A stretch of 64,000 bases of DNA from Bdellovibrionales bacterium (GTDB lineage: Bacteria; Bdellovibrionota; Bdellovibrionia; Bdellovibrionales; UBA1609): assembly GCA_965219095.1 (NCBI GenBank), contig OZ244719.1, forward strand, positions 416,001 to 480,000, in the 5' to 3' direction. The notes under the pieces were generated by a model. That model worked only from the letters and a program-made list of their open reading frames with translations, was not told where the DNA came from and did not search any database. This document shows positions 1-64,000 of this stretch, in pieces (the stretch's first letter is position 1; the number at the start of each line of letters is the position of its first letter). The position numbers and the translations under genes were made by a program.

Positions 1-739
1 AGGTCATTCATGTTGATGAGACCTCTATGAGGGTTAAGGGTAAAAACTACTGGATTCATACTTATAGTTCAGGAGAATTAGTCTTGCAGTTTCTCCACCT
101 TTCACGTGGAAAGGAAGCCATAAAAGATATTGGTCTCTTGGATAGATATGGAGGAGTGCTTGTGCATGATTGTTGGAGTCCTTACTTTTGTTATGATAAG
201 ATAACTCATGCTTTGTGTGTGGCTCACCTTTTGAGAGAGCTTAAATTTATAGAAGAAAGCAATGGATTCAAATGGGCTACAAATCTCAAAAAACTTCTTA
301 AAGAGACTGTGGAGTTAGTTCATAAAAAAGAGTCAAGAGTTCTGACTCAAAAAGAGTACGAAACTCTTCAGAGAAGGTATAGGAGTATTCTTACAAAAGG
401 CTTAAAAGAGCTTCCAGAATTTCCTAAGAAAAATGGCAAGAAAGGACGAATAAAGCATACACAAGCTCAAAACCTTTGGCTGCGATTTAAAAAGTATGAA
501 GCAGAAATACTGTACTTTGCTAAAAGAAAGAACGTAGATCCTACTAATAACAGAGCTGAAAGAGATCTAAGAATGACTAAAGTGAAAAAGAAAGTGTCAG
601 GGTGTTTCAGAACAGAAGAAATGGCGAAATATTTTTGTCGTATTACCAGCTATGTTAAAACAATGAGAAATAAAGGGTATTCTTCTTTAGAAGCCATCTC
701 TATGGCTTTAAATAAAAACTTACGAGAGTGAGCAGTTAC
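1..739 (+). mobile_element. IS66-family (single TnpC type) element, 3' part, cut by window edge
   Basis: ORF 27-731 is near-identical to the C-terminal half of 29044-30468 (VHDCW, LCVAHLLREL, TNNRAERDLR); ends in terminal repeat GTGAGCAGTTAC at 739. Confidence 0.9.
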
Positions 740-926
740 AAGATTTTAATGTAATACAGCAAATAAAATGAATGTTTTTGAGTTCAATCACCGGAGGTGA
801 TAGAGGTCAGTAAGGCCTCAAAGAACTCAAAAATACAAGACAGGATGTCTTACTCTTGCTTTGATTAATATGAGCTCTTTTGGGGGATTTCTACTACTTT
901 TTACCCACAGATTCCCTGGAGGAGCC
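740..926 (-). mobile_element. Truncated ISL3 left-end fragment
   Basis: Diverged copy of ~2253-2450 ending in ACCCACAGATTCCCTGGAGGAGCC; cut on the left by the IS66 and 5 bp from the next ISL3 end. Confidence 0.8.
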
Positions 927-931
927 TATTA

Positions 932-2450
932 GCCTCCTCAAAAGAATCTGTGGGTTTCCGGAGGTTCTGGCAGTTTTCCAAGGTTATGATATAAGGCGAT
1001 TTTTATAGCTTTAGAGGTTCTAAAGCCGTAAGATTTTCTCATAGTGAGTTTTACTTTGTTGTTTAAACCCTCTACAATCCCTGAGGAGAAGGTTTTTTTA
1101 GCCTTGAAGTAATTAAGAATAAGTAGCTTATGTCTTCGTATGGTTTTTGCTTCTCTTTTCATAGGTTCAATTTTTGAAAGCATGACTCGTTTCGTCCAAC
1201 TGTCTATAAATTTACCAGCCCAAGTTGGTGAAACATAGGTCCATAACTGTCGGAAGTCTTCTTTTAAAAAATAACAGCGGATACTTTTTAAATTGTACTG
1301 TATTAAATGCCTTAATTTTACTTTCTCATAAGATTTTAAATTTTCTGCATTTTTTAACAAGGGCCATCTAGCTTTTGTTAAAAGGGGTTCATACCCGTCT
1401 TCTTTCATTTTTTTGTGTTCTGAAGCTCTCACTTCGTCTAAAGCCTTATTGAGTCTTGCTACGATATGAAACCGATCTAATATATTCAAAGCTTGACTTG
1501 CCCTTTCCTTTATTACTTTTAAATAGGGCTTCCACATATCAGAACACACAAACTGTATATCTTTTGACTTCTCTCCTAGTAAATCAAAGAATTTTCTAAA
1601 ACTCTTTTCTGTTCTTTTTTCTCCTATCCATAGCAAACGAACACTTTCTTTGCTTATTTCATAGACTAAGGTGAGATACTGATGGTTCTTTTTCCATTGT
1701 ATTTCATCTACACCTATAGCTTGTATTCCCTTTAAAACCCTTTGTTTTAAACCATATTCTACGACCCATTCTACCGAAGCATAGACCTGATTCCAACTGA
1801 CCTGAAACTTACAAGAAACCTCTTTCCAAGACAGGTGACGACACCAGTCAGCTAAGTACTTCATGTAAAAAATTGTTAGGTTTTTCTTCCCATCTGCCCA
1901 AGGTAAATACTCAACTTTTACTCCACAGCAAGAACAATTAACTCTTCTTACAAAATAAACAAAAAACACCCTGTAACTTAAAATAGGAAGGGATTCAAAG
2001 TCCCGTGATGATTTACTGCTGTCATACACTGAACAGGGCTTCTTACAAACACTACAAAAAGCTTGGCCATTTTTACGAGCCTTAATAGGAACATTAATTG
2101 ACTTTCTATCTTTTGAAAAATAAATGTCTTCGTACACAAAAGACTTCCATCTTAAACAATCATTTAGTATAGTCTTCAAAAGCATCTCTTCCCTCCTTTT
2201 TTTTTTTTTGAATAACATTTTAAGGCATCTGGGAAGTAGGTGCTTCTTTTTTAAAATTTTAATGTAACACAGCAAATAAAAGCAAATAAAATGAATGTTT
2301 TTGAGTTCAATCACCGGAGGTGATAGAGGCCAGTAAGGGCCTCAAAGAACTCAAAAATACAAGATAGGATGTCTTACTCTTACTTTGATTAATATGAGCC
2401 TTTTTGGGGGATTTCTACTACTTTTCACCCACAGATTCTTTTGAGGAGGC
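932..2450 (-). mobile_element. ISL3-family insertion sequence
   Basis: Perfect 24-bp TIRs GCCTCCTCAAAAGAATCTGTGGGT / ACCCACAGATTCTTTTGAGGAGGC enclosing a transposase. Confidence 0.9.
938..2314 (-). CDS. ISL3-family transposase (true start probably downstream, near MLLKTILN)
   Basis: Zn-ribbon CxxC motifs, IGVDE, CSDMWKPY, LDRFHI, EGLNNKVK..RKSYGFR motifs. Confidence 0.9.
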   Translation of the reverse strand: MIELKNIHFICFYLLCYIKILKKKHLLPRCLKMLFKKKKRREEMLLKTILNDCLRWKSFVYEDIYFSKDRKSINVPIKARKNGQAFCSVCKKPCSVYDSSKSSRDFESLPILSYRVFFVYFVRRVNCSCCGVKVEYLPWADGKKNLTIFYMKYLADWCRHLSWKEVSCKFQVSWNQVYASVEWVVEYGLKQRVLKGIQAIGVDEIQWKKNHQYLTLVYEISKESVRLLWIGEKRTEKSFRKFFDLLGEKSKDIQFVCSDMWKPYLKVIKERASQALNILDRFHIVARLNKALDEVRASEHKKMKEDGYEPLLTKARWPLLKNAENLKSYEKVKLRHLIQYNLKSIRCYFLKEDFRQLWTYVSPTWAGKFIDSWTKRVMLSKIEPMKREAKTIRRHKLLILNYFKAKKTFSSGIVEGLNNKVKLTMRKSYGFRTSKAIKIALYHNLGKLPEPPETHRFF

Positions 2451-2582
2451 AAAAAAAGAAGTAAGCCCTAAGAACTACTTCTTTTGAATCTAGATAAATT
2501 AATGCTCATCTGCTCTCATAATTGCAAGAAGTCTTGAAACCTCATTTTCATTGGATGGAAGATGCATGTAGAAAAAGTAATT

Positions 2583-3161
2583 TTATTTCTTTTCCGTTCC
2601 TCTGAACTTTTCATAAAAACACTCAACATTATAGATATCAAGAGAAGTGAAAAAAAATTTATCATTCATTGTTGCATTTAAAAACTCACATAACTTGAAT
2701 ATTTGATTATTTTTTATCTCGTAAAGGTGATTTTTGTCTTCTGCTTGCCTTATTTTAGAAACAGGCAAGTTTAAAAAGTCTGCTAATTGCTTTCTCGTTT
2801 TATTTTCTCTCAGCCTCATTTCTTTTATTTTATAAGATATGCAAAATCTAAACATTTTATCTAATTTTTTATTCTTATAGCTTCTGGTCTTGTTTTTTTT
2901 GACTGTAACCACCTTGATGTCATTCAATTTCTCTTGCATTACGAGAAACTTCGTAGCTTTTTTTATATCAATTTTATATAATTTTATTAGACTCATAAGA
3001 GTTTTTTGCGAAAAAGAAGAAAGCCCTCTTTCTAACTTTGAAAGCATATTTACGTTAATATTACTCAAAGCCCTAACTACATCTTCTTGGCTTAAACCAT
3101 TTTTTATCCTTTTGTGTCTAAAATATCTTCCTATGTTTTTATTTTTCGGATTTATTTTCAT
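2583..3161 (-). CDS. Tandem XRE-type HTH protein
   Basis: Two HTH-like repeats (GLSQEDV..LSKLERG; KTRKQLADFLNLPVSKIRQAE); the second resembles 31039-31353. Confidence 0.65.
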   Translation of the reverse strand: MKINPKNKNIGRYFRHKRIKNGLSQEDVVRALSNINVNMLSKLERGLSSFSQKTLMSLIKLYKIDIKKATKFLVMQEKLNDIKVVTVKKNKTRSYKNKKLDKMFRFCISYKIKEMRLRENKTRKQLADFLNLPVSKIRQAEDKNHLYEIKNNQIFKLCEFLNATMNDKFFFTSLDIYNVECFYEKFRGTEKK

Positions 3162-3182
3162 ATTTTTTTCTATTCATTAATT

Positions 3183-3599
3183 TTACTTTACTTTGCTTAT
3201 TTGATCTCTGCCTTTTTTCGATAGGCTCAAATAAATTTCAGTTATACCTCTTACAATCATTTCTTCAAAAGAACAAACAATGAACTTATGATAATACATA
3301 GTACGATCTCTTTTCTCATCTTCTGTTTCTTTAGAAATTTTCGGAGCAAGAATAATAATTTGATTGTTTAGAGGATCAAGAAAAACCTCTTCTCTTTCTA
3401 TCTTAGTAGAGAACTCAATTACTATATGTTTATGAAGATCAGATAAAAGATAAATACTTTTATTTTTTTTTGTAAAGCCTTTTTTAAGAGCATTTATAAT
3501 ATTTGTTCTTACAGTTTTATAATGTTGAATATCATTAAATACTTCGTGAGGTAAATAAAACGGATAAAAGCTATAGGCTGCTTTTTTCTTCTTTCCCAT
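3183..3599 (-). CDS. Hypothetical protein
   Basis: 138-aa ORF with GGAGG RBS, co-oriented with the HTH gene. Confidence 0.55.
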   Translation of the reverse strand: MGKKKKAAYSFYPFYLPHEVFNDIQHYKTVRTNIINALKKGFTKKNKSIYLLSDLHKHIVIEFSTKIEREEVFLDPLNNQIIILAPKISKETEDEKRDRTMYYHKFIVCSFEEMIVRGITEIYLSLSKKGRDQISKVK

Positions 3600-3738
3600 A
3601 ATCCCTCCAAAATTTTAAAATTTAAAACTAAATATATATTAAAGTATATAGTTTGAAAATTTCAAACTAATATGCGTCGCATCATATGTTTGTCGAAAAT
3701 GAAGAGTGTACTCTAATTAAAATATAAAAGGAAATTTT

Positions 3739-4188
3739 ATGAGAAAAAACTCCTTATCAGATAAAGAATGGAATAAGCTTGTCTCTAATTTTTTGAAAGA
3801 GATTTTAACTTTTCACGCTAACAATCATGGGGAATTAGTAAAATTAGCTAAAACTGTAAGTAAGAGCAAAAGTACGCTGACCTACATGAAGAAAAACGGT
3901 AAAGGGCAAATAGTTACATGGGTGAGAATTTTATTCTACACTATAGGTATTAACGATCTTAAAGCACAAAAGATTTTAGAAAGCCCAAAAGCTCTATTTA
4001 AAGGAATAAAAGAACCACCAGTTATTGATATACTTGTTGAAAAGCTAAAAGAAATTTATGATGAAAAACATTTAGCCACTTTATTTCGTATGATGATAAA
4101 AAAAGGTGTTGTAGAGGAATATCATAGTTTAAACAAAAAGAAGAGAAAAAAAGGAAAAAATAAAAAAAGAAATAAGCTGAAAGCCTAG
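3739..4188 (+). CDS. Hypothetical protein, possible DNA-binding regulator
   Basis: 149-aa ORF with AAGGA RBS, divergent from 3183-3599. Confidence 0.5.
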   Translation: MRKNSLSDKEWNKLVSNFLKEILTFHANNHGELVKLAKTVSKSKSTLTYMKKNGKGQIVTWVRILFYTIGINDLKAQKILESPKALFKGIKEPPVIDILVEKLKEIYDEKHLATLFRMMIKKGVVEEYHSLNKKKRKKGKNKKRNKLKA

Positions 4189-4473
4189 TTCTTTTGATGT
4201 TATCTAAGATACACTGTGTCGCTTTTTGAGCTTGTGCAAAAGTTTTAAAGATAACTTTTTTTGATGGAGAGATATTTTTCTTGCTTGACTGACTGGTCAT
4301 CCATATGAGTATGTCAAGAAAAAATCAGTTACACAATTTAATTTACAGTGCCTAAGATATTTAATTCTAATTTTAGATCATACTCAATTTATGTTCTTGT
4401 CAATGAATTAAGCATTTGAAGCAGCATATAATTTTAGGCTACTGCTGAACTCAGGCTACAAATTACAAAAACT

Positions 4474-7400
4474 TTATTGTTCACGGACGACTATTTTATA
4501 GCCTTTAAAGTCTTTTGATCTTTGATACTCAAGCCTCTCAAAAATCTTAATCCATACTTTTTCTCTTAAATGGTCTTCTTTTTTGGCAATTTTATTGAGC
4601 CAATTCGGAGGGTTTTTTGTTAAATTTGTGATCAACTCATTATTTTCAGAAAATGATTGTATATCCATGTGAAAAATATCTTCTACAGAGTCTTTGTCTG
4701 TGTTTTTTGGTGAAAATTGAATAAGTTTCCCCACTTTTGATTTATTTAAGATTAAAGCTTCAGAACGTAGGTTTTTAAGAAAGATTCTAAAAACTGGAAT
4801 CTTGATATCACTAAAACCGTACCATCCAGCAAAGCTCCTTACCTTTTCGATTTTAGAAACAGTTTTTATATTTTTTGGTTTAAATCTTTCTGACCTGTCT
4901 AAATAGGTATAGAAAAATTCATTTGATGTAAGAATAAATATCTCATCCTCTTTAAAGGATTCTTTAGCTTTAAATAATGCAGGATCTAAATCTTTCCCAG
5001 GAATTTTTTCACAACCCTCTGAAATAGCATCAAACAGGCATTGATTTTCTGCAACACAGAGTCCTCTTCCATAGCTCTCTCCCTCTAGTATGTGATGCTG
5101 ATAATCATCTTGAAGAAAGACATCCTTATCAACAACTTGGCTAATACCCATACGTTCTATATCATTTTTAATTACACTTAGTTTACCTATGTATTCCTTT
5201 AAATAACTTTTAAATACGTTACGAACACTTGTATGTTTATGAAAGGGCTTCACTAATTCTTTCTTGAACTCCAAGACCTTGTCTTGGGAAATTATAGCCT
5301 TCCTTTTTTATCTTACTTTATTTTCCATGTACCTTTGAAAGATGCCGTCAAGCAATTTCTCGAATTTCTTGGCATTATTACTAATGTCCTCTGTGGTTAA
5401 AATAGAGTCCCAATTAGCAGGATTTTTCTGTATATCATCTAAGATTTCTTTTAAAGAGTGATGAATATCTACCAAGAGGGACAAGTCCTTTTTTGATAAG
5501 TCTAATTGAGCGTTATTTTGATTCGAATCCGATAGTAGTTGAAGCATTGTAGAAATATAAAACTTTTTCAAATTTGTAGGTGTTTCTGACAACTTGATCT
5601 GTTCTCTTTTTGTTGGATCAAATTCCCACCGACCCCATTGCCAAAAATCTGTGAAGTCGTAGCTTTTTATAGCCGCTAAAAATATAAGTGTAAAATCTTT
5701 GATGTTTCTTGGGGGAAAAATTGATTGTAGAGAATTATAACACTCCAACATTATTGTATTTGGCCTTCTTTTTAAAATTTCACTCATTATCCAGCTAGAT
5801 AAACCAAAAAACATCTCTTTTTGCCTCAAGAAAATCTCATTTTCCATACGAATTTTATCTCTCTGTCCTTCTAGTTTAGATCTTTCTTCTTTATTTAAAG
5901 AACTTTTTTTCAATGTTAATTCTATGCCTTCTTCCTGAAAAGAAAGGGAATCAAAAATATCTAGAGATGTTTCTTTGAATTTTCTAAAGCTTTCGAAATC
6001 ATTATTATCGAAAGATTTTTTAAGTAAGCTTTGAAAAATAAAAAAGAAGAAAACAACAAAGTCTTTCAAACTTTTAAAGTCTGGCTCTTTGTGCGTATCA
6101 TTCCTCCACTTAAATTCAATGTAAATTTCACAAGATTTTCTAAGAGAATCTGCTAATTTATTAACACAGGATTTTCTTAGATTTTCATCGTCTTCTTTCT
6201 TTACCGATTCATAGATAAGAGGTGTGAGAGAGATAAACTCTTGAAACAGTAGATGATCATTTTTTTTAATGGAGTTCCGCAAAATGGCTATGGGTAAATA
6301 CATAACTTTATCTATAATCTTCTGATTGTGACTTTCCGCTGCTGTTTCAATTAAAATTCTTACATCACTAGATAGCCATTGCAACTCATCCCAAGGCCCA
6401 TAAAATGAGAGTCTCTCACTTCGAGAATCTTGAGAGGAGTAATTACCACAGCTTTTTTCAATAGTTTCTAAAAAACTTTCAGCAAGCTCAATATAAAGGC
6501 TTCGAAGCTCTTGTATTTCTCTTAAGTTCTTATTGTAAATCGCATGAGTGAACTGATCTCTAACGCTAGAAATTTCATCGTACACTTCCTTAGTAAAGGT
6601 TTTAAATTCATTCTCTGGAGTAATAGTAAAAGTCTTTGTAACAAGTGATTTGATTTTATTACAGATTGTCTGCTCTTTCACAAGGTTTTTGTCAACACAG
6701 ATTAAACTTTTATCGTCTTCACTAACAATGTCATTAATTTTTTTCATTAGATAGCACTTCTCTTCTCTGAATACTACGTTTCTATGATCACTATCATTAT
6801 CAATGTCTGGCTGGGCTTCTTTTTTAAAGGGAAGCTCTTTTCTTTTTCCTTCTTTTTTTATGACGTCTGAAATTTTTATAAGAGAACTTGTATCAATTCT
6901 GGAGACTATCCCAAGTTTTTCAGAGGAGAAACAATAATAACCTTCTTTATTAATAGGGGAGAATGTTAAGCAAGTTTTTTTAAGTTCTGAAAAGAGATTT
7001 AAGGTATCTTCTCTTTCTTTGATTTCTAAATATATGTTTTTTCTTAAAAGATTTTTAAATAGTTGAGTTCTTTTCTGGAGAAACTTATGTCTAAACAAAA
7101 GCACTGAAATTGTTCTTGTTAAAGAATATATAGTTAAAAGGCCGATTATAAATATAGAAAGTATGCTAAAAACATTCACACTGCCAAAAATAAAAATGAA
7201 GAAAACAAGTATTTCAGCTGTTACAAGAGGGTACAAAAAGCTTTCTTTCAAAAGAACTCGTGCCATATCTTTAGTTCTATTGTCGCGTAAGCTTTCTGCT
7301 ATAAAAATTATTAGTGCAAAAATAATCACTCCAATTCCAGAATGAATTGCAATTAAATTTTGATAATGATTGCTTTCCTGAGATATACATAAAAAATTAA

Positions 7401-7590
7401 AGGAACATGCTAAATGATGTGCATAGTGAGAAAGAACAAAAAAGATGAGAACCATTATAAACACAAAGAAAAATGATTCCCAGGTTGGCATATAAGACTC
7501 AGAAAAAACCCTTTTAAGATATCTTATTATCTTTAAATATATGATTTTGATACGTTGTACTAATTTATGTTCAGTCATATGATGTGTCAC
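4474..7590 (-). pseudogene. Large membrane-anchored protein gene (~1040 codons) split by one in-frame TAA into ORFs 5308-7590 and 4474-5274
   Basis: Both ORFs are in the same frame and read ENKVR*KRKAIISQDKVLEFKKEL across the stop; several hydrophobic TM segments at the N-terminus. Confidence 0.6.
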
Positions 7591-7789
7591 TTTTCGATAG
7601 CCATGCTTAGTAAGGATAAGCTCACAAGAACTGATCTTTCAAGAGTAACGCTCTTTTTAACGCAAAGGTTAGGCTAATAGCATACTTTTTTAAGGGATGT
7701 CGTCAATTGATTTGATGTGACAACCTTGCCCCTAAGAAAAGGGTGCGCAAGGGTATCAAGAAAATATGAATTAACAACCAAAACTTCCC

Positions 7790-7990
7790 TACAAAAGAAA
7801 TTAGAGTTTATTTTTAATCAGAACTATCGTGATTTTCATATGCGTTCGTGTACGGAGTTTTGTCGTGATCAACTAGGTTCAATGTAGGGGAAAAGTCTTA
7901 ACATTCGGGAATAGATGGGTAGGTTAATTTATTATTTTCTTTTTGTTTTTTAGTGATTCTGCAAACTTACAAAAGTTTACAAATCAAGTT
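7790..7990 (+). repeat. Att-arm type A, ~200-bp segment preceding the pilin core
   Basis: Near-identical to 33281-33480 and to inverted 58870-59070. Confidence 0.75.
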
Positions 7991-8416
7991 ATAGGAATTC
8001 TTGCAGCAGTTGCCATTCCTGCATTCGATGGGTTTAGAAAAAAAGCACGAAGCGGTGAAGCTAAAACTAACTTAGGGGCTCTTTATACAGCAGAAAGAGC
8101 CTACTTTTATGAAGATGATAAATATTCAGACGTCCTAGCTACTATAGGATTTGAGAAACCTTCTGGAACACGCCACTACGCTATTGGTTTCACGGGTAAA
8201 GTGGGAGATAATTATTTCGGTGCTGGAACTACTGCCAAGGGTACAGTCACAGCCACACCTGCAACTTCAACAGTAGGAACAACTATGGCTGCTGCTAATT
8301 GCAAAGCAGGTACTTCTACTTTTAAAGCTTGTGCAACTGGAACTACAAATACTTCTGGCGATTGGAGTATAGAGCAGAACAAGGTCCTTGCTGAATGTTC
8401 TAGTAGAGGCTGTTAA
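7991..8416 (+). CDS. pilA: Leaderless type IVa pilin 3' cassette 1 (probably silent)
   Basis: IGILAAVAIPAF..KARSGEAKTNL pilin alpha-helix and C-terminal Cys pairs; no prepilin G|FTLIEL leader upstream. Confidence 0.85.
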   Translation: MGILAAVAIPAFDGFRKKARSGEAKTNLGALYTAERAYFYEDDKYSDVLATIGFEKPSGTRHYAIGFTGKVGDNYFGAGTTAKGTVTATPATSTVGTTMAAANCKAGTSTFKACATGTTNTSGDWSIEQNKVLAECSSRGC

Positions 8417-8455
8417 TAAATAATCATCCAATAGAACTGTTTAGTTTTGTCTTGA

Positions 8456-8490
8456 AAGAACTCCTCTTTAAAAGAGGGGTTCTTTTTTTT
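8456..8490 (+). terminator. Rho-independent terminator after cassette 1
   Basis: AAGAACTCCTCTT..AAGAGGGGTTCTT hairpin plus T-run. Confidence 0.8.
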
Positions 8491-8600
8491 GTTTTTCATC
8501 CTCAAAAACCCTTACAAATTTTAAGCCTATCGTGATTTCTTTCATAAGTTTTTCATCCCAAGTTTTCCTGCTAGAACCTTTTTGTCAAAATCTTTACAAT

Positions 8601-9803
8601 TCAACTGCTAGGATCACTTTCCCTTATCCTTAATGAGGACTCATTTAGGGTCTTTTGAGGGTGCGTAAGTGATTTTGTAAGTGATTTCGATTCGTACATG
8701 CTAGCCGTTCTTTCTGCCATATCAGAATTTATTAAAGCTACCGCTTTAGCATACCTTTGAGTCATAGCTTGATCTGTATGCCCAAGACTTGCTTGCACAG
8801 CGGAAAGACTTTTTGTCGCCATAAGTGCCATTGTGGCATAAGTATGACGGCAAATATGAGTCCCTCTCCAAGGAAGATTGCAGGCCTTAAAGGACTTATC
8901 AAAAGCCCAGCGAATGCTTGTATAAGACACCATTTCACCTTCTCTTGAATGAAAGACTAAGGGATTTTCGGGAGACTCACTTTTCATAACCCTTAACAAC
9001 TCCACAAGTCTCTCTGGAAGAACCAAAAGCCTGTTAGATGCTTTCGTTTTAGTGTCTTCACAGAGAGTTATTTTGTTACCTCCCCAATCAGCTGTCCTTA
9101 CCACACGTACAAATTTTTCTTCAAAGACAACTTCTTTCCACAAAAGCCCACAAGCTTCACTCACTCTAGCTCCTGTTAAAATCATAAACTTTGCCAGTCT
9201 ATAATAAACAGGGTTAGATATTTTCTGAAGCTTTTGAAGCCAAAGCTGTATTTCTTCTGGTCTAGCAAAGTAGTCAGGTCGTCTTAGTTTTTGAGTTGTC
9301 TCGTAGCAAATGTCTCTATGCATTTTCACTACAGGAACAACAAAGCTTGGATCAACGTAATTTCTCCACCAGTTTAGAACAGCTACAAGTCGCCTAAACT
9401 CTGTTTTAAAACTCTGTCTTTGTCTACACTTCTTAGTTTTCTTTTGAAACCAAGAAATCCAAAGGCTTATCTCCTTTGCCTTTAAGTCTAACATCTTGAC
9501 TTTATTTAAGGGGCTGTTAACTGAAAGATTTTTCAGATTCAATAAGATTTTTCTCTGGCTGGAAGCTCTCAGTTTAGGCAGATACTCTTTGATGTACTTT
9601 TCTACACAATCGCAAAAAAGCAATTCTTTAAGTTCTTTTTCTTCTATAGTTTCACCTTTTTCAAGGCGATCTTTTTCTCTATCATGCCAAATGTAAGCTT
9701 GAGTTTTGTTTTCAAAAACTTTACTCGAAAGCCTCACTCCTCTGACATACACTTGAGCTTGATAGACGTTCTTTTTTTTTCTTTTAATTTTAGTTACAGA
9801 CAT
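8601..9803 (-). CDS. int: Tyrosine recombinase / phage-type integrase
   Basis: Catalytic motifs TGARVSE, HICRH, LGH, RYA; N-terminal arm-binding-like domain. Confidence 0.95.
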   Translation of the reverse strand: MSVTKIKRKKKNVYQAQVYVRGVRLSSKVFENKTQAYIWHDREKDRLEKGETIEEKELKELLFCDCVEKYIKEYLPKLRASSQRKILLNLKNLSVNSPLNKVKMLDLKAKEISLWISWFQKKTKKCRQRQSFKTEFRRLVAVLNWWRNYVDPSFVVPVVKMHRDICYETTQKLRRPDYFARPEEIQLWLQKLQKISNPVYYRLAKFMILTGARVSEACGLLWKEVVFEEKFVRVVRTADWGGNKITLCEDTKTKASNRLLVLPERLVELLRVMKSESPENPLVFHSREGEMVSYTSIRWAFDKSFKACNLPWRGTHICRHTYATMALMATKSLSAVQASLGHTDQAMTQRYAKAVALINSDMAERTASMYESKSLTKSLTHPQKTLNESSLRIRESDPSS

Positions 9804-10072
9804 GATTTGAACTCCTTTCGTTCAATCCATTGCTGTAAGCGAGAAGACCTAAAATAAACCTTTCGGCCTATTTTTACATAAGGGATTTTCCTTAAAGAAA
9901 CCCAATTTTGTAAAGTCTTCTTAGATAAACCTAAATTTTCTGAAAGCTCCTCAATAGTTATTAAATTGTCAAAGAACAAGCCCTTTTTTTGAGGGCGAAT
10001 AGTGTTCTCTAAACTACTACTTTTCTTGATTGGTTTCAATTCTTTTTTATTCATTTTTATTTCTCCTTTCAA
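9794..10072 (-). CDS. Excisionase-like HTH protein
   Basis: LITIEELSENLGLSKKTLQNWVSLRKIPYVKIGRKVYF; overlaps the integrase start. Confidence 0.8.
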   Translation of the reverse strand: MKGEIKMNKKELKPIKKSSSLENTIRPQKKGLFFDNLITIEELSENLGLSKKTLQNWVSLRKIPYVKIGRKVYFRSSRLQQWIERKEFKSCL

Positions 10073-10119
10073 AATATAACGAGGGAGCTTAAAGCTCCCT
10101 CATTTGGTATTCTAAGCCT

Positions 10120-10392
10120 TTAAAAGGGCATTTCTTCTGTATCATTTTTCTGCTCTTTTTTTGGTATTCTTTCTATAACCACAAGCTCCCCTGAGACAGG
10201 CAAGCTTGTGAGCTTCAAAGAAAAACCGTTTTTGTTCTTTAAACCAAAGGCTACACCTATTCTTTGGTAGTCCACTTTTTCGTTTCCCTGAGAGTCTTTA
10301 TAAGCTCTGACTGAGAGTGCGTCATAAATTGTAGTTTTTAGTTTCATTTCTACTCCTTTCCTTATTGATTTACATCCTTTCTTGAGCTTCAA
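10120..10392 (-). CDS. Small putative ssDNA-binding-like protein (likely start at MKLKTTIY)
   Basis: Beta-rich RIGVAF..FSLKLTSLP core with acidic tail DTEEMPF resembling the SSB C-terminus. Confidence 0.45.
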   Translation of the reverse strand: MKLKKGCKSIRKGVEMKLKTTIYDALSVRAYKDSQGNEKVDYQRIGVAFGLKNKNGFSLKLTSLPVSGELVVIERIPKKEQKNDTEEMPF

Positions 10393-10507
10393 GAGAGGAC
10401 AGTGCGGAGAGCTTATAAAAGTTCGTCCGCAGATTTAACAAACAGAAAATTTTTTTAAGACTAGCTTTAAAAAAATTTTCTTTCCTTTCCTTTTCCACCA
10501 ACCTACT

Positions 10508-10740
10508 ACCCAACCCAACCACTCACACCACACATCACACACCACATCTACCAGAGAGATTAGAAAGTGAGTTAGGGTGGTCAAATCTTAAATCCAATGA
10601 AAACAAGACCTTATCAAAGGGCCTTATTACGCCCATTCTTACGACTTGTTGAAAGGATTTAAGATTTGACCACCCTAACTCACTTTCGTCACCACAGGCA
10701 CACAGTAGTGATGGGTTATAAAAGAGTGGTTGGGTTGGGT
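10508..10740. other. Nested perfect inverted repeats (candidate oriT/sso or structured RNA)
   Basis: 33-bp perfect IR 10563-10595/10655-10687 inside 17-bp perfect IR 10508-10524/10724-10740. Confidence 0.7.
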
Positions 10741-10746
10741 GTCTTC

Positions 10747-12342
10747 TCATTTCTCCAAGCCTTTCTTCTTTTTTTCTTTAGCATTGTAAACTTGAAGCAA
10801 AATTTGCTTGTTTTGAAGTTTATCAATAAGAAGAGCTTGACCTCTTTTTAAAGACTTAAAAACATCAAAATCCACTTTCATCTTTTTGGTGTTAAAAAGT
10901 GAACCTAAGCCTGTTTTTTCAAACTCGCTTAACATCTCTTGTGATGACACTTGAAAGGTCATAGCTTTATCTTCTATAGTTCCACAAACAGAAGACCATG
11001 TTTCACAGTCTTGAGGGACATCTTGACGGAAGATCAGCTTATAAGCAGTGTTACCTAAAATCTGATCCGAAAACTCAGAAGATACAGCTTTTAAATCAGC
11101 CAAGCCTTGACAAAAAAGATGAACCCCTATGTTAGAGCTTCTGATCATTTTAAGAAGGTCGCTAAAATCTTTTGTTGCAAAAGAACCAAATTCGTCAATA
11201 AATATCCCTGCAAAGTTAAACTTAGGAGCTATTTGTCCTGCATGAATTTGACTGCTTATAACTTTCAAGTCTTGCACAATCATTTTGCCTAAACGTCTTG
11301 CAAAATCACCATATCCGTTTGTGTTCAGTTGAAAATAAGCCACCTGACCTTTTTCCAAAATCTCAACTAAATCAATTTGACACTTTGAAGAAGAAAGAAG
11401 ATGAGAAAACTCTCTAGAGTTTAAAATCTCAACCTGAGCTTTTAATCCTGCAAGGTCTTCTTTTTTAATTTGAGATAAAGAAGCTACATCATCTTCCATC
11501 CCTTCCAGCTCTTTTTTCTCCATAAATTCTTTGTGAGAGTTGTTGAGGGCTTGTTTTAATTCTTTAAGATTCATTTTCTTTTTTAGAGCTTCAAAACAAG
11601 AAAGCAAGATAGAAAGATACTGACTGGCTTGTGAAGCATAATAATCATGAGTAAAACTAAGGCCAAGCATCAGTTTCGACCTCACTTGTTCACTTGTTCC
11701 ATACTTCAAAGGATCGTAGGACAAGCTCTTTTCAGGCTGTGCAAGAGAAAAAAGCTTAAAGTCTTCCTCTTTTCTTCCTAACTCACAAAAAAGGAATTTT
11801 ATCATCTCTATGTCCTTTATTTCCCCCTTAGGATCAAGGATCACAAGAGGGTGTTTATGCAAAAAACTGTGCCTCAGTAAATTCATCATCAAGGTTGTTT
11901 TTCCTGTGCCTGTTGCTCCTGTAACAAGTAAATGCTCTGTTCTAGAACTGACAGGTAAACTTACAAGCTCTTTTTTGACAAAATTGGCTCCTATAGGAGC
12001 TGAGTCTTTAGACTCAAGAGCCTTCTCAAAAGTTTTGAAATCAACTTCTTCTCCCTCCAAATGATCCACTGTAATGCGTTTTTTGGATTTTATGTTCTCA
12101 TCCTTAAGCCAAAAATTACAAGTTATAAAAAGTAAAAAAGCCTGAAAGATCCAAAATACAAAAAGCTGTGCTAACCAGAAAAACAAAAGGTCTAAAACAA
12201 ATAAATGAAAAAGAGTCTCTAAAATGACAAGGCCAATAAAAATACAAATTATAAATTTATAGTTTTTCGCAAGCCTTTTAGAAGCATAAGGAGCTTTTTT
12301 AATCTCTTTATGTGCAATCACTCCCCCTAAAAAGAAAATCAT
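10747..12342 (-). CDS. TraD/VirD4-like type IV coupling protein
   Basis: Two N-terminal TMs, Walker A GATGTGKT, LDPKG, Walker B IFIDEF, Q-box CQGLADL, GNT..KLIFRQ. Confidence 0.85.
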   Translation of the reverse strand: MIFFLGGVIAHKEIKKAPYASKRLAKNYKFIICIFIGLVILETLFHLFVLDLLFFWLAQLFVFWIFQAFLLFITCNFWLKDENIKSKKRITVDHLEGEEVDFKTFEKALESKDSAPIGANFVKKELVSLPVSSRTEHLLVTGATGTGKTTLMMNLLRHSFLHKHPLVILDPKGEIKDIEMIKFLFCELGRKEEDFKLFSLAQPEKSLSYDPLKYGTSEQVRSKLMLGLSFTHDYYASQASQYLSILLSCFEALKKKMNLKELKQALNNSHKEFMEKKELEGMEDDVASLSQIKKEDLAGLKAQVEILNSREFSHLLSSSKCQIDLVEILEKGQVAYFQLNTNGYGDFARRLGKMIVQDLKVISSQIHAGQIAPKFNFAGIFIDEFGSFATKDFSDLLKMIRSSNIGVHLFCQGLADLKAVSSEFSDQILGNTAYKLIFRQDVPQDCETWSSVCGTIEDKAMTFQVSSQEMLSEFEKTGLGSLFNTKKMKVDFDVFKSLKRGQALLIDKLQNKQILLQVYNAKEKKKKGLEK

Positions 12343-12368
12343 AAAAAGTATATTGAAACTTTTTTCTT

Positions 12369-12800
12369 ATGAAGATCAACAGAGATTTTGCTTTTTTAAA
12401 TAACTTAGATTCATTATTGACTTATAATAGCATTGGAGTTCTTGAAGCCGCTCGTCTTTTAGAACTCAATAAGAATACTATAAGCACTTTCCTAAACGGT
12501 AAAAGTCATATAAACTCTCATGATTTTATGAGAGTCCTTAAACTAGCAGGCATTAACTTAAGGGCTATTGTGAGAGATGAGTTAGAAAGAAGAGAGCAAA
12601 GTGATACCCCTATAGGAGAAGACATGGAGCTTATTTTAAAGGGGCTTTCAAAACATGACAAAAGATCGATTCTTAAAGATGTTATAGCTTCTAGTGAACG
12701 TTGTGCTGATAAAAATAAAACCATAGAAAACTCACGCACAAGATTAAAAGAACACCTGCAAGAGATGAGGTATAAAAGAAAGCAGGCTAAATTATGTTAA
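12369..12800 (+). CDS. XRE-like HTH regulator
   Basis: EAARLLELNKNTISTFLNGK HTH; divergent from the coupling gene. Confidence 0.65.
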   Translation: MKINRDFAFLNNLDSLLTYNSIGVLEAARLLELNKNTISTFLNGKSHINSHDFMRVLKLAGINLRAIVRDELERREQSDTPIGEDMELILKGLSKHDKRSILKDVIASSERCADKNKTIENSRTRLKEHLQEMRYKRKQAKLC

Positions 12801-13342
12801 AAGTAAAACAAAGCATTCAAGAAAGAGATAACATGCTTTTAGAAAATTGGCTTTGTGATCCCTTTTGGCCAGAACTTCATGCTCACCTCACAATAGAAAG
12901 CCTTCCCGCTTCACCACAAGTCGTAGCAGAAACCTTCTCTGTAACCTTAGAAGAAGCTACAGATGCTATTGACGGATTAGAGGAGTTAGGCTTTCTTGTC
13001 AAAGAAGGGAGTTTTTATAAAGCTGGGAAGAGAAACTTTGTCATCACAAAAAAAGAAATCACAAAAAATCAGGCCATACATCAACATATTTTAAAAACAA
13101 GATACCTCTTAGCTCAAATAAAACCTGAAACTATAGAAAAAATCTCAAATTATACAGTGGCCTGTAGTAAAGAAGCTATGAATAAATTTAAACAGGATTT
13201 TGATAGGATTATCTTTGAACTTCTTGAAAGTTCAGAAAACTCTTTAAAAAATGAAGAAAAATCTGAAAAATCTATTTATAACATAAATTTAGGCATAATA
13301 AAAACGTCTAACATAAAACCAAAAGGAGAAAATCATGGCTAA
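12794..13342 (+). CDS. DUF4423/TIGR02147-like winged-helix protein
   Basis: W..LHAHL..ASPQVVAETF..EATDAIDGLEELGFL..HQHIL..IYNINLGI pattern, recognised from memory. Confidence 0.5.
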   Translation: MLKVKQSIQERDNMLLENWLCDPFWPELHAHLTIESLPASPQVVAETFSVTLEEATDAIDGLEELGFLVKEGSFYKAGKRNFVITKKEITKNQAIHQHILKTRYLLAQIKPETIEKISNYTVACSKEAMNKFKQDFDRIIFELLESSENSLKNEEKSEKSIYNINLGIIKTSNIKPKGENHG

Positions 13343-13727
13343 AAACCTATTCATAATAACAGTTTTATTCTTTACTTTTTCTTTTAAAAGTTTTATATGG
13401 GCAGGAGGCTCAGGTGTGGATTTTAGCTTTGCTGATAAAAAAGAAATTGATTCAAAGATTATTGAACTGCAACTTTTAGAGTTTTTTGAGTCTTATTCTA
13501 TAGTGTTTCAAGAAAATGAAACGCCAAATGTTTTAGAAAATGAATTTTATGAACTTAAAAAGCTTTTTGATGAAGGTTATTATAAAAGTGAGCTCGAAAA
13601 ACAAGAATCTCATAGACATATTTATTATCAAGTAAGAGATAGAGTGCCTGAGTTTTTTCCTGATCCTGAAAAAAAAGGAAATGATATAGAAATAGCTGAT
13701 CAGTTTTTTCTTTTTAACTTGTCGTAA
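13335..13727 (+). CDS. Secreted hypothetical protein
   Basis: Signal-peptide-like N-terminus, GGAG RBS; copy at 40165-40557. Confidence 0.6.
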   Translation: MAKNLFIITVLFFTFSFKSFIWAGGSGVDFSFADKKEIDSKIIELQLLEFFESYSIVFQENETPNVLENEFYELKKLFDEGYYKSELEKQESHRHIYYQVRDRVPEFFPDPEKKGNDIEIADQFFLFNLS

Positions 13728-13914
13728 AGAGTTTCTCGTGTAGGTTCTGGTTTAAGCATGGTTTTTGCCAATAAGAACTCTTTGGAGTTTCGGGAATTAT
13801 ACGCTTGACTTTTTATATTTAAAGCCTTGAAATAGAGTTTGATGTTCATGAAAAAAATAAAAATGAGTAAGATGCTATTTAGCCTAAAACAAGTCTATAA
13901 AAGAAGATGGGAAA

Positions 13915-14454
13915 ATGTCTAAAAAAATATTTACAAAGAATTTTTTTATAAGTCTTGGAATCATAGCCTTTGTAATAATGTTATTATTATATTTTTATTA
14001 TCCTGATTTTCTTGCAGGTTTTGTTTTTCCATTTTTTGGTCTTTGTTCCTCAATAGCTTTAATAGTTATTGCTTGGTATGTATATGATGATCGGGAAAGA
14101 GAAAAAGTTGTGTTAACAATAGTGCAACATGGAGCAAAGGATTGCTTGCTTGGCATACGTAATATAGGAAAAGTCAGCGTGAGTATATCTTTTTGCTGTT
14201 GGGAAGATCAAAGTGGTAAGATTTTAGAACATATACCTATCACTGGACTTCGTCTTGCAGGAGATAAGAGCGGACCCTTTAAAGAAGTATTTATTACAAT
14301 ACACCCTCCAATGAATCAGGTAAGCTTTATCTTACCTTTTGACAAAGAACGTCTAAGGAGTGCACGTAAGTTTTATGTTAAAGCTCCAGACGGAAAAAAA
14401 TTTTTTATGAAAGATGAGGAATTTAACCATTTTAGAGGACATCATCTTTCATGA
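13915..14454 (+). CDS. Membrane protein, hypothetical (cargo)
   Basis: Two N-terminal hydrophobic helices, 179 aa. Confidence 0.55.
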   Translation: MSKKIFTKNFFISLGIIAFVIMLLLYFYYPDFLAGFVFPFFGLCSSIALIVIAWYVYDDREREKVVLTIVQHGAKDCLLGIRNIGKVSVSISFCCWEDQSGKILEHIPITGLRLAGDKSGPFKEVFITIHPPMNQVSFILPFDKERLRSARKFYVKAPDGKKFFMKDEEFNHFRGHHLS

Positions 14455-14740
14455 TGACAAACTCCTGTAGAGGCTTTGACATATATGAAGAAGTCTCTAA
14501 AAGAAATAAAAAAATCACCGCATTTTTAAGCACTTATTTCCTCTGCCAATTCAATGGATTGCCTTTTAAATTCTTCCGAATACTGTTTTACTTTTTCATA
14601 GACATTCTTTCTTTTACTCCCCCATTTCACGGAGACTTTAAGAGAAAATTGACTGTCCGCAGAAACAGGGGAAGTTCAGGGTTTTTAAGTCCCAGCCTTT
14701 CAAAAAAAGGCTGGTCATCCATATTTTCGGTAAATAATAA

Positions 14741-14788
14741 GCCTCCTCAAAAGAATCTGTGGGTTCCCGGAAGTTCTTTTGAAGAGGC
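14741..14788. mobile_element. Mini ISL3 remnant (two fused ends)
   Basis: Starts with the 24-bp ISL3 TIR, ends TTCTTTTGAAGAGGC; AAATAATAA on both sides. Confidence 0.75.
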
Positions 14789-15017
14789 AAAATAATAAAG
14801 TTTTGAATCCTGATAAATTGTCTTGTTTTGAGTATTTTCGCGAAAACTTGCTGAACCCTCAAATAATTACGTATGATCAGCCATATTGTCGTGCAGAAAA
14901 TATTATAGAGGACAGCCAATGAAAAGGAAGCCCAACACTAATCGTCACGGAAAAGATTTTCAGAAGCAGAAATATCCTTCTCATAGGAGTCAAAGGCTGT
15001 TAAGAAGCCGACTTACG

Positions 15018-18000
15018 TTATAACAACCCCTTAATTTCTTCGATGACCTTCGGAAGATTGTTTTTAATTGACAGTTCATTAACTTTATGTAGTTTTATAT
15101 TACCTTCTCTGACCTTAGATAAATTGTCATCCGGAACATAACTAGGTGCTAATGGATGAGTTATAGTAATAATAATATTTTTTCCATTCTTTTGTGTAAC
15201 TAAAATTGAACCAGCTATATCTTTAATTCCTAAAGATTCTAGTGAAAAATTTTTCTTTACTTCAATTTCATCTATACTATTTTTTAAATACTCATATAAA
15301 CGATTAGTCGCTTGTTCTAATCTTTCTGAGGAAATCATTGGTAATTCATTTTCCATTAAATAGAGCAATAGAGCTGTTCCTAATTCTCTGTCTAAATAAC
15401 TGTGATCAAACTTATTTTTATAGCTTCTTATACATCTATAACACGAACTAACACATTCATCACTTGGACATTCTTTTAATATTTTTAAAGCCTGTTCAAA
15501 GAGTTTCTTTGGATCGTCTCCTGCTTTAGATGAGAATCCGGCTCCTCCAGGCAAAGTGTCATATAAATAAATCTCTACTCTTTTTCCAGAAGGCTCACAT
15601 TCTTTTAAAGATGACCTATATTCACCTTGAACTTCTCTTGTTTCTAAATCTAATATTTGAGTCGTAGCAAAACTTAAAGCTTCACATACAGTTCTTAAAG
15701 CGATTTTGGTATATACTGACTTTGGCTTTAAAATAACTGGATCATCTACATTTAAGGAAATTAATAGGATATCAGAAGGAAAATCTGTTCCTAAAACAAT
15801 TCCTTTAGAAATCATTGCTTTCTCGCAAATTTTTCCGCTAGGAGCATCTGGAAATGGTTTATGATGTTCTTTTTTCGGCATTAATTTACCTTTAGGAGTT
15901 TCAACAGGCTCAATGGAGCCACACTTTGCACAATAGCTATATCCTTTATTTTTAGGACCTCTATTAGTGACAAATAAATGTTGACGAGTAGAAAAAATTT
16001 TAATCCTTTTATTAAATTCATTCCAACTTTCTTGTTCTACAGGGGTTTGCAGTTTAGCTCTAGTAGCATAGCTTAGTTCGGGCTGATCTTCTGGCGAAGT
16101 TTTTGGTTCAATAGAAAAGGGGTGTGCAAATCCAGGAGGACGTAACCAAGGTTTTCCTGGCCCAAAAGAGTTCTCAGTTCTACAAGCAGGGCAATCTCTA
16201 AGACGACCTTTATTACTAGGTTCTGATTCAACTTTAGCATATTCGCAAATAGCATATTCACAAACTGAACACTCAAAGTAAACTTTTCTATTTTTCCATG
16301 CTTTAAAGAGCTCATTTGGTATAGGTGAGTATATTGCAGACGATTGCCACAATTTACCATCAATCCAAATATCTTTTCCTGGTGCATATTGCGAAAGAGC
16401 TGTAGATAAATTTTGAGATGGGGAGTATTGAAACTTTTTATTATAATAAGAATATTGCTTATCAAAAACATAAAAACAGACGACATCTGTGGGAAATGCA
16501 TAACGAGGCAATACCCCTTTATACAATAGGCGTTCAAGTAGATTTTCTGCTTCTGCTCGGCCGGCATTATTATTCGCACCCCCTTCTAAAGGTATTTCTA
16601 ATATATTTTTGTCTTCTATGTTTTCTTTTGACATATGCTTTGATTTCCTATTCTCATCAACCCTGATAGCGTCTTTAATGGGAGCTATTATTTTCTCTAA
16701 GTCCAATTTTATATCTTTTTGAATCTCTTTTGGAATCCAATTTGAGATTTCTTTTTTTAAAATAATACGGTTATCTTTAATCCATCTTTCAAAGTCTTTA
16801 AAATTTAACAAGGTTTCATCAGCCCTAAAATCATCAACAGTTCCTAAAACAGAAAATAAATCTTGATTAAGTTTATTAGGAGAAATATTTTGGCATTTTT
16901 TTCTATGATACATCTGCAAAAGATAAGCTCTTATGTGTCGTTCTGTTATACTGATATTATTAAGATTTAAAAATGGGTCCTTTACCTCACCTTTAATCAT
17001 TTGTTCAGGGGTCTTAAAATAATGTTCATCATGACTGTCAGTACTAGCATATCCAATTACAGTGGCAACAGCATTTGCTCTGCGACCGGCTCGACCAGAT
17101 CGTTGTTGATAGCTTGCTCTGCTGGGGGACATATTCCTAAGAGCTACGCCAGACAAGCTACCGATATCAATTCCAACCTCCATTGTGGTCGTACAAGAAA
17201 GCACGTCAATTGCAGGTCTGCCTAAACTCTCTTTACTTTCATCCAAATTTATATCTTGAAAAAGAAGTTCATATTCTTCAGCCTTTGAAAAGTTTTGCTC
17301 TAATTGAGTGGAATTAAGTTGGGCTGTATGTTCTGCAGTTATCAACGAAATAGGAGGTTTGTTATTTTCCAATAAATCTGTGGTTGGTTTTCGATAATAT
17401 TTTTTTCTTGCTGAGAACACACTATCTTCATCAGGGTTAATTTTTTCAGACGTATTTTTCCCACAATTAAAGCATACCTTCTTATCTGGAAAGGGTCTTT
17501 GAGTTGTTTTACATATATTGCAATAAGCCCATTCTCCTGTACAACTCAGAGTTACTTCACTTCCTCTTAATCTATATTTTCCATCGTCATATTTCTCACA
17601 AAAATGCTCGAGTAACTTTGGAAGCCAATATTTATTAAAAAAGTTCTTTGATTCTCTAAGAACAACTTTTTCAAAACCTCTAAATTTTCCTTTGTGTGAC
17701 TTAATATATTTATTATATTTTTCATTTGAATCTTGCTTCCAGTCATCTGGGCATATATCCATCCAAATCATGTTTTTTGTCCACTCTTTAATCCAAGTCC
17801 GGACTAATGCAATTTTTTGTTCCTCAGTTTCAGCAACACCAGATATGTCTGGAAGTTTTTTTAAGTCTTCTTTAGGATCAGGAAGTTCCACAATAGATGC
17901 TAAGGCTAAATCTTCAATTCCATAATAGTTTGCAAATAATACATCATAAATCCCGTGCAAGAGAGAGACGGGGGGTTTATAATTAATTGGGAAGTTTCTT

Positions 18001-20537
18001 ATTATCCTTTTATTTTTGTATCCATCATCAATCCATTCTTTTATCCTTTCTTCGTTCTTAAAATAGTTGGATTCATTTCCACCTGTTTCAGGATATAATC
18101 TTACCTTTTCCTTAACAGAAGCAAGTAAAACCGCTAGGTAGCAATGATTTAGACTTACCTCTTCACCAACCTCTTCACCAATTTTACTTAACTCATTGAA
18201 ACCTTTAATCAATAATGGCCTTAAAGCGTCTTTTGTAGAAAGAGATTTTAAATTTGGAGCTAATCTTGCTGCTACTTGTCTAGAATCAGAAAATATAAGA
18301 GTTTTTCGTCCTCTTAGGGGTGCAAAGCGAGTTGACTTCTGTGGGCCTGGAGGTTGGACAGATATTTGTTTTGTAACAAGAGCTTGGAAAGGTTGATCTC
18401 CACTTGTTTGATGATCTTGAATGGTAGATCGACCAAAGATTCCTCTCTTGTCACAAACAGCACAAGGGTAAAATTGACCTCGACTTCTATTTTTTAAAGG
18501 TTCATCTTGGATACTCTGTGATTGAATGTAGATTGATCTTACTCTATTTCCTCTACTATTATTAGGATTACACTGTCCAGATAATATGTCTAACTTAATT
18601 TCTAATGGTTTATCATCAGATGGCTTTTCTAGTAAAAGGTCAATAGGTTCTAGTCTTGAATTTTCTTTTTGTTCTTCTATTAAACTCTCTTTTTGATTCC
18701 ATAAAAAGCGAAGACTTTCTAATTCCTCCTCATTTTCTATCCATCCTCGCGCATATGCAGCACCACAATTCCTACATGTGTACAGTTCAAAAATTTTTGC
18801 CCCACACTTACAGGTATCTTTTGGTTGGCTATAAAGTTTGCCAGTTGGTCTTTTATCTTTATAGTCAGTAATCTGAGAACAGGCTTTATCTAAGCAAACC
18901 CAAAGGCCAGAAAGTCCTCTAAAAAAAGCATGAACCCTACATGGAAGCAAGCTAGATGATGAAGGGCTTTCTTTTGCCATGCTCGCTAAGGCAATTAAAT
19001 TACTAGTCGCTCTATCTCCTAAATCTTTTGAGATATCTGGAAATACTTTTTCTGATAAAGACTTAATAGATATGGCTTCTTGCATAGATATATTTATTAG
19101 TTTTTGAAGAGGTTCATATTCTTTTAGGGCATTATATAAAGACAAATAAATTGGTTTTTTAGATTCTATTTTTCGATATTCTAAAAATCTTTTAATTAAC
19201 CTTAGTTTTTCTTCTTCGTTAGAGTCATAAAATTGTTTTAAATTAATTTCTCTAAGTAGCCTAGCATCTTTTTCAACTCCATATCTTGCACTTTCTTTTA
19301 AATCTAACTCTCCAGTTATTACATTAAAATTTAAAGGGTCTTTTCCGGTAAGGTCAGCTACAAAATTCTTTGCAAGCTCGCTATCACTAAAGCTCGCACT
19401 AGTGCATATAATTTGCAGTCTTTCTGTTTCTATTCCTAACCGGGCTCTCAGTCGTCTCAGTAACAGAGCAACCTCTGCTCCAGCGGCTCCTCTATAAAGG
19501 TGGGCTTCATCTACTACTAATAGCAATTTCTCATTTGGATTTTTCCTAAGCCAAGAACAGGTCTTATCGAAAATACATTGTTCAATGGGTCTCATCAGCA
19601 TATATTCAAGCATAGAATAGTTTGTTACAAGTATGTCAGGAGGATTTTCAAAAACCTCATGTCTTGTAAGAAGTTCTGAATCTTTTAGCATGGTGTTACA
19701 TCGATTAAATTGATCATTTTTTTTCCAGTGTTGATTTTTTTCTCCATACCAAGCTCTTAAGTTTTCCTTAGCAGGCCATTTCCCTTTTTTCTTTAATTCA
19801 CTTATAAGTCTCTTTGCAGGTTCAGATTGGTTTTTATCCTTAGAGTTAGAGGCTTCAATATTCTTAATAAAGTAATCCTCTATAGGTTTTAATTTTTTTT
19901 TATCTTTATTTGAGTCACGAACACCAGGATATAAAGTTCTACTAGTATATCTTGAAAATCTAACTGGCCTTCCACTCCATCCAATAAATAAATCTTTTAG
20001 TCGAGAATCTCCAAATAATAACCTTAATCTGGCAAGCTGATCATTAACCAAAGCATTCATAGGGTAAAGGATTAAAGCTCTTACAGCAGATTCTTCTCCA
20101 AACCCTTTTTTCTTCAAAAAAGATTCTCGTGCTAACTTCCCTAAAATTGGAAGCAAAAAACACTCTGTCTTACCTGAACCTGTTCCAGTTGTTATTACAA
20201 CATCTCTCCCTTCGATAAGGGTTTTCTCAATTGCATCTGCTTGATGAGAATATGGTGGATTATAAATGAGTTTTTTATGGTCAGAGGTTTCTTTCAACAC
20301 AGTATTAAATGCTTGCAATATAGAATCATCTAGCTTTAAGTCTTCAAATTTATGTCCTAACTTATATCTTGGAGTGCTTTCTAAGTAAGGGGTTTGAAAT
20401 ATCACACCAGGTTTCTGAAGGAGTTTTTTCCTTTCCTTGATTAAAAATGGGTGGCTTATATGGTATGTAGCTTCAATGTAATTACAAAGTTCTTCTTGAA
20501 GCTCTGATATTGTCTGCCCTATGGTTTTACTTTCCAT
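15018..20537 (-). CDS. druE: Druantia DruE-like DEAD/DEAH helicase with DUF1998-type C-terminus
   Basis: 1839 aa; TGTGSGKT, YPMNALVNDQ, DEAH, TTTMEVGIDIG, QRSGRAGR, Zn-binding CxxC motifs, DTLPGGAG, CVSSCYRC. Confidence 0.85.
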   Translation of the reverse strand: MESKTIGQTISELQEELCNYIEATYHISHPFLIKERKKLLQKPGVIFQTPYLESTPRYKLGHKFEDLKLDDSILQAFNTVLKETSDHKKLIYNPPYSHQADAIEKTLIEGRDVVITTGTGSGKTECFLLPILGKLARESFLKKKGFGEESAVRALILYPMNALVNDQLARLRLLFGDSRLKDLFIGWSGRPVRFSRYTSRTLYPGVRDSNKDKKKLKPIEDYFIKNIEASNSKDKNQSEPAKRLISELKKKGKWPAKENLRAWYGEKNQHWKKNDQFNRCNTMLKDSELLTRHEVFENPPDILVTNYSMLEYMLMRPIEQCIFDKTCSWLRKNPNEKLLLVVDEAHLYRGAAGAEVALLLRRLRARLGIETERLQIICTSASFSDSELAKNFVADLTGKDPLNFNVITGELDLKESARYGVEKDARLLREINLKQFYDSNEEEKLRLIKRFLEYRKIESKKPIYLSLYNALKEYEPLQKLINISMQEAISIKSLSEKVFPDISKDLGDRATSNLIALASMAKESPSSSSLLPCRVHAFFRGLSGLWVCLDKACSQITDYKDKRPTGKLYSQPKDTCKCGAKIFELYTCRNCGAAYARGWIENEEELESLRFLWNQKESLIEEQKENSRLEPIDLLLEKPSDDKPLEIKLDILSGQCNPNNSRGNRVRSIYIQSQSIQDEPLKNRSRGQFYPCAVCDKRGIFGRSTIQDHQTSGDQPFQALVTKQISVQPPGPQKSTRFAPLRGRKTLIFSDSRQVAARLAPNLKSLSTKDALRPLLIKGFNELSKIGEEVGEEVSLNHCYLAVLLASVKEKVRLYPETGGNESNYFKNEERIKEWIDDGYKNKRIIRNFPINYKPPVSLLHGIYDVLFANYYGIEDLALASIVELPDPKEDLKKLPDISGVAETEEQKIALVRTWIKEWTKNMIWMDICPDDWKQDSNEKYNKYIKSHKGKFRGFEKVVLRESKNFFNKYWLPKLLEHFCEKYDDGKYRLRGSEVTLSCTGEWAYCNICKTTQRPFPDKKVCFNCGKNTSEKINPDEDSVFSARKKYYRKPTTDLLENNKPPISLITAEHTAQLNSTQLEQNFSKAEEYELLFQDINLDESKESLGRPAIDVLSCTTTMEVGIDIGSLSGVALRNMSPSRASYQQRSGRAGRRANAVATVIGYASTDSHDEHYFKTPEQMIKGEVKDPFLNLNNISITERHIRAYLLQMYHRKKCQNISPNKLNQDLFSVLGTVDDFRADETLLNFKDFERWIKDNRIILKKEISNWIPKEIQKDIKLDLEKIIAPIKDAIRVDENRKSKHMSKENIEDKNILEIPLEGGANNNAGRAEAENLLERLLYKGVLPRYAFPTDVVCFYVFDKQYSYYNKKFQYSPSQNLSTALSQYAPGKDIWIDGKLWQSSAIYSPIPNELFKAWKNRKVYFECSVCEYAICEYAKVESEPSNKGRLRDCPACRTENSFGPGKPWLRPPGFAHPFSIEPKTSPEDQPELSYATRAKLQTPVEQESWNEFNKRIKIFSTRQHLFVTNRGPKNKGYSYCAKCGSIEPVETPKGKLMPKKEHHKPFPDAPSGKICEKAMISKGIVLGTDFPSDILLISLNVDDPVILKPKSVYTKIALRTVCEALSFATTQILDLETREVQGEYRSSLKECEPSGKRVEIYLYDTLPGGAGFSSKAGDDPKKLFEQALKILKECPSDECVSSCYRCIRSYKNKFDHSYLDRELGTALLLYLMENELPMISSERLEQATNRLYEYLKNSIDEIEVKKNFSLESLGIKDIAGSILVTQKNGKNIIITITHPLAPSYVPDDNLSKVREGNIKLHKVNELSIKNNLPKVIEEIKGLL

Positions 20538-20541
20538 ATTT

Positions 20542-21639
20542 TTATCTGCTCCTTTCTGTCATCCATAACATTTTTTTGCAATATTCAACTTCTTGTATAG
20601 CATTATTTCCAGCAAAACAATACGAAAAAAGGGCTTTTCTTCCGGGGACTGGATTTCCTAATACATCCCATTTTCGACTTGCCCATCTTGGAATAGGCGA
20701 AAAAAAGTCTATTATTATCTTATCTTGAGAAATATTCTCGATACTAAATACTTGTGGATGCTCATTTAAATAGTCTAAAGCCATTTGGATTCTCCATGCT
20801 TCATCACATCCCCTCTGATATTGAAATGAAAAGGGCAGATCTTTTCTTTTCATTCCCCCATCTTTAACCTTTATATAACTCCATATGAAGTTTCCATACT
20901 TTCTTTTTCTTCGAGCAATAAATTTTCCACTAATAGAGGGTTTTAACTTTTTCCAACGACTTTTATAAAAATCAACTTTTGATTCTATATCGATAATTTC
21001 AACATCTTCTGTAATAGGGTCTTTAGGCATTTTTTCTATTTCTCTATCTATCTTTTTTAAGAAATCTTTTGGATGTTCTTTTTGGGGAGATTTTAGCCAA
21101 TATGTACAGGGGAACTCTTGTAAACCACTTTCTTTTATCGAGCCTATTTCCTTTTCTGATAAGTTTGTCAGTTTGCGAACATGATTTATAAATTCGATTT
21201 TAGAAATCAATGAATGTGGCAAGGGAGGAAATCCTTCAGGAACAATTCCTAATAGAAGAACAACAGTGTTATTAATCCTTACAAAAGCTGGTGAACTTCC
21301 GTATAGAACTTTTCGTGAAGCATCTTCTCTACTACTTTGCTCTAATAGATCTCCATAAGAAATCATAGAATCTACAATATCAGAAATTTTGTTCAACTCA
21401 CTCTCTGGTATAAGTTCTTTCAATAAGGATTCGGAAAAATCATTTAACTCCTTAGTAGAGCAAGGACACTTAAAACCTGAGACTTTTCTTATCACTCCCG
21501 CAATTCCTTCTACAGAGGAAAGGTTTAAAGATTCAGAATCTAGTCGTAGATTTTCAATAGTAATCTTATTTGCTTTTTCAATAGTTATCTCTCTAAACAT
21601 CCTAATCTCTCCTAAAATGTTCCATAAAATCTGATTCAT
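20542..21639 (-). CDS. Druantia accessory protein (DruD-like by position and size)
   Basis: 365 aa directly upstream of druE in a tightly coupled operon. Confidence 0.55.
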   Translation of the reverse strand: MNQILWNILGEIRMFREITIEKANKITIENLRLDSESLNLSSVEGIAGVIRKVSGFKCPCSTKELNDFSESLLKELIPESELNKISDIVDSMISYGDLLEQSSREDASRKVLYGSSPAFVRINNTVVLLLGIVPEGFPPLPHSLISKIEFINHVRKLTNLSEKEIGSIKESGLQEFPCTYWLKSPQKEHPKDFLKKIDREIEKMPKDPITEDVEIIDIESKVDFYKSRWKKLKPSISGKFIARRKRKYGNFIWSYIKVKDGGMKRKDLPFSFQYQRGCDEAWRIQMALDYLNEHPQVFSIENISQDKIIIDFFSPIPRWASRKWDVLGNPVPGRKALFSYCFAGNNAIQEVEYCKKMLWMTERSR

Positions 21640-24448
21640 GTTCCTTTAGTTTTCTCACAGAAAGAAACAAGTATCTAGCGAGCAATGGTATTGCTGGCCG
21701 TTGAATAAAAATATCCAAAAATTCCTTTATCCTCTTATTATTACATGCCTCTTTCGAAGAGGATGCTAGTTGCAAGCATATCTTTGAAAGTGAAAGTAAA
21801 TCTTCAAAGGTCATTTTTGGGATAAGTTTGAAAGACTTAAACTTACCAGCAAGCCAAAAATCTATACAGGAAGGGTGTTTGTTTAAGAGATCTTCTTTAA
21901 AGGTTTTTTTAATAGACACAGCTATTCCTCTGCATCTCCATTCTGGCTTTATTAATTCTTCAAACATTTTCTTAAGATTTATTTTTTTCTTTACTTCAAT
22001 TGAACGCCAAGTATCTCCGCCAATTGTTGAAAAAAAAGCCTTTGTAAGTTCAGATATCACATGCAACTTACCTTGTTCATCTAATATTCCTCCCTGAGTA
22101 GAAGAATGCCATAATTTCAGCAAATCTATAATTTCATTCAACTGACCTATATCATAGATTTTTAATTTTATAGGTTGCTTGGACGAGAGCTGTTTAAAGG
22201 AATTGAGTAGTTTTCTTTGAGATTTTTTGATAAATTCAACGCACCTACTAGACTCTATTTCAGCCAAAAACAAACCAGATTCCTTTATTTCAAAACCATC
22301 TATAACTTGCTTATAATCTAGCTCTCTTAAAGAATCAGGTGTCTTCAAGGGATAATATAGCACATTAGGTTCTTCCATTGAATCTGTATCGTCTATCAAT
22401 TTTAAATAAGTTTTTTTCTTGCTTTTCTCAAAACTCCATCTCAACGCTGATTCTTCTCGTTCAAAAACTATTGACTTATCTCCAGATTCTTCACAATCAA
22501 AAATAAGCTTACAAGAATAGGACTCTGTGAGTTTTTTATAATTTGCTTCTTTGATAATATGATTTTTAAACAAACAGTTCCACTTATATGAATCTATTGG
22601 GAGTTCAAAAGAAAATTCTTCACTAAAAAATGATTTTGCTTTGCGATTCTTCTCATAAAAGATAGCCTTTGTGGTAACTTTTAGTCCATAAGGGCCACTT
22701 ATAAATAATTTAATTTTTGAATCCATTAAATCCTCATAACTTGGATGAATAGGAGAAAAATCTATGATTAAAGGATTGCATAAACTAACTCTGCTATCTG
22801 AAATCTGAGGTTCTCTAATCAACATATTAATTTTAGATTCAACATTGTTCAAATTTGAAATTTTTGACTGAGAAGAAAAGATCATAGAGTAAACTCCAGA
22901 CGGCAGACTAGGAAGTTGAACAAACTTTATTTTATTTTCTTTAAGTGATATGAACAATTTTTTTCTTTGTAGTTTAACATCGACACCTTCTACTTTGTCA
23001 CTTGCTCTTATAGCTAAAATAGGAATGTCTGTTGTTAGCCACTCAATTGAGTCGTCTTCATCCCATTGAGAAGGTGAAATACCGGATGGCCATACATCAA
23101 AGAAACTAACATTACATAACCCTAAACTAGCTAACTCTGAATCATTAAATGGAATTCTTCCTTGAGAATCAACTTCAAACTTTATGCCTTGTATTCCTGC
23201 AAAATCAAGGAGCACCTCTGTTCCTTTGTCTTTCATGCTCTCAATGCTCTTGGAAATTAATATGTACTGAGAATTTGCCCTTAAATGGCCATGTATGATG
23301 TGCTGTCCGATTCCATTTTTTTGTAATTTAAATAAGTGAAAATCTTTATTAACGTTAACTGCTATTTTCTTATACAAATCCTCTACTTTTGTATTATCAC
23401 AATCAATAGGATTAAAAAGAAGAATATCTTTATTTGGCCACTCATTTAATTTAAAGCCTCTGGGACTCAGAAGGTTTTTAGAGCGTTGAGGATAGTCAGG
23501 CTTACCTCGAATATAAAAATCATATTTCAAAAATTCACTTTTTAGTTCTTGAAAGCAAGAGAAGTATCGACTAAGATTTAGAGTTCGAACATATAGTTTA
23601 TACATTAACTTGTTTTCTATTGATGGCTTTAAATATAGTTGTAATTTTAAGTTAGGCGTACAAATCACATTTTTTGTCTTTTCCGTTGTTTCTGTTTGAC
23701 GTTTTCTGGAAAACCGGTGAATTTTATCGCTAATGTCTTTAAGCTGAATTCTTGAAGATTCTCTTTTTTCTAAGTCTTTAACGATTCTTTCAAAGGCTGT
23801 TTCAGATAGTTTTGTTTCACCGCTATTTTGAGCTTTAGCTTTAAGTGCAGACACAAATTGCCATACAAGAGAACTGTTGCTCAAGAAATTCTTAAATCTA
23901 GAGGTTAAATTAATAGATTGGGATTTTATTTCAGAAGCCAGAAGTTCTTTATTTTCAAAATGTTCATCTTTTAAAGAAAATCTTAGTTTATATAAAGACT
24001 CTATGAAGTGTCTTTGTATATCTAGAGGAAGAACTGAATTTGTAACTGGCCATGATATGACAGTAAAATTTTTTGCCCATTTTCCAGATGGAGTAATTCC
24101 GTGATATTGGTCTCTAAATTTTTCAAAACACTTGCGAAGTTCAACTCTTTGTTTCTTTCCAGATTTTTCCCAGTTTGGTATTTTCTTTTCAAACGTTTGC
24201 CAATATTCGTCTCCTTTGAAAGAATACCCTATTTCTGTAGCTACTACTACCAATAAAAGCCAATATCTTTCTATATCTATTTTTCCTAAACATTGATTTA
24301 CAAGGTGAAAAAGACTTTTTATCTCATCCTCTGTAAGTTCATGCTCAATTGCAAAAACTCTATCGCCATTACTAATTTTTCTATTTTCTTTGAGGATAGA
24401 AAACTTATGTTCTAGCTTCTCTTGAAATGCTTTTACACTTTGTTCCAA
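21602..24448 (-). CDS. Druantia accessory protein (possible DruB-DruC fusion)
   Basis: 948 aa between druA and the DruD-like gene; FAIEH..ATEIGY..EYWQTFE..SWPVTNSVLP. Confidence 0.5.
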   Translation of the reverse strand: MEQSVKAFQEKLEHKFSILKENRKISNGDRVFAIEHELTEDEIKSLFHLVNQCLGKIDIERYWLLLVVVATEIGYSFKGDEYWQTFEKKIPNWEKSGKKQRVELRKCFEKFRDQYHGITPSGKWAKNFTVISWPVTNSVLPLDIQRHFIESLYKLRFSLKDEHFENKELLASEIKSQSINLTSRFKNFLSNSSLVWQFVSALKAKAQNSGETKLSETAFERIVKDLEKRESSRIQLKDISDKIHRFSRKRQTETTEKTKNVICTPNLKLQLYLKPSIENKLMYKLYVRTLNLSRYFSCFQELKSEFLKYDFYIRGKPDYPQRSKNLLSPRGFKLNEWPNKDILLFNPIDCDNTKVEDLYKKIAVNVNKDFHLFKLQKNGIGQHIIHGHLRANSQYILISKSIESMKDKGTEVLLDFAGIQGIKFEVDSQGRIPFNDSELASLGLCNVSFFDVWPSGISPSQWDEDDSIEWLTTDIPILAIRASDKVEGVDVKLQRKKLFISLKENKIKFVQLPSLPSGVYSMIFSSQSKISNLNNVESKINMLIREPQISDSRVSLCNPLIIDFSPIHPSYEDLMDSKIKLFISGPYGLKVTTKAIFYEKNRKAKSFFSEEFSFELPIDSYKWNCLFKNHIIKEANYKKLTESYSCKLIFDCEESGDKSIVFEREESALRWSFEKSKKKTYLKLIDDTDSMEEPNVLYYPLKTPDSLRELDYKQVIDGFEIKESGLFLAEIESSRCVEFIKKSQRKLLNSFKQLSSKQPIKLKIYDIGQLNEIIDLLKLWHSSTQGGILDEQGKLHVISELTKAFFSTIGGDTWRSIEVKKKINLKKMFEELIKPEWRCRGIAVSIKKTFKEDLLNKHPSCIDFWLAGKFKSFKLIPKMTFEDLLSLSKICLQLASSSKEACNNKRIKEFLDIFIQRPAIPLLARYLFLSVRKLKEHESDFMEHFRRD

Positions 24449-24468
24449 ATTTAAATTCCTTTCTGTTG

Positions 24469-25710
24469 CTACTTTGTAAAGGTTTGATTTTTTTTAACAG
24501 TGGTTTTTTCAGGGAATCCTGCCTTCATGTAATTTAACGAGATATTTATTTTGTGCGAATAAGGATTTAAGATCTTAGAAATATCTTCCTTTTTCCAATC
24601 AACAAAGCCTGGATTTCTTTTAGAGCGAGGAAGCATCCAGCGCTCTAATGCTAATTCTCCAATTTCTTTTACAGATCTCAGTTTTATGTTGTTGGGAGTT
24701 TTCGATTTTCCTGATAGCAGATTAGTATAGTTCTTTACAAACTTACAAATATAAACTTCTCTAAAAACACCGTGTTTGAGCAAGTCTGAATCTAAGTTCA
24801 TATTTTGAAAAGCCACTTTGGTTGCCCTCATCCTCCAGTTTGGACCACTTCCAAATTGATGTCCATTAGCATAAGGATGTTTTACAACAGAAAGATATTC
24901 TCGAATATCTGCAAACAATGAATTTGGAATATGAAAGTGACCCCATCCTTTTGTATATCCAATAGGTTCAAAATAAGTATGCCCCATAAGTTTTAATCTA
25001 TTATATACTGATGATTTGCCCAGAGCTGATGAAGTTGTAACGAGAGCTAGCATTGGATTCTTCTTTTTCCTTGAAATAACTCCCTTTGTGTTTTCATATT
25101 TTTTTCCAAATGCTTTTTTAATCTCTTTTGATTTGATTAAGCAAGCTATTGTTTTTCCACCAAGTAAAAAATTATAAGGAGGAACAGCTCCCAAAATATA
25201 AGCATCCATGCAATTTACTAGTCTTTGTTCTCTATCTTTCACATTCCAGCCAATATATTCATCCCTTATGTTAGAGTTAAATACAGGATCTCCAAGAGCT
25301 ATAATGCCCATTATTTTGTTATTAAAATCATCCCATACAATAAATCGCATTCTCCTTCCATAGCCTCTAGATACGGGGACACTCCAAGTAAGTCCTGCGA
25401 TGCGAAACAAATCCGATTGCCATGAGTTTCCTTTGATTAATTCTAATCGAGGCAATATCTTTTCAGGATTTATATCTTTTCCGGATGCAAAAAAACCAGA
25501 TAAAGCATCATACTTTTTTTCTAAAAAAACCCTTTCGTTATTTAGTAAGTCTATTCTTTGAACTCTATGAAGGTTTCTTATTATTATTTTCTCATTGTTT
25601 ATGGAACGTGAAGTTCTGTTAAGATTTTTTCTAAATCCTATTTTTTTTAGATGTCTAGTTAATCTGCACTTTATACTCCTCTCTAGGGAGAGGATTTTTT
25701 TCTTCCTCAT
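24469..25710 (-). CDS. druA: Druantia DruA-like protein (DUF4338-type)
   Basis: WSVPVSRGYGRRMRF, LGDPVF, GAVPPYNFLLGGK, TTSSALGKSSVYNRL, GYTKGWGHFH; 413 aa. Confidence 0.8.
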   Translation of the reverse strand: MRKKKILSLERSIKCRLTRHLKKIGFRKNLNRTSRSINNEKIIIRNLHRVQRIDLLNNERVFLEKKYDALSGFFASGKDINPEKILPRLELIKGNSWQSDLFRIAGLTWSVPVSRGYGRRMRFIVWDDFNNKIMGIIALGDPVFNSNIRDEYIGWNVKDREQRLVNCMDAYILGAVPPYNFLLGGKTIACLIKSKEIKKAFGKKYENTKGVISRKKKNPMLALVTTSSALGKSSVYNRLKLMGHTYFEPIGYTKGWGHFHIPNSLFADIREYLSVVKHPYANGHQFGSGPNWRMRATKVAFQNMNLDSDLLKHGVFREVYICKFVKNYTNLLSGKSKTPNNIKLRSVKEIGELALERWMLPRSKRNPGFVDWKKEDISKILNPYSHKINISLNYMKAGFPEKTTVKKNQTFTK

Positions 25711-26333
25711 TTTTTTCTTCCTTTTAGTGAGTATTTCCCTTTCTTTTTAAATTTTTTTCTATTTTCAAGAATCTTTCTTGTTTTCTCAACTTCTTGAGTG
25801 AAAAGCTTTACACTTGGAAGCTCTTTCGTGTACTTAGCTGTTAAAATTTTACCTGACATTCCTTCAAGAGCATATTGAACAAGAACATCATTTTTTCCCG
25901 CACATAATATCAATCCTACCGGAGGATTTTCGCCTTTTCTCATCCAGTGTCTTTTAGCATAATTTAAATACACGTTCATTTGTCCCGCATCTGCATGAGT
26001 AAAATTTCCTACTTTTAAGTCAATGATTACAAGACATTTTAAAAATCGATGGTAAAACACTAAATCTACACGAAACCAATGTCCGCCAATTCTTTCATGA
26101 ACATGAAGGGATACACTTGGAACCTCAAAGGAAGTCCACTCAGCTTTACCAGCCCACTGTAGTTGCGGATCTAAATAAGGGTCATACTGATATTTTTTAG
26201 CTTTAACTTTTGGACTTTCTCTTTTAGAAGTCACTCCTCCAACATGGGGATTGTTTTTTCTTTTATTTTTATGTTTATAAATTTCAATAGGCTTTGAAAC
26301 AGCAAGTTTCTTTTTTTTCTTCTTTTTCGCCAT
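25707..26333 (-). pseudogene. Chimera: type III-like DNA methyltransferase N-terminus fused to YhcG/DUF1016 nuclease C-terminus
   Basis: KRKNNP..YDPYLDPQLQWAGKAE..SLHVHERI followed by DLVFYHRFLKCLVIIDLK..DAGQMNVYLNY..NPPVGLILC. Confidence 0.7.
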
Positions 26334-26336
26334 TTT

Positions 26337-26585
26337 TTAAAGTTCAGCAGACCTTGATGTACTGTGTTCTCCTAAGTAGCTTTCAATAAGATCAATAACA
26401 TCTCTTTTTTGTTTTGCGGTGGCAGATGCTTTTGCTTGCAAAGCTTGTGCCTCAGAGGATTTAAGTCGTTTTAAAATGCCATTGACGGTTGGATTTTCAG
26501 ATTTCCTTGGTTGCATCATAGGCCCTGAAGCATCTATTCTTCTCTTTAAACTCCAAGGCAAGTCTCTATACTTTAATTGAGGCAC
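26337..26585 (-). CDS. Small hypothetical protein
   Basis: 82 aa, ends 3 bp before the next ATG. Confidence 0.4.
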   Translation of the reverse strand: MPQLKYRDLPWSLKRRIDASGPMMQPRKSENPTVNGILKRLKSSEAQALQAKASATAKQKRDVIDLIESYLGEHSTSRSAEL

Positions 26586-26778
26586 AGTTTTATTCTAGGT
26601 TGATCTATGTAAAAATTTCAATGCTTATTTCAAAAGTAAAAATTTTGGTTCATAAAAGTCTATTCTCATGTGCATTATTTTAGATGACATCCAAGCTATG
26701 AAAATTAAGAAGGCGATACTAAAATTAAGCATTTATTTACCAGAAAGTTGTTTTGCGTTGCATACAAGCTATCTTATT

Positions 26779-27054
26779 ACTTACCTCAAGTACAACAAGA
26801 TTAGAATGACCCTAAGTATCATAAGACTTCTTCCAGTTACTGATTGTAGAGGAACTGACTTTTGTTTCTTTACAAAATTTAGAACCTCTCTTAAGAGCTT
26901 CTGGGTAGCGGATAAGCTTTTTGTTGGAATTCTTCTCTCGATAAAGCTGTATCTTCTTTTTTAAATTAATCCCCTCTTCCATAAAACCCTCCTTCTAAGA
27001 AAAATTTATAAGAGAAATTTAAGCTTAGATAGGGCGGTCAGATAACCGAGTTAC
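26779..27054 (-). mobile_element. Remnant of a second IS66-like element (end plus short TnpA-like ORF 26779-26982)
   Basis: GTAACTCGGTTATCTGACCGCCCTA end at 27054, GGAGG RBS, then MEEGINL..RYPEALKREV; same end at 40753-40777. Confidence 0.5.
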
Positions 27055-28483
27055 GTTTTTTGTATTTTTCGGTAACTTTGTACTTTCCTGTTTTAGAAGC
27101 ACCTTCAAAAGCAATTAACCCTTTTTCCCTAAGAATTTTCAAATCTCTAAGAACAGTTCTTCGTGTAATAGTCTGGTTTTTAGCGAATACATCTATCAAA
27201 AATTTATCATTTGCTATTAAATAGAGTATTTTCAATAGGTTATCCAATTTTTTACCTTTAACTCCAAGCTCTGCGATGACATTTGCGGTGACATTTGCGG
27301 TGACATTTGCGGTGACACTATAGTTGCTCTCAGAATACAGAGGCTTTCGGTAGAAGACTATGGTAAAAAACTCATCAAATTTAAACTTAGGTTCTTTCAG
27401 CACAGCCCTTCTTACAAGATTCTTCATATTTCTAATTCCTGTGCCAAACTTTTCGATATATCCAAGTCTTTGCATAAGATCAGCAGTCAGCTTGTTTCTC
27501 AAGACACTTTTTGTTCCAAAATCTTTTTTACTTAAACCTTTAGGAAGCCCTCCAAAATTATAAATCTCTACCCTATCGCTAAAGATTTCAACACTCACAT
27601 TCACTCCTGTATGAAAATAGTCCCTATGAGTTACAGCATTAATAAGAGCTTCTCTTAGTGCTTCCTCTGGAATTTCTAGAATTTCTTCTCTGTCAGGCTT
27701 TCCTCGAACAATTTTATATTCCAAACGAAGATTCTTTTCTAAAAATCTTAGAGCTTCATCTATGTTAGTTCTTAAATCTTTATTGAATCTCCCGCTATCA
27801 ATGATTTTTCCTCTTTCTTTCCCTCTGAATAAAACACAAGCAATTTCAGCATGAGAATGAATTCGTTGTAAGTCCTTAGAGAAAAACAAAGCTCCAGCAT
27901 TATTAAAAATAATTTTTGATCTTTTTTTCTGAATAACTTCTAAATTTTCTAGTAACTGCAATACATTTCTTTTACTGTAGGTTACCTCTGCTTTATCTAA
28001 AAAAGAAAAGAGCTTTTCCTTACTAAAGTGTTTTTTGTAATTAAATTTTTGACAGGGAAGCTTGTCAAAGGCTTCTGCTCCTTCTTTAAGCATATGACTT
28101 CTAATTTCAGAGGTGGTTAGTTTTTGGGAGCTTGAGTCTTTTCGAGTATAGAATCCAGAAGAACACCTGTGCAACCCTCGATTTCCTTTTTTAACTTTCA
28201 CCACTAAAACTTTTTCTCTCTCCAGTTCTTTAATGAAAATAGAAACCTTAGGATCACAGTTTTTTGCAATACTCTCTATTTGGCTCTTTAATCGATTGGT
28301 GATATTAACTCCCTTAACTTTTCCCTTATCTGTTATTCCGATATAAATTTCACCACCCTCTGAGTTGGCGAAAGATACCATTGCTTTGTCTAGACTTGAA
28401 CTCACATTTTCTTTGAACTCGACTTTCTGGTTTTCACCATTTTTTAAAATGGCCTTGAGTTTTTTTGATAGAGAATTTTTCAT
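27038..28483 (-). CDS. Schlafen/AlbA_2 + HATPase_c_4 + wHTH protein (often annotated RecG-like regulator)
   Basis: GENQKVEFKE..SFANSEGGEIYIGI; ALREALINAVTHRDY; RNKL..IEKFGTGI; TANV repeats. Confidence 0.85.
   Translation of the reverse strand: MKNSLSKKLKAILKNGENQKVEFKENVSSSLDKAMVSFANSEGGEIYIGITDKGKVKGVNITNRLKSQIESIAKNCDPKVSIFIKELEREKVLVVKVKKGNRGLHRCSSGFYTRKDSSSQKLTTSEIRSHMLKEGAEAFDKLPCQKFNYKKHFSKEKLFSFLDKAEVTYSKRNVLQLLENLEVIQKKRSKIIFNNAGALFFSKDLQRIHSHAEIACVLFRGKERGKIIDSGRFNKDLRTNIDEALRFLEKNLRLEYKIVRGKPDREEILEIPEEALREALINAVTHRDYFHTGVNVSVEIFSDRVEIYNFGGLPKGLSKKDFGTKSVLRNKLTADLMQRLGYIEKFGTGIRNMKNLVRRAVLKEPKFKFDEFFTIVFYRKPLYSESNYSVTANVTANVTANVIAELGVKGKKLDNLLKILYLIANDKFLIDVFAKNQTITRRTVLRDLKILREKGLIAFEGASKTGKYKVTEKYKKRNSVI
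27277..27317. repeat. 12-bp tandem repeat TGACATTTGCGG, ~3.4 copies, in frame
   Basis: Directly visible; encodes VTAN repeats. Confidence 0.9.
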
Positions 28484-28517
28484 TTCACTTCCTTTTAGTT
28501 CTAATTTATTTATAATT

Positions 28518-28809
28518 TTATAATTTTATAAGTTTGTTTGGATCTTTTAGCTCAATTTCAATTAAGCCTTCTTTCTCACCGGATCTTCTAAGTATGCCAA
28601 TTGTGAAGTTCTGCAAGAAACCCCGAAAGCTTCGCCTGCTGGACACAAACTCATAGCAACACTCCTCAAAAAAGTGGTTTTTCCCTGGCCATTGTTTCCA
28701 ATAAAGAGCGTCCAATTTTTCGAGTTCTTTTTGTCATCTTCAAAAGACAATTCAGCCTCTTTAAAGTGCTAATATTCTGAAGTTTTACTTTGCATATTTT
28801 TACCGACAT
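28518..28809 (-). pseudogene. AAA/ABC ATPase fragment, frameshifted and truncated
   Basis: KVKLQNI..WTLFIGNNGQGKTTFLRSVA Walker A spread over several frames. Confidence 0.65.
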
Positions 28810-29035
28810 TTTTCTACTCTATATAATAGTGCTTCCGTTTAGTTTTCAGTCTCTTCTCCTAAGGGGGAATAGATGGAACATCTATCATCTATCTAAGCGT
28901 TGTCACTATTCATAAATCCTATAAATTTTAAGTCATTTTAAATCTTTAAGTCAACTTAAGTTATCTTGAACCTTTTTTAAATTCATGACGCCCTAAGTTA
29001 GCTCCTCTAAAAATCAATTCAAATTATCTTGAATC

Positions 29036-30567
29036 GTAACTGCTCACTCTCGTAAGTTTTTATTTAAAGCCATAGAGATGGCTTCTAAAGAAGAATACCC
29101 TCTATTTCTCATTGTTTTAACATAGCTGGTAATACGACAAAAATATTTCGCCATTTCTTCTGTTCTGAAACACCCTGACACTTTCTTTTTCACTTTAGTC
29201 ATTCTTAGATCTCTTTCAGCTCTGTTATTAGTAGGATCTACGTTCTTTCTTTTAGCAAAACACAGTATTTCTGCTTCATACTTTTTAAATCGCAGCCAAA
29301 GGTTTTGAGCTTGTGTATGCTTTATTCGTCCTTTCTTGCCATTTTTCTTAGGAAATTCTGGAAGCTCTTTTAAGCCTTTTGTAAGAATACTCCTATACCT
29401 TCTCTGAAGAGTTTCGCACTCTTTTTGAGTCAGAACTCTTGACTCTTTTTTATGAACTAACTCCACAGTCTCTTTAAGAAGTTTTTTGAGATTTGTAGCC
29501 CATTTGAATCCATTGCTTTCTTCTATAAATTTAAGCTCTCTCAAAAGGTGAGCCACACACAAAGCATGAGTTATCTTATCATAACAAAAGTAAGGACTCC
29601 AACAATCATGCACAAGCACTCCTCCATATCTATCCAAGAGACCAATATCTTTTATGGCTTCCCTTCCACCTGAAAGGTGGAGAAACTGCAAGACTAATTC
29701 TCCTGAACTATAAGTATGAATCCAGTAGTTTTTACCCTTAACCCTCATAGAGGTCTCATCAACATGAATGACCTCTGATTCAAGTATCTTTTCTTTCATC
29801 TGCTCTTCCCAACTTTTAAGAAACTCTCCTAATTCAGCAATGTATCTCAACATAACTGCAGGAGAAATCATTCGACCTATAAGCCCCATGTAATGTTCCC
29901 CAACACGTTGAAAAGACAGCATCTGAACTATAATGAAATTGATGATGGAAGCTCTAATGCCTATACCATACTGAAGAGGACCACTCATACCTTTAGGGAA
30001 TTGACCTTTATTTCTAGCTCCACATGAGGGACAATCCTTAACTTCAGAAGTTACAGTATGGGTCTGAATTTCATAAAAAATATCAATCTTTTTACGCTTC
30101 TCAAGGCTTTTTACCTCTGCTGTCTTTAAACACATCCCACACTGAGAACACTCTGAGGGAGAGACAGTCTCCTCACTGTTTGTATCTTTACTGTTATCAA
30201 GTCTAGAGCCCTTTTTCTGACTCCCACTAGCTTTCTTATTACGATTCCCTTGACGACTAAAATCTTGCGAAGGAGGAAGACCGCTGTTGCTGGAATTTTT
30301 TCGAACCTGTTTTTCTAAAAACACAACAATCAGAATGTTCACAACCTTAAAGAGAGATTCAAAAACCACAGAAATCTCAGTAGGCACAGAACCTTTCTTT
30401 GCAAGCTTATCAAAGTCACTTCTTATATTTTCAATCTCATTTCTGATGGAGGTCTTATTTATTGTCATTTGAAAAGAGTATTTAAAAGAAAATCTGTAAG
30501 AACAAGACTTTTATCTTAAAACAGATCTAAAGTTAGGGATAACTGAACAATGTAGGTGAGCAGTTAC
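29036..30567 (-). mobile_element. IS66-family element with intact transposase (CDS 29044-30468, 474 aa)
   Basis: 12-bp TIRs GTAACTGCTCAC; NSSNSGLPPS, Zn ribbon, HVDET, TNNRAER motifs; flanks do not form a TSD. Confidence 0.92.
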
Positions 30568-30649
30568 GGTTTTTTAGAGAAATTAAAGAAAACAGATCAA
30601 TGTCTTTACTTTATATTATGAATTTGAAAACTGTCTTCTTATTAAAGAA

Positions 30650-30907
30650 TTAAAGTTTTGAAAAAAGTTGTTCAGGCTTTACTTTCAAAACTTTTGCGAT
30701 TCTAAGAATGGTTGTCACATTGACGTTTCTTTTCCCAGCCTCAATAGCTTGCCAGTGCTTCCATGAACGATAGCCACGATCTTCTACTGATTCTAAAGTC
30801 CAGTTTCTTTTTTCTCTAAGCTTTTTTATATTAGAGCCAATTTTTTGAATGCTCTGCCATTCAGATCGCTTGACAGTGTTTTGAATGCCTTTAGGGTTAT
30901 AAGCCAA
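30650..30907 (-). CDS. XRE-family HTH regulator
   Basis: IGSNIKKLREKRNWT..IEAGKRNVNVTTILRIAKVLKV. Confidence 0.8.
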   Translation of the reverse strand: MAYNPKGIQNTVKRSEWQSIQKIGSNIKKLREKRNWTLESVEDRGYRSWKHWQAIEAGKRNVNVTTILRIAKVLKVKPEQLFSKL

Positions 30908-31038
30908 AGTTTACATCTCCCTGCATTAAATCGTTATATACATATGTAATTACTCTAGACTTTCTATTTTCTTTTAGTTACCATACGGTCGTATGTATTT
31001 GAAAGAAAACCCTAAAAGACTCAAAGACAGTACATCTT

Positions 31039-31353
31039 ATGAAAAAAGAACTTTTAAAGACAATGATAACCTACTGCTTAGGGCGTAAAATTCGAGAGAT
31101 GCGTATTAGGTCAGGGAGATCACAGGAAGAAATTGCTGTTATTCTGAACGTTCCTCTTTCTGATTTAAAAAAATGTGAAAAAGGAATCCTAGGCCTTAAG
31201 CTAGGAGGAAAAGACGTAGTTCAGCTATTAAAGCATCTCAAGCCTAGCTTTGAAGATAGGCTGTTTTTCCAGTCGCTTAGTAGTTTAACTGCAAAAGACT
31301 ATTATAAAAAGTTCAAAAAAAAAGAGAAAACAGAGGACTACAAAGATGAATGA
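31039..31353 (+). CDS. XRE-family HTH protein
   Basis: LGRKIREMRIRSGRSQEEIAVILNV..CEKG. Confidence 0.7.
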   Translation: MKKELLKTMITYCLGRKIREMRIRSGRSQEEIAVILNVPLSDLKKCEKGILGLKLGGKDVVQLLKHLKPSFEDRLFFQSLSSLTAKDYYKKFKKKEKTEDYKDE

Positions 31354-32285
31354 TAAGACTGTAATAAAAGTTGTTATTTCAAAAAGAGCTAATCAATCCT
31401 TTATATCTATACTTGAATCTCTTAGTTCAAACAAATGATCCTCTGTTATAAGACAAAGGGCTTTTTCAAAAATATCTTTGGCTTTGATTTTTCTACCATA
31501 AGGGATTTTATGAGGTTATGATGAAAGAAAAGGTTGCACTAGTGAATTGCAGTTGGGATAAAAAAAAGGTCTTTCTAGGAACCCTCAAATGGAATTCTTG
31601 TTTTTTCATTTTGCACCTTTTCTTCTCGTCTTTTTGAGACAAATTTTCTTTTGTCATCAAACTTCCTTTGATGTTTCATCTGCTTTCTTAGAATGAAAGA
31701 AACTATAGACTTTGTTTTTTATAAGTAATGAAAAGCAGAAAATACTCCCCAATAAGAAAATCTTAAGATAGAGTGAAAAATAAGCTTTTAAGGGGTCAGA
31801 CACTTTCTTAACATTTTTTCTGAATAAAAAAAATGAAATGATCTTAAGTGATTTTAAGCTTTGGCATCTCTTTTGTTTTGTCCAATTCTAGACACACTTT
31901 TTCCTTTATTGTGGACAGAGCTCACATCTTTTAAAAAAGCTCCATTTAACTTCTCAAATTGGAGCCCCCCTCTTTACGATCGGTCAAAGTGATATGAGAG
32001 CTTGGTTTTAAATCTTCAAACAAACCATAAAAACCCTTTGGAAGTTTATCAGAGTGACGTTGATTTTCTTCCTCCATTTTGATTCTAAACTTGGGTTATA
32101 ACTGGAGAAAGGAGCATAAAAATTTTCTTTTGCCCCTATACATGGGGGCAGTGTCCCCATGTTGACCCCTAAATTGTAACTCAGTTAAGAAACCGACTTA
32201 CTGTTAACTTAAGTCCTATGTATTTTGAGAACTTAAGCCTTTTGGAGATCTCTTCTGGAACCTTATGCTACAAAAGAATGTCGAA

Positions 32286-33161
32286 TTATTTTTTGGAATT
32301 GGTATTACTAAAAACTTTTGGTTTAAAGTGTTTGGCATTAATAATGCTTGCACTACTTCCTAAAGCTCGAATCACAAAAAGACCTTCTTTCTCAGCCTTT
32401 CTAGCTGAACCTTGATTGAACTTAAGATAAGCTACAGCACCATAAATTATTTTATCTTTATACAAAGGAAGCATTTGTTTAAAGTTTTTTAATTTGTTTA
32501 TAAAATGAGTTAAATCTTTTAGCCATAAGGTAGTCTTGACTTCTGTCACAACCACTTCACTGCCATTAACTACAATAATGTCGAATTCAAAAGGCTCATC
32601 ATTCCATATCCCGGAAGACTCTCGAGAAATACTCTGCACTTCAATGTTTCTTTCTTGAAGAAGTTTAACTAAATCACCTTTTACCAGAGCCTCCATAAGC
32701 TTTCCCCATTGACCTGTGAAAAGTTCGTCTAACTTTGCTATACGTTTATCAGACTTTATAAACTGACGATCGGTCTCAAGTTTTGAGTCTTTTAACAAAC
32801 GCTCTGTTTCTTTGTGGGCTTTTGCGGTTTCTTTTTGAGATTCTTTGAGTTGGCGATCAGTCTCTTTTTGAGCTTTAGAGGTTTCTTTGAGTTGGCGATC
32901 AGTCTCTTTTTGAGCTTTGGCATTCTCTTTTTGAGCTTTAGCGATTTCTTTTTGAGATTCTTTGAGTTGGCGGTCAGTCTCTTTTTGAGCTTTGGCATTC
33001 TCTTTTTGAGACTTTGCCAGTTCTTGAGTTTCTTTAGCAACAGCTTGAATCGAAGCCCATACAGCTTTAGGAATTGAATGATTGGTTTTTTTTAAAGACA
33101 TGCGGTTATAATAATATAAAAAAACTTTCTTTTCAAGTGATTTTAAGAGAATTTCTTTCAA
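32286..33161 (-). CDS. Coiled-coil repeat protein with C-terminal PD-(D/E)XK-like domain (likely start at MSLKKT)
   Basis: QKETDRQLKE repeats; WGKLME; EFDIIVVNG..VTEVKTTL; YGAVAY. Confidence 0.7.
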   Translation of the reverse strand: MKEILLKSLEKKVFLYYYNRMSLKKTNHSIPKAVWASIQAVAKETQELAKSQKENAKAQKETDRQLKESQKEIAKAQKENAKAQKETDRQLKETSKAQKETDRQLKESQKETAKAHKETERLLKDSKLETDRQFIKSDKRIAKLDELFTGQWGKLMEALVKGDLVKLLQERNIEVQSISRESSGIWNDEPFEFDIIVVNGSEVVVTEVKTTLWLKDLTHFINKLKNFKQMLPLYKDKIIYGAVAYLKFNQGSARKAEKEGLFVIRALGSSASIINAKHFKPKVFSNTNSKK

Positions 33162-33480
33162 ATAGCCTCACTGCAACATCTCTCTCTAACCTACTGTAAT
33201 ATAACAGGAAAATAAGAAAGTACCAGAAAGATGTCGCTAGAGATAATACAACAATTAAATCCTGGCTTTCAAAAGTAAGTACAAAAGAAATTAAAGTTTG
33301 TTTTTAATCAAAACTATCGTGATTCTCATATGCGTTCTTGTACGGAGTTTTGTCGTGATCAACTAGGTTCAATGTAGGGGAAAAGTCTTAACATTCGGGA
33401 ATAGATGGGTAGGTTAATTTATTATTTTCTTTTTGTTTTTTAGTGATTCTGCAAACTTACAAAAGTTTACAAATCAATTT

Positions 33481-33894
33481 ATAGGAATTCTTGCAGCAGT
33501 TGCCATTCCTGCATTCGATGGGTTTAGAAAAAAAGCACGAAGCAGTGAAGCTAAAACTAACTTAGGGGCTCTTTATACAGCAGAAAAAGCCTACTTTTAT
33601 GAAGGTGATAAATATTCAGAAGTCCTAGCTACTATAGGATTTGAGGAACCTACTGGAACACGCCACTATGCTGTTGGATTTAAAGCTACTTGTGCTACGG
33701 GTAGTTCTGCTGAATGTTACCCATCAACTGCCGGCAGCACCACCACCAAAATTACTGCGATTGCAGGGAAAACCGGGACAACCTGTGAGCTAAACTCTGC
33801 AGGTGATGAATTCATAGCTTGTGCTGAAGGAGAAACAGCTTCGACAAATTCCAACTGGCAAATTAATCATGATAAAAGTTTGAGTCCACTATAA
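33481..33894 (+). CDS. pilA: Leaderless type IVa pilin 3' cassette 2
   Basis: Same core as cassette 1, different variable region, no leader. Confidence 0.85.
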   Translation: MGILAAVAIPAFDGFRKKARSSEAKTNLGALYTAEKAYFYEGDKYSEVLATIGFEEPTGTRHYAVGFKATCATGSSAECYPSTAGSTTTKITAIAGKTGTTCELNSAGDEFIACAEGETASTNSNWQINHDKSLSPL

Positions 33895-33913
33895 AATGCT
33901 TAAACTTCATTTT

Positions 33914-33948
33914 AAAACCCCTCCCTTTTTTGGAGGGGTTTTTCTTTT
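33914..33948 (+). terminator. Rho-independent terminator after cassette 2
   Basis: AAAACCCCTCC..GGAGGGGTTTT hairpin plus T-run. Confidence 0.8.
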
Positions 33949-34020
33949 CTTAACTCACAAAATCCAAGCTAAAAAAACCCATTCATTTTGCTTTTTGAAG
34001 TGGTTTTAAATCTTTACAAT

Positions 34021-35223
34021 TCAACTGCTAGGATCACTTTCCCTTATCCTTAATGAGGACTCATTTACAGTCTTTTGAGGGTGTGTAAGTGATTTTGTAA
34101 GTGATTTCGATTCGTACATGCTAGCTGTTCTTTCTGCCATATCAGAATTTATTAAAGCTACCGCTTTAGCATACCTTTGAGTCATAGCTTGATCTGTATG
34201 CCCAAGACTTGCTTGCACAGCGGAAAGACTTTTTGTCGCCATAAGTGCCATTGTGGCATAAGTATGACGGCAAATATGAGTCCCTCTCCAAGGAAGATTG
34301 CAGGCCTTAAAGGACTTATCAAAAGCCCAGCGAATGCTTGTATAAGACACAATTTCACCTTCTCTTGAATGAAAGACTAAGGGATTTTCGGGAGACTCAC
34401 TTTTCATAACCCTTAACAACTCCACAAGTCTCTCTGGAAGAACCAAAAGCCTGTTAGATGCTTTCGTTTTAGTACTCTCACAGAGAGTTATTTTGTTACC
34501 TCCCCAATCAGCTGTCCTTACCACACGTACAAACTTTTCTTCAAAGACAACTTCTTTCCACAAAAGCCCACAAGCTTCACTCACTCTAGCTCCTGTTAAA
34601 ATCATAAACTTTGCCAGTCTATAATAAACAGGGTTAGATATTTTCTGAAGCTTTTGAAGCCAAAGCTGTATTTCTTCTGGTCTAGCAAAGTAGTCAGGTC
34701 GTCTTAGTTTTTGAGTTGTCTCGTAGCAAATGTCTCTATGCATTTTCACTACAGGAACAACAAAGCTTGGATCAACGTAATTTCTCCACCAGTTTAGAAC
34801 AGCTACAAGTCGCCTAAACTCTGTTTTAAAACTCTGTCTTTGTCTACACTTCTTAGTTTTCTTTTGAAACCAAGAAATCCAAAGGCTTATCTCCTTTGCC
34901 TTTAAGTCTAACATCTTGACTTTATTTAAGGGGCTGTTAACTGAAAGATTTTTCAGATTCAATAAGATTTTTCTCTGGCTGGAAGCTCTCAGTTTAGGCA
35001 GATACTCTTTGATGTACTTTTCTACACAATCGCAAAAAAGCAATTCTTTAAGTTCTTTTTCTTCTATAGTTTCACCTTTTTCAAGGCGATCTTTTTCTCT
35101 ATCATGCCAAATGTAAGCTTGAGTTTTGTTTTCAAAAACTTTACTCGAAAGCCTCACTCCTCTGACATACACTTGAGCTTGATAGACGTTCTTTTTTTTT
35201 CTTTTAATTTTAGTTACAGACAT
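34021..35223 (-). CDS. int: Tyrosine integrase, near-identical to 8601-9803
   Basis: Same catalytic motifs; only a few amino-acid differences. Confidence 0.95.
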   Translation of the reverse strand: MSVTKIKRKKKNVYQAQVYVRGVRLSSKVFENKTQAYIWHDREKDRLEKGETIEEKELKELLFCDCVEKYIKEYLPKLRASSQRKILLNLKNLSVNSPLNKVKMLDLKAKEISLWISWFQKKTKKCRQRQSFKTEFRRLVAVLNWWRNYVDPSFVVPVVKMHRDICYETTQKLRRPDYFARPEEIQLWLQKLQKISNPVYYRLAKFMILTGARVSEACGLLWKEVVFEEKFVRVVRTADWGGNKITLCESTKTKASNRLLVLPERLVELLRVMKSESPENPLVFHSREGEIVSYTSIRWAFDKSFKACNLPWRGTHICRHTYATMALMATKSLSAVQASLGHTDQAMTQRYAKAVALINSDMAERTASMYESKSLTKSLTHPQKTVNESSLRIRESDPSS

Positions 35224-35492
35224 GATTTGAACTCCTTTCGTTCAATCCATTGCTGTAAGCGAGAAGACCTAAAATAAACCTTTCGGCCTATTTTTACATA
35301 AGGGATTTTCCTTAAAGAAACCCAATTTTGTAAAGTCTTCTTAGATAAACCTAAATTTTCTGAAAGCTCCTCAATAGTTATTAAATTGTCAAAGAACAAG
35401 CCCTTTTTTTGAGGGCGAATAGTGTTCTCTAAACTACTACTTTTCTTGATTGGTTTCAATTCTTTTTTATTCATTTTTATTTCTCCTTTCAA
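35214..35492 (-). CDS. Excisionase-like HTH protein
   Basis: Identical protein to 9794-10072. Confidence 0.8.
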   Translation of the reverse strand: MKGEIKMNKKELKPIKKSSSLENTIRPQKKGLFFDNLITIEELSENLGLSKKTLQNWVSLRKIPYVKIGRKVYFRSSRLQQWIERKEFKSCL

Positions 35493-35539
35493 AATATAAC
35501 GAGGGAGCTTAAAGCTCCCTCATTTGGTATTCTAAGCCT

Positions 35540-35812
35540 TTAAAAGGGCATTTCTTCTGTATCATTTTTCTGCTCTTTTTTTGGTATTCTTTCTATAACC
35601 ACAAGCTCCCCTGAGACAGGCAAGCTTGTGAGCTTCAAAGAAAAACCGTTTTTGTTCTTTAAACCAAAGGCTACACCTATTCTTTGGTAGTCCACTTTTT
35701 CGTTTCCCTGAGAGTCTTTATAAGCTCTGACTGAGAGTGCGTCATAAATTGTAGTTTTTAGTTTCATTTCTACTCCTTTCCTTATTGATTTACATCCTTT
35801 CTTGAGCTTCAA
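35540..35812 (-). CDS. Small putative ssDNA-binding-like protein
   Basis: Identical protein to 10120-10392. Confidence 0.45.
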   Translation of the reverse strand: MKLKKGCKSIRKGVEMKLKTTIYDALSVRAYKDSQGNEKVDYQRIGVAFGLKNKNGFSLKLTSLPVSGELVVIERIPKKEQKNDTEEMPF

Positions 35813-35927
35813 GAGAGGACAGTGCGGAGAGCTTATAAAAGTTCGTCCGCAGATTTAACAAACAGAAAATTTTTTTAAGACTAGCTTTAAAAAAATTTTC
35901 TTTCCTTTCCTTTTCCACCAACCTACT

Positions 35928-36160
35928 ACCCAACCCAACCACTCACACCACACATCACACACCACATCTACCAGAGAGATTAGAAAGTGAGTTAGGGTGG
36001 TCAAATCTTAAATCCAATGAAAACAAGACCTTATCAAAGGGCCTTATTACGCCCATTCTTACGACTTGTTGAAAGGATTTAAGATTTGACCACCCTAACT
36101 CACTTTCGTCACCACAGGTACACAGTAGTGATGGGTTATAAAAGAGTGGTTGGGTTGGGT
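35928..36160. other. Nested inverted-repeat structure, copy 2
   Basis: Copy of 10508-10740. Confidence 0.7.
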
Positions 36161-36166
36161 GTCTTC

Positions 36167-39100
36167 TCATTTCTCCAAGCCTTTCTTCTTTTTTTCTTTA
36201 GCATTGTAAACTTGAAGTAAAATTTGCTTGTTTTGAAGTTTATCAATAAGAAGAGCTTGACCTCTTTTTAAAGACTTAAAAACATCAAAATCCACTTTCA
36301 TCTTTTTGGTGTTAAAAAGTGAACCTAAGCCTGTTTTTTCAAACTCGCTTAACATCTCTTGTGATGACACTTGAAAGGTCATAGCTTTATCTTCTATAGT
36401 TCCACAAACAGAAGACCATGTTTCACAGTCTTGAGGGACATCTTGACGGAAGATCAGCTTATAAGCAGTGTTACCTAAAATCTGATCCGAAAACTCAGAA
36501 GATACAGCTTTTAAATCAGCCAAGCCTTGACAAAAAAGATGAACCCCTATTTAGAGCTTCTGATCATTTTAAGAAGGTCGCTAAAATCTCTTGTTGCAAA
36601 AGAGCCAAATTCGTCAATAAATATCCCTGCAAAGTTAAACTTAGGCGCTATTTGTCCTGCATGAATTTGACTGCTTATAACTTTCAAGTCTTGCACAATC
36701 ATTTTGCCTAAACGTCTTGCAAAATCACCATATCCGTTTGTGTTCAGTTGAAAATAAGCCACCTGACCTTTTTCCAAAATCTCAACTAAATCAATTTGAC
36801 ACTTTGAAGAAGAAAGAAGATGAGAAAACTCTCTAGAGTTTAAAATCTCAACCTGAGCTTTTAATCCTGCAAGGTCTTCTTTTTTAATTTGAGATAAAGA
36901 AGCTACATCATCTTCCATCCCTTCCAGCTCTTTTTTCTCCATAAATTCTTTGTGAGAGTTGTTGAGGGCTTGTTTTAATTCTTTAAGATTCATTTTCTTT
37001 TTTAGAGCTTCAAAACAAGAAAGCAAGATAGAAAGATACTGACTGGCTTGTGAAGCATAATAATCATGAGTAAAACTAAGGCCAAGCATCAGTTTCGACC
37101 TCACTTGTTCACTTGTTCCATACTTCAAAGGATCGTAGGACAAGCTCTTTTCAGGCTGTGCAAGAGAAAAAAGCTTAAAGTCTTCCTCTTTTCTTCCTAA
37201 CTCACAAAAAAGGAATTTTATCATCTCTATGTCCTTTATTTCCCCCTTAGGATCAAGGATCACAAGAGGGTGTTTATGCAAAAAACTGTGCCTCAGTAAA
37301 TTCATCATCAAGGTTGTTTTTCCTGTGCCTGTCGCTCCTGTAACAAGTAATACCAATTACAGAAATTAATTCGACATTTTTATGTTCAAATTTAAAATTT
37401 TAAAATTGACTTAAGGAAAAGTTTCAATTAGGAGGCTTTAAAAAAGTTTTTTTTGAAGGGAGGTTGAGTTTTCATAAGATATGTTTATTTTATGTATATC
37501 TATTGTTGTGTGAATCGATTGATGGGTTAAAATAAGTGTAAAAAAGTGAGGTTAAGATGTAAAATGAAAAAAATCAGTTACGCAATTTAATTTATAGGTT
37601 CAAATTAATTTACAAGCTTGATTCATCTTGTTGTTTTGCCCAAGATCGAGTGCATAATTTTTTAATCCTGCCCTCCTGATCGCAAAAAGTATTCCAGGCC
37701 TCACAACAAGTATTCAGTATATGGTCATAGTTTTTAAAACATGCATTCGATAATTTGATCCTTCGTAATTGTTGCCAGACTTGTTCCATGGGATTTAATT
37801 CTGGACTATAAGGAGGTAAAGGCATCAGGGATAAATTCTTAGGAACTATCAAAGTCTCTGTGGTATGCCAACTGGCTCTGTCCATTAAAACAATTCCATG
37901 ATAGTTTTCTTGAATATTTTTAGATATCTCATCTAAGTGAATTTGCATCATCCCTGAATTACATTCCGGTAAAACCCAAGCACAGCCTTTATCTTTATCC
38001 GGACAAACTGCTCCAAAAATATAAGTGGATAAAAATTGTCTTTGTCTCACAACTCTAGGTCGTGTGCCTTTTCTTGCCCAAATCCTGCTTAAAGAACCTT
38101 GCTGGCCTATTCTGCATTCATCCTGCCACCAAATCTCTATTTTATGAGTCTGAATCTTTTCCTTTATTTTCTCCACCTCTTCTGGAAAATGTTCCTTAAA
38201 CTGTTCCATAGCTTCTTGTGAACTTTTAGGATGAAGAGAACGACCACTGATCCATACAATATTAAGACGGTCTAAAAGAGCATAAACCCCAGAAAGAGAA
38301 TAGCAACAGTCAAATTCATTTGCTAAAAGTTCCTGTATTCCCTTTGCTCCTATGCTTCCTCCTTCTCTCTTGTCTTGAATTTCATCTAACTTGATTTTGA
38401 AGTTCTCTTCTTCTGTCACTGGTAAACGAGGCTTGCGCCCTCTGCCTTCTCGATCTATCAACCCCTCGTAATCAAAGTCTACAAAAGACTGTAACCAGGA
38501 TTTGATACTGTGACGGTGATAGAAAACTATACTTGCTGTTTCTTGAATCGATTTTCCTTCTTGCATATGCTGCAAAGCTTGGAGTTTTATCTTGATGTTG
38601 GCACTTCTTTCTACTTTGTAAGTAGCTAGAAAATTATACCCTTGAATCTGTGTAACTAAATCTTTTTTCGACATGACTCTAAAAATTTAACAGAGTTTGA
38701 TCAAAAAGCCAGGACGCAATGCGTTAAAAGAATGTCGAATTAATTTTTGGAAATGGTATAAATGTTCTGTTCTAGAACTGACAGGTAAACTTACAAGCTC
38801 TTTTTTGACAAAATTGGCTCCTATAGGAGCTGAGTCTTTAGACTCAAGAGCCTTCTCAAAAGTTTTGAAATCAACTTCTTCTCCCTCCAAATGATCCACT
38901 GTAATGCGTTTTTTGGATTTTATGTTCTCATCCTTAAGCCAAAAATTACAAGTTATAAAAAGTAAAAAAGCCTGAAAGATCCAAAATACAAAAAGCTGTG
39001 CTAACCAGAAAAACAAGAGGTCTAAAACAAGTAGATAAAAAAGAGTCTCTAAAATGACAAGGCCAATAAAAATACAAATTATAAATTTATAGTTTTTCGC

Positions 39101-39172
39101 AAGCCTTTTAGAAGCATAAGGAGCTTTTTTAATCTCTTTATGTGCAACCACTTCCCCTAAAAAGAAAATCAT
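36167..39172 (-). pseudogene. Coupling-protein gene disrupted by IS630 and a 1-bp deletion
   Basis: Pieces 38687-39172, 36547-37356 and 36167-36523 match 10747-12342; CCTATTTAGAG near 36550 vs CCTATGTTAGAG in element 1. Confidence 0.9.
37350..38758 (-). mobile_element. IS630-family element (transposase 37610-38674)
   Basis: TIRs TACCAATTACAGAAATTAATTCGACAT / ATGTCGAATTAATTTTTGGAAATGGTA; TA target duplicated; WQDE, MDRASWH, LPPYSPELNPME. Confidence 0.92.
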
Positions 39173-39198
39173 AAAAAGTATATTGAAACTTTTTTCTT

Positions 39199-39630
39199 AT
39201 GAAGATCAACAGAGATTTTGCTTTTTTAAATAACTTAGATTCATTATTGACTTATAATAGCATTGGAGTTCTTGAAGCTGCTCGTCTTTTAGAACTCAAT
39301 AAGAATACTATAAGCACTTTCCTAAACGGTAAAAGTCATATAAACTCTCATGATTTTATGAGAGTCCTTAAACTAGCAGGCATTAACTTAAGGGCTATTG
39401 TGAGAGATGAGTTAGAAAGAAGAGAACAAAGCGATACCCCTATAGGAGAAGACATGGAACTTATTTTAAAGGAGCTTTCAAAACATGACAAAAGGTCGAT
39501 TCTTAAAGATGTTATCGCTTCTAGCGAACGTTGTGCTGATAAAAATAAAACCATAGAAAACTCACGCACAAGATTAAAAGAACACCTGCAAGAGATGAGG
39601 TATAAAAGAAAGCAGGCTAAATTATGTTAA
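39199..39630 (+). CDS. XRE-like HTH regulator
   Basis: Copy of 12369-12800. Confidence 0.65.
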   Translation: MKINRDFAFLNNLDSLLTYNSIGVLEAARLLELNKNTISTFLNGKSHINSHDFMRVLKLAGINLRAIVRDELERREQSDTPIGEDMELILKELSKHDKRSILKDVIASSERCADKNKTIENSRTRLKEHLQEMRYKRKQAKLC

Positions 39631-40172
39631 AAGTAAAACAAAGCATTCAAGAAAGAGATAACATGCTTTTAGAAAATTGGCTTTGTGATCCTTTTTGGCC
39701 AGAACTTCATGCTCACCTCACAATAGAAAACCTTCCCGCTTCACCACAAGTCGTAGCAGAAACCTTCTCTATAACTTTAGAAGAGGCTACAGATGCTATT
39801 GACGGATTAGAGGAGTTAGGCTTTCTTGTCAAAGAAGGGAGTTTTTATAAAGCTGGGAAGAGAAACTTTGTCATCACAAAAAAAGAAATCACAAAAAATC
39901 AGGCTATACATCAACATATTTTAAAAACAAGATACCTCTTAGCTCAAATAAAATCTGAAACTATAGAAAAAATCTCAAATTATACAGTGGCCTGTAGCAA
40001 AGAAGCTATGAATAAATTTAAACAGGATTTTGATAGGATTATCTTTGAACTTCTTGAAAGTTCAGAAAACTCTTTAAAAAATGAAGAAAAATCTGAAAAA
40101 TCTATTTATAACATAAATTTAGGCATAATAAAAACGTCTAACATAAAACCAAAAGGAGAAAATCATGGCTAA
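39624..40172 (+). CDS. DUF4423/TIGR02147-like protein
   Basis: Copy of 12794-13342. Confidence 0.5.
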   Translation: MLKVKQSIQERDNMLLENWLCDPFWPELHAHLTIENLPASPQVVAETFSITLEEATDAIDGLEELGFLVKEGSFYKAGKRNFVITKKEITKNQAIHQHILKTRYLLAQIKSETIEKISNYTVACSKEAMNKFKQDFDRIIFELLESSENSLKNEEKSEKSIYNINLGIIKTSNIKPKGENHG

Positions 40173-40557
40173 AAACCTATTCATAATAACAGTTTTATTC
40201 TTTACTTTTTCTTTTAAAAGTTTTATGTGGGCAGAAGGCTCAGGTGTGGATTTTAGCTTTGCTGATAAAAAAGAAATTGATTCAAAAATTATTGAACTTC
40301 AACTTTTAGAGTTTTTTGAGTCTTACTCTATAGTGTTTCAAGAAAATGAAACGCCAAATGTTTTAGAAAATGAATTTTATGAACTTAAAGAACTTTTTGA
40401 TGAAGGTTATTATAAAAGTGAGCTTAAAAAACAAGAATCTCATAGACATATTTATTATCAAGTAAGAGATAGAGTGCCTGAATTTTTTCCTGATCCCGAA
40501 AGAAAAGGAGACAGTATAGAAATGGCTGATCGGTTTTTTCTTTTTAACTTCTCGTAA
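40165..40557 (+). CDS. Secreted hypothetical protein
   Basis: Copy of 13335-13727. Confidence 0.6.
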   Translation: MAKNLFIITVLFFTFSFKSFMWAEGSGVDFSFADKKEIDSKIIELQLLEFFESYSIVFQENETPNVLENEFYELKELFDEGYYKSELKKQESHRHIYYQVRDRVPEFFPDPERKGDSIEMADRFFLFNFS

Positions 40558-40696
40558 AGAGTTTCTCGTGTAGGTTCTAGTTTAAGCATGGCTTTTATAG
40601 AGACGTGAAGACATATGGATTTTTTGTTTCTGGATAAGTCACTCTTTATTTGTGTAATTTTTTAAGATGTTAGTTATAGTTAATGCTTGAAATTCT

Positions 40697-40734
40697 GCCT
40701 TCTCAAAAGAATCTGTGGGTTCCCTGGAGGAGCC
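40697..40734. mobile_element. Mini ISL3 remnant (38 bp, fused ends)
   Basis: GCCTTCTCAAAAGAATCTGTGGGT joined to TCCCTGGAGGAGCC, matching the ends at 932 and 926. Confidence 0.75.
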
Positions 40735-40828
40735 GAAAAATTTAATCTTGGATAGGGCGGTCAGATAACCGAGTTACAAATGTTTAGATTTTTTGCCCTT
40801 TGATGGTGAAGTCTGAGGGCAAAAATTT

Positions 40829-43443
40829 TTATCGTTTGAGCTGTTTTTTTAGCTTCTTGTATTTGTCGGTGACTTTGTATTTTCCTGTTTTTGGGCTTCC
40901 TTCAAAAACAATAAGTTTATGCCCTTTTAGAAAGTCTATGTCATTTTCTATCGCTCTTGGAGTCAGCTCATAGATTTCAGCAAATGATTTTACAGAAAAT
41001 CTATTTTTTTCTATAAAGTCTAATGTTTTCAACAACCTGTGAAACCTCTGGCTTTTTACTCCGAACATATCTCCGAACTTTACTCCGAACACATCTCCGA
41101 ACTTTTCTTCTATACTACCAGGATCACCTGCAGCGTCATTGCCATTTTCAAAATATAGAGGTTTTCTTGGGAAGATTATAGTGAAAAACTCGTTCAACTT
41201 AAACTTGGGCTCTTCCAGTCCAGCTTCCTTTACTAGCTTTTTTATACTTTTAATTCCCGTACCAAATTTTTCAATATATCCTAATCTTTGCATAAGATCA
41301 GCAATAAGCTTATTTCTCAAGACACTTTTTGTCCCAAAATCTTTTTTATTCAAACCCTTAGGAAGTCCTCCAAAATTATAAATCTCTACTCTGTCACTAA
41401 AAATTTCAACACTCACACTTATTCCTATATGAAAATAATCTCTGTGAGTGACAGCGTTAATAATGGCTTCTCTTAATGCATCTTCCGGAATTTCTAAAAT
41501 CTCCTCTCTTTCTAGCTTTCCACGAACAATTTTAAATTCCACACGAAGATTTTTTTCTAAGAATTTAATAGCTTCATCTATACTCCTTCCGTTTAAGTTT
41601 TCCGTTTTTTTTGAGTTGAGGTCTAGTTTTTATTCTAAGGTCTTGATAAAAAGTCATTTATTTTTAAAAATAGTTTCATATGTCAGGGTTTCTATCAAAA
41701 AAAGAGCGAAAAGATTTACTCTATGAACTATCTTTAGAGAAAAATCTTAAATACGCAAAAAAGGATTATGACAATTCTCCATTTAGATAAAGGTGAGTTG
41801 TGTAAAGATATTTCCCGTTTTCTTTTCATTGATGAGGTCACGATAAGAGCCTGTAGAGATCGTTATAACAAAGGTGGAATAGAGTGTTTAATCAGCGACA
41901 ATTACAGTTCTAAAAGATCCTTTTTAACTAAAGAAAGAGGAGAAAATGCTTTGTAAGGAATTAGAGAAAAGAATTTTTCCATCATCACAGTCTGTCATCC
42001 AGTTCATTGAGGAGAATTTTGGTGTTACGTACTTTAACAAGTGGTGTGATTGATCTTCTCCATCGCCTTAAGTTTTCTTATAAAAAAGCTACAGCAATAC
42101 CAGGTAAGGCAAAGAAAGAAGAGCAGGAAAAGTTTGTGCGTAAGTACAAGAGAATTAAGAAGAAAGAGGGTCCTGTTTACTTTGCTGATTCCACACATCC
42201 TGAGTGGGGACCTACGATTTCATATGGTTGGATAAGAGAGGGTAAGAAGTTTGAAGTGAAGACCAATTCAGGCTGGAGAAAAAGAGTGAATGTTTGTGGA
42301 GCTATTGAGATCAATAGTTTGAAGACGATAGTCAGGAGTTATAAGACAATCAACGAAGTTTTCCTATGTGATAGGCTCCATCATCTTCATTAAGAAGTAT
42401 TCCGATGAAAAAGAGATTCATCTTATCTTAGATGGAGCCGGATACAATAGATCGAAGTCTGTCAAGAAGTTAGCGAAAGAGTTGAATATAAAACTTGTTT
42501 ATCTTCCTCCTTACTCACCGAATTTAAATCCTATAGAAAGGCTTTGGAAGTTTATGAAAAAAGAGGTCACGGCGAATCGATATTATGAAAACTATGACGA
42601 TTTCAAGGGAAGTTTAAGTCAATTTTTTAGAGGAATACGAAAACACAGACCTAAATTAGAAACTTTGATAACTGATAACTTCTCTATCTTAGGAAACTGA
42701 AAACCTAAGCGGAAGCACTATATATTAGCTCTTAAATCTTTATTAAATCTTCCACTATCAATAATTTTACCCCTTTCTTTTCCTCTGAATAAAACACAAG
42801 CAATTTCAGCATGGGAATGAATCTTTTGTAAGTCTTTAGAAAAAAATAAAGCACCAGCATTGTTAATGGTAACTTTAGAGCCTTGTCTTTGAGCAACCCC
42901 TAAGTTTTCAAGTAATTGTACGATATTTCTTCTATTATAAGTCACCTTTGATCTGTTTAGAAAAGAAAATAGTTTTTCCTTATCAAAGTGTTTCTTGTAA
43001 TCAAATTTTTTGCATACTTGCGTATCAAATCGAGCTTTCCCTTCACGGATTCCAAAATCAATAATCTCTTCTGTACTTAATTTTTGAGAAGTTGAACCTG
43101 AACGAATATAAAAACCTGCAGAACATCTATGGGGCTTATTTTTACTTTCTTTTACAACTATAAGTAATACCTTTTCTTTTGCCATTTCTTTAATAGAGAT
43201 AGAAACTTTAGGATCGCAGTTTCTTGCAATAGTCTCTATTTGACCTTTTAGACGATTGGTGATGTTGATTCCCTTAACCTTTCCTTTGTCAGTTATGCCA
43301 ATATAAATCTCACCTCCAGAAGAGTTAGCAAAGGCTACTATTGTCCTATCTAAACCAGATCTGACACTTTCTTTGAGCTCGACTTTAGAGTTTTCACCTT
43401 TTTCTAGAATGGATTTGAGTTTAGGAGAGATTGAGTTTTTCAT
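40829..43443 (-). pseudogene. Schlafen/AlbA_2-HATPase-wHTH gene interrupted by IS630
   Basis: Halves 42718-43443 and 40829-41580 are collinear with paralog 27038-28483. Confidence 0.88.
41581..42720 (+). mobile_element. Degenerate IS630-family element (frameshifted transposase ~41660-42700)
   Basis: Imperfect TIRs TACTCCTTCCGTTTAAGTTTTC / GAAAACCTAAGCGGAAGCACTA; TA duplication; YFADSTHP, LDGAGY, LPPYSPNLNPIERLW. Confidence 0.88.
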
Positions 43444-46400
43444 TTTTTCACTAACCCCATTGAGCAGACTATTCTTGGTTTCTCATCCATTCGCTTTTCT
43501 TCTTTTTTATTTAAGAGAGTTTCATTTTTATCTTTTTCAACTATGTAAGAAATAATCTCACTTTCAGAAACCTTTCTCCTAAACATCCTTTTAAGGGTGT
43601 TTTCGGAATCATTAGATAAAGAATATTTAAAAATATCATCCTGAAGTTGAAGTAGGATATCATCTTTATTTTCTTTTTTTTCTAAAAGCTCAGACACTTT
43701 TCTTCTTGGATTTCTAGTCCCTCCAAGTCTTCCAATCATATCTATAGATTTTATAGATTCTTCTATACTCTTTAAACCATTTCTAACAACTTCGTAATGG
43801 TTTTCTCGTTTTTCAAGTGGCTTTGTCTCTGGCTGGCACTTTGCTGTTTCTAAAATTTTAAATTGGTTTTCTGTAAGAACTTCTCCTTTTTCATTAATCT
43901 GCATTAAGTAGTTTGTAATATGAGATTTAGCAAACAGTAAGACATCGCTAAGGCTTGAGTGCTCTTTTGTAGAATGAATAACATCTGGCATATTCTTAAT
44001 CTTCTCTTCTAAGGCAGGGTCTTTTTTTATTGCCTCTTCCCATACGCTAAGGGCTTGAGAAGGAAGATCAATGTCACTAAAGACCTCTTTTTCTAAAACT
44101 TCCGACTTTTCATTATACAAATCTATTATAATCTTCCTGTCTCCTCCAAAAAAGCTCTCATCTGTACCTATAACCTCTGCATTTTCTTTCAATCTTCTTT
44201 GTACACGAGCTTGTAAGTTAATAATCTTTTCTAGCTCTTGGTCTGGCATAAAAGAATAGCATAAAATCTTATCGGATTTTTGCCCTATTCTATCCACTCT
44301 CCCAACTCTTTGAATAAGTTTAATAATTGCCCATGGAAGATCATAGTTAACCACTACATGGCAGTCTTGGAGATTCTGTCCCTCGCTTAGAATGTCTGTT
44401 GCTATTAAAATATCAATTTCTTCTTCGTTTTCATTTTTGATCCCATAGTCATTACTCTTAGGGCTAAATCTATGAATTGAGTCTTGTATATTGCTCATAC
44501 CTCCGGTAACAAGATTTAATTTTTCTATTCCTCGGTTTTTAAGTTCATTTTCAAGATATTTTGCTGTGTCTTTATATTGAGTGAAGATAAGTGCTTTTTT
44601 TTCTTTACATTCATTTCTTAAAAGACTTTCAAGCTTTTTAAGCTTGAAATCTTTTTTAGGATTCCATTTCTGAGATTTCTTTAACAAATCAATAAGCTTT
44701 TCTGTATCTTGTCTGAGATTTTTTCTTAACTCTTCAGTAAAATAAGAAGATGAGATCCACCTGATGCTTTTACTTCCTTTCCTTTTATATTCATCGTAAG
44801 CTTTTTTCCCTTTTTTGTAAAAATTGTCAAATTCAGTAAAAAAGTATGTCCTTTCATTGTCTTCTTGAGAAAAGCCTGTAATATCACCTTCATTCTCATC
44901 AAAAGCATTTGTGATGATATCACTTCCTGAGTCTTTCACTATAAGATTATCTTTACTGTCAATGGCATAAATAAAGATACAATTTCTTAAAATATGCCTT
45001 TGTATGGCTTGAAGAAAAGAATAGCCACTGCTTTCTAAGGTTTTAAATAGGTTTATACGACAAAACCCTCTTGGTTGGGATCGAGCTTGTTCTAAATCTT
45101 TAAATAATTTCTTTTCTTTATCTGTTAAATTCTTAAGATCAGGCCTTTTGTATTTTGAAAGAGCGTATCTTGGAAGTTCTAGATCATTGATCATATCTAC
45201 AACTTCATCAGAAAAAAATCTCCTATACTGCTTATCAATGGAATATTTAACTGTCTTAGCTATCCTATTGGGGAAATAATTTTTTTTGCCCTTTATTTCA
45301 AGGTAATATCCAGTATCATCTTTATTTCCATAGTATTCTTTTATAAATGTCCTTGTCCTTCTAATAAGAAATAAAGACATAAGTTGTTGCCAATCTTCAG
45401 AGTGAGAAGACTGCTCAAAAGCTTTCAATGAACTAGGGTTACCTTGAAATGAATCCTCTTTTTCTTTTAGAAACTTTTCTGGCCTTATTCCTATATTTTG
45501 ATCAGAATCAAGAAAAAGTCCAAGCTGGCTTGATAGATCAGAATAGGTTTTATTATAAGGAGTTGCTGACAGTAAAACACATTTACTATCATTATTTGCA
45601 ATATAATCCTTTATTATCTTATATCTCTTACCTTGAGGATTTCTTAAATTATGACTCTCATCTATAATAACTAGATGATGTCTTCTTAGCTCCTGTAGAT
45701 CATACATAACTTTACTTATAGACATAATACGCCCTCTTAAACCATATTTATCTCTATAATCTTCCCACATTCTTTCAAGATTCTTTGGGCATAGAATAAG
45801 GGTTTGCCAACCATTTTCTTCTTCTAAAATTTTAGCAATAGCTACCGCTTGAAGAGTTTTTCCAAGTCCCACGACATCTCCAATAAGAACACCGCCTTTA
45901 TTCATTACATGGTGAGTGGCTATACGAATAGCCGCTGACTGAAAAGGAAATAAAATATCTTTTAACTCTTTTGGAATAAAAAAATCACTCAAGCCTTTCC
46001 TTGCATCTTCTGAAAGATGATACGCCATTTTAATATAGATATGATAGGGCATATAAAGAGTTTCTCCGGCCCAACTCTCTTCAATAATTTTTTCTATTTC
46101 TTCTGATATATCTAAAGAAAACTGATCTTGCCATTTATCTTCAAACCACTTGCAAAGATAGTCACAAGAACTCTGATCAAGAACATCTATATTGAGTTCT
46201 CCTTGTTTTTCTAATCCTGAAAGAGTTAAATTACTGCTTCCAAGAAAACCTATTTTCTCTGCAAATTCTTTGTGATTAAAAGTGAGGTATAATTTTGCAT
46301 GAAGTGGATGGCGAGTGAAGCACTTTACAATAACTTTCTTCTCTCTAATTTGCTTAGCCAAAAGTCTTAAACCATTTTCATCTTCATTAGAAGGCACTCC

Positions 46401-46715
46401 CAACATTAACTGCTTTTTAAAATTTTCTACTGCTTGATTCTTTAGTTTTCGAGCTAATTTATTATCTGGCTCTCTTAATTTAGATTCATCTTCTAAAAGC
46501 TCTTTTTTTAGCTGATAATTCGCACTATACATTCCAAGCAAAAGACGGCATTGGTTTTCTTCACCCCCCTTATACTCATTAATTGCTCTAGCAATTTTTT
46601 TCCAGCCTCTAAGGTTAAAGTAGCCTACAGAAATATCTGATCGGTAAGAGCGATTAAGAGCATTCTCTAGGCCAGATAAAAAAGAAACTTCTTTGTTGTC
46701 ATAAATTTTTGACAT
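43440..46715 (-). CDS. PLD-nuclease + SNF2-family helicase
   Basis: HAKLY..GSSNLT (PLD/HKD); DVVGLGKT, IIDESHN, LSATP, SEGQNLQ, QRVGRVDR. Confidence 0.88.
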   Translation of the reverse strand: MSKIYDNKEVSFLSGLENALNRSYRSDISVGYFNLRGWKKIARAINEYKGGEENQCRLLLGMYSANYQLKKELLEDESKLREPDNKLARKLKNQAVENFKKQLMLGVPSNEDENGLRLLAKQIREKKVIVKCFTRHPLHAKLYLTFNHKEFAEKIGFLGSSNLTLSGLEKQGELNIDVLDQSSCDYLCKWFEDKWQDQFSLDISEEIEKIIEESWAGETLYMPYHIYIKMAYHLSEDARKGLSDFFIPKELKDILFPFQSAAIRIATHHVMNKGGVLIGDVVGLGKTLQAVAIAKILEEENGWQTLILCPKNLERMWEDYRDKYGLRGRIMSISKVMYDLQELRRHHLVIIDESHNLRNPQGKRYKIIKDYIANNDSKCVLLSATPYNKTYSDLSSQLGLFLDSDQNIGIRPEKFLKEKEDSFQGNPSSLKAFEQSSHSEDWQQLMSLFLIRRTRTFIKEYYGNKDDTGYYLEIKGKKNYFPNRIAKTVKYSIDKQYRRFFSDEVVDMINDLELPRYALSKYKRPDLKNLTDKEKKLFKDLEQARSQPRGFCRINLFKTLESSGYSFLQAIQRHILRNCIFIYAIDSKDNLIVKDSGSDIITNAFDENEGDITGFSQEDNERTYFFTEFDNFYKKGKKAYDEYKRKGSKSIRWISSSYFTEELRKNLRQDTEKLIDLLKKSQKWNPKKDFKLKKLESLLRNECKEKKALIFTQYKDTAKYLENELKNRGIEKLNLVTGGMSNIQDSIHRFSPKSNDYGIKNENEEEIDILIATDILSEGQNLQDCHVVVNYDLPWAIIKLIQRVGRVDRIGQKSDKILCYSFMPDQELEKIINLQARVQRRLKENAEVIGTDESFFGGDRKIIIDLYNEKSEVLEKEVFSDIDLPSQALSVWEEAIKKDPALEEKIKNMPDVIHSTKEHSSLSDVLLFAKSHITNYLMQINEKGEVLTENQFKILETAKCQPETKPLEKRENHYEVVRNGLKSIEESIKSIDMIGRLGGTRNPRRKVSELLEKKENKDDILLQLQDDIFKYSLSNDSENTLKRMFRRKVSESEIISYIVEKDKNETLLNKKEEKRMDEKPRIVCSMGLVKK

Positions 46716-46717
46716 TT

Positions 46718-49700
46718 TTAAGAGGCCTTTTTAATGAACTTATCTTTTTGATAAGCATTAAGGGCAGATTCCTTTAATTTTTCTAATCTTTCTCTATTTT
46801 TTCCTGTCTTAAAGGTACTTAAAATGTATTCAAATTCTTTAAGGCTAAATCCATAAGTGTAGGTGACCATAGCATCAATTTCTCCCTGGAGTTTTAAACG
46901 CTCGTTTTTATCTTTTACCCCGCCTCTTTTTACTCTTATCTCATCTGCTAGATCATCAAACTTTTTTCCTATGCAGGTTAAAAGAGCTGATCGTTTTACA
47001 ATTTCTTTAAAGTAAGGGTCCTTTTCAGTAAGTCTGGGAATTCTTAAAGGGGTAATGTACTTCTTGTTTATATTAGAAGAGACTTTTTGCCTAATAAAGT
47101 AGTCCACAATAAAGCTATTGAAAAAAGCTTGTAGAAAAAGCATATAGTGATTGTTTTTCTTGGGATTTTCTGAATTTATATACACTCCATAAAGACTATT
47201 TGAGATAAAGTGATTTTTTGGAATCACCGCTGAAATAAGACTTCTTTCATTGGTATTGCTTGCTATCGTTCGAATGACAAGACGATGGTTTTCATAGCAT
47301 TTGTTTTTGAAAGCAAAGCCTGTTCTATTTTGCACTTTATGATCGTTTCTATCAATATAGCGATTGGCTTTTGAAAGATCAAAATTATATTGAAATTGAT
47401 GAATAACACTTCCTTTGTAAAGAGGAAGGTAACTTGAGAATAATTTTTTATCTTTGAATAAATCAGCATCATTTTTTTCATCAAATTCTCTGTAAAGCTC
47501 TACATTCCAAGAGTTTTTTAAATTTTCTCCTAGCATTGGAAAGCTAAGTATTTTTTTTAAAAGGTTTCTATCCCTTAAGTTTTTGAATTCAATGATTTGA
47601 CAATCACGAGGAGAAAGTTCTTTTATTTCCTTTATAGACTGCTTCATTGAATTCTCATTGGGGAATGAATTTAAAATTCTAAGACTTCTTGTATGAAAAT
47701 GGCAAGGAAACTTATCTTGAGGCTTTTCATTTTTTAAATTCAAAATAAGAAATTTAAACCTTGAATCAACTCCCTCAAATATTTTTCCCTTTCTGCCTTC
47801 CATTTTATTTTGAAAATCAATGAGACTTTCTATTTTAAGATTATCAAAAATAAAACATCTTAAAGCTATGGCTCCGTCATCTTTTGAAAGACCGCTAGGA
47901 AGCACGGCTCCGATAACCCCATTTTTATTTAAAAGATTAAAGCACCTTTCTGTAAATAAAAGATAGGTGTTCATATCTGAACTTGCATTCTTTTCTGTAC
48001 CGTCTGATTCGATAATTTTTCCCGTCTGCTTTTCATAAAATGAAGAAAAATAATTTCTTTGAAATTGGTAGAATTCTTCTGTTTTTAAGTAATCAGTTGC
48101 TATTTTGCCTTTGTTTAACAGTTCCTCTCTTTTTTCCTCAAACTCTTTCTTATCATTTTTTTTCTTTTTTATAGATTTATCATACCTAGAAAAAAACTCT
48201 CTATCTTCAGTTTTAACCTTATCCCAAGGAGGGTTTGTTACAATAACATCAAAACCTCCTCTATCTATAATATCATTAAAAGCAATGTCCCAATGAAAGG
48301 GATTTAAATTTTTAGAATCATCTTCACTTTCAAAATCTTTTGGAAATACACTTCGTTTCTTTATTGTTTTCTTTTTGCCTTTAATTTCTGTGATTTCAGG
48401 ATATCTCAAGCCCTTTTCATTGCATTTATTAGCAAGAGTACGGCTTAGGTTAGAATTATTTTCTTCTAAAAATTTATGTATTTTTTCTTTTAGTTCTTTC
48501 AATTTATCAAAAGACAAGGGTTTCTTTTTATAGTTATTAACTAGCTTATTGTATTCATCTTTAATTTGAGGGTAAGATTTGTCTAAAAGAGATAGTTGCC
48601 CTTTATTAGGTTCTTTTAAAAAGCCTATGAGAGAGTTTCCATGCATAATATTAAAGTCCATATTAGGAAGAGGTTCTAACTCTTCCATGGTTAAAGCTGA
48701 GCTTACAAGGGATAAGAAAAGCCTCAGTTTACAAACTTCTGTGGCTTCTTTCATAATGTCAACACCGTATAGGTTTTTAAGTATAATGTTCTTTTTTATA
48801 CCGTAAGGTATGCTTTTATGGTCATTTCTAAAATTTTCATACCAATTTTTTAAATCTCTGTTATTTGATGTTTCTATTTTTCCAATAACAGGTGAGTATA
48901 TGTTAAGTAGCTCTTTCATAGCAGAAACTAGAAAGGCTCCAGAACCTACAGCTGGATCTAAAATTGTTAGCGTATTTAAAATGCTATCTTCGTTTGTAAG
49001 TAAAACCTTACAAAGATTTGTGTCGAGATTTAGATTCATATCACTGATAGTCTTAAATGAGTGACCTTTTTTGCTTAGCTTATCTAGAATGCATTTTTCA
49101 ATGGTATTTCTACTAAGATATGAAGTAATCTCATCTTTAGTGTAGTAGGCACCCATACTTTTTTGCTGAATTTCAGTAATGTATTTTTCAAAAATATAGC
49201 CTAAAACATCTGGACTGATTTCTTTTCCCTCACCCTTACTATCTTCAATATGCCACTCGTATTTAGAAAATATATCAAATGTTTTTTCAAAAGCTTTGTC
49301 TTTTATTTTTATATCAGGATACTTATTTTCTATAAGATGTGGGGTAAAAAGTCCACCGTTTAGGTACTTGATTTCACCGAGCATTTTTTTTGCTTCTTTA
49401 CTTCTTTCTTTTAGTTTTTTTGCAAACCCCTCAAAAAATAAAAGCTTTAGAAAATTGGAATAGTAGATATCTTTTTTTGTTTTTTTTAGTTCCTCTAGCT
49501 TATCGTTCAAGTAGTTATAGTTATTATCTACAAACCCTTTTTTTTGTAAAAACCAAATAAACATTAGCCTATTAAGGACAACGGAAGAGTACCAGTTTTT
49601 ATCTTCTTTCTTATCAATTCCAGAGATATATTTTTGGAAATCGAAATGGTTGTTCTTGAAGTCTTCATAAAACTTCTTAGTAACTTTTTCTGTATCAAAA

Positions 49701-50158
49701 GCTTTTTCTAGCTTTTCTCCTATTTCAGATATTTTTGGCTCATCTTCAATGTTAAAATGTATATTTGCAATTTTACTTATAAAGAAATCCCCGTTTTGAT
49801 TTTTATAGAAGTCATGAACTCTAACTTTATTATTTTTTGAAAGATAAGACCATGAGCAATAGGTTTTATTATCAGAAAAGATGAGAATATGTTTGTTATG
49901 AATTTTCTTTATTTCTTTATGAACTTTTTCCCTATTTAAATCAAAATTTTTAAGATTTTCTTCTCTAAATTGTAATACTTTTGCTCCGCCAATCTCTGCT
50001 AGGGGAGAGTATTCTATTTTTTTAGAACTATCTATACGGATTGACCGATTCTTTTTATCTTCTGAGCAATTCCAACCCAGACCCTCCGTGAACAATTCTC
50101 GTAGCTTAAAATCTCCAAGACATTCTCGTAGCTTCTTAGCATTGATAGGCGATGACAT
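46718..50158 (-). CDS. Eco57I/type IIG-like N6-adenine DNA methyltransferase with TRD
   Basis: YLNGGLF, GAYYT, LDPAVGSGAF (motif I), FDVIVTNPPW (motif IV), C-terminal TRD-like region. Confidence 0.88.
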   Translation of the reverse strand: MSSPINAKKLRECLGDFKLRELFTEGLGWNCSEDKKNRSIRIDSSKKIEYSPLAEIGGAKVLQFREENLKNFDLNREKVHKEIKKIHNKHILIFSDNKTYCSWSYLSKNNKVRVHDFYKNQNGDFFISKIANIHFNIEDEPKISEIGEKLEKAFDTEKVTKKFYEDFKNNHFDFQKYISGIDKKEDKNWYSSVVLNRLMFIWFLQKKGFVDNNYNYLNDKLEELKKTKKDIYYSNFLKLLFFEGFAKKLKERSKEAKKMLGEIKYLNGGLFTPHLIENKYPDIKIKDKAFEKTFDIFSKYEWHIEDSKGEGKEISPDVLGYIFEKYITEIQQKSMGAYYTKDEITSYLSRNTIEKCILDKLSKKGHSFKTISDMNLNLDTNLCKVLLTNEDSILNTLTILDPAVGSGAFLVSAMKELLNIYSPVIGKIETSNNRDLKNWYENFRNDHKSIPYGIKKNIILKNLYGVDIMKEATEVCKLRLFLSLVSSALTMEELEPLPNMDFNIMHGNSLIGFLKEPNKGQLSLLDKSYPQIKDEYNKLVNNYKKKPLSFDKLKELKEKIHKFLEENNSNLSRTLANKCNEKGLRYPEITEIKGKKKTIKKRSVFPKDFESEDDSKNLNPFHWDIAFNDIIDRGGFDVIVTNPPWDKVKTEDREFFSRYDKSIKKKKNDKKEFEEKREELLNKGKIATDYLKTEEFYQFQRNYFSSFYEKQTGKIIESDGTEKNASSDMNTYLLFTERCFNLLNKNGVIGAVLPSGLSKDDGAIALRCFIFDNLKIESLIDFQNKMEGRKGKIFEGVDSRFKFLILNLKNEKPQDKFPCHFHTRSLRILNSFPNENSMKQSIKEIKELSPRDCQIIEFKNLRDRNLLKKILSFPMLGENLKNSWNVELYREFDEKNDADLFKDKKLFSSYLPLYKGSVIHQFQYNFDLSKANRYIDRNDHKVQNRTGFAFKNKCYENHRLVIRTIASNTNERSLISAVIPKNHFISNSLYGVYINSENPKKNNHYMLFLQAFFNSFIVDYFIRQKVSSNINKKYITPLRIPRLTEKDPYFKEIVKRSALLTCIGKKFDDLADEIRVKRGGVKDKNERLKLQGEIDAMVTYTYGFSLKEFEYILSTFKTGKNRERLEKLKESALNAYQKDKFIKKAS

Positions 50159-50362
50159 AAAATTTCTCCTTTTTAATCTAAGTTTCTTAAAAAACTCGTG
50201 TTTTATGCAGTTGTATCGGTTGATTTATTTGACTAGCTTTAGGGAATTAAAGGGTTTCTGGACAAAAGTTTCTAATTTTGACTGAAAATGTCAACTTTGC
50301 TAAGACTTAAAATTAATGCTTTTGTCTTGATTCTGGTGGGTTTTGTTGAAATTGCTCTAACT

Positions 50363-50481
50363 GTAACTCGGTTTTTAAACCACCCCTAACTTATACTGAC
50401 TACATTTCTTTCAAAAAACCCTTTAAAATCTAAGAAAAATCCCACTCGTAGGAGTCAAGGGCGGTCAGATAACCGACTTAT
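50363..50481. mobile_element. MITE-like remnant with IS66-type GTAA ends
   Basis: GTAACTCGGTT...AACCGACTTAT; its right part resembles ~14965-15016. Confidence 0.5.
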
Positions 50482-50668
50482 TACAGAATTTGGAAGAGAT
50501 AGATGAGGTCTCCATCTCAGAGGGAAGAAGCTTGTTTCGCAGAGAGTAAAAAAAGCAAAATGGAAAAAAAGTTTTTTTCATATTTACTTCCAATTTCTAT
50601 AAAAAGCCTTGAAAGGCTGGCTAGTAAATGGTAAAGGTGTAGTTGGTTTAACTTAAGGCGGGCACAGA

Positions 50669-51691
50669 GTGGCAAGAAGTCATCGAATTAATCTGATTAA
50701 AAAAATTCAGAAAAAAAGGAACTCAAAAGTGTTTTGTTACCTTACTTCTGATCGTCCAAATGCAAGTTCTGTTTTTGCCAAAGACACTTTCCCTATTTTT
50801 AGTGAACACTTAAAGGAAAATGAATATGATAGCATTGATGTGTTTCTCTTTACACTTGGTGGTGACACTTTGGCAGCTTTTGGCTTAAACAAATTATTGA
50901 GAGAATATACTACAAATTTAAACGTCCTTGTTCCTGATAAGTGCCACAGTGCTGGAACTTTATTTGCTTTAGGCTGTAATCAAGTATTGATGACAAAAAC
51001 CTCTTCTCTTGGCCCAATTGATCCAAGCATTCATAGACCTCTAAATCCAGCGGTAAGAATCAATAATCAAGTTCAACAGCTTCCTTTAAGTGTTGAAAGC
51101 GTTGCTGGCTTTAAAGGATTGGTAAAAGATGAATGGGGCATAAAAAAACAGACGGAATTATCCGCACTTTTAAAACTTCTTTCAGAAAAAGTCCATCCCC
51201 TTGCTTTAGGTGATGTTTATAGAGCTAGACAACAAATAGAGCTTCTTGCAATAAATTTATTAAAACTGCACAGACAAGACTCTAATAAAATTCACGATAT
51301 TGTTCAAAAATTAACCAAAGAACTGGGTTCACATGATTACCTTATTTTTCGCAAAGAAGCAACAGAGCTTTTAGGACATCAAGTCGTAGATGATCTGGAT
51401 TTGGAACGTCTAATAAGAGAACTCCACAAGGATTTTGCTAAAGATCTAGAACTGGGAAAACCATTTAGGCCAAATCTTATACTTTCTTCTTCCGGAGACT
51501 CTGGCAATAAAAGTACTCGAACAGCCACAGTTGAATTAAAACGAGTCGCTATAGAAAGTGAAGAACGAGGAGATCACTTTATTGAAAGAAAAACTCTTAC
51601 TGAAGTCAAACTTCAACCACGACCTAACACTGTCCCTATAATGGGTGTACAGCAGGAAGATCAATTTAGCGGATGGGAAACTTATGATTGA
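50669..51691 (+). CDS. SDH_sah / ClpP-crotonase-like serine protease
   Basis: LFTLGGD, VPDKCHSAGTLFALG, SLGPIDP, SHDYLI. Confidence 0.8.
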   Translation: MARSHRINLIKKIQKKRNSKVFCYLTSDRPNASSVFAKDTFPIFSEHLKENEYDSIDVFLFTLGGDTLAAFGLNKLLREYTTNLNVLVPDKCHSAGTLFALGCNQVLMTKTSSLGPIDPSIHRPLNPAVRINNQVQQLPLSVESVAGFKGLVKDEWGIKKQTELSALLKLLSEKVHPLALGDVYRARQQIELLAINLLKLHRQDSNKIHDIVQKLTKELGSHDYLIFRKEATELLGHQVVDDLDLERLIRELHKDFAKDLELGKPFRPNLILSSSGDSGNKSTRTATVELKRVAIESEERGDHFIERKTLTEVKLQPRPNTVPIMGVQQEDQFSGWETYD

Positions 51692-51716
51692 CACAGCATT
51701 GTATTCATGCTACTCT
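51688..51716 (+). promoter_or_regulatory. Sigma70-like promoter for 51755-51952
   Basis: TTGACA-17 bp-TACTCT with a TG extension. Confidence 0.4.
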
Positions 51717-51754
51717 TAAATAGGTTATAGTGGAGTAATGGAGGTATAAGAGTT

Positions 51755-51952
51755 ATGAATGATGTAAAAATAAGTTACCGCTTCAATGAGTCCCATAGCG
51801 GGGAAAATTTTTGGATACCTTCGGATAGTTCAAAAAAAATAAGTATATTTAATGAATTAGAGATTATCAGTTATTTAGAAAATGTTGAAATAGATACTCA
51901 AATTTCCCTTGAAGAAAACACAGAAAGCTTTCCAGAATTATCTAAAGGGTAG
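51755..51952 (+). CDS. Small acidic hypothetical protein
   Basis: 65 aa, GGAGG upstream. Confidence 0.4.
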   Translation: MNDVKISYRFNESHSGENFWIPSDSSKKISIFNELEIISYLENVEIDTQISLEENTESFPELSKG

Positions 51953-52285
51953 AGCCGAATTCACTCTTTGGTAAGTTATCCATAGCTCTTTTCATAAAGA
52001 GATGGAGTCCAAAGACTTTGGTGTTGACACTATAGGATAAACATGTCCTTAGGAGTTCGTTAGTTAATAAATGCTTGCGAACTAACGTATTCTTTTGAAC
52101 TCTTTTCATCAAATTATTTTTATTTCCTCAATTTCATGTGTGATCTATAGGTGATCAATAATTAAAATGTGGGTACTATCGAGAAGTTTCAGGAAAATCA
52201 AGGTGCTTACAGTAATGGATAAGTTATTTATATTTATTTATTTTTTACTGATTCCAACAACATAGCAGATCTCTTTTAGCCGATT

Positions 52286-52705
52286 ATAGGAATTCTTGCA
52301 GCAGTTGCCATTCCTGCATTCGATGGGTTTAGAAAAAAAGCACGAAGCGGTGAAGCTAAAACTAACTTAGGCGCTCTTTATACAGCAGAAAAAGCTTTTA
52401 GTTATGAGCACTCAGGCTACTGTGCTAGTCTTGGAACAATAGGTTTTGAAGAACCCCAAGGAACACGCCACTACGCTATTGGCTTTCATTCTACAGGTAA
52501 CAAAGCTAACTCAGCAGTTACAAATTGTACTGTTACAGGAGAAAATTATGACTCTAATGGTGGAGGTACCCCTATTACTGCTATAACGGGTACATCATGT
52601 AAAGTAGACCCTGTAGACAAATTTATAGCTTGTGCTGAAGGAGAAATGGCTTCAACAAATTCCAACTGGAAAATTGATGATGAGAAAGTAATAGGTCAGC
52701 TATAA
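52286..52705 (+). CDS. pilA: Leaderless type IVa pilin 3' cassette 3 (not in ORF track)
   Basis: Hand translation IGILAAVAIPAFDGFRKKARSGEAKTNLGALYTAEKAFSYEHSGYC...FIACAEGEMASTNSNWKIDDEKVIGQL*; in-frame TAG at 52277-52279 and no standard start codon before the core. Confidence 0.88.
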   Translation: MGILAAVAIPAFDGFRKKARSGEAKTNLGALYTAEKAFSYEHSGYCASLGTIGFEEPQGTRHYAIGFHSTGNKANSAVTNCTVTGENYDSNGGGTPITAITGTSCKVDPVDKFIACAEGEMASTNSNWKIDDEKVIGQL

Positions 52706-52724
52706 AATACTTAAACTCCACTTT

Positions 52725-52759
52725 AAAACCCCTCTCTTAAAGAGGGGTTTTTCTTTTTT
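52725..52759 (+). terminator. Rho-independent terminator after cassette 3
   Basis: AAAACCCCTCT..AGAGGGGTTTT hairpin plus T-run. Confidence 0.8.
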
Positions 52760-52855
52760 CCTCACAAAATCCAAGCTAAAAAAACCCACTCATTTTGCTT
52801 TTTGAAGTGATTTTAGGAGTGATTTTTAACTCCTATTTTTCCAGCTTGCTAGTAT

Positions 52856-54082
52856 TCATTTCACTTCCAAAATTTCTTTGCCTTTAAGTTTAAGAGGTGA
52901 AGCTTTGAAGCTTGTTTCTGAAAGTTGGTTTAAACTTTCTAATTCATACATCTGAGCTGTTTTTTCCGCCATATCCGAGTTAATGAGAGCTACCACTTTC
53001 GCATACCTTTGAGTCATAGCTTGATCCTTATGTCCAAGACTTGCTTGGACAGCTGAGAGGCTCTTTGTGGCCATCAAAGCCATTGTGGCATAAGTATGAC
53101 GGCAAATGTGAGTTCCTCTCCAAGGAAGTCCGCAAGCTCTAAAAGACTTATCAAAAGCCCAGCGAATGGTCGTATAAGGCACAATTCCACCTTCCATTGA
53201 ATGAAAGACTAAGGGGTTTTTGGAATGTTTCTTTATGGCTTTTAACATCTCTATAAGTTTATCAGGAAGAGTAAGCACTCTAACCGAGGTCTTTGTCTTT
53301 GTTGATTCCCTAATCTGAGGAACATCTAAAGCCCAATCAGCTGTTCGAACCACTCTTGCAAACTTGTTTCTAAAATCAACTTCTTTCCACATAAGTCCAC
53401 ACGCTTCACTTACTCTCGCTCCTGTTAAAATCATAAACTGGGCTAAGTGGTAGTAAACAGGATTAGAGATCTTTTCAAGCTCAGAAAGCCACTTTCTAAT
53501 CTCTTCAGGTTTAGCAAAGTAATCAGGCCTTTTGATTTTTGAAGGCCTCTGATGTTGATAGCACCTGTTTCTATGTCCTTGGACAATGGGAAAGGTAAAG
53601 CTAGGATCAATGTTGTTCCTCCACCAATGAAGAACTGAGCCTAAACGTCTTAACTCCATTTTAAAAGAGTGACGTTGATTTTTGCACTTTTGCTTCTTAA
53701 AAAGCCATTCAATCCAATGATCTATACTGATGTGATGTAAGTTTGACATTCTAACTTTTGCTAAAGGACTGTTAAGTAAGAATTTTTGGCATATGTTTTG
53801 AATTTTCTTTTGACTGCTAGCTCTTAAAGAAACAACATACTCTTTAAGATATCTTTTTACACAATCTTCAAAGAAAATCTCCTCTCTTTCTTGTGGAAGA
53901 AAGTTAGTTCCATGAAAAAATCGTTGCTTTTGTTTTTCTTCCCATAGAATAGCTTCCGTCTTTGTTGGAAAAGACTTGGATTTGACACGAACTCCTCTAA
54001 CATACACTTGAGCATAATAGACAGTTTTATTTTTTCCTTTTCTTTTTGTTATCGACATGATTTCTCCTTTTGTTGAAGCCAT
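52856..54082 (-). CDS. int: Tyrosine integrase, divergent paralog (likely start at MSITKRK)
   Basis: TGARVSE, HICRH, LGH, RYA; C-terminal half close to the other two integrases, core-binding region diverged. Confidence 0.95.
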   Translation of the reverse strand: MASTKGEIMSITKRKGKNKTVYYAQVYVRGVRVKSKSFPTKTEAILWEEKQKQRFFHGTNFLPQEREEIFFEDCVKRYLKEYVVSLRASSQKKIQNICQKFLLNSPLAKVRMSNLHHISIDHWIEWLFKKQKCKNQRHSFKMELRRLGSVLHWWRNNIDPSFTFPIVQGHRNRCYQHQRPSKIKRPDYFAKPEEIRKWLSELEKISNPVYYHLAQFMILTGARVSEACGLMWKEVDFRNKFARVVRTADWALDVPQIRESTKTKTSVRVLTLPDKLIEMLKAIKKHSKNPLVFHSMEGGIVPYTTIRWAFDKSFRACGLPWRGTHICRHTYATMALMATKSLSAVQASLGHKDQAMTQRYAKVVALINSDMAEKTAQMYELESLNQLSETSFKASPLKLKGKEILEVK

Positions 54083-54357
54083 TTCTCTAACTTATCATTC
54101 GGGAAATAGACGTTTCGGCCTATTTTCAAGAAAGGGATTTTTCTCATAGACATCCAATTACGGATGGTCTTAGGAGAAATTTCCAAAAACTCCGAAAGCT
54201 CTCTAAGGTTTATTAAATTGTCAAAGAACAGGCCCTTTTTTTGAGGGCGAATAGTGTTCTCTAAGCTACTATTTTTTTTGATTGGTTTCAATTCTTTTTT
54301 ATCCATTTTTATTTCTCCTTTTAAAATATGGCGAAGAAGCTTAAAAAGCTCCCTCAT
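54049..54357 (-). CDS. Excisionase-like HTH protein (likely start at MDKKEL)
   Basis: LINLRELSEFLEISPKTIRNWMSMRKIPFLKIGRNVYF. Confidence 0.8.
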   Translation of the reverse strand: MRELFKLLRHILKGEIKMDKKELKPIKKNSSLENTIRPQKKGLFFDNLINLRELSEFLEISPKTIRNWMSMRKIPFLKIGRNVYFPNDKLEKWLQQKEKSCR

Positions 54358-54630
54358 TTGGTTTCTTCTAAGAACTCTGACTTTTCCTCACTGAATATGG
54401 TGAATTTACGCACTCAAAAAAGTGTTGTAAATTTTACTTTTCTTGCTTTGCATTATGTAACTCCTTTCCTTTTCGATTTGTTATTTGTTTTTTGACCTTT
54501 TTTTTACTCCTTTCTGAGCCATTAAAAAAACTAAAGCTAAACTCAAAAAAACAAAAATTTTTTAACCTGATAGAGAAAATTTTTAATTTAAAAGTTCTAA
54601 AAATTTTCTCTATTTTTTCCTCCTCCCACA

Positions 54631-54791
54631 CCCCCCTTTCCTCTTCCCACATCTATACACCCAACTCTGTGGTACCGTGACCACCCTCTCCCATACTAAA
54701 AAAAGTATGAGCGGGAGAGGGTGGTCACGGTGAAAACCGAAGGTTTTAGCAGAGTTGGGTGTATAAAGACAAAGGGAAAAGGAAAGGGGGG
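54631..54791. other. Nested inverted-repeat structure, divergent version
   Basis: IR pairs 54631-54641/54781-54791, 54654-54669/54750-54765 and 54674-54692/54713-54731. Confidence 0.7.
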
Positions 54792-54857
54792 GCATGCAAG
54801 ACATGTTTTCAGCACTATAAGAAAATTCCAGAATTTTTTTAAAACTACTCATAAAGC

Positions 54858-55127
54858 TCACTCCTTTAAGTTAAAAATTTGAAACAAATCTTGTGAAGTT
54901 TTGATCTTATCAATGAGTACAGCCTGACCTACTTTTAAGTTCTTAAAAACATCAGGTTCGCTCTTCATTTTTTTGGTCTCCAAAAGATTCCCTAAGCCTG
55001 TTTTTATAGCACTCCCTTGAAGAATTTGGCTTTGAGCTTTTAGGCTTACAAGGTCTTGAGATTCTTCTTCTATATTCATAAGAAGCCTTAAATTCTTTTT
55101 TTGTTTTTTGTACTGTTTAAATTTCAT
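54858..55127 (-). pseudogene. Internally deleted coupling-protein remnant
   Basis: DLVSLKAQ joined to KTGLGNLLETKKMK..DVFKNLKVGQAVLIDK (C-terminus of 10747-12342). Confidence 0.75.
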
Positions 55128-55377
55128 GTCTATATGATCTTGATTTGAAGGTGTTTTGCGTTTTTGAGTTCAAAAAATGTTCATCAGTGATAAGAGAAAT
55201 GGATTTTTGAACAAAGTCTTTTGGGTTTATTTTCTTAGCATAAGAGCTTTGATGAGCTTTTTTTAAAAGATCTTTTAGTTTTAAAAAAGTACGTTTTTCA
55301 AGAATAAGACGTGCTACTTTCTTCTTAACTTTTATGCCTTTTCTTTTTGTGTCTTTATTTAATTTATTTCTTTTCAC
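55117..55377 (-). CDS. Small basic hypothetical protein
   Basis: 86 aa, overlaps the next gene, AAAGG upstream. Confidence 0.4.
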   Translation of the reverse strand: MKRNKLNKDTKRKGIKVKKKVARLILEKRTFLKLKDLLKKAHQSSYAKKINPKDFVQKSISLITDEHFLNSKTQNTFKSRSYRHEI

Positions 55378-56806
55378 AAATAAACCTTTCTTTTTTATTC
55401 TTTTAATTTCTAACTTAAGTGATAGTTTTTTATTTTTTTTTTAACCCTTTAGCTTAAGAGTTTTTAAAAACCCTGAAATAGGGGTCAGGCAGGTTTTTTA
55501 AATTTGCAAAAGATAGCTAAAAAATAAATAATTTCAATAAGTTATAACGCTTAAAAATATTTTTTCACTGTGGAGTTCTCATCATCAATTCATCACTTGT
55601 TTTTACTCCCTTTTTTGTTTTTTAAAAGAGTCTTTTTCCTTTTTTTAAAAACTACAATCTCTCTTCTCTAAAATGGGCTAAGCTCATTAAATTTTTATCC
55701 ATGAAATCCTCAAACAGGCTATAAAAATCTTAGAAGGGCTATTAAAAAAAAAGACTTTTTTCTTCATCCATTAAGCTATTTCTTCTTCTTTTTTTAAAAA
55801 AAATGTATAAAACAGCTAAATTTCAGGTTTTGAAAGTAGCTTTTTAAAGCTCTTTGAAGACGATTTTTTGACCTGTAGCTACATAGGATTTGAACCCTGT
55901 AAAAACTCTTTTTTATCTTTTAGAGATATAACATTTTCTGTCTATGGCCTCCTTTTCTTTTATGAAGCGGTTTTTTTAACTTCAAGGGTTTTGGCATGGA
56001 TATTCTTTTTTTATTTCTTCGAACAAATAGAGCTGATCTTGACCGGACATGGAAAATTTCCCCCTCACTATAGGGGAGGTGCTAACCCCCATGGGGGTTA
56101 AATTCCTTCTAAGTGATTGAATTTCTTGGTTTTTTTGTTTTTTAGCTTCTGAACTGGAAATGTTTAATTTTTTAGAAATCTTTCGTTCTGTCAAGCCTTC
56201 ATAGAGACCATTTGAATCACACTTTTTTTTTACTTGAAAGTAACTGAGAGTAGATTTTTTTAAGAAGCTGACTTAAAAAACTCATCTTTTAAAGCTGCTT
56301 TTGGATTTTCTTTTTGGCACTTCTTAAACCTCACATCGATACAATCCTGATTAGAAAGTGTTTCATCTCTTAAGCTCAAATAGGTGATCCTTTGGTATAG
56401 GAGAAAGGGCTTTTTTGAAAATATCTTTGGCTTTGATTTTTCTACTATAAGGGATTTTATGGGATTTTACTAAAAGCTCTTTTAATTTAAAAAAGCTCCA
56501 TTTAACTTCTCAAATTAGAGCCCCCTCTTTACGATCGGTCAGAAAGCTTATGGAGGCTTTAGTACAAGGTAAGCTAGAGGGTGAGAGTCAATTGATTTAA
56601 TGTGCCTAACTTTTAGCCTAAGAAAGAAAATAAAAGTAGCTAAGAAGATAGGAAGTAACAACTTAAAATATGGAAGAAGATAGAGTTTTTACTTAGCGAT
56701 CGGAAAAAGACAGTAGAAGTTAGAAGCAAAAAACTTTCCAACAATTTGTTAACTTAAGCCTTTTGGAGATATCTTCCGTAACCTTATGCTATAAAAGAAT
56801 GTCGAA

Positions 56807-57532
56807 TTATTTTTTGGAATTGGTATTACTAAAGTTTTTTGGTTTAAAGTGTTTGGCATTAATAATACTTGCACTACTTCCTAAAGCTTGAATCACAAAA
56901 AGACCTTCTTTCTCAGCCTTTCTAGCTGAACCTTGATTGGCCTTAAGATAAGCTACAGCACCATAAATTATTTTATCTTTATACAAAGGAAGCATTTGTT
57001 TAAAGTTTTTTAATTTGTTTATAAAATGAGTCAAATCTTTTAGCCATAAGGTGGTCTTGACTTCTGTCACAACCACTTCACTGCCATTAACTACAATAAT
57101 GTCAAATTCAAAAGGCTCATCATTCCATACCCCGGAAGACTCTTGAGAAATACTCTGCACTTCAATGTTTCTTTCTTGAAGAAGTTTAACTAAATCACCT
57201 TTTACCAGAGCCTCCATAAGCTTTCCCCATTGACCTATGAAAAGTTCGTCTAACTTTGCCATACGTTTATCAGACTTTTTAAACTGACGATCGGTCTCAA
57301 GTTTTGACTCTTTTAACAAACGCTCTGTTTCTTTGTGGGCTTTTGCGGTCTCTTGTTGAGCTTTAGAGGTTTCTTTGAGTTGGCGGTCAGTCTCTTTTTG
57401 AGCTTTTGCCAGCTCTTTAATTCCCTTAAAAGCTCCTTTAATAGATTCCTGAAGAGCTTTGGGAATCTGGTTGTTTTTTGTTACTTTTATAGCCATATTA
57501 TTTATAGTAGTATAAAAAAACTTTCTTTTCAA
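56807..57532 (-). CDS. Coiled-coil/PD-(D/E)XK-like protein, short-repeat paralog
   Basis: C-terminal ~170 aa near-identical to 32286-33161, with fewer QKETDRQLKE repeats. Confidence 0.7.
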   Translation of the reverse strand: MKRKFFYTTINNMAIKVTKNNQIPKALQESIKGAFKGIKELAKAQKETDRQLKETSKAQQETAKAHKETERLLKESKLETDRQFKKSDKRMAKLDELFIGQWGKLMEALVKGDLVKLLQERNIEVQSISQESSGVWNDEPFEFDIIVVNGSEVVVTEVKTTLWLKDLTHFINKLKNFKQMLPLYKDKIIYGAVAYLKANQGSARKAEKEGLFVIQALGSSASIINAKHFKPKNFSNTNSKK

Positions 57533-57894
57533 GTGGTTTTAAAAAAAAAATTCTTTTAAATAGCCTCACTGCGACATCTCTCTCTAACCTACTGTAAAAA
57601 CAAGAAAATAAGAAAGTGCCAGATAAAAAAGTGCCAGAAAGATGCCGCTAGAGATAATACAACAATTAAATCCGCTTTCAAAAGTAATACAAAAGCTAAG
57701 CTCTTATAAAACTACAAGTAACTTATCACACACTTAGTTTTTTTAGAGTGAGTTCAGAGTAAAAAATTAAGGAACCTTAGAGAACTTTCAGGAAATTTTA
57801 AGATAGATAGTGACGGCTAAGTTGTTAATTTTATTATTTCCTTTTAAATTTTTTAATGATTCTAAGAACTTACAAAAGTTCACAGACCATTTTT

Positions 57895-58341
57895 ATAGGA
57901 ATTCTTGCAGCATTTGCCATTCCTGCATTCGATGGGTTTAGAAAAAAAGCACGAAGCAGTGAAGCTAAAACCAATTTAGGGGCTCTTTTTACTGCACAGA
58001 AAGCTTTTTTCTATGAACACTCAACTTATTGTGCTCATCTAGCTGATGTAGGTTTTTCTGTAACCGGAGCAGACACATATTACACCATTGGTTTTGGTGC
58101 GAACTCTGGTGGTAGTAATAGTGGTTGTACCGCAGGTACTGCACCTGACTGGAAATCAGATGGCAGTAAAGCAACTGCACAAGCTCCTGAAGCAGCTTGT
58201 GATGCTGACACAACAGATTTTACTGCTGGTGCAGTCGGTCCAAAGGATGGTACTGACCTTATAGACGTAGATAGTAACTATCGTATGGACCAAACAAAGA
58301 AGCTTAACTCCAATAGTATTTTCGACAAAGCTGGTTGTTAA
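57895..58341 (+). CDS. pilA: Leaderless type IVa pilin 3' cassette 4 (terminal, most divergent)
   Basis: Core with one V>F change; no integrase follows. Confidence 0.85.
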   Translation: MGILAAFAIPAFDGFRKKARSSEAKTNLGALFTAQKAFFYEHSTYCAHLADVGFSVTGADTYYTIGFGANSGGSNSGCTAGTAPDWKSDGSKATAQAPEAACDADTTDFTAGAVGPKDGTDLIDVDSNYRMDQTKKLNSNSIFDKAGC

Positions 58342-58377
58342 TAACAAAGCCTAATTCTTAGAAACACTTCTTAAGTT

Positions 58378-58410
58378 TTTCAAACCCCTCTCTTAAAGAG
58401 GGGTTTGAAA
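58378..58410. terminator. Hairpin between convergent cassettes 4 and 5 (probable shared terminator)
   Basis: TTTCAAACCCCTCT-CTTAA-AGAGGGGTTTGAAA. Confidence 0.7.
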
Positions 58411-58428
58411 TGAAGTTTAGATATTTTT

Positions 58429-58869
58429 TTATTGACTCGCAATTTTTTTGTTTTGATCAATTTGCCAGTTGGAATTTGTTGAAGCCGTTTCTCCTTCAGC
58501 ACAAGCTATGAACTTCTCAGGAGTTGTTGGAGTTGCTTCTTCTGTTAAGCAAGCAGCATCCAGATCCGATGCTGATTTTTTATTAGCAGTAGTAGCAGTA
58601 GAATCATAAGCTAGTGTTCCTGAGGAGGGACAAGCAGCAGAAGCAGCACTAGTTGTACCTGCAGCCTTAAATCCAACAGCGTAGTGGCGTGTTCCATCAG
58701 GTTCATCAAAACCTACTGCTTTAAGATTAGAACAGAAGCCGTTTTGTTCATAGAAAAAAGCTTTCTGTGCAGTAAAAAGAGCCCCTAAGTTAGTTTTAGC
58801 TTCACCGCTTCGTGCTTTTTTTCTAAACCCATCGAATGCAGGAATGGCAACTGCTGCAAGAATTCCTAT
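58429..58869 (-). CDS. pilA: Leaderless type IVa pilin 3' cassette 5 (inverted)
   Basis: Same core on the minus strand, preceded by arm type A. Confidence 0.85.
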   Translation of the reverse strand: MGILAAVAIPAFDGFRKKARSGEAKTNLGALFTAQKAFFYEQNGFCSNLKAVGFDEPDGTRHYAVGFKAAGTTSAASAACPSSGTLAYDSTATTANKKSASDLDAACLTEEATPTTPEKFIACAEGETASTNSNWQIDQNKKIASQ

Positions 58870-59188
58870 AAATTGATTTGTAAACTTTTGTAAGTTTGCA
58901 GAATCACTAAAAAACAAAAAGAAAATAATAAATTAACCTACCCATCTATTCCCGAATGTTAAGACTTTTCCCCTACATTGAACCTAGTTGATCACGACAA
59001 AACTCCGTACAAGAACGCATATGAGAATCACGATAGTTTTGATTAAAAACAAACTTTAATTTCTTTTGTACTTACTTTTGAAAGCCAGGATTTAATTGTT
59101 GTATTATCTCTAGCGACATCTTTCTGGTACTTTCTTATTTTCCTGTTATATTACAGTAGGTTAGAGAGAGATGTTGCAGTGAGGCTAT

Positions 59189-60064
59189 TTGAAAGAAATT
59201 CTCTTAAAATCACTTGAAAAGAAAGTTTTTTTATATTATTATAACCGCATGTCTTTAAAAAAAACCAATCATTCAATTCCTAAAGCTGTATGGGCTTCGA
59301 TTCAAGCTGTTGCTAAAGAAACTCAAGAACTGGCAAAGTCTCAAAAAGAGAATGCCAAAGCTCAAAAAGAGACTGACCGCCAACTCAAAGAATCTCAAAA
59401 AGAAATCGCTAAAGCTCAAAAAGAGAATGCCAAAGCTCAAAAAGAGACTGATCGCCAACTCAAAGAAACCTCTAAAGCTCAAAAAGAGACTGATCGCCAA
59501 CTCAAAGAATCTCAAAAAGAAACCGCAAAAGCCCACAAAGAAACAGAGCGTTTGTTAAAAGACTCAAAACTTGAGACCGATCGTCAGTTTATAAAGTCTG
59601 ATAAACGTATAGCAAAGTTAGACGAACTTTTCACAGGTCAATGGGGAAAGCTTATGGAGGCTCTGGTAAAAGGTGATTTAGTTAAACTTCTTCAAGAAAG
59701 AAACATTGAAGTGCAGAGTATTTCTCGAGAGTCTTCCGGGATATGGAATGATGAGCCTTTTGAATTCGACATTATTGTAGTTAATGGCAGTGAAGTGGTT
59801 GTGACAGAAGTCAAGACTACCTTATGGCTAAAAGATTTAACTCATTTTATAAACAAATTAAAAAACTTTAAACAAATGCTTCCTTTGTATAAAGATAAAA
59901 TAATTTATGGTGCTGTAGCTTATCTTAAGTTCAATCAAGGTTCAGCTAGAAAGGCTGAGAAAGAAGGTCTTTTTGTGATTCGAGCTTTAGGAAGTAGTGC
60001 AAGCATTATTAATGCCAAACACTTTAAACCAAAAGTTTTTAGTAATACCAATTCCAAAAAATAA
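59189..60064 (+). CDS. Coiled-coil/PD-(D/E)XK-like protein
   Basis: Identical to 32286-33161. Confidence 0.7.
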   Translation: MKEILLKSLEKKVFLYYYNRMSLKKTNHSIPKAVWASIQAVAKETQELAKSQKENAKAQKETDRQLKESQKEIAKAQKENAKAQKETDRQLKETSKAQKETDRQLKESQKETAKAHKETERLLKDSKLETDRQFIKSDKRIAKLDELFTGQWGKLMEALVKGDLVKLLQERNIEVQSISRESSGIWNDEPFEFDIIVVNGSEVVVTEVKTTLWLKDLTHFINKLKNFKQMLPLYKDKIIYGAVAYLKFNQGSARKAEKEGLFVIRALGSSASIINAKHFKPKVFSNTNSKK

Positions 60065-60996
60065 TTCGACATTCTTTTGTAGCATAAGGTTCCAGAAGAG
60101 ATCTCCAAAAGGCTTAAGTTCTCAAAATACATAGGACTTAAGTTAACAGTAAGTCGGTTTCTTAACTGAGTTACAATTTAGGGGTCAACATGGGGACACT
60201 GCCCCCATGTATAGGGGCAAAAGAAAATTTTTATGCTCCTTTCTCCAGTTATAACCCAAGTTTAGAATCAAAATGGAGGAAGAAAATCAACGTCACTCTG
60301 ATAAACTTCCAAAGGGTTTTTATGGTTTGTTTGAAGATTTAAAACCAAGCTCTCATATCACTTTGACCGATCGTAAAGAGGGGGGCTCCAATTTGAGAAG
60401 TTAAATGGAGCTTTTTTAAAAGATGTGAGCTCTGTCCACAATAAAGGAAAAAGTGTGTCTAGAATTGGACAAAACAAAAGAGATGCCAAAGCTTAAAATC
60501 ACTTAAGATCATTTCATTTTTTTTATTCAGAAAAAATGTTAAGAAAGTGTCTGACCCCTTAAAAGCTTATTTTTCACTCTATCTTAAGATTTTCTTATTG
60601 GGGAGTATTTTCTGCTTTTCATTACTTATAAAAAACAAAGTCTATAGTTTCTTTCATTCTAAGAAAGCAGATGAAACATCAAAGGAAGTTTGATGACAAA
60701 AGAAAATTTGTCTCAAAAAGACGAGAAGAAAAGGTGCAAAATGAAAAAACAAGAATTCCATTTGAGGGTTCCTAGAAAGACCTTTTTTTTATCCCAACTG
60801 CAATTCACTAGTGCAACCTTTTCTTTCATCATAACCTCATAAAATCCCTTATGGTAGAAAAATCAAAGCCAAAGATATTTTTGAAAAAGCCCTTTGTCTT
60901 ATAACAGAGGATCATTTGTTTGAACTAAGAGATTCAAGTATAGATATAAAGGATTGATTAGCTCTTTTTGAAATAACAACTTTTATTACAGTCTTA

Positions 60997-61311
60997 TCAT
61001 TCATCTTTGTAGTCCTCTGTTTTCTCTTTTTTTTTGAACTTTTTATAATAGTCTTTTGCAGTTAAACTACTAAGCGACTGGAAAAACAGCCTATCTTCAA
61101 AGCTAGGCTTGAGATGCTTTAATAGCTGAACTACGTCTTTTCCTCCTAGCTTAAGGCCTAGGATTCCTTTTTCACATTTTTTTAAATCAGAAAGAGGAAC
61201 GTTCAGAATAACAGCAATTTCTTCCTGTGATCTCCCTGACCTAATACGCATCTCTCGAATTTTACGCCCTAAGCAGTAGGTTATCATTGTCTTTAAAAGT
61301 TCTTTTTTCAT
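60997..61311 (-). CDS. XRE-family HTH protein
   Basis: Identical to 31039-31353. Confidence 0.7.
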   Translation of the reverse strand: MKKELLKTMITYCLGRKIREMRIRSGRSQEEIAVILNVPLSDLKKCEKGILGLKLGGKDVVQLLKHLKPSFEDRLFFQSLSSLTAKDYYKKFKKKEKTEDYKDE

Positions 61312-61442
61312 AAGATGTACTGTCTTTGAGTCTTTTAGGGTTTTCTTTCAAATACATACGACCGTATGGTAACTAAAAGAAAATAGAAAGTCTAGAGTAA
61401 TTACATATGTATATAACGATTTAATGCAGGGAGATGTAAACT

Positions 61443-61700
61443 TTGGCTTATAACCCTAAAGGCATTCAAAACACTGTCAAGCGATCTGAATGGCAGAGCA
61501 TTCAAAAAATTGGCTCTAATATAAAAAAGCTTAGAGAAAAAAGAAACTGGACTTTAGAATCAGTAGAAGATCGTGGCTATCGTTCATGGAAGCACTGGCA
61601 AGCTATTGAGGCTGGGAAAAGAAACGTCAATGTGACAACCATTCTTAGAATCGCAAAAGTTTTGAAAGTAAAGCCTGAACAACTTTTTTCAAAACTTTAA
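61443..61700 (+). CDS. XRE-family HTH regulator
   Basis: Identical to 30650-30907. Confidence 0.8.
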   Translation: MAYNPKGIQNTVKRSEWQSIQKIGSNIKKLREKRNWTLESVEDRGYRSWKHWQAIEAGKRNVNVTTILRIAKVLKVKPEQLFSKL

Positions 61701-61782
61701 TTCTTTAATAAGAAGACAGTTTTCAAATTCATAATATAAAGTAAAGACATTGATCTGTTTTCTTTAATTTCTCTAAAAAACC

Positions 61783-63315
61783 GTAACTGCTCACCTACAT
61801 TGTTCAGTTATCCCTAACTTTAGACCTGTTTTAAGATAAAAGTCTTGCTCTTACAGATTTTCTTTTAAATACTTTTTTCAAATGACAATAAATAAGACCT
61901 CCATCAGAAATGAGATTAAAAATATAAGAAGTGACTTTGATAAGTTTGCAAAGAAAGGTTCTGTGCCTACTGAGATTTCTGTGATTGTTGAATCTCTCTT
62001 TAAGGTTGTGAACATTCTGATTGTTGTGTTTTTAGAAAAACAGGTTCGAAAAAATTCCAGCAACAGCGGTCTTCCTCCTTCGCAAGATTTTAGTCGTCAA
62101 GGGAATCGTAATAAGAAAGCTAGTGGGAGTCAGAAAAAGGGCTCTAGACTTGATAACAGTAAAGATACAAACAGTGAGGAGACTGTCTCTCCCTCAGAGT
62201 GTTCTCAGTGTGGGATGTGTTTAAAGACAGCAGAGGTAAAAAGCCTTGAGAAGCGTAAAAAGATTGATATTTTTTATGAAATTCAGACCCATACTGTAAC
62301 TTCTGAAGTTAAGGATTGTCCCTCATGTGGAGCTAGAAATAAAGGTCAATTCCCTAAAGGTATGAGTGGTCCTCTTCAGTATGGTGTAGGCATTAGAGCT
62401 TCCATCATCAATTTCATTATAGTTCAGATGCTGTCTTTTAGAGCGTGTTGGGGAACATTACATGGGGCTTATAGGTCGAATGATTTCTCCTGCAGTTATG
62501 TTGAGATACATTGCTGAATTAGGAGAGTTTCTTAAAAGTTGGGAAGAGCAGATGAAAGAAAAGATACTTGAATCAGAGGTCATTCATGTTGATGAGACCT
62601 CTATGAGGGTTAAGGGTAAAAACTACTGGATTCATACTTATAGTTCAGGAGAATTAGTCTTGCAGTTTCTCCACCTTTCAGGTGGAAGGGAAGCCATAAA
62701 AGATATTGGTCTCTTGGATAGATATGCAGGAGTGCTTGTGCATGATTGTTGGAGTCCTTACTTTTGTTATGATAAGATAACTCATGCTTTGTGTGTGGCT
62801 CACCTTTTGAGAGAGCTTAAATTTATAGAAGAAAGCAATGGATTCAAATGGGCTACAAATCTCAAAAAACTTCTTAAAGAGACTGTGGAGTTAGTTCATA
62901 AAAAAGAGTCAAGAGTTCTGACTCAAAAAGAGTACGAAACTCTTCAGAGAAGGTATAGGAGTATTCTTACAAAAGGCTTAAAAGAGCTTCCAGAATTTCC
63001 TAAGAAAAATGGCAAGAAAGGACGAATAAAGCATACACAAGCTCAAAACCTTTGGCTGCGATTTAAAAAGTATGAAGCAGAAATACTGTGTTTTGCTAAA
63101 AGAAAGAACGTAGATCCTACTAATAACAGAGCTGAAAGAGATCTAAGAATGACTAAAGTGAAAAAGAAAGTGTCAGGGTGTTTCAGAACAGAAGAAATGG
63201 CGAAATATTTTTGTCGTATTACCAGCTATGTTAAAACAATGAGAAATAGAGGGTATTCTTCTTTAGAAGCCATCTCTATGGCTTTAAATAAAAACTTACG
63301 AGAGTGAGCAGTTAC
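61783..63315 (+). mobile_element. IS66-family element with frameshifted transposase and 8-bp TSD AAAAAACC
   Basis: TIRs GTAACTGCTCAC; AAAAAACC at 61775-61782 and 63316-63323; +1 frameshift near 62440 splits ORFs 61882-62517 and 62462-63307. Confidence 0.92.
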
Positions 63316-63401
63316 AAAAAACCAAGCTATTGTTTTCATATATGCACATTTTTAAGAATCTGTTTGAAAGAAATACACACTTGAATGCTGTTTGAATGTT
63401 G

Positions 63402-63530
63402 CAGATCTGTTACAAATTTGCATATTTGTTACAAATGTAACAGATCTGTTACAAAATTGCATATTTGTTACAAATGTAACAGATCTGTTACAAATGTATC
63501 GGATTCAGCAAATTTGTAACAAATATGCAA
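63402..63530. repeat. 39-bp tandem repeat (~2.4 copies) built from TGTTACAAA units, plus one inverted unit
   Basis: CAGATCTGTTACAAATTTGCATATTTGTTACAAATGTAA at 63402 and 63441, partial at 63480; inverted at 63511-63530. Confidence 0.85.
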
Positions 63531-63634
63531 CTTTTCAAAAAAAAACAAGAAAAACCTTTTTTTTCATTTAAAACTTTATTGTAGCAAAAGGTTTTATAAA
63601 AGAGTCCTTTTTATAAAACCAAAAAGAAAGGAGT

Positions 63635-64000
63635 ATGTATGAAGCAAAAAACAAAAAAAGAGTTCTTATGAAGATAGAAGCACCTCAAAACCTTGTAAGC
63701 TTAAAAGCTCAAATCCAGACCCTTACTTCTCCAGAATTTAGAAACTCCTCTATACATGAAGAAAAAGAAATCGATCTCCTGGATGTTATGAAAAAAAATC
63801 AAATAGCCTATTTCCAGTTGAATTTAAACAGCTATGGTTTTTTAGGTAAGAAAATCGGTAAAATTCTAGTTCAAGATCTAAAGGTTATAAGCTCTCAGAT
63901 TCAATCAGGACAAGTGGATTTTAAGCCTTTACTTTTAGGGGTCTTGATTGATGAATTTGGATCTTTTGCTACACCTGATTTTTCAGATTTTTTAAAGCAA
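63635..64000 (+). CDS. N-terminally truncated coupling-protein (TraD C-terminal) homolog, runs off the window
   Basis: AAGGAG RBS; MYEAKNKKRVLMKIEAPQNLVSLKAQ..IAYFQLN..VQDLKVISSQI..LIDEFGSFATPDFSDFLKQ. Confidence 0.8.
   Translation, partial: MYEAKNKKRVLMKIEAPQNLVSLKAQIQTLTSPEFRNSSIHEEKEIDLLDVMKKNQIAYFQLNLNSYGFLGKKIGKILVQDLKVISSQIQSGQVDFKPLLLGVLIDEFGSFATPDFSDFLKQ

Follow-up and report, generated by a model that had tools for sequence, protein, structure and literature searches.

The closest known parallel to the locus described here is e14 in icd of Escherichia coli, an element that inserts within a coding gene and brings a replacement for its 3′ end. According to PMC13626634 (citing Hill et al. 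1989), the substitute 3′ end supplied by e14 keeps icd intact, and the displaced native 3′ end persists past e14 as a silent fragment, to which the gene is rejoined on excision. The likeness of e14 (and of phage 21 and the icdC pseudogene) to the present locus lies in this insertion within a coding gene with a substitute 3′ end; the icd substitute comprises only the last part of the protein, with two residues changed, whereas here it comprises 142 of 154 mature residues in a body 48-54% identical, and the locus is a stack of seven non-phage elements that bring a coupling-ATPase gene and defence cargo. An earlier note on this DNA had not recognised the mechanism as a described one; the proposed multi-element swap of a whole pilin body does differ, but e14 in icd is a known conceptual precedent.

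Several surface proteins are varied by other means. Neisseria has one expression locus, pilE, and several silent pilS copies with mosaic bodies that lack promoter and leader. In the R64/IncI shufflon, Rci acts on sfx sites repeated in both orientations and swaps pilV C-termini. In Campylobacter fetus sapA, a promoter segment inverts between opposed surface-protein cassettes, and in Moraxella, Piv inverts tfpQ/tfpI; Piv is not a tyrosine recombinase, and sapA inversion is RecA-dependent. The present locus also resembles integrative mobilizable elements and defence islands, with defence cargo, direct repeats, an integrase-excisionase pair at one end and tandem accretion at a single att site, but differs from elements of tRNA genes and gene 3′ ends in that insertion is into the interior of the major pilin gene and what is restored is a functionally different allele instead of a copy.

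Nine pilin bodies and their common start

The window (the whole stretch of 64,000 nucleotides that was analysed) is the middle of a ~98-kb island on contig C1 (C1:411347 to about 509100), flanked by housekeeping genes for transaldolase on the left and BamB and glutamate/leucine dehydrogenase on the right. The locus holds seven integrase elements, one expressed pilin body and eight silent ones. The expressed pilin, a 166-aa ORF at C1:411277-411777, lies 4.65 kb left of (upstream of) the window. It has the ribosome-binding site AAAGGAGG and the leader junction MKKIQKIKKQKG/FSLIELMVVVA (slashes mark junctions), and it passes the PF07963 N_methyl model with 40.9 bits against a cut-off of 21.2. Its prepilin leader and GFSLIELMVVVA run in frame into a sequence block, the core, at the same nucleotide at which the silent bodies start, a point that separates the Ala11 codon from the Ile12 codon of the mature major type IV pilin. 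This is the only leader-bearing copy of the core in the genome, which also encodes a prepilin peptidase, PilT and secretins. Five of the nine bodies lie inside the window:

7989..8050, plus strand: core copy 1, 62-nt invariant block
7991..8416, plus strand: silent pilin body c1, leaderless, 141 aa beginning at Ile12 of the mature protein
33479..33540, plus strand: core copy 2
33481..33894, plus strand: silent pilin body c2, 137 aa
52284..52345, plus strand: core copy 3
52286..52705, plus strand: silent pilin body c3, 139 aa
57893..57954, plus strand: core copy 4, one G>T at position 21
57895..58341, plus strand: silent pilin body c4, 148 aa, innermost in the direct half-array
58810..58871, minus strand: core copy 5, inverted
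58429..58869, minus strand: silent pilin body c5, 146 aa, tail to tail with c4, innermost in the mirrored half-array

The 11-mer TTATAGGAATT matches exactly at 7989, 33479, 52284 and 57893 (plus strand) and at 58871 (minus strand). With up to one mismatch it has 8 matches against 4.35 expected, so that the 11-mer alone is weak evidence. Recurrence of an extended 34-mer nine times on C1 (eight exact, one with one mismatch), with one decayed partial copy on contig C2, is decisive for the reality of the shared core. Identity extends for 62 nt from the first T in all nine C1 copies, with a single SNP in cassette 4 as the sole exception. Among the eight distinct bodies, none of the 21 third codon positions in nt 1-62 is variable, against 10 of 21 in nt 63-125, indicating that the constraint acts on DNA. 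The 62-nt identity is long for a core. A search for a dyad of core-type sites gave none that was convincing (best 6 of 9).

Directly upstream of the core, copies with different arm types share zero identity, and sequence is shared only within an arm type. Five unrelated types were found: L, A (four copies), B (two), C and X. Since nine copies with an identical 62 nt follow five unrelated arms, homologous recombination alone is ruled out as the maker of the boundary. The C2 remnant, the only copy outside the array, is frameshifted and contains stop codons; to its left is an arm of a sixth kind, whose junction falls within 4 nt of the boundary seen in the other copies.

Each of the five copies in the window has the in-frame reading IGILAAVAIPAFDGFRKKAR... 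without a G/F(S/T)LIE leader, and all match Pfam Pilin_PilA or Pilin_GH, cassettes 2 and 5 with scores over the curated cut-off and cassettes 1, 3 and 4 with scores slightly under it. The silent bodies of the locus are open in eight of eight cases, are 129-148 aa long and have neither promoter nor leader; c5-c8 form an inverted half-array to the right, and the core of c8 is abutted by multi-copy insertion-sequence debris. The anatomy claimed by the earlier note was borne out in detail, within an array that extends beyond the five copies it listed: pilin C-terminal regions starting at one nucleotide at all five positions, leaderless throughout; an in-frame stop (TAG, 52277-52279) two codons upstream of cassette 3; and, after each of cassettes 1-3, a terminator-like hairpin followed by a convergent PF00589 integrase and an HTH_17 protein, the Xis-like gene of that note. 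It had also staked its case on a leader-bearing 5′ end joined to the same core, which is what the expressed pilin provides.

Integrases, arms and cargo

Downstream of seven core copies lie an intact tyrosine integrase gene and an excisionase gene. All seven integrases are open and fall into three types of 399, 400 and 408 aa, and Pfam scans placed an HTH_17 gene beside each; the HTH_17 protein of cassette 1, the one scanned against NCBIfam, matched TIGR01764 'excisionase' with 44 bits (cut-off 28.8). Behind the expressed pilin, too, come a terminator, an integrase gene (399 aa) in convergent orientation and an excisionase-like gene. Cassettes 4 and 5 are separated tail to tail by an integrase-free gap.

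7790..7988, plus strand: distal arm type A, right end of element eA, abutting core copy 1
8454..8486, plus strand: terminator-like hairpin after c1
8601..9803, minus strand: tyrosine integrase of eB, 400 aa
9794..10072, minus strand: excisionase-family HTH protein of eB, 92 aa, TIGR01764
33280..33478, plus strand: distal arm type A, right end of eB
33914..33942, plus strand: terminator-like hairpin after c2
34021..35492, minus strand: eC integrase, 400 aa (34021-35223), and excisionase-like gene (35214-35492)
52120..52283, plus strand: distal arm type B, right end of eC, ending ...TTTTAGCCGA with the in-frame TAG
52725..52751, plus strand: terminator-like hairpin after c3
52856..54357, minus strand: eD integrase, 408 aa (52856-54082), and excisionase-like gene (54049-54357); eD is 5.6 kb
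57824..57892, plus strand: distal arm type C, right end of eD, related to A

The arm at 7790..7988 is 95-96% identical to the arms before cassettes 2 and 7 and 89% identical to that before cassette 5. Integrase type and distal arm type are paired in six of the seven elements: arm A accompanies the 399-aa integrase in three, arm B the 400-aa integrase in two and arm C the 408-aa integrase in one. The exception is eB, which has an IS66 at its seam. The upstream arms behave like attP distal arms. The element segments span 5-25 kb and contain the following:

1..7789, no strand assigned: right part of eA, which begins at the expressed pilin (C1:411347), outside the window
3-731: IS66-family transposase fragment, eA
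938-2314, minus strand: ISL3 transposase, eA
2583-3161, minus strand: HTH protein, eA
5308-7590, minus strand: 760-aa protein, eA, among the ORFs without assigned function
10747..12342, minus strand: TraD/VirD4-like coupling ATPase, eB, 531 aa (SXT_TraD 98.7 bits, below cut-off)
12369..13727, plus strand: conserved backbone trio of 143, 182 (DUF4423) and 130 aa, common to elements with the 400-aa integrase
15018..25710, minus strand: Druantia type I cargo, eB (DruE 15018-20537, DruD 20542-21639, DruA 24469-25710)
25707-26333, minus strand: YhcG/PDC-S02 nuclease, eB
27038-28483, minus strand: Schlafen AlbA_2/HATPase_c_4 protein, eB
29044..30468, minus strand: IS66-family transposase, at the seam where eB switches to an arm-A-type right end
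32286..33161, minus strand: 291-aa repeat-rich protein, adjoining arm A
36167..39172, minus strand: coupling-ATPase gene of eC, split up by an IS630-family (DDE_3) insertion at 37610-38674
43440-46715, minus strand: HKD-Snf2 helicase, eC cargo
46718-50158, minus strand: type IIG restriction-methyltransferase, eC cargo
58872..63315, minus-strand reading: right end of eE, with arm A, the 291-aa protein, two HTH genes and a frameshifted IS66

A 948-aa protein in the Druantia block gave no match. Across the elements the anti-phage cargo comprises Druantia, Schlafen/AlbA, a ubiquitin-like system and a type IIG restriction-modification enzyme. The ORFs scanned included neither a relaxase nor mating-pore genes. 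Element eD lacks the coupling ATPase, and in four of the seven elements it is either broken or survives as a 200-aa fragment; fossil elements may be among the seven. A 4.6-kb inverted repeat (58747-63315 against 29036-33603, 99-100% complementary) covers core copy 5 and the first nucleotides of c5.

Proposed serial integration and its alternatives

We propose, with a probability of about three in four, that the array arose by serial site-specific integration, with tyrosine-integrase elements entering the gene for the major type IV pilin at a single point. The integrase end of each element would bring the 62-nt core, a leaderless and promoter-less body and a terminator, the far end being the type-specific arm. 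Because the element carries core and body at its integrase end, integration would join the incoming body to the promoter, leader and first 11 residues already in place, shifting the earlier body behind the new element as a silent cassette. Of the 154 mature residues, each insertion would swap 142. Excision would uncover the following body, in last-in-first-out order, and recombination between oppositely oriented cores would cause large inversions through which mirrored cassettes could reach the leader. The integrases probably catalyse these joins, with crossover at a site within the block, and may still be active; any phenotype is inferred. The junctions considered are those in the two-contig assembly; the only public runs are low-depth contig sets, whose contigs end 29 nt into the core.

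The pilin swap in which the old allele is pushed downstream, as the earlier note had proposed, draws support from the leader junction and the arms, but leaves the mirrored half-array and the mosaic bodies uncovered. The simple integration model gives no account of how the right half-array (c5-c8) arose, and the mosaic bodies imply a contribution of homologous exchange besides integration. Cassettes c1 and c2 are 96% identical over nt 1-202, unrelated over nt 203-600 and 97% identical again afterwards, and c4 is like c5 in its first half and, at the protein level, like c8 in its C-terminal half. Integrase modules that are 97-99% alike carry unrelated body halves, so that homologous exchange has a part in shaping the cassettes too.

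Such mosaicism, the absence of promoter, leader and first 11 residues as in pilS, the 62-202 nt of near-identical 5′ sequence common to the silent copies, some of which also share 3′ ends, and the identity of the expressed body with c6 would all fit a store of silent copies from which the expressed gene is altered by RecA-dependent gene conversion, with the integrases as bystanders. We consider this unlikely as the main explanation. Identity between the expressed copy and c6 (3730 bp at 99.68%, from the core through body, integrase and excisionase, with different left arms) runs 3.3 kb past the body, indicating a duplicated element rather than a converted gene; the pair looks like one element inserted at two att sites. 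Unlike the Neisseria copies, those here start at one exact nucleotide, at which all arm types end, an outcome that conversion does not give. They are bounded by element arms, seven of the nine bodies are physically linked to an integrase-excisionase pair, and integrase type goes with arm type. A G-quadruplex motif was absent from the ~2.3 kb upstream of the expressed gene (C1:409000-412000 scanned). Conversion probably acts in addition to integration, without explaining the architecture.

It is similarly improbable that the integrases chiefly invert DNA between opposed cores, as in a giant shufflon, with integration and excision not the working mode. The R64 system does offer a likeness, in that its tyrosine recombinase works on repeats located within a type IV pilin gene, and here cores occur in both orientations on C1 (five plus, four minus), c4 and c5 stand tail to tail, and the same integrase family lies between inverted pilin segments in 3 of 80 related loci. 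However, five of the nine cores are direct repeats, at which a recombinase deletes rather than inverts, and the minus-strand cassettes share the element structure of the plus-strand ones. Whereas R64 combines a single recombinase with short invertible segments and a minor pilin tip, this locus has seven integrases in three types, all accompanied by an excisionase-family gene, a type-specific distal arm and 5-25 kb of cargo, and whole-element segments that concern nearly the entire major pilin; these seven units point to discrete integrated elements, not shufflon segments.

It is very unlikely that one-element strain variants were threaded through the repeat into a false tandem and mirrored array. 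Such a reading would fit a genome in two contigs, relatives in the collection labelled 'MAG' and a complex pattern of repeats. Against it, the repeated modules are set apart by scattered substitutions (99.68%, 98.2%, 96-99%) and are not collapsed copies, the mirror arms are not palindromic (c4 differs from c5, eD from eE), attR-type arm-core-cassette junctions occur in four arm types where one-element strains would give one each, and insertion sequences interrupt single copies at different places.

Related genomes and pilus composition

Integrases 43-48% identical lie within 4 kb of pilin genes at 14 of 80 loci from related genomes, and the same integrase family flanks invertible pilin switches there. 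Leaderless pilin bodies with sharp boundaries of their own occur at three of the 80 loci (L049, L081 and L082). At L049 and L081, where the boundary is a sharp ...ATTC/CTGCATA, a segment with leader and integrase stands between one leader-joined and one leaderless body. These two switches resemble sapA and Piv, with promoter, leader and recombinase in a segment between two outward-facing bodies, a likeness that belongs to the relatives and not to the window. The convergent cassette-integrase layout of the window was found at none of the 80 loci.

Under serial integration into the pilin gene, a new pilus surface would arrive together with defence genes, since the cargo is anti-phage defence, and element gain or loss should alter pilus composition.

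The shared core and the single leader-bearing pilin

The earlier note had proposed that integrative elements inserting in pilA swap the expressed pilin and leave the displaced allele behind as a silent cassette, and we recovered the 11-mer from which it started at the head of all five pilin bodies that it had described in the window. Taken alone this 11-mer is weak evidence, with 8 matches at no more than 1 mismatch against 4.35 expected. Its 34-nt extension occurs nine times on contig C1 of the source genome, of which the window takes up C1:416001-480000, at the following positions.

Copies of the 34-mer on C1
411347, 423989, 449479, 468284, 473893; plus strand
474871, 483036, 500776, 506772; minus strand

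Alignment of the nine copies showed that the 62 nt counted from the first T, here called the core, are identical apart from a single SNP in the copy at window 57893, and that directly upstream the copies share no sequence except where they have the same type of arm, the sequence abutting the core (types L for leader, A, B, C and X). Compared across the eight distinct bodies, none of the 21 third codon positions in nt 1-62 was variable, versus 10 of 21 in nt 63-125, which indicates that the block is kept constant as DNA and not merely as protein. Read in frame, every copy gives IGILAAVAIPAFDGFRKKAR..., which makes up the latter half of the N-terminal helix of type IV pilins and leads into the variable body. 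A scan around the boundary for inverted binding sites of the core type gave a best match of 6 of 9 and no clear dyad, and does not place the crossover.

Farther downstream, the motif CTGCTAG(A/G)A lies 520-635 nt 3' of cores in the orientation of the cassette, in the interval that separates the pilin terminator from the stop codon of the integrase. This post-terminator position accounts for 11 of its 17 matches in the island, and its genome-wide frequency is 0.034 per kb. We can only guess that it is a candidate arm-type integrase binding site or a regulatory site.

Sites of CTGCTAG(A/G)A
window 8565-8612 and 34020-34032
C1:411867 and 411966
mirror copies of these sites

The leader-bearing pilin joined to this core, on whose existence the earlier note had staked its proposal, lies at C1:411277-411777, 4.65 kb left of the window, as an ORF of 166 aa with the ribosome-binding site AAAGGAGG. 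It reads MKKIQKIKKQKG/FSLIELMVVVA (slash, leader cleavage) and then passes in frame into core and body at exactly the common nucleotide. Only this copy combines a class III signal peptide (G/F-x-x-x-E), the N-terminal hydrophobic helix and a globular body, scoring 40.9 bits with PF07963 (cut-off 21.2) and 37.3 with TIGR02532 (cut-off 16.3). The eight other bodies, c1 to c5 in the window and c6 to c8 to its right, lack a leader, Glu5 and a Shine-Dalgarno sequence; all of them are open over 129-148 codons, two have a stop two codons upstream, and c2, c5 and c7 pass the profile Pilin_PilA, with c5 additionally passing Pilin_GH. Genes for the prepilin peptidase, PilT and the secretin are located elsewhere in the genome. 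Upstream of the expressed gene, sigma-70-like promoter matches were not commoner than in shuffled sequence and no sigma-54-type motif was seen by eye. An AlphaFold2 model from an 8-row pilin alignment (mean pLDDT 43.3, pTM 0.27) was too poor for a fold search.

Seven integrase-bearing elements

Self-comparison of C1:400001-520000, together with ORF lists and family scans, resolved seven elements, each running from one core to the next, so that the identical 62 nt are present at either end of every element. The layout is common to all: a pilin body, a terminator-like hairpin, a convergent integrase, an excisionase-family HTH gene, a backbone with cargo and a distal arm at the next core.

Integrase-bearing elements, from core to core
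eA: expressed copy to c1, 12.6 kb; integrase 399 aa; insertion sequences, unknown ORFs; arm A
eB: c1 to c2, 25.5 kb; integrase 400 aa; TraD-like ATPase, Druantia DruA/D/E, PDC-S02 nuclease, Schlafen/AlbA, IS66; arm A
eC: c2 to c3, 18.8 kb; integrase 400 aa; ATPase and AlbA genes broken by IS630-family insertions, HKD-Snf2 and type IIG restriction-modification enzyme; arm B
eD: c3 to c4, 5.6 kb; integrase 408 aa; small ORFs; arm C
eE: c6 to c5, minus strand; integrase 399 aa; arm A
eF: c7 to c6, 17.7 kb, minus strand; integrase 400 aa; E1-E2-JAB ubiquitin-like operon; arm B
eG: c8 to c7, minus strand; integrase 399 aa; arm A

Bodies c4 and c5 stand tail to tail, with eE, eF and eG beyond them on the minus strand, and the island is flanked by a transaldolase gene on the left and by genes for BamB and an amino-acid dehydrogenase on the right. 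Each of the seven integrase genes is open, with near-identical copies within each type. The three in the window and three scanned outside it scored 73-77 bits with PF00589 (cut-off 27.1), and matches to the phrog_1 integrase had E values of 1e-53 to 1e-58. An HTH_17 protein adjoins each scanned integrase, and the one tested in NCBIfam passes TIGR01764, 'excisionase', at 44 bits (cut-off 28.8).

The type of the arm matches the type of the integrase in six of the seven elements. The exception is eB, in which an IS66 lies at the seam where its right end turns identical to that of eE, and this common right end forms an inverted repeat whose halves are 99-100% complementary.

Inverted repeat of 4.6 kb
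window 29036-33603 versus 58747-63315: IS66, two HTH genes, a 291-aa repeat protein, arm A, the core and the first 125 nt of a body

If its halves recombined by homology, some 25 kb would be inverted and a different set of cassettes would come to face the leader. Further copies of IS66 lie at the start of the window (1-739) and elsewhere in the island.

The TraD/VirD4-like coupling ATPase, which scored 98.7 bits with SXT_TraD, under the 366-bit cut-off, is intact in two elements only, and the scanned ORFs gave no Pfam match to a relaxase or to type IV secretion. In the Druantia operon, a 948-aa protein (window 21602-24448, minus strand) occupies the place of DruB/DruC between DruD and DruA and had no match in Pfam, PADLOC or NCBIfam. 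The cargo operon of eF (L002:10997-14907, a stretch of C1, equivalent to C1:490997-494907) encodes a pentapeptide-repeat protein, a multiubiquitin-domain protein, a prokaryotic E2, an E1(ThiF)-JAB fusion and DUF6527. Ubiquitin-like conjugation systems of this type have been reported as anti-phage defence.

Probable site-specific integration and what it leaves over

The finding of the leader-bearing junction and the pairing of arms with integrases both support the proposal that integration at the core swaps the expressed pilin, with the activity of the integrases themselves being putative. Five unrelated arm types end at one and the same nucleotide, a boundary that homologous recombination, which requires homology on both sides, could not have made. 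The expressed copy and c6 match over 3730 bp at 99.68%, from the core through body, integrase and excisionase, with the duplicated unit continuing 3.3 kb beyond the body, and yet their left arms differ (the leader arm versus arm B), suggesting that they are the same element at two att sites. Element eG has the same backbone (98.2%) with a different body. The leader-bearing ORF is unbroken across the core into an element-linked body, and the eight displaced bodies have been kept. Rfam and tRNA scans of the window came back empty, which rules out that the shared upstream arm is an intron or a tRNA-type att site.

Outside the window, contig C2 carries a decayed cassette and integrase module (G000:C2:2315400-2317660) with a partial copy of the 34-mer. 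Its body, the sole copy outside the array, is 89% identical to c3 and is frameshifted and interrupted by stops; it is followed by part of an integrase that matches the 408-aa type at 96.6%. The left arm is of a sixth kind, the antisense strand of a beta-propeller-like ORF, which meets the module 4 nt into the core, and this remnant may be a secondary-site insertion.

Four public runs from one study, available as low-depth contig sets, gave a flank depth of about 4-8 over C1:405501-425500, and one contig from the left flank enters the core and ends 29 nt in. No joints at the core were reported in these contigs over that interval; the joints listed fall at a multi-copy repeat near window position 4155-4200 and at insertion sequences. 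Part of eA had lower or zero cover in some runs, from which we draw nothing.

Simple integration leaves three features of the array over. First, the mirrored half has no leader, and neither BLAST of the L arm nor a prepilin motif scan revealed a second leader arm in the genome that could serve it. The core of c8 borders on debris of multi-copy insertion sequences, and the mirrored half may be what is left of a second pilin gene in convergent orientation or may have come about by a large inversion. At least three repeat families have contributed pieces to the debris (C1:506773-507336), each with about 10-40 copies in the genome at 94-100% identity; insertion sequences and degenerate integrase fragments abound in this genome.

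Second, bodies and backbones have been reassorted. The sequences of c1 and c2 are 96% identical over nt 1-202, unrelated over nt 203-600 and 97% identical again from the integrase module on, and c4 is a mosaic whose first half resembles c5 (97%) and whose C-terminal half resembles c8 at the protein level. Because a body always leaves with the integrase on its right, recombination at the core cannot produce such reassortment, and homologous exchange must therefore act as well. Third, the elements show decay, with the coupling ATPase intact in just two of them and no relaxase among the scanned ORFs.

Relatives, precedents and significance

Integrases of relatives came from Bdellovibrionales, Bdellovibrionota or Oligoflexia genomes, a searched set without a same-genus genome, and were 43-48% identical to those described here. 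A pilin lies within 4 kb of the integrase at 14 of 80 related loci, in orientations that differ from those of the array, and at three of the 80 (L049, L051 and L081) the integrase is located between inverted pilin segments. Both L049:2600-5950 and L081:2800-6600 contain a leader-bearing pilin on one strand, an integrase and a leaderless body on the other strand, with inverted arms of 173-195 nt and a boundary that is sharp in the two species at ...GCAATTC/CTGCATATAATGAG (...ATTC/CTGCATA). This layout fits a segment with promoter, leader and recombinase that would flip between two outward-facing bodies. At a further locus, L082:296-790, a leaderless body (a stop, then LIDLLVVVAIIGVLAAVAIPAY...) begins about 70 nt past the stop codon of the integrase; its boundary has TTATAGA, resembling TTATAGG at the window boundary but located in other codons of the pilin. 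The related genome G016 contains five complete pilin paralogues (L045, L047, L050, L053, L084), each near an integrase of the array's family, which have in common a block that opens about 50 nt before the start codon and closes about 110 nt beyond the codon of leader cleavage, and which differ in their upstream arms; no leaderless pilin copy was found in G016.

From these arrangements the integrase family looks dedicated to pilins across the clade, an association that independently supports action of these enzymes on pilin 5' sequences, and the layouts of the relatives lend weight to inversion as a second working mode in the array. The exact 34-mer had 0 matches in metagenome contigs and 0 in viral contigs. 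A pilin-profile scan of the metagenomes returned 80 ordinary leader-bearing pilins, with the array's integrase family at 0 of the 80 loci, and the integrase profile detected only distant integrases, at most 32% identical, in the viral contigs.

Pilin variation is known to arise through gene conversion, small inversions and shufflons. By its defining features the array is not a pilE/pilS system, a shufflon or a Piv switch, and it may work partly like the first two. As in pilE/pilS, its silent copies lack a promoter and the 5' coding end. Variation in pilE/pilS relies on non-reciprocal, RecA-dependent transfer and on a G4 element before the expression locus; in the array, no G4 motif was present in a scan of C1:409000-412000, which covers about 2.3 kb upstream of the expressed gene, and the duplicated unit extends well past the body. 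Whereas the Rci/sfx shufflon uses a single recombinase on clustered short inverted-repeat segments and yields only inversions, the array has seven integrases, segments of 5.6-25.5 kb and five of its nine cores in direct orientation. Within the literature covered, full-text searches brought up no account of an integrase that uses a pilin gene as its att site.

The closest precedent is prophage e14 in icd, which brings a replacement 3' end to the gene while the displaced one persists as icdC, with excision rejoining icd to icdC (PMC13626634). The principle is the same: attB lies inside a coding sequence, the substitute 3' part is in frame and the displaced part is kept distally. The array differs from e14 in that it swaps 142 of 154 mature residues between bodies that are 48-54% identical, in its target, the major pilin, and in its seven stacked elements and their defence cargo.

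Type IV pili serve in adhesion and motility and are often used by phages as receptors. We tentatively put forward, at a probability of roughly 0.3, a joint reading in which a Bdellovibrionales-like clade has tyrosine recombinases dedicated to the conserved 5' part of the pilin and puts them to two uses. In small genomes they would form compact invertible switches, a segment with leader and recombinase flipping between two bodies; here they would be the integration module of defence-island mobile elements, which replace the pilus surface while delivering Druantia, restriction and other defence genes. Receptor replacement would thus be a mobile anti-phage or anti-competitor trait and the eight silent bodies a usable repertoire. 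If this joint reading is true, access to them would come through last-in, first-out excision, through inversions that use opposed cores and through patchwise homologous exchange.

Since the variable part of the major pilin is the att-proximal end of the elements, horizontal transfer, gain of defence genes and an altered surface would coincide in a single event. The locus shows how a repertoire of silent cassettes can arise as a by-product of serial integration, which may bear on the origin of pilS-like archives, and the 62-nt site with three related integrases and their distinct arms constitutes a natural set of predicted orthogonal tools for in-frame gene replacement. Work on pilA in Bdellovibrio has led to the view that pili in this bacterial group are important for contact with prey or host cells, so the swap could affect host or prey range.

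Follow-up and report, generated by a model that had tools for sequence, protein, structure and literature searches.

A probable pile-up of integrative elements occupies 95.5 kb (C1:411277-506770) of the Bdellovibrionales genome, and the 64-kb window, by which we mean the whole stretch of 64,000 nucleotides that was analyzed, covers its central part. Genome coordinates (C1) are converted to window coordinates by subtracting 416000; positions without a prefix refer to the window. The locus is situated between a transaldolase gene and a BamB-like gene. C1 carries nine type IV pilin 3′ cassettes, five on the plus and four on the minus strand, which form a left arm (+) in the order leader-cA, c1, c2, c3, c4 and a right arm (-) in the order c5, c6, c7, c8. 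All nine show an open frame from the core to the stop codon, with 129 to 149 codons and 44 invariant columns; C128 is invariant, and a second cysteine was found in seven of the nine. The 61-nt core was detected genome-wide in 10 copies with at most two mismatches (seven exact, one with one mismatch, and two with two mismatches, one of the latter being a decayed remnant on C2). The copies all begin at one nucleotide, ..TTATAGG, and so have a common sharp left boundary. The core, with zero to two mismatches, stands at both ends of all seven elements, and its recurrence is not due to chance.

The only leader-bearing pilin 5′ end of the locus was found on the left side, at C1:411277, which alone carries MKKIQKIKKQKG/FSLIELMVVVA; a tblastn search of the genome (E ≤ 10) returned no second leader of this pilin family. 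The gene at this position, cA (C1:411277-411777; 166 aa), begins with the leader (C1:411277-411348), continues through the core into a 3′ part linked to an element, and has an open frame up to its stop codon. It has the G/F cleavage site, E5, and the hydrophobic N-terminal helix of type IV pilins. It matched N_methyl with 40.9 bits (cut-off, 21.2) and TIGR02532 with 37.3 bits, above the cut-off, and reached 82 bits with the Myxococcus-type PilA model NF041775, below the cut-off of 400. Genes for a prepilin peptidase, a secretin, and the platform are present in the same genome. Thus, cA is the only complete prepilin gene of the locus, and from its sequence it is predicted to be the sole cassette wired for expression. 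The right side has no leader-bearing 5′ end: its outermost core, that of c8, is fused to the antisense strand of an internal transposase (insertion-sequence) fragment, and the junction lies inside the transposase gene, not at the end of the insertion sequence.

Integrases and other genes of the elements

Seven of the nine cassettes are followed, after 130 to 290 nt, by the stop codon of a convergent Phage_integrase (PF00589) open reading frame (ORF), the exceptions being c4 and c5. In the window, the leaderless pilin 3′ part c1 (7943..8416, +) precedes an integrase at 8601-9803 (-) and an Xis at 9794-10072 (-), c2 (33433..33894, +) precedes an integrase at 34021-35223 (-) and an Xis at 35214-35492 (-), and c3 (52238..52702, +) precedes an integrase at 52856-54082 (-) and an Xis at 54049-54357 (-). 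All seven integrase ORFs are intact, and the start of each is overlapped by an HTH_17 (Xis-like) ORF. With the excisionase model TIGR01764 (cut-off, 28.8), the 92-aa Xis scored 44 bits and the 85-aa Xis 27.2, just under the cut-off. From the center outwards, the integrase types are int408, int400, int400, and int399 on the left and int399, int400, and int399 on the right. The sole match to DEDD_Tnp_IS110 came from a fragment of 86 aa that lies 9 kb to the left of the locus.

The elements measure 5.6 to 25.5 kb. E1 and E-2 encode a TraD/VirD4-like protein of 531 aa; in E2 it is interrupted by an insertion sequence, and the int399 elements retain 200-aa remnants of it. A Pfam search of the elements (E ≤ 0.001) detected neither a relaxase gene nor genes for type IV secretion. 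Their cargo includes two operons, one of the Druantia type and one for ubiquitin-like conjugation, as well as a PLD-SNF2 helicase accompanied by a methylase. The window contains the heptamer TCGTGAT 8 times (2.4 expected), and seven of the eight copies lie in the arms beside the cores, which makes it a candidate arm site.

The convergent junction of c4 and c5

Cassette c4 (57892..58341, +; ORF 57856-58341) consists of a core with one mismatch (57895-57955) and a pilin 3′ part, and c5 (58429..58872, -; ORF 58429-58917) of an exact core (58869-58809) and a pilin 3′ part. Both lack a leader and an integrase behind them, and their variable parts are single-copy. The Pilin_GH and Pilin_PilA models remained under the cut-off for c4 and exceeded it for c5 (32.6 and 30.7 bits, respectively). 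The two genes had been described as head-to-head cassettes that converge on one hairpin; the convergence was borne out, but the arrangement is tail-to-tail, with 87 nt between the stop codons around a single hairpin at 58381-58407. This hairpin, common to both cassettes, has a perfect 11-bp stem (CAAACCCCTCT/AGAGGGGTTTG) and a stem-loop that is nearly the same as that of the hairpin behind c3. The segment 58339-58431 folded with a minimum free energy of -24.8 kcal/mol (z = -3.9), which none of 200 shuffled sequences matched. A terminator consensus scan did not call the hairpin at 58381-58407, since neither strand has a T run.

The motif ctttttactgc is shared by c4, c5, and the decayed C2 copy, and LFTAQKAFFYE by c4 and c5; in the seven cassettes linked to an integrase, ctttatacagca stands at the position of the former. 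Because no integrase lies behind c4 and c5 and their signature is absent from the other seven cassettes, c4 looks like the resident 3′ end of a left-hand pilin gene and c5 like that of a right-hand one.

Contigs were available from four runs of one study, none of them registered as RNA, in which 28 to 64% of the sampled words were present. A 785-nt short-read contig of run X1 (57990-58774) bridges the junction between 58341 and 58429 with no differing letters and no gaps; it starts in sequence unique to c4 and ends, beyond the hairpin, in sequence unique to c5. A 633-nt contig of run X2 (57959-58579) crosses it with 3 other letters and 12 gaps. Both contigs speak against a misassembly at this point, which the preliminary description had kept in mind.

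Mirror symmetry of the two arms

On the left of c4, element E3 ends in a coiled-coil gene (56807..57532, -; 241 aa), a paralog of the gene at 59189-60064, and a right-end arm of flank type 3 (57533..57891, +) that directly adjoins the core. The 241-aa protein matched no Pfam family at E ≤ 0.001. Searches of the coiled-coil protein gave no useful PHROG or NCBIfam assignment, and a single paralog reached the Hjc model (21.2 bits; cut-off, 21.1). On the other side, c5 is adjoined by the right-end arm of E-1 (58873..59188, -; flank type 1), with TCGTGAT at 58991-58997 and 59027-59033. It is followed by the E-1 coiled-coil gene (59189..60064, +; 291 aa), whose protein is identical to that of 32286-33161 (-), and by an HTH_31 gene (60997..61311, -) and an HTH_3/Cro-C1-type gene (61443..61700, +), which are mirror copies of 31039-31353 (+) and 30650-30907 (-), respectively. 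An IS66-family insertion (61783..63315, +) carries its transposase in two frames (61882-62517 and 62462-63307) and is flanked by an 8-bp duplication, AAAAAACC. The start of a 200-aa TraD/VirD4-type coupling-protein remnant (63635..64000, +) reaches the window edge and continues to the window-equivalent position 64237; TraG-D_C and SXT_TraD matches were found on its identical copy, L003:3354-3953.

The mirrored order beyond c5, which had been noticed in the window, proved to be real: C1:445036-449687 (window 29036-33687) and the inverted C1:479315-474663 (window 63315-58663) are 98.9% identical over a stretch that runs from the IS66 past two HTH genes and the coiled-coil gene to the element end with its core. 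The preliminary description had also predicted what should follow shortly past position 64000, and all four structures were found within 3 kb of the window edge: an inverted-repeat structure (a perfect 19-bp inverted repeat at C1:480498-480555, a candidate transfer site only), a Xis-like gene (an HTH_17/excisionase-like ORF at C1:480922-481179, +), a plus-strand integrase (a Phage_integrase ORF at C1:481146-482345), and a sixth core on the minus strand (C1:483034).

Further modules are repeated between the arms. The cA module and the inverted c6 module are 99.7% identical across 3.7 kb, the int400 modules are 99.1 to 99.5% identical among one another, and the IS66-bearing tails of E1 and E-1 are 98.9% identical, with an identical 8-bp duplication on the shared side. 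These likenesses suggest recent copying into both arms. In the E1 tail, the IS66 target duplication is present on one side only and therefore marks recombination through the insertion sequence. Behind the pilin part, E0 matches E-3 at 99.55%, while only about 49% of the residues are common to cA and c8. A crossover in the core cannot give such sister elements with different pilin parts, and homologous exchange must therefore be added.

Related loci

Among 76 loci with integrase relatives, 12 are flanked by a pilin-like ORF with a leader. All but the weakest relative, with 25% identity in a Hoeflea metagenome-assembled genome (MAG), come from MAGs labelled Bdellovibrionales, Bdellovibrionaceae, Bdellovibrionota, Oligoflexia, or Oligoflexales or from unassigned proteobacterial bins. 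Leaderless pilin cassettes were found in two MAGs, and their homology again sets in sharply, in the IPAY codons. The related MAG loci L083 and L067 show a minimal layout of pilin (-), integrase (+), and leaderless cassette (+), in which the leader and the integrase sit between two opposed cores. Five leader-bearing pilin paralogs beside integrase relatives in one further genome (G016) were not counted as the same architecture, because their homology does not begin at a sharp core.

A pilin-profile search yielded 80 metagenomic pilin loci (450 kb), all of them distant and none a close relative; used as a control, they contained no integrase, Xis, or coupling-protein homolog in any case, and the exact 38-nt core pattern had no match in the metagenome contigs. 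The 41 genomes searched include no genome of the same genus, and the flank genes of the locus did not match the pilin loci of two relatives. An empty site, an excised circle, or an attP junction was not seen.

Discussion

We consider it probable that integrative elements using the pilin core as their attachment site piled up in two pilin genes that stood tail-to-tail. Each element would carry its own core, a complete divergent pilin 3′ part, and its own terminator at the integrase-proximal end. Because the element brings its own core and pilin 3′ part, integration would place the incoming 3′ part behind the promoter, the leader, and the first 24 codons of the resident gene, and the earlier 3′ part would be shifted downstream and become a leaderless cassette. 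Repeated integration into two resident genes around one hairpin would then give the two arms, with c4 and c5 as the displaced resident ends. The right arm may later have lost its leader, and the arrays would have been remodelled by insertion sequences and by homologous recombination among copies of the elements. The elements have an integrase beside the junction, an Xis, and the core at both ends, and the target ORF is complete. This explanation builds on the directly observed anatomy, common left boundary of the cores, integrase/Xis linkage, single leader, and contiguity of the junction; we infer the sequence in which the events took place, the former existence of a second leader, and the action of the integrases on the core. 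Two convergent pilin genes, each with an array grown outward, had been one of two options in the preliminary description. This option fits the anatomy best, although the locus has a single leader-bearing 5′ end.

The other option was recombination between opposed cores that switches the pilin by inversion, which is mechanistically and chemically possible. In an active long-range switch, the integrase, with or without Xis, would recombine the leader-proximal core with other cores; the direct partners c1 to c4 would lead to excision and the opposed partners c5 to c8 to inversion of 63 to 95 kb, each time fusing another 3′ part to the single leader, so that the stored cassettes would serve as a pilin repertoire. 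The core coordinates allow this geometry, since inverting the cA core (+) with any minus-strand core places that cassette in frame behind the leader. The intactness of every integrase also speaks for a switch, as do the preserved reading frames of the nine cassettes, but open frames do not need selection in copies that are 99% alike, and the cassettes lie within whole elements of several kilobases and not in short dedicated segments. The layout of L083 and L067 would suit a switch as well, and their cassette scores are slightly higher for the cross pairs (371 and 362) than for the straight pairs (350 and 276), a weak hint in the same direction. Against it, none of the 15 joints listed of 24 in the run contigs has its breakpoint in a core. 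The opposite-strand joints 57696/59063, 57584/59170, and 55005/64000 fall in element ends or coupling-gene remnants, and their shorter sides measure just 32 to 76 letters; they were rejected as evidence of inversion because they are located in inverted paralogous stretches that are 84 to 95% alike. The joint 61767/63317, which skips 1,549 nt, was considered as an IS66-free form of E-1. It was not counted as a polymorphism because the uninterrupted paralogous junction of E0 fits just as well, and it reads five A instead of six, as that junction does. We therefore regard an active switch of this kind as unlikely, and we think no better of the wider proposal that the elements deliver pilin surface domains, that integrase and Xis switch the single leader among nine 3′ parts by excision or inversion of 63 to 95 kb, and that related Bdellovibrionota hold a stripped-down two-state version.

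The symmetry of the arms could also have arisen in a single array, the right arm being derived from one large inversion via inverted insertion sequences or element copies, so that a second pilin gene never existed. The genome is rich in insertion sequences (for a 2.5-kb stretch to the right of c8, 100 repeat matches of at least 60 nt were found elsewhere), inverted repeats of 3.1 to 5.2 kb with 99% identity link the arms, and the one-sided IS66 duplication in the E1 tail would agree with such an event. Yet the breakpoint would have had to fall exactly between two complete cassettes, at a junction of 87 nt and a hairpin that has neither an insertion sequence nor an element copy; moreover, the c4/c5 signature is distinct from all integrase-linked cassettes, and the order of element types differs between the arms and is not mirrored. 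A single inverted array thus seems quite improbable to us. Repeats that were collapsed or misjoined at the convergent junction or in the mirror arm would make the structure an assembly artefact. The region is highly repetitive, and the best-matching run may be the source sample of the assembly itself; the X1 and X2 contigs and the single-copy variable parts of c4 and c5 nevertheless leave this explanation with very little probability.

Under the favored explanation of elements piled up in two tail-to-tail genes, an arriving element replaces nearly the whole exposed part of the subunit and would change the cell surface in one step, and the same elements also deliver defence cargo. Type IV pili act as phage receptors and in attachment, motility, and DNA uptake. 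If the stored cassettes were used, mobile-element integration would be linked with surface variation.

Integration that supplies a replacement 3′ end to a protein gene is already known from icd, into which phage 21 and e14 integrate. With the E. coli icd prophages, the target of a tyrosine integrase is a conserved stretch within a protein-coding gene, the substitute 3′ end keeps the ORF full-length, and the displaced 3′ copy lies at the far end, all of which resembles the present locus. Here, however, the substitute accounts for about 92% of the mature protein and differs in about half of the residues; what is exchanged, and not conserved, is the surface part of the pilin, and seven elements stand one behind another in two arms of opposite orientation. 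Among the papers listed by full-text literature searches, judged from titles and the starts of abstracts, none concerns an element in a pilin gene with a replacement 3′ end. Prophage insertion into streptococcal comYC likewise brings a mobile element into a pilin-type gene; a review presents these insertions as interruptions that block transformation, whereas the target gene here stays complete.

Stored pilin 3′ parts are known from other systems. Neisseria pilS copies are leaderless, promoterless pilin 3′ copies near one expressed pilE and are used through RecA-dependent gene conversion, and they are not known to be linked to integrases; the cassettes described here are likewise stored leaderless 3′ copies but are integrase-linked in seven of nine cases. 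In Moraxella bovis and Moraxella lacunata, Piv inverts a segment of about 2 kb with two opposed pilin 3′ parts, with the crossover inside the conserved coding sequence at the 5′ end. Piv belongs to the DEDD (IS110-like) recombinases, whereas the recombinases linked to the present cassettes are tyrosine integrases (PF00589) with Xis. The sfx sites of the IncI shufflon are 19 bp long. One leader with nine alternative 3′ parts is a shufflon-type trait, and the IncI shufflon (Rci, sfx, pilV) likewise combines a tyrosine recombinase with a constant 5′ part of the pilin gene and several alternative 3′ parts, some of them opposed (PMC5430464; 10.1101/2024.10.25.620183). Shufflon segments are short and dedicated, and the sfx sites at their borders, which are short and asymmetric, support their inversion (10.1101/2024.10.25.620183). 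In contrast, the repeats of the present locus are at least 61 nt long and both direct and inverted (five on the plus and four on the minus strand), no heterogeneity was seen in the contigs of the runs, and the segments are whole mobile elements of 5.6 to 25.5 kb, each with its own integrase and Xis.

Nine pilin cassettes and a single leader

A whole-genome search with the four cassette proteins found in the window yielded nine type IV pilin 3′ cassettes, all on contig C1 of the host genome (3.1 Mb, two contigs, C1 and C2, 34% G+C), of which the window covers C1:416001-480000. Five lie on the plus strand and form the left arm (protein-search starts: cA, C1:411277; c1, c2, c3, and c4, window 7943, 33433, 52238, and 57856), and four lie on the minus strand and form the right arm (c5, window 58917; c6, c7, and c8, C1:483082, 500813, and 506776). 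The 61-nt core common to all cassettes has 10 genome copies with at most two mismatches in a fuzzy search (seven exact, one with one mismatch, and two with two), and homology starts at one and the same position in all copies (..TTATAGG). Five kinds of sequence were found to the left of this boundary: a true prepilin leader at cA only, one flank type at c1, c2, c5, and c7, a second at c3 and c6, a third at c4, and the antisense of an internal transposase fragment at c8. On C2, a short piece near 1757486 consists of flank plus core, and a third, decayed locus (C2:2315419-2317687) carries a core with two mismatches and a frameshifted pilin 3′ part (near 2317657); the integrase fragment beside it is 71% identical over residues 273 to 378.

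When the first 40 residues of cA were used as a tblastn query (E ≤ 10), the prepilin leader was detected once in the genome, at C1:411277; other matches to the N-terminal part of cA belonged to different pilin families on C2. The cA product is a full-length prepilin of 166 aa (N_methyl, 40.9 bits; TIGR02532, 37.3 bits; both above cut-off), and the genome encodes prepilin peptidase, secretin, and platform genes. Since the leader is present at cA only, the right arm is without an expressed copy in this assembly. At c8, the core is joined, a few nucleotides from the common boundary, to the antisense of a transposase-gene part whose sole other copy lies at C1:230383-230566. The fragment is internal to the gene, and the junction is not an insertion-sequence end; it may stem from illegitimate recombination or from the integrase acting on a look-alike site (ATAG in both sequences). 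Insertion sequences are abundant genome-wide, and in the 2.5 kb to the right of c8 (C1:506775-509200), pieces of IS66, ISL3, and other elements are intermingled; this stretch has 100 matches of at least 60 nt elsewhere in the genome.

Seven cassettes head probable tandem integrated elements

Pfam annotation of 133 open reading frames (ORFs) in C1:396000-520000 showed that behind seven of the nine cassettes lies a Phage_integrase ORF in convergent orientation, overlapped by an HTH_17 ORF. The integrases are of three types (399, 400, and 408 aa; 60 to 64% mutual identity). The next ORFs in units of the 400-aa type encode a 90-aa product and a TraD/VirD4-like coupling protein of 531 aa, the latter reduced to a 200-aa remnant in units of the 399-aa type. 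Core-to-core unit lengths are 12.6, 25.5, 18.8, and 5.6 kb in the left arm and 8.2, 17.7, and 6.0 kb in the right arm; in every unit, a pilin 3′ part comes first, and a coiled-coil gene and an arm abutting the following core come last. Such an organization is that of tandem integrated elements: the cA junction has the attL form, c4 and c5 have the attR form, and the internal junctions are attP-like, in that a core links the end of one element to the integrase-proximal end of its successor. TCGTGAT occurs eight times in the window (2.4 expected), seven of them in arms (twice at −164 and −128 from the core and once between the pilin stop and the integrase stop), counts that are not independent because the arms are copies of one another; we regard it as a candidate arm-type site.

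Several elements carry cargo. E1, in the left arm, has a Druantia-type operon (window 15018-25710, minus strand) comprising DruA (24469-25710, minus strand; PF14236, E = 1.2e-84), a 1839-aa DEAD/Helicase_C/MZB protein, and ORFs of 948 and 365 aa without a Pfam family. E2, also in the left arm, encodes a 1091-aa PLD plus SNF2-helicase protein adjoining a 1146-aa Eco57I/MmeI-type methyltransferase (Pfam; window 43440-50158, minus strand), which looks like a restriction or defense pair. In the right-arm element E-2, a single operon (C1:490997-494907; L002:10997-14904) of a pentapeptide-repeat protein, Multiubiquitin, a prokaryotic E2, a ThiF/JAB fusion, and DUF6527 constitutes a ubiquitin-like conjugation system. 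Such systems have been reported to be anti-phage.

Probable origin of the mirror-image array

The preliminary description had c4 (+) and c5 (−) meeting head-to-head at one hairpin. The two do meet there, but the genes are convergent: their stop codons, 87 nt apart, flank the hairpin at window 58381-58407. Its stem-loop is nearly identical to one behind c3, and each cassette has a G+C-rich hairpin of its own 3′ of the stop. A consensus scan did not call the c4/c5 hairpin a terminator, and it has no T run. Misassembly at 58341-58429 had been considered; a 785-nt contig of sequencing run X1 spans 57990-58774 with 0 differences, and a contig of run X2 (window 57959-58579) also bridges the junction. 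Beyond c5, the mirrored order was confirmed (element end, coiled-coil gene, two HTH genes, IS66, and coupling-protein remnant), and this stretch matches window 29036-33687 in inverted orientation (98.9% identity). A ~33-nt tandem repeat upstream of the remnant (window 63385-63520; CNRSVT(N/K)LHICYK three times in one frame) belongs to a module shared with E0 of the left arm. The structures predicted past 64000 are all in place: a perfect 19-bp inverted repeat (C1:480498-480555), an excisionase-like HTH_17 ORF (C1:480922-481179, plus strand), a plus-strand integrase (C1:481146-482345), and a sixth, minus-strand core (C1:483034).

Two histories had been proposed for this arrangement, namely, that two convergent pilin genes each grew an array outward or that recombination between opposed cores inverts large segments and thereby switches the pilin. 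Only c4 and c5 have no integrase behind them, and they have one hairpin in common. Together with the decayed C2 copy, they read ...ALFTAQKAFFYE (ctttttactgc), unlike the seven integrase-linked cassettes, which read ...ALYTAE(K/R)A... (ctttatacagca). For these reasons, we take c4 and c5 to be the resident gene ends. The simplest history is that of two resident pilin genes lying tail-to-tail, each serving as an attachment site, where each integration event would push the leader outward. Of the two proposals, outward growth fits the anatomy best, with the modification that a leader-bearing 5′ end is present at the left only. Our preferred explanation of the mirror image is that elements piled up in two convergent pilin genes and that one of these genes has since become leaderless.

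Pilin switching by inversion is possible, as the geometry permits it. Crossover between the cA core and a core in direct orientation would delete the intervening elements and fuse the leader to the c1 to c4 3′ parts, while crossover with an opposed core would invert 63 to 95 kb and fuse it to those of c5 to c8. Four runs from one study contain the stretch; they are stored as contigs, which break at repeats. Among the 15 joints listed of 24 in the run contigs, none had its breakpoint in the core, and no evidence of switching was found. Strand-change joints were rejected as signs of inversion, being located in stretches with inverted paralogs, and a joint suggesting an IS66-free form was likewise dismissed, since it fits a paralogous junction in E0.

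Evidence of recent copying and remodeling across the arms

The cA module (C1:411341-415066) and the inverted c6 module are 99.7% identical and have the same 3′ part. In the right-arm element E-1, IS66 (window 61783-63315) forms a simple insertion flanked by the duplication AAAAAACC, and E1 ends with the same IS66 and the same neighbor, with the duplication on that side only. Therefore, this element type had acquired IS66 before it reached both arms, and the copy in E1 later recombined through the insertion sequence. E0 and the right-arm element E-3 are 99.55% alike over 3.1 kb; cA and c8 have ~49% of residues in common. The three modules with a 400-aa integrase are 99.1 to 99.5% alike, yet the pilin parts of c1, c2, and c7 are only 59 to 79% alike. 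As the 3′ part stays linked to its integrase in a core crossover, unlike pilin parts in sister elements require homologous exchange, which would take place between the core and the conserved sequence starting ~80 to 100 nt behind the pilin stop.

Relatives of the integrase

Integrase relatives were found at 76 loci of species-representative genomes, nearly all with 37 to 48% identity. Except for the weakest match (a Hoeflea metagenome-assembled genome [MAG], 25%), the hosts were MAGs labeled Bdellovibrionales, Bdellovibrionaceae, Bdellovibrionota, Oligoflexia, or Oligoflexales or unassigned proteobacterial bins. A leader-bearing pilin-like ORF lay in the flank at 12 of the 76 loci, at eight of them within ~1 kb of the integrase. 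Homologs of the integrase, the excisionase-like protein, or the coupling protein were detected at 0 of 80 distant metagenomic pilin loci (450 kb) used as a control.

One relative (G002, contig C29; L023:6383-12703, the same locus as L083) has a full pilin gene (−) whose leaderless copy, 2.5 kb downstream, is 100% identical. Across a divergent integrase from this gene, there is a leaderless cassette in inverted orientation, with 75% identity; in both leaderless cassettes, homology begins sharply in the IPAYNEY codons. A second MAG (L067:6644-9891) repeats this arrangement of pilin (−), integrase (+), and leaderless cassette (+), and its non-pilin flank before the core is similar. In both genomes, opposed cores enclose the leader and the integrase, a layout that a minimal two-state inversion switch would have, and cassette similarities between the two slightly favor a swapped state, by small margins. 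Contig C1 of another genome, G016, carries five copies (L016 to L020) of a one-strand module made up of a 106-aa membrane-like ORF, a leader-bearing pilin, and an integrase relative, some integrases being without ~60 N-terminal residues; homology extends over the leader and declines within the pilin 3′ part. At L054:6692-9804 (OZ242172.1), two divergent leader-bearing pilin genes with 46% mutual identity surround an integrase relative.

Comparison with known systems

Among the papers listed by full-text searching, judged by titles and the starts of abstracts, none describes an element that re-tails a pilin gene. In pilin-type genes, comYC being one example, mobile elements are known to act as disruptions (PMC12378983). 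Shufflons (PMC5430464; 10.1101/2024.10.25.620183) resemble the present array in having a constant 5′ part, alternative 3′ parts, and a tyrosine recombinase; the pilin array differs from them in the repeat and segment features tested. The icd prophages, which integrate within a protein gene and supply a substitute 3′ end (PMC3603311), follow the same principle as the pilin elements.
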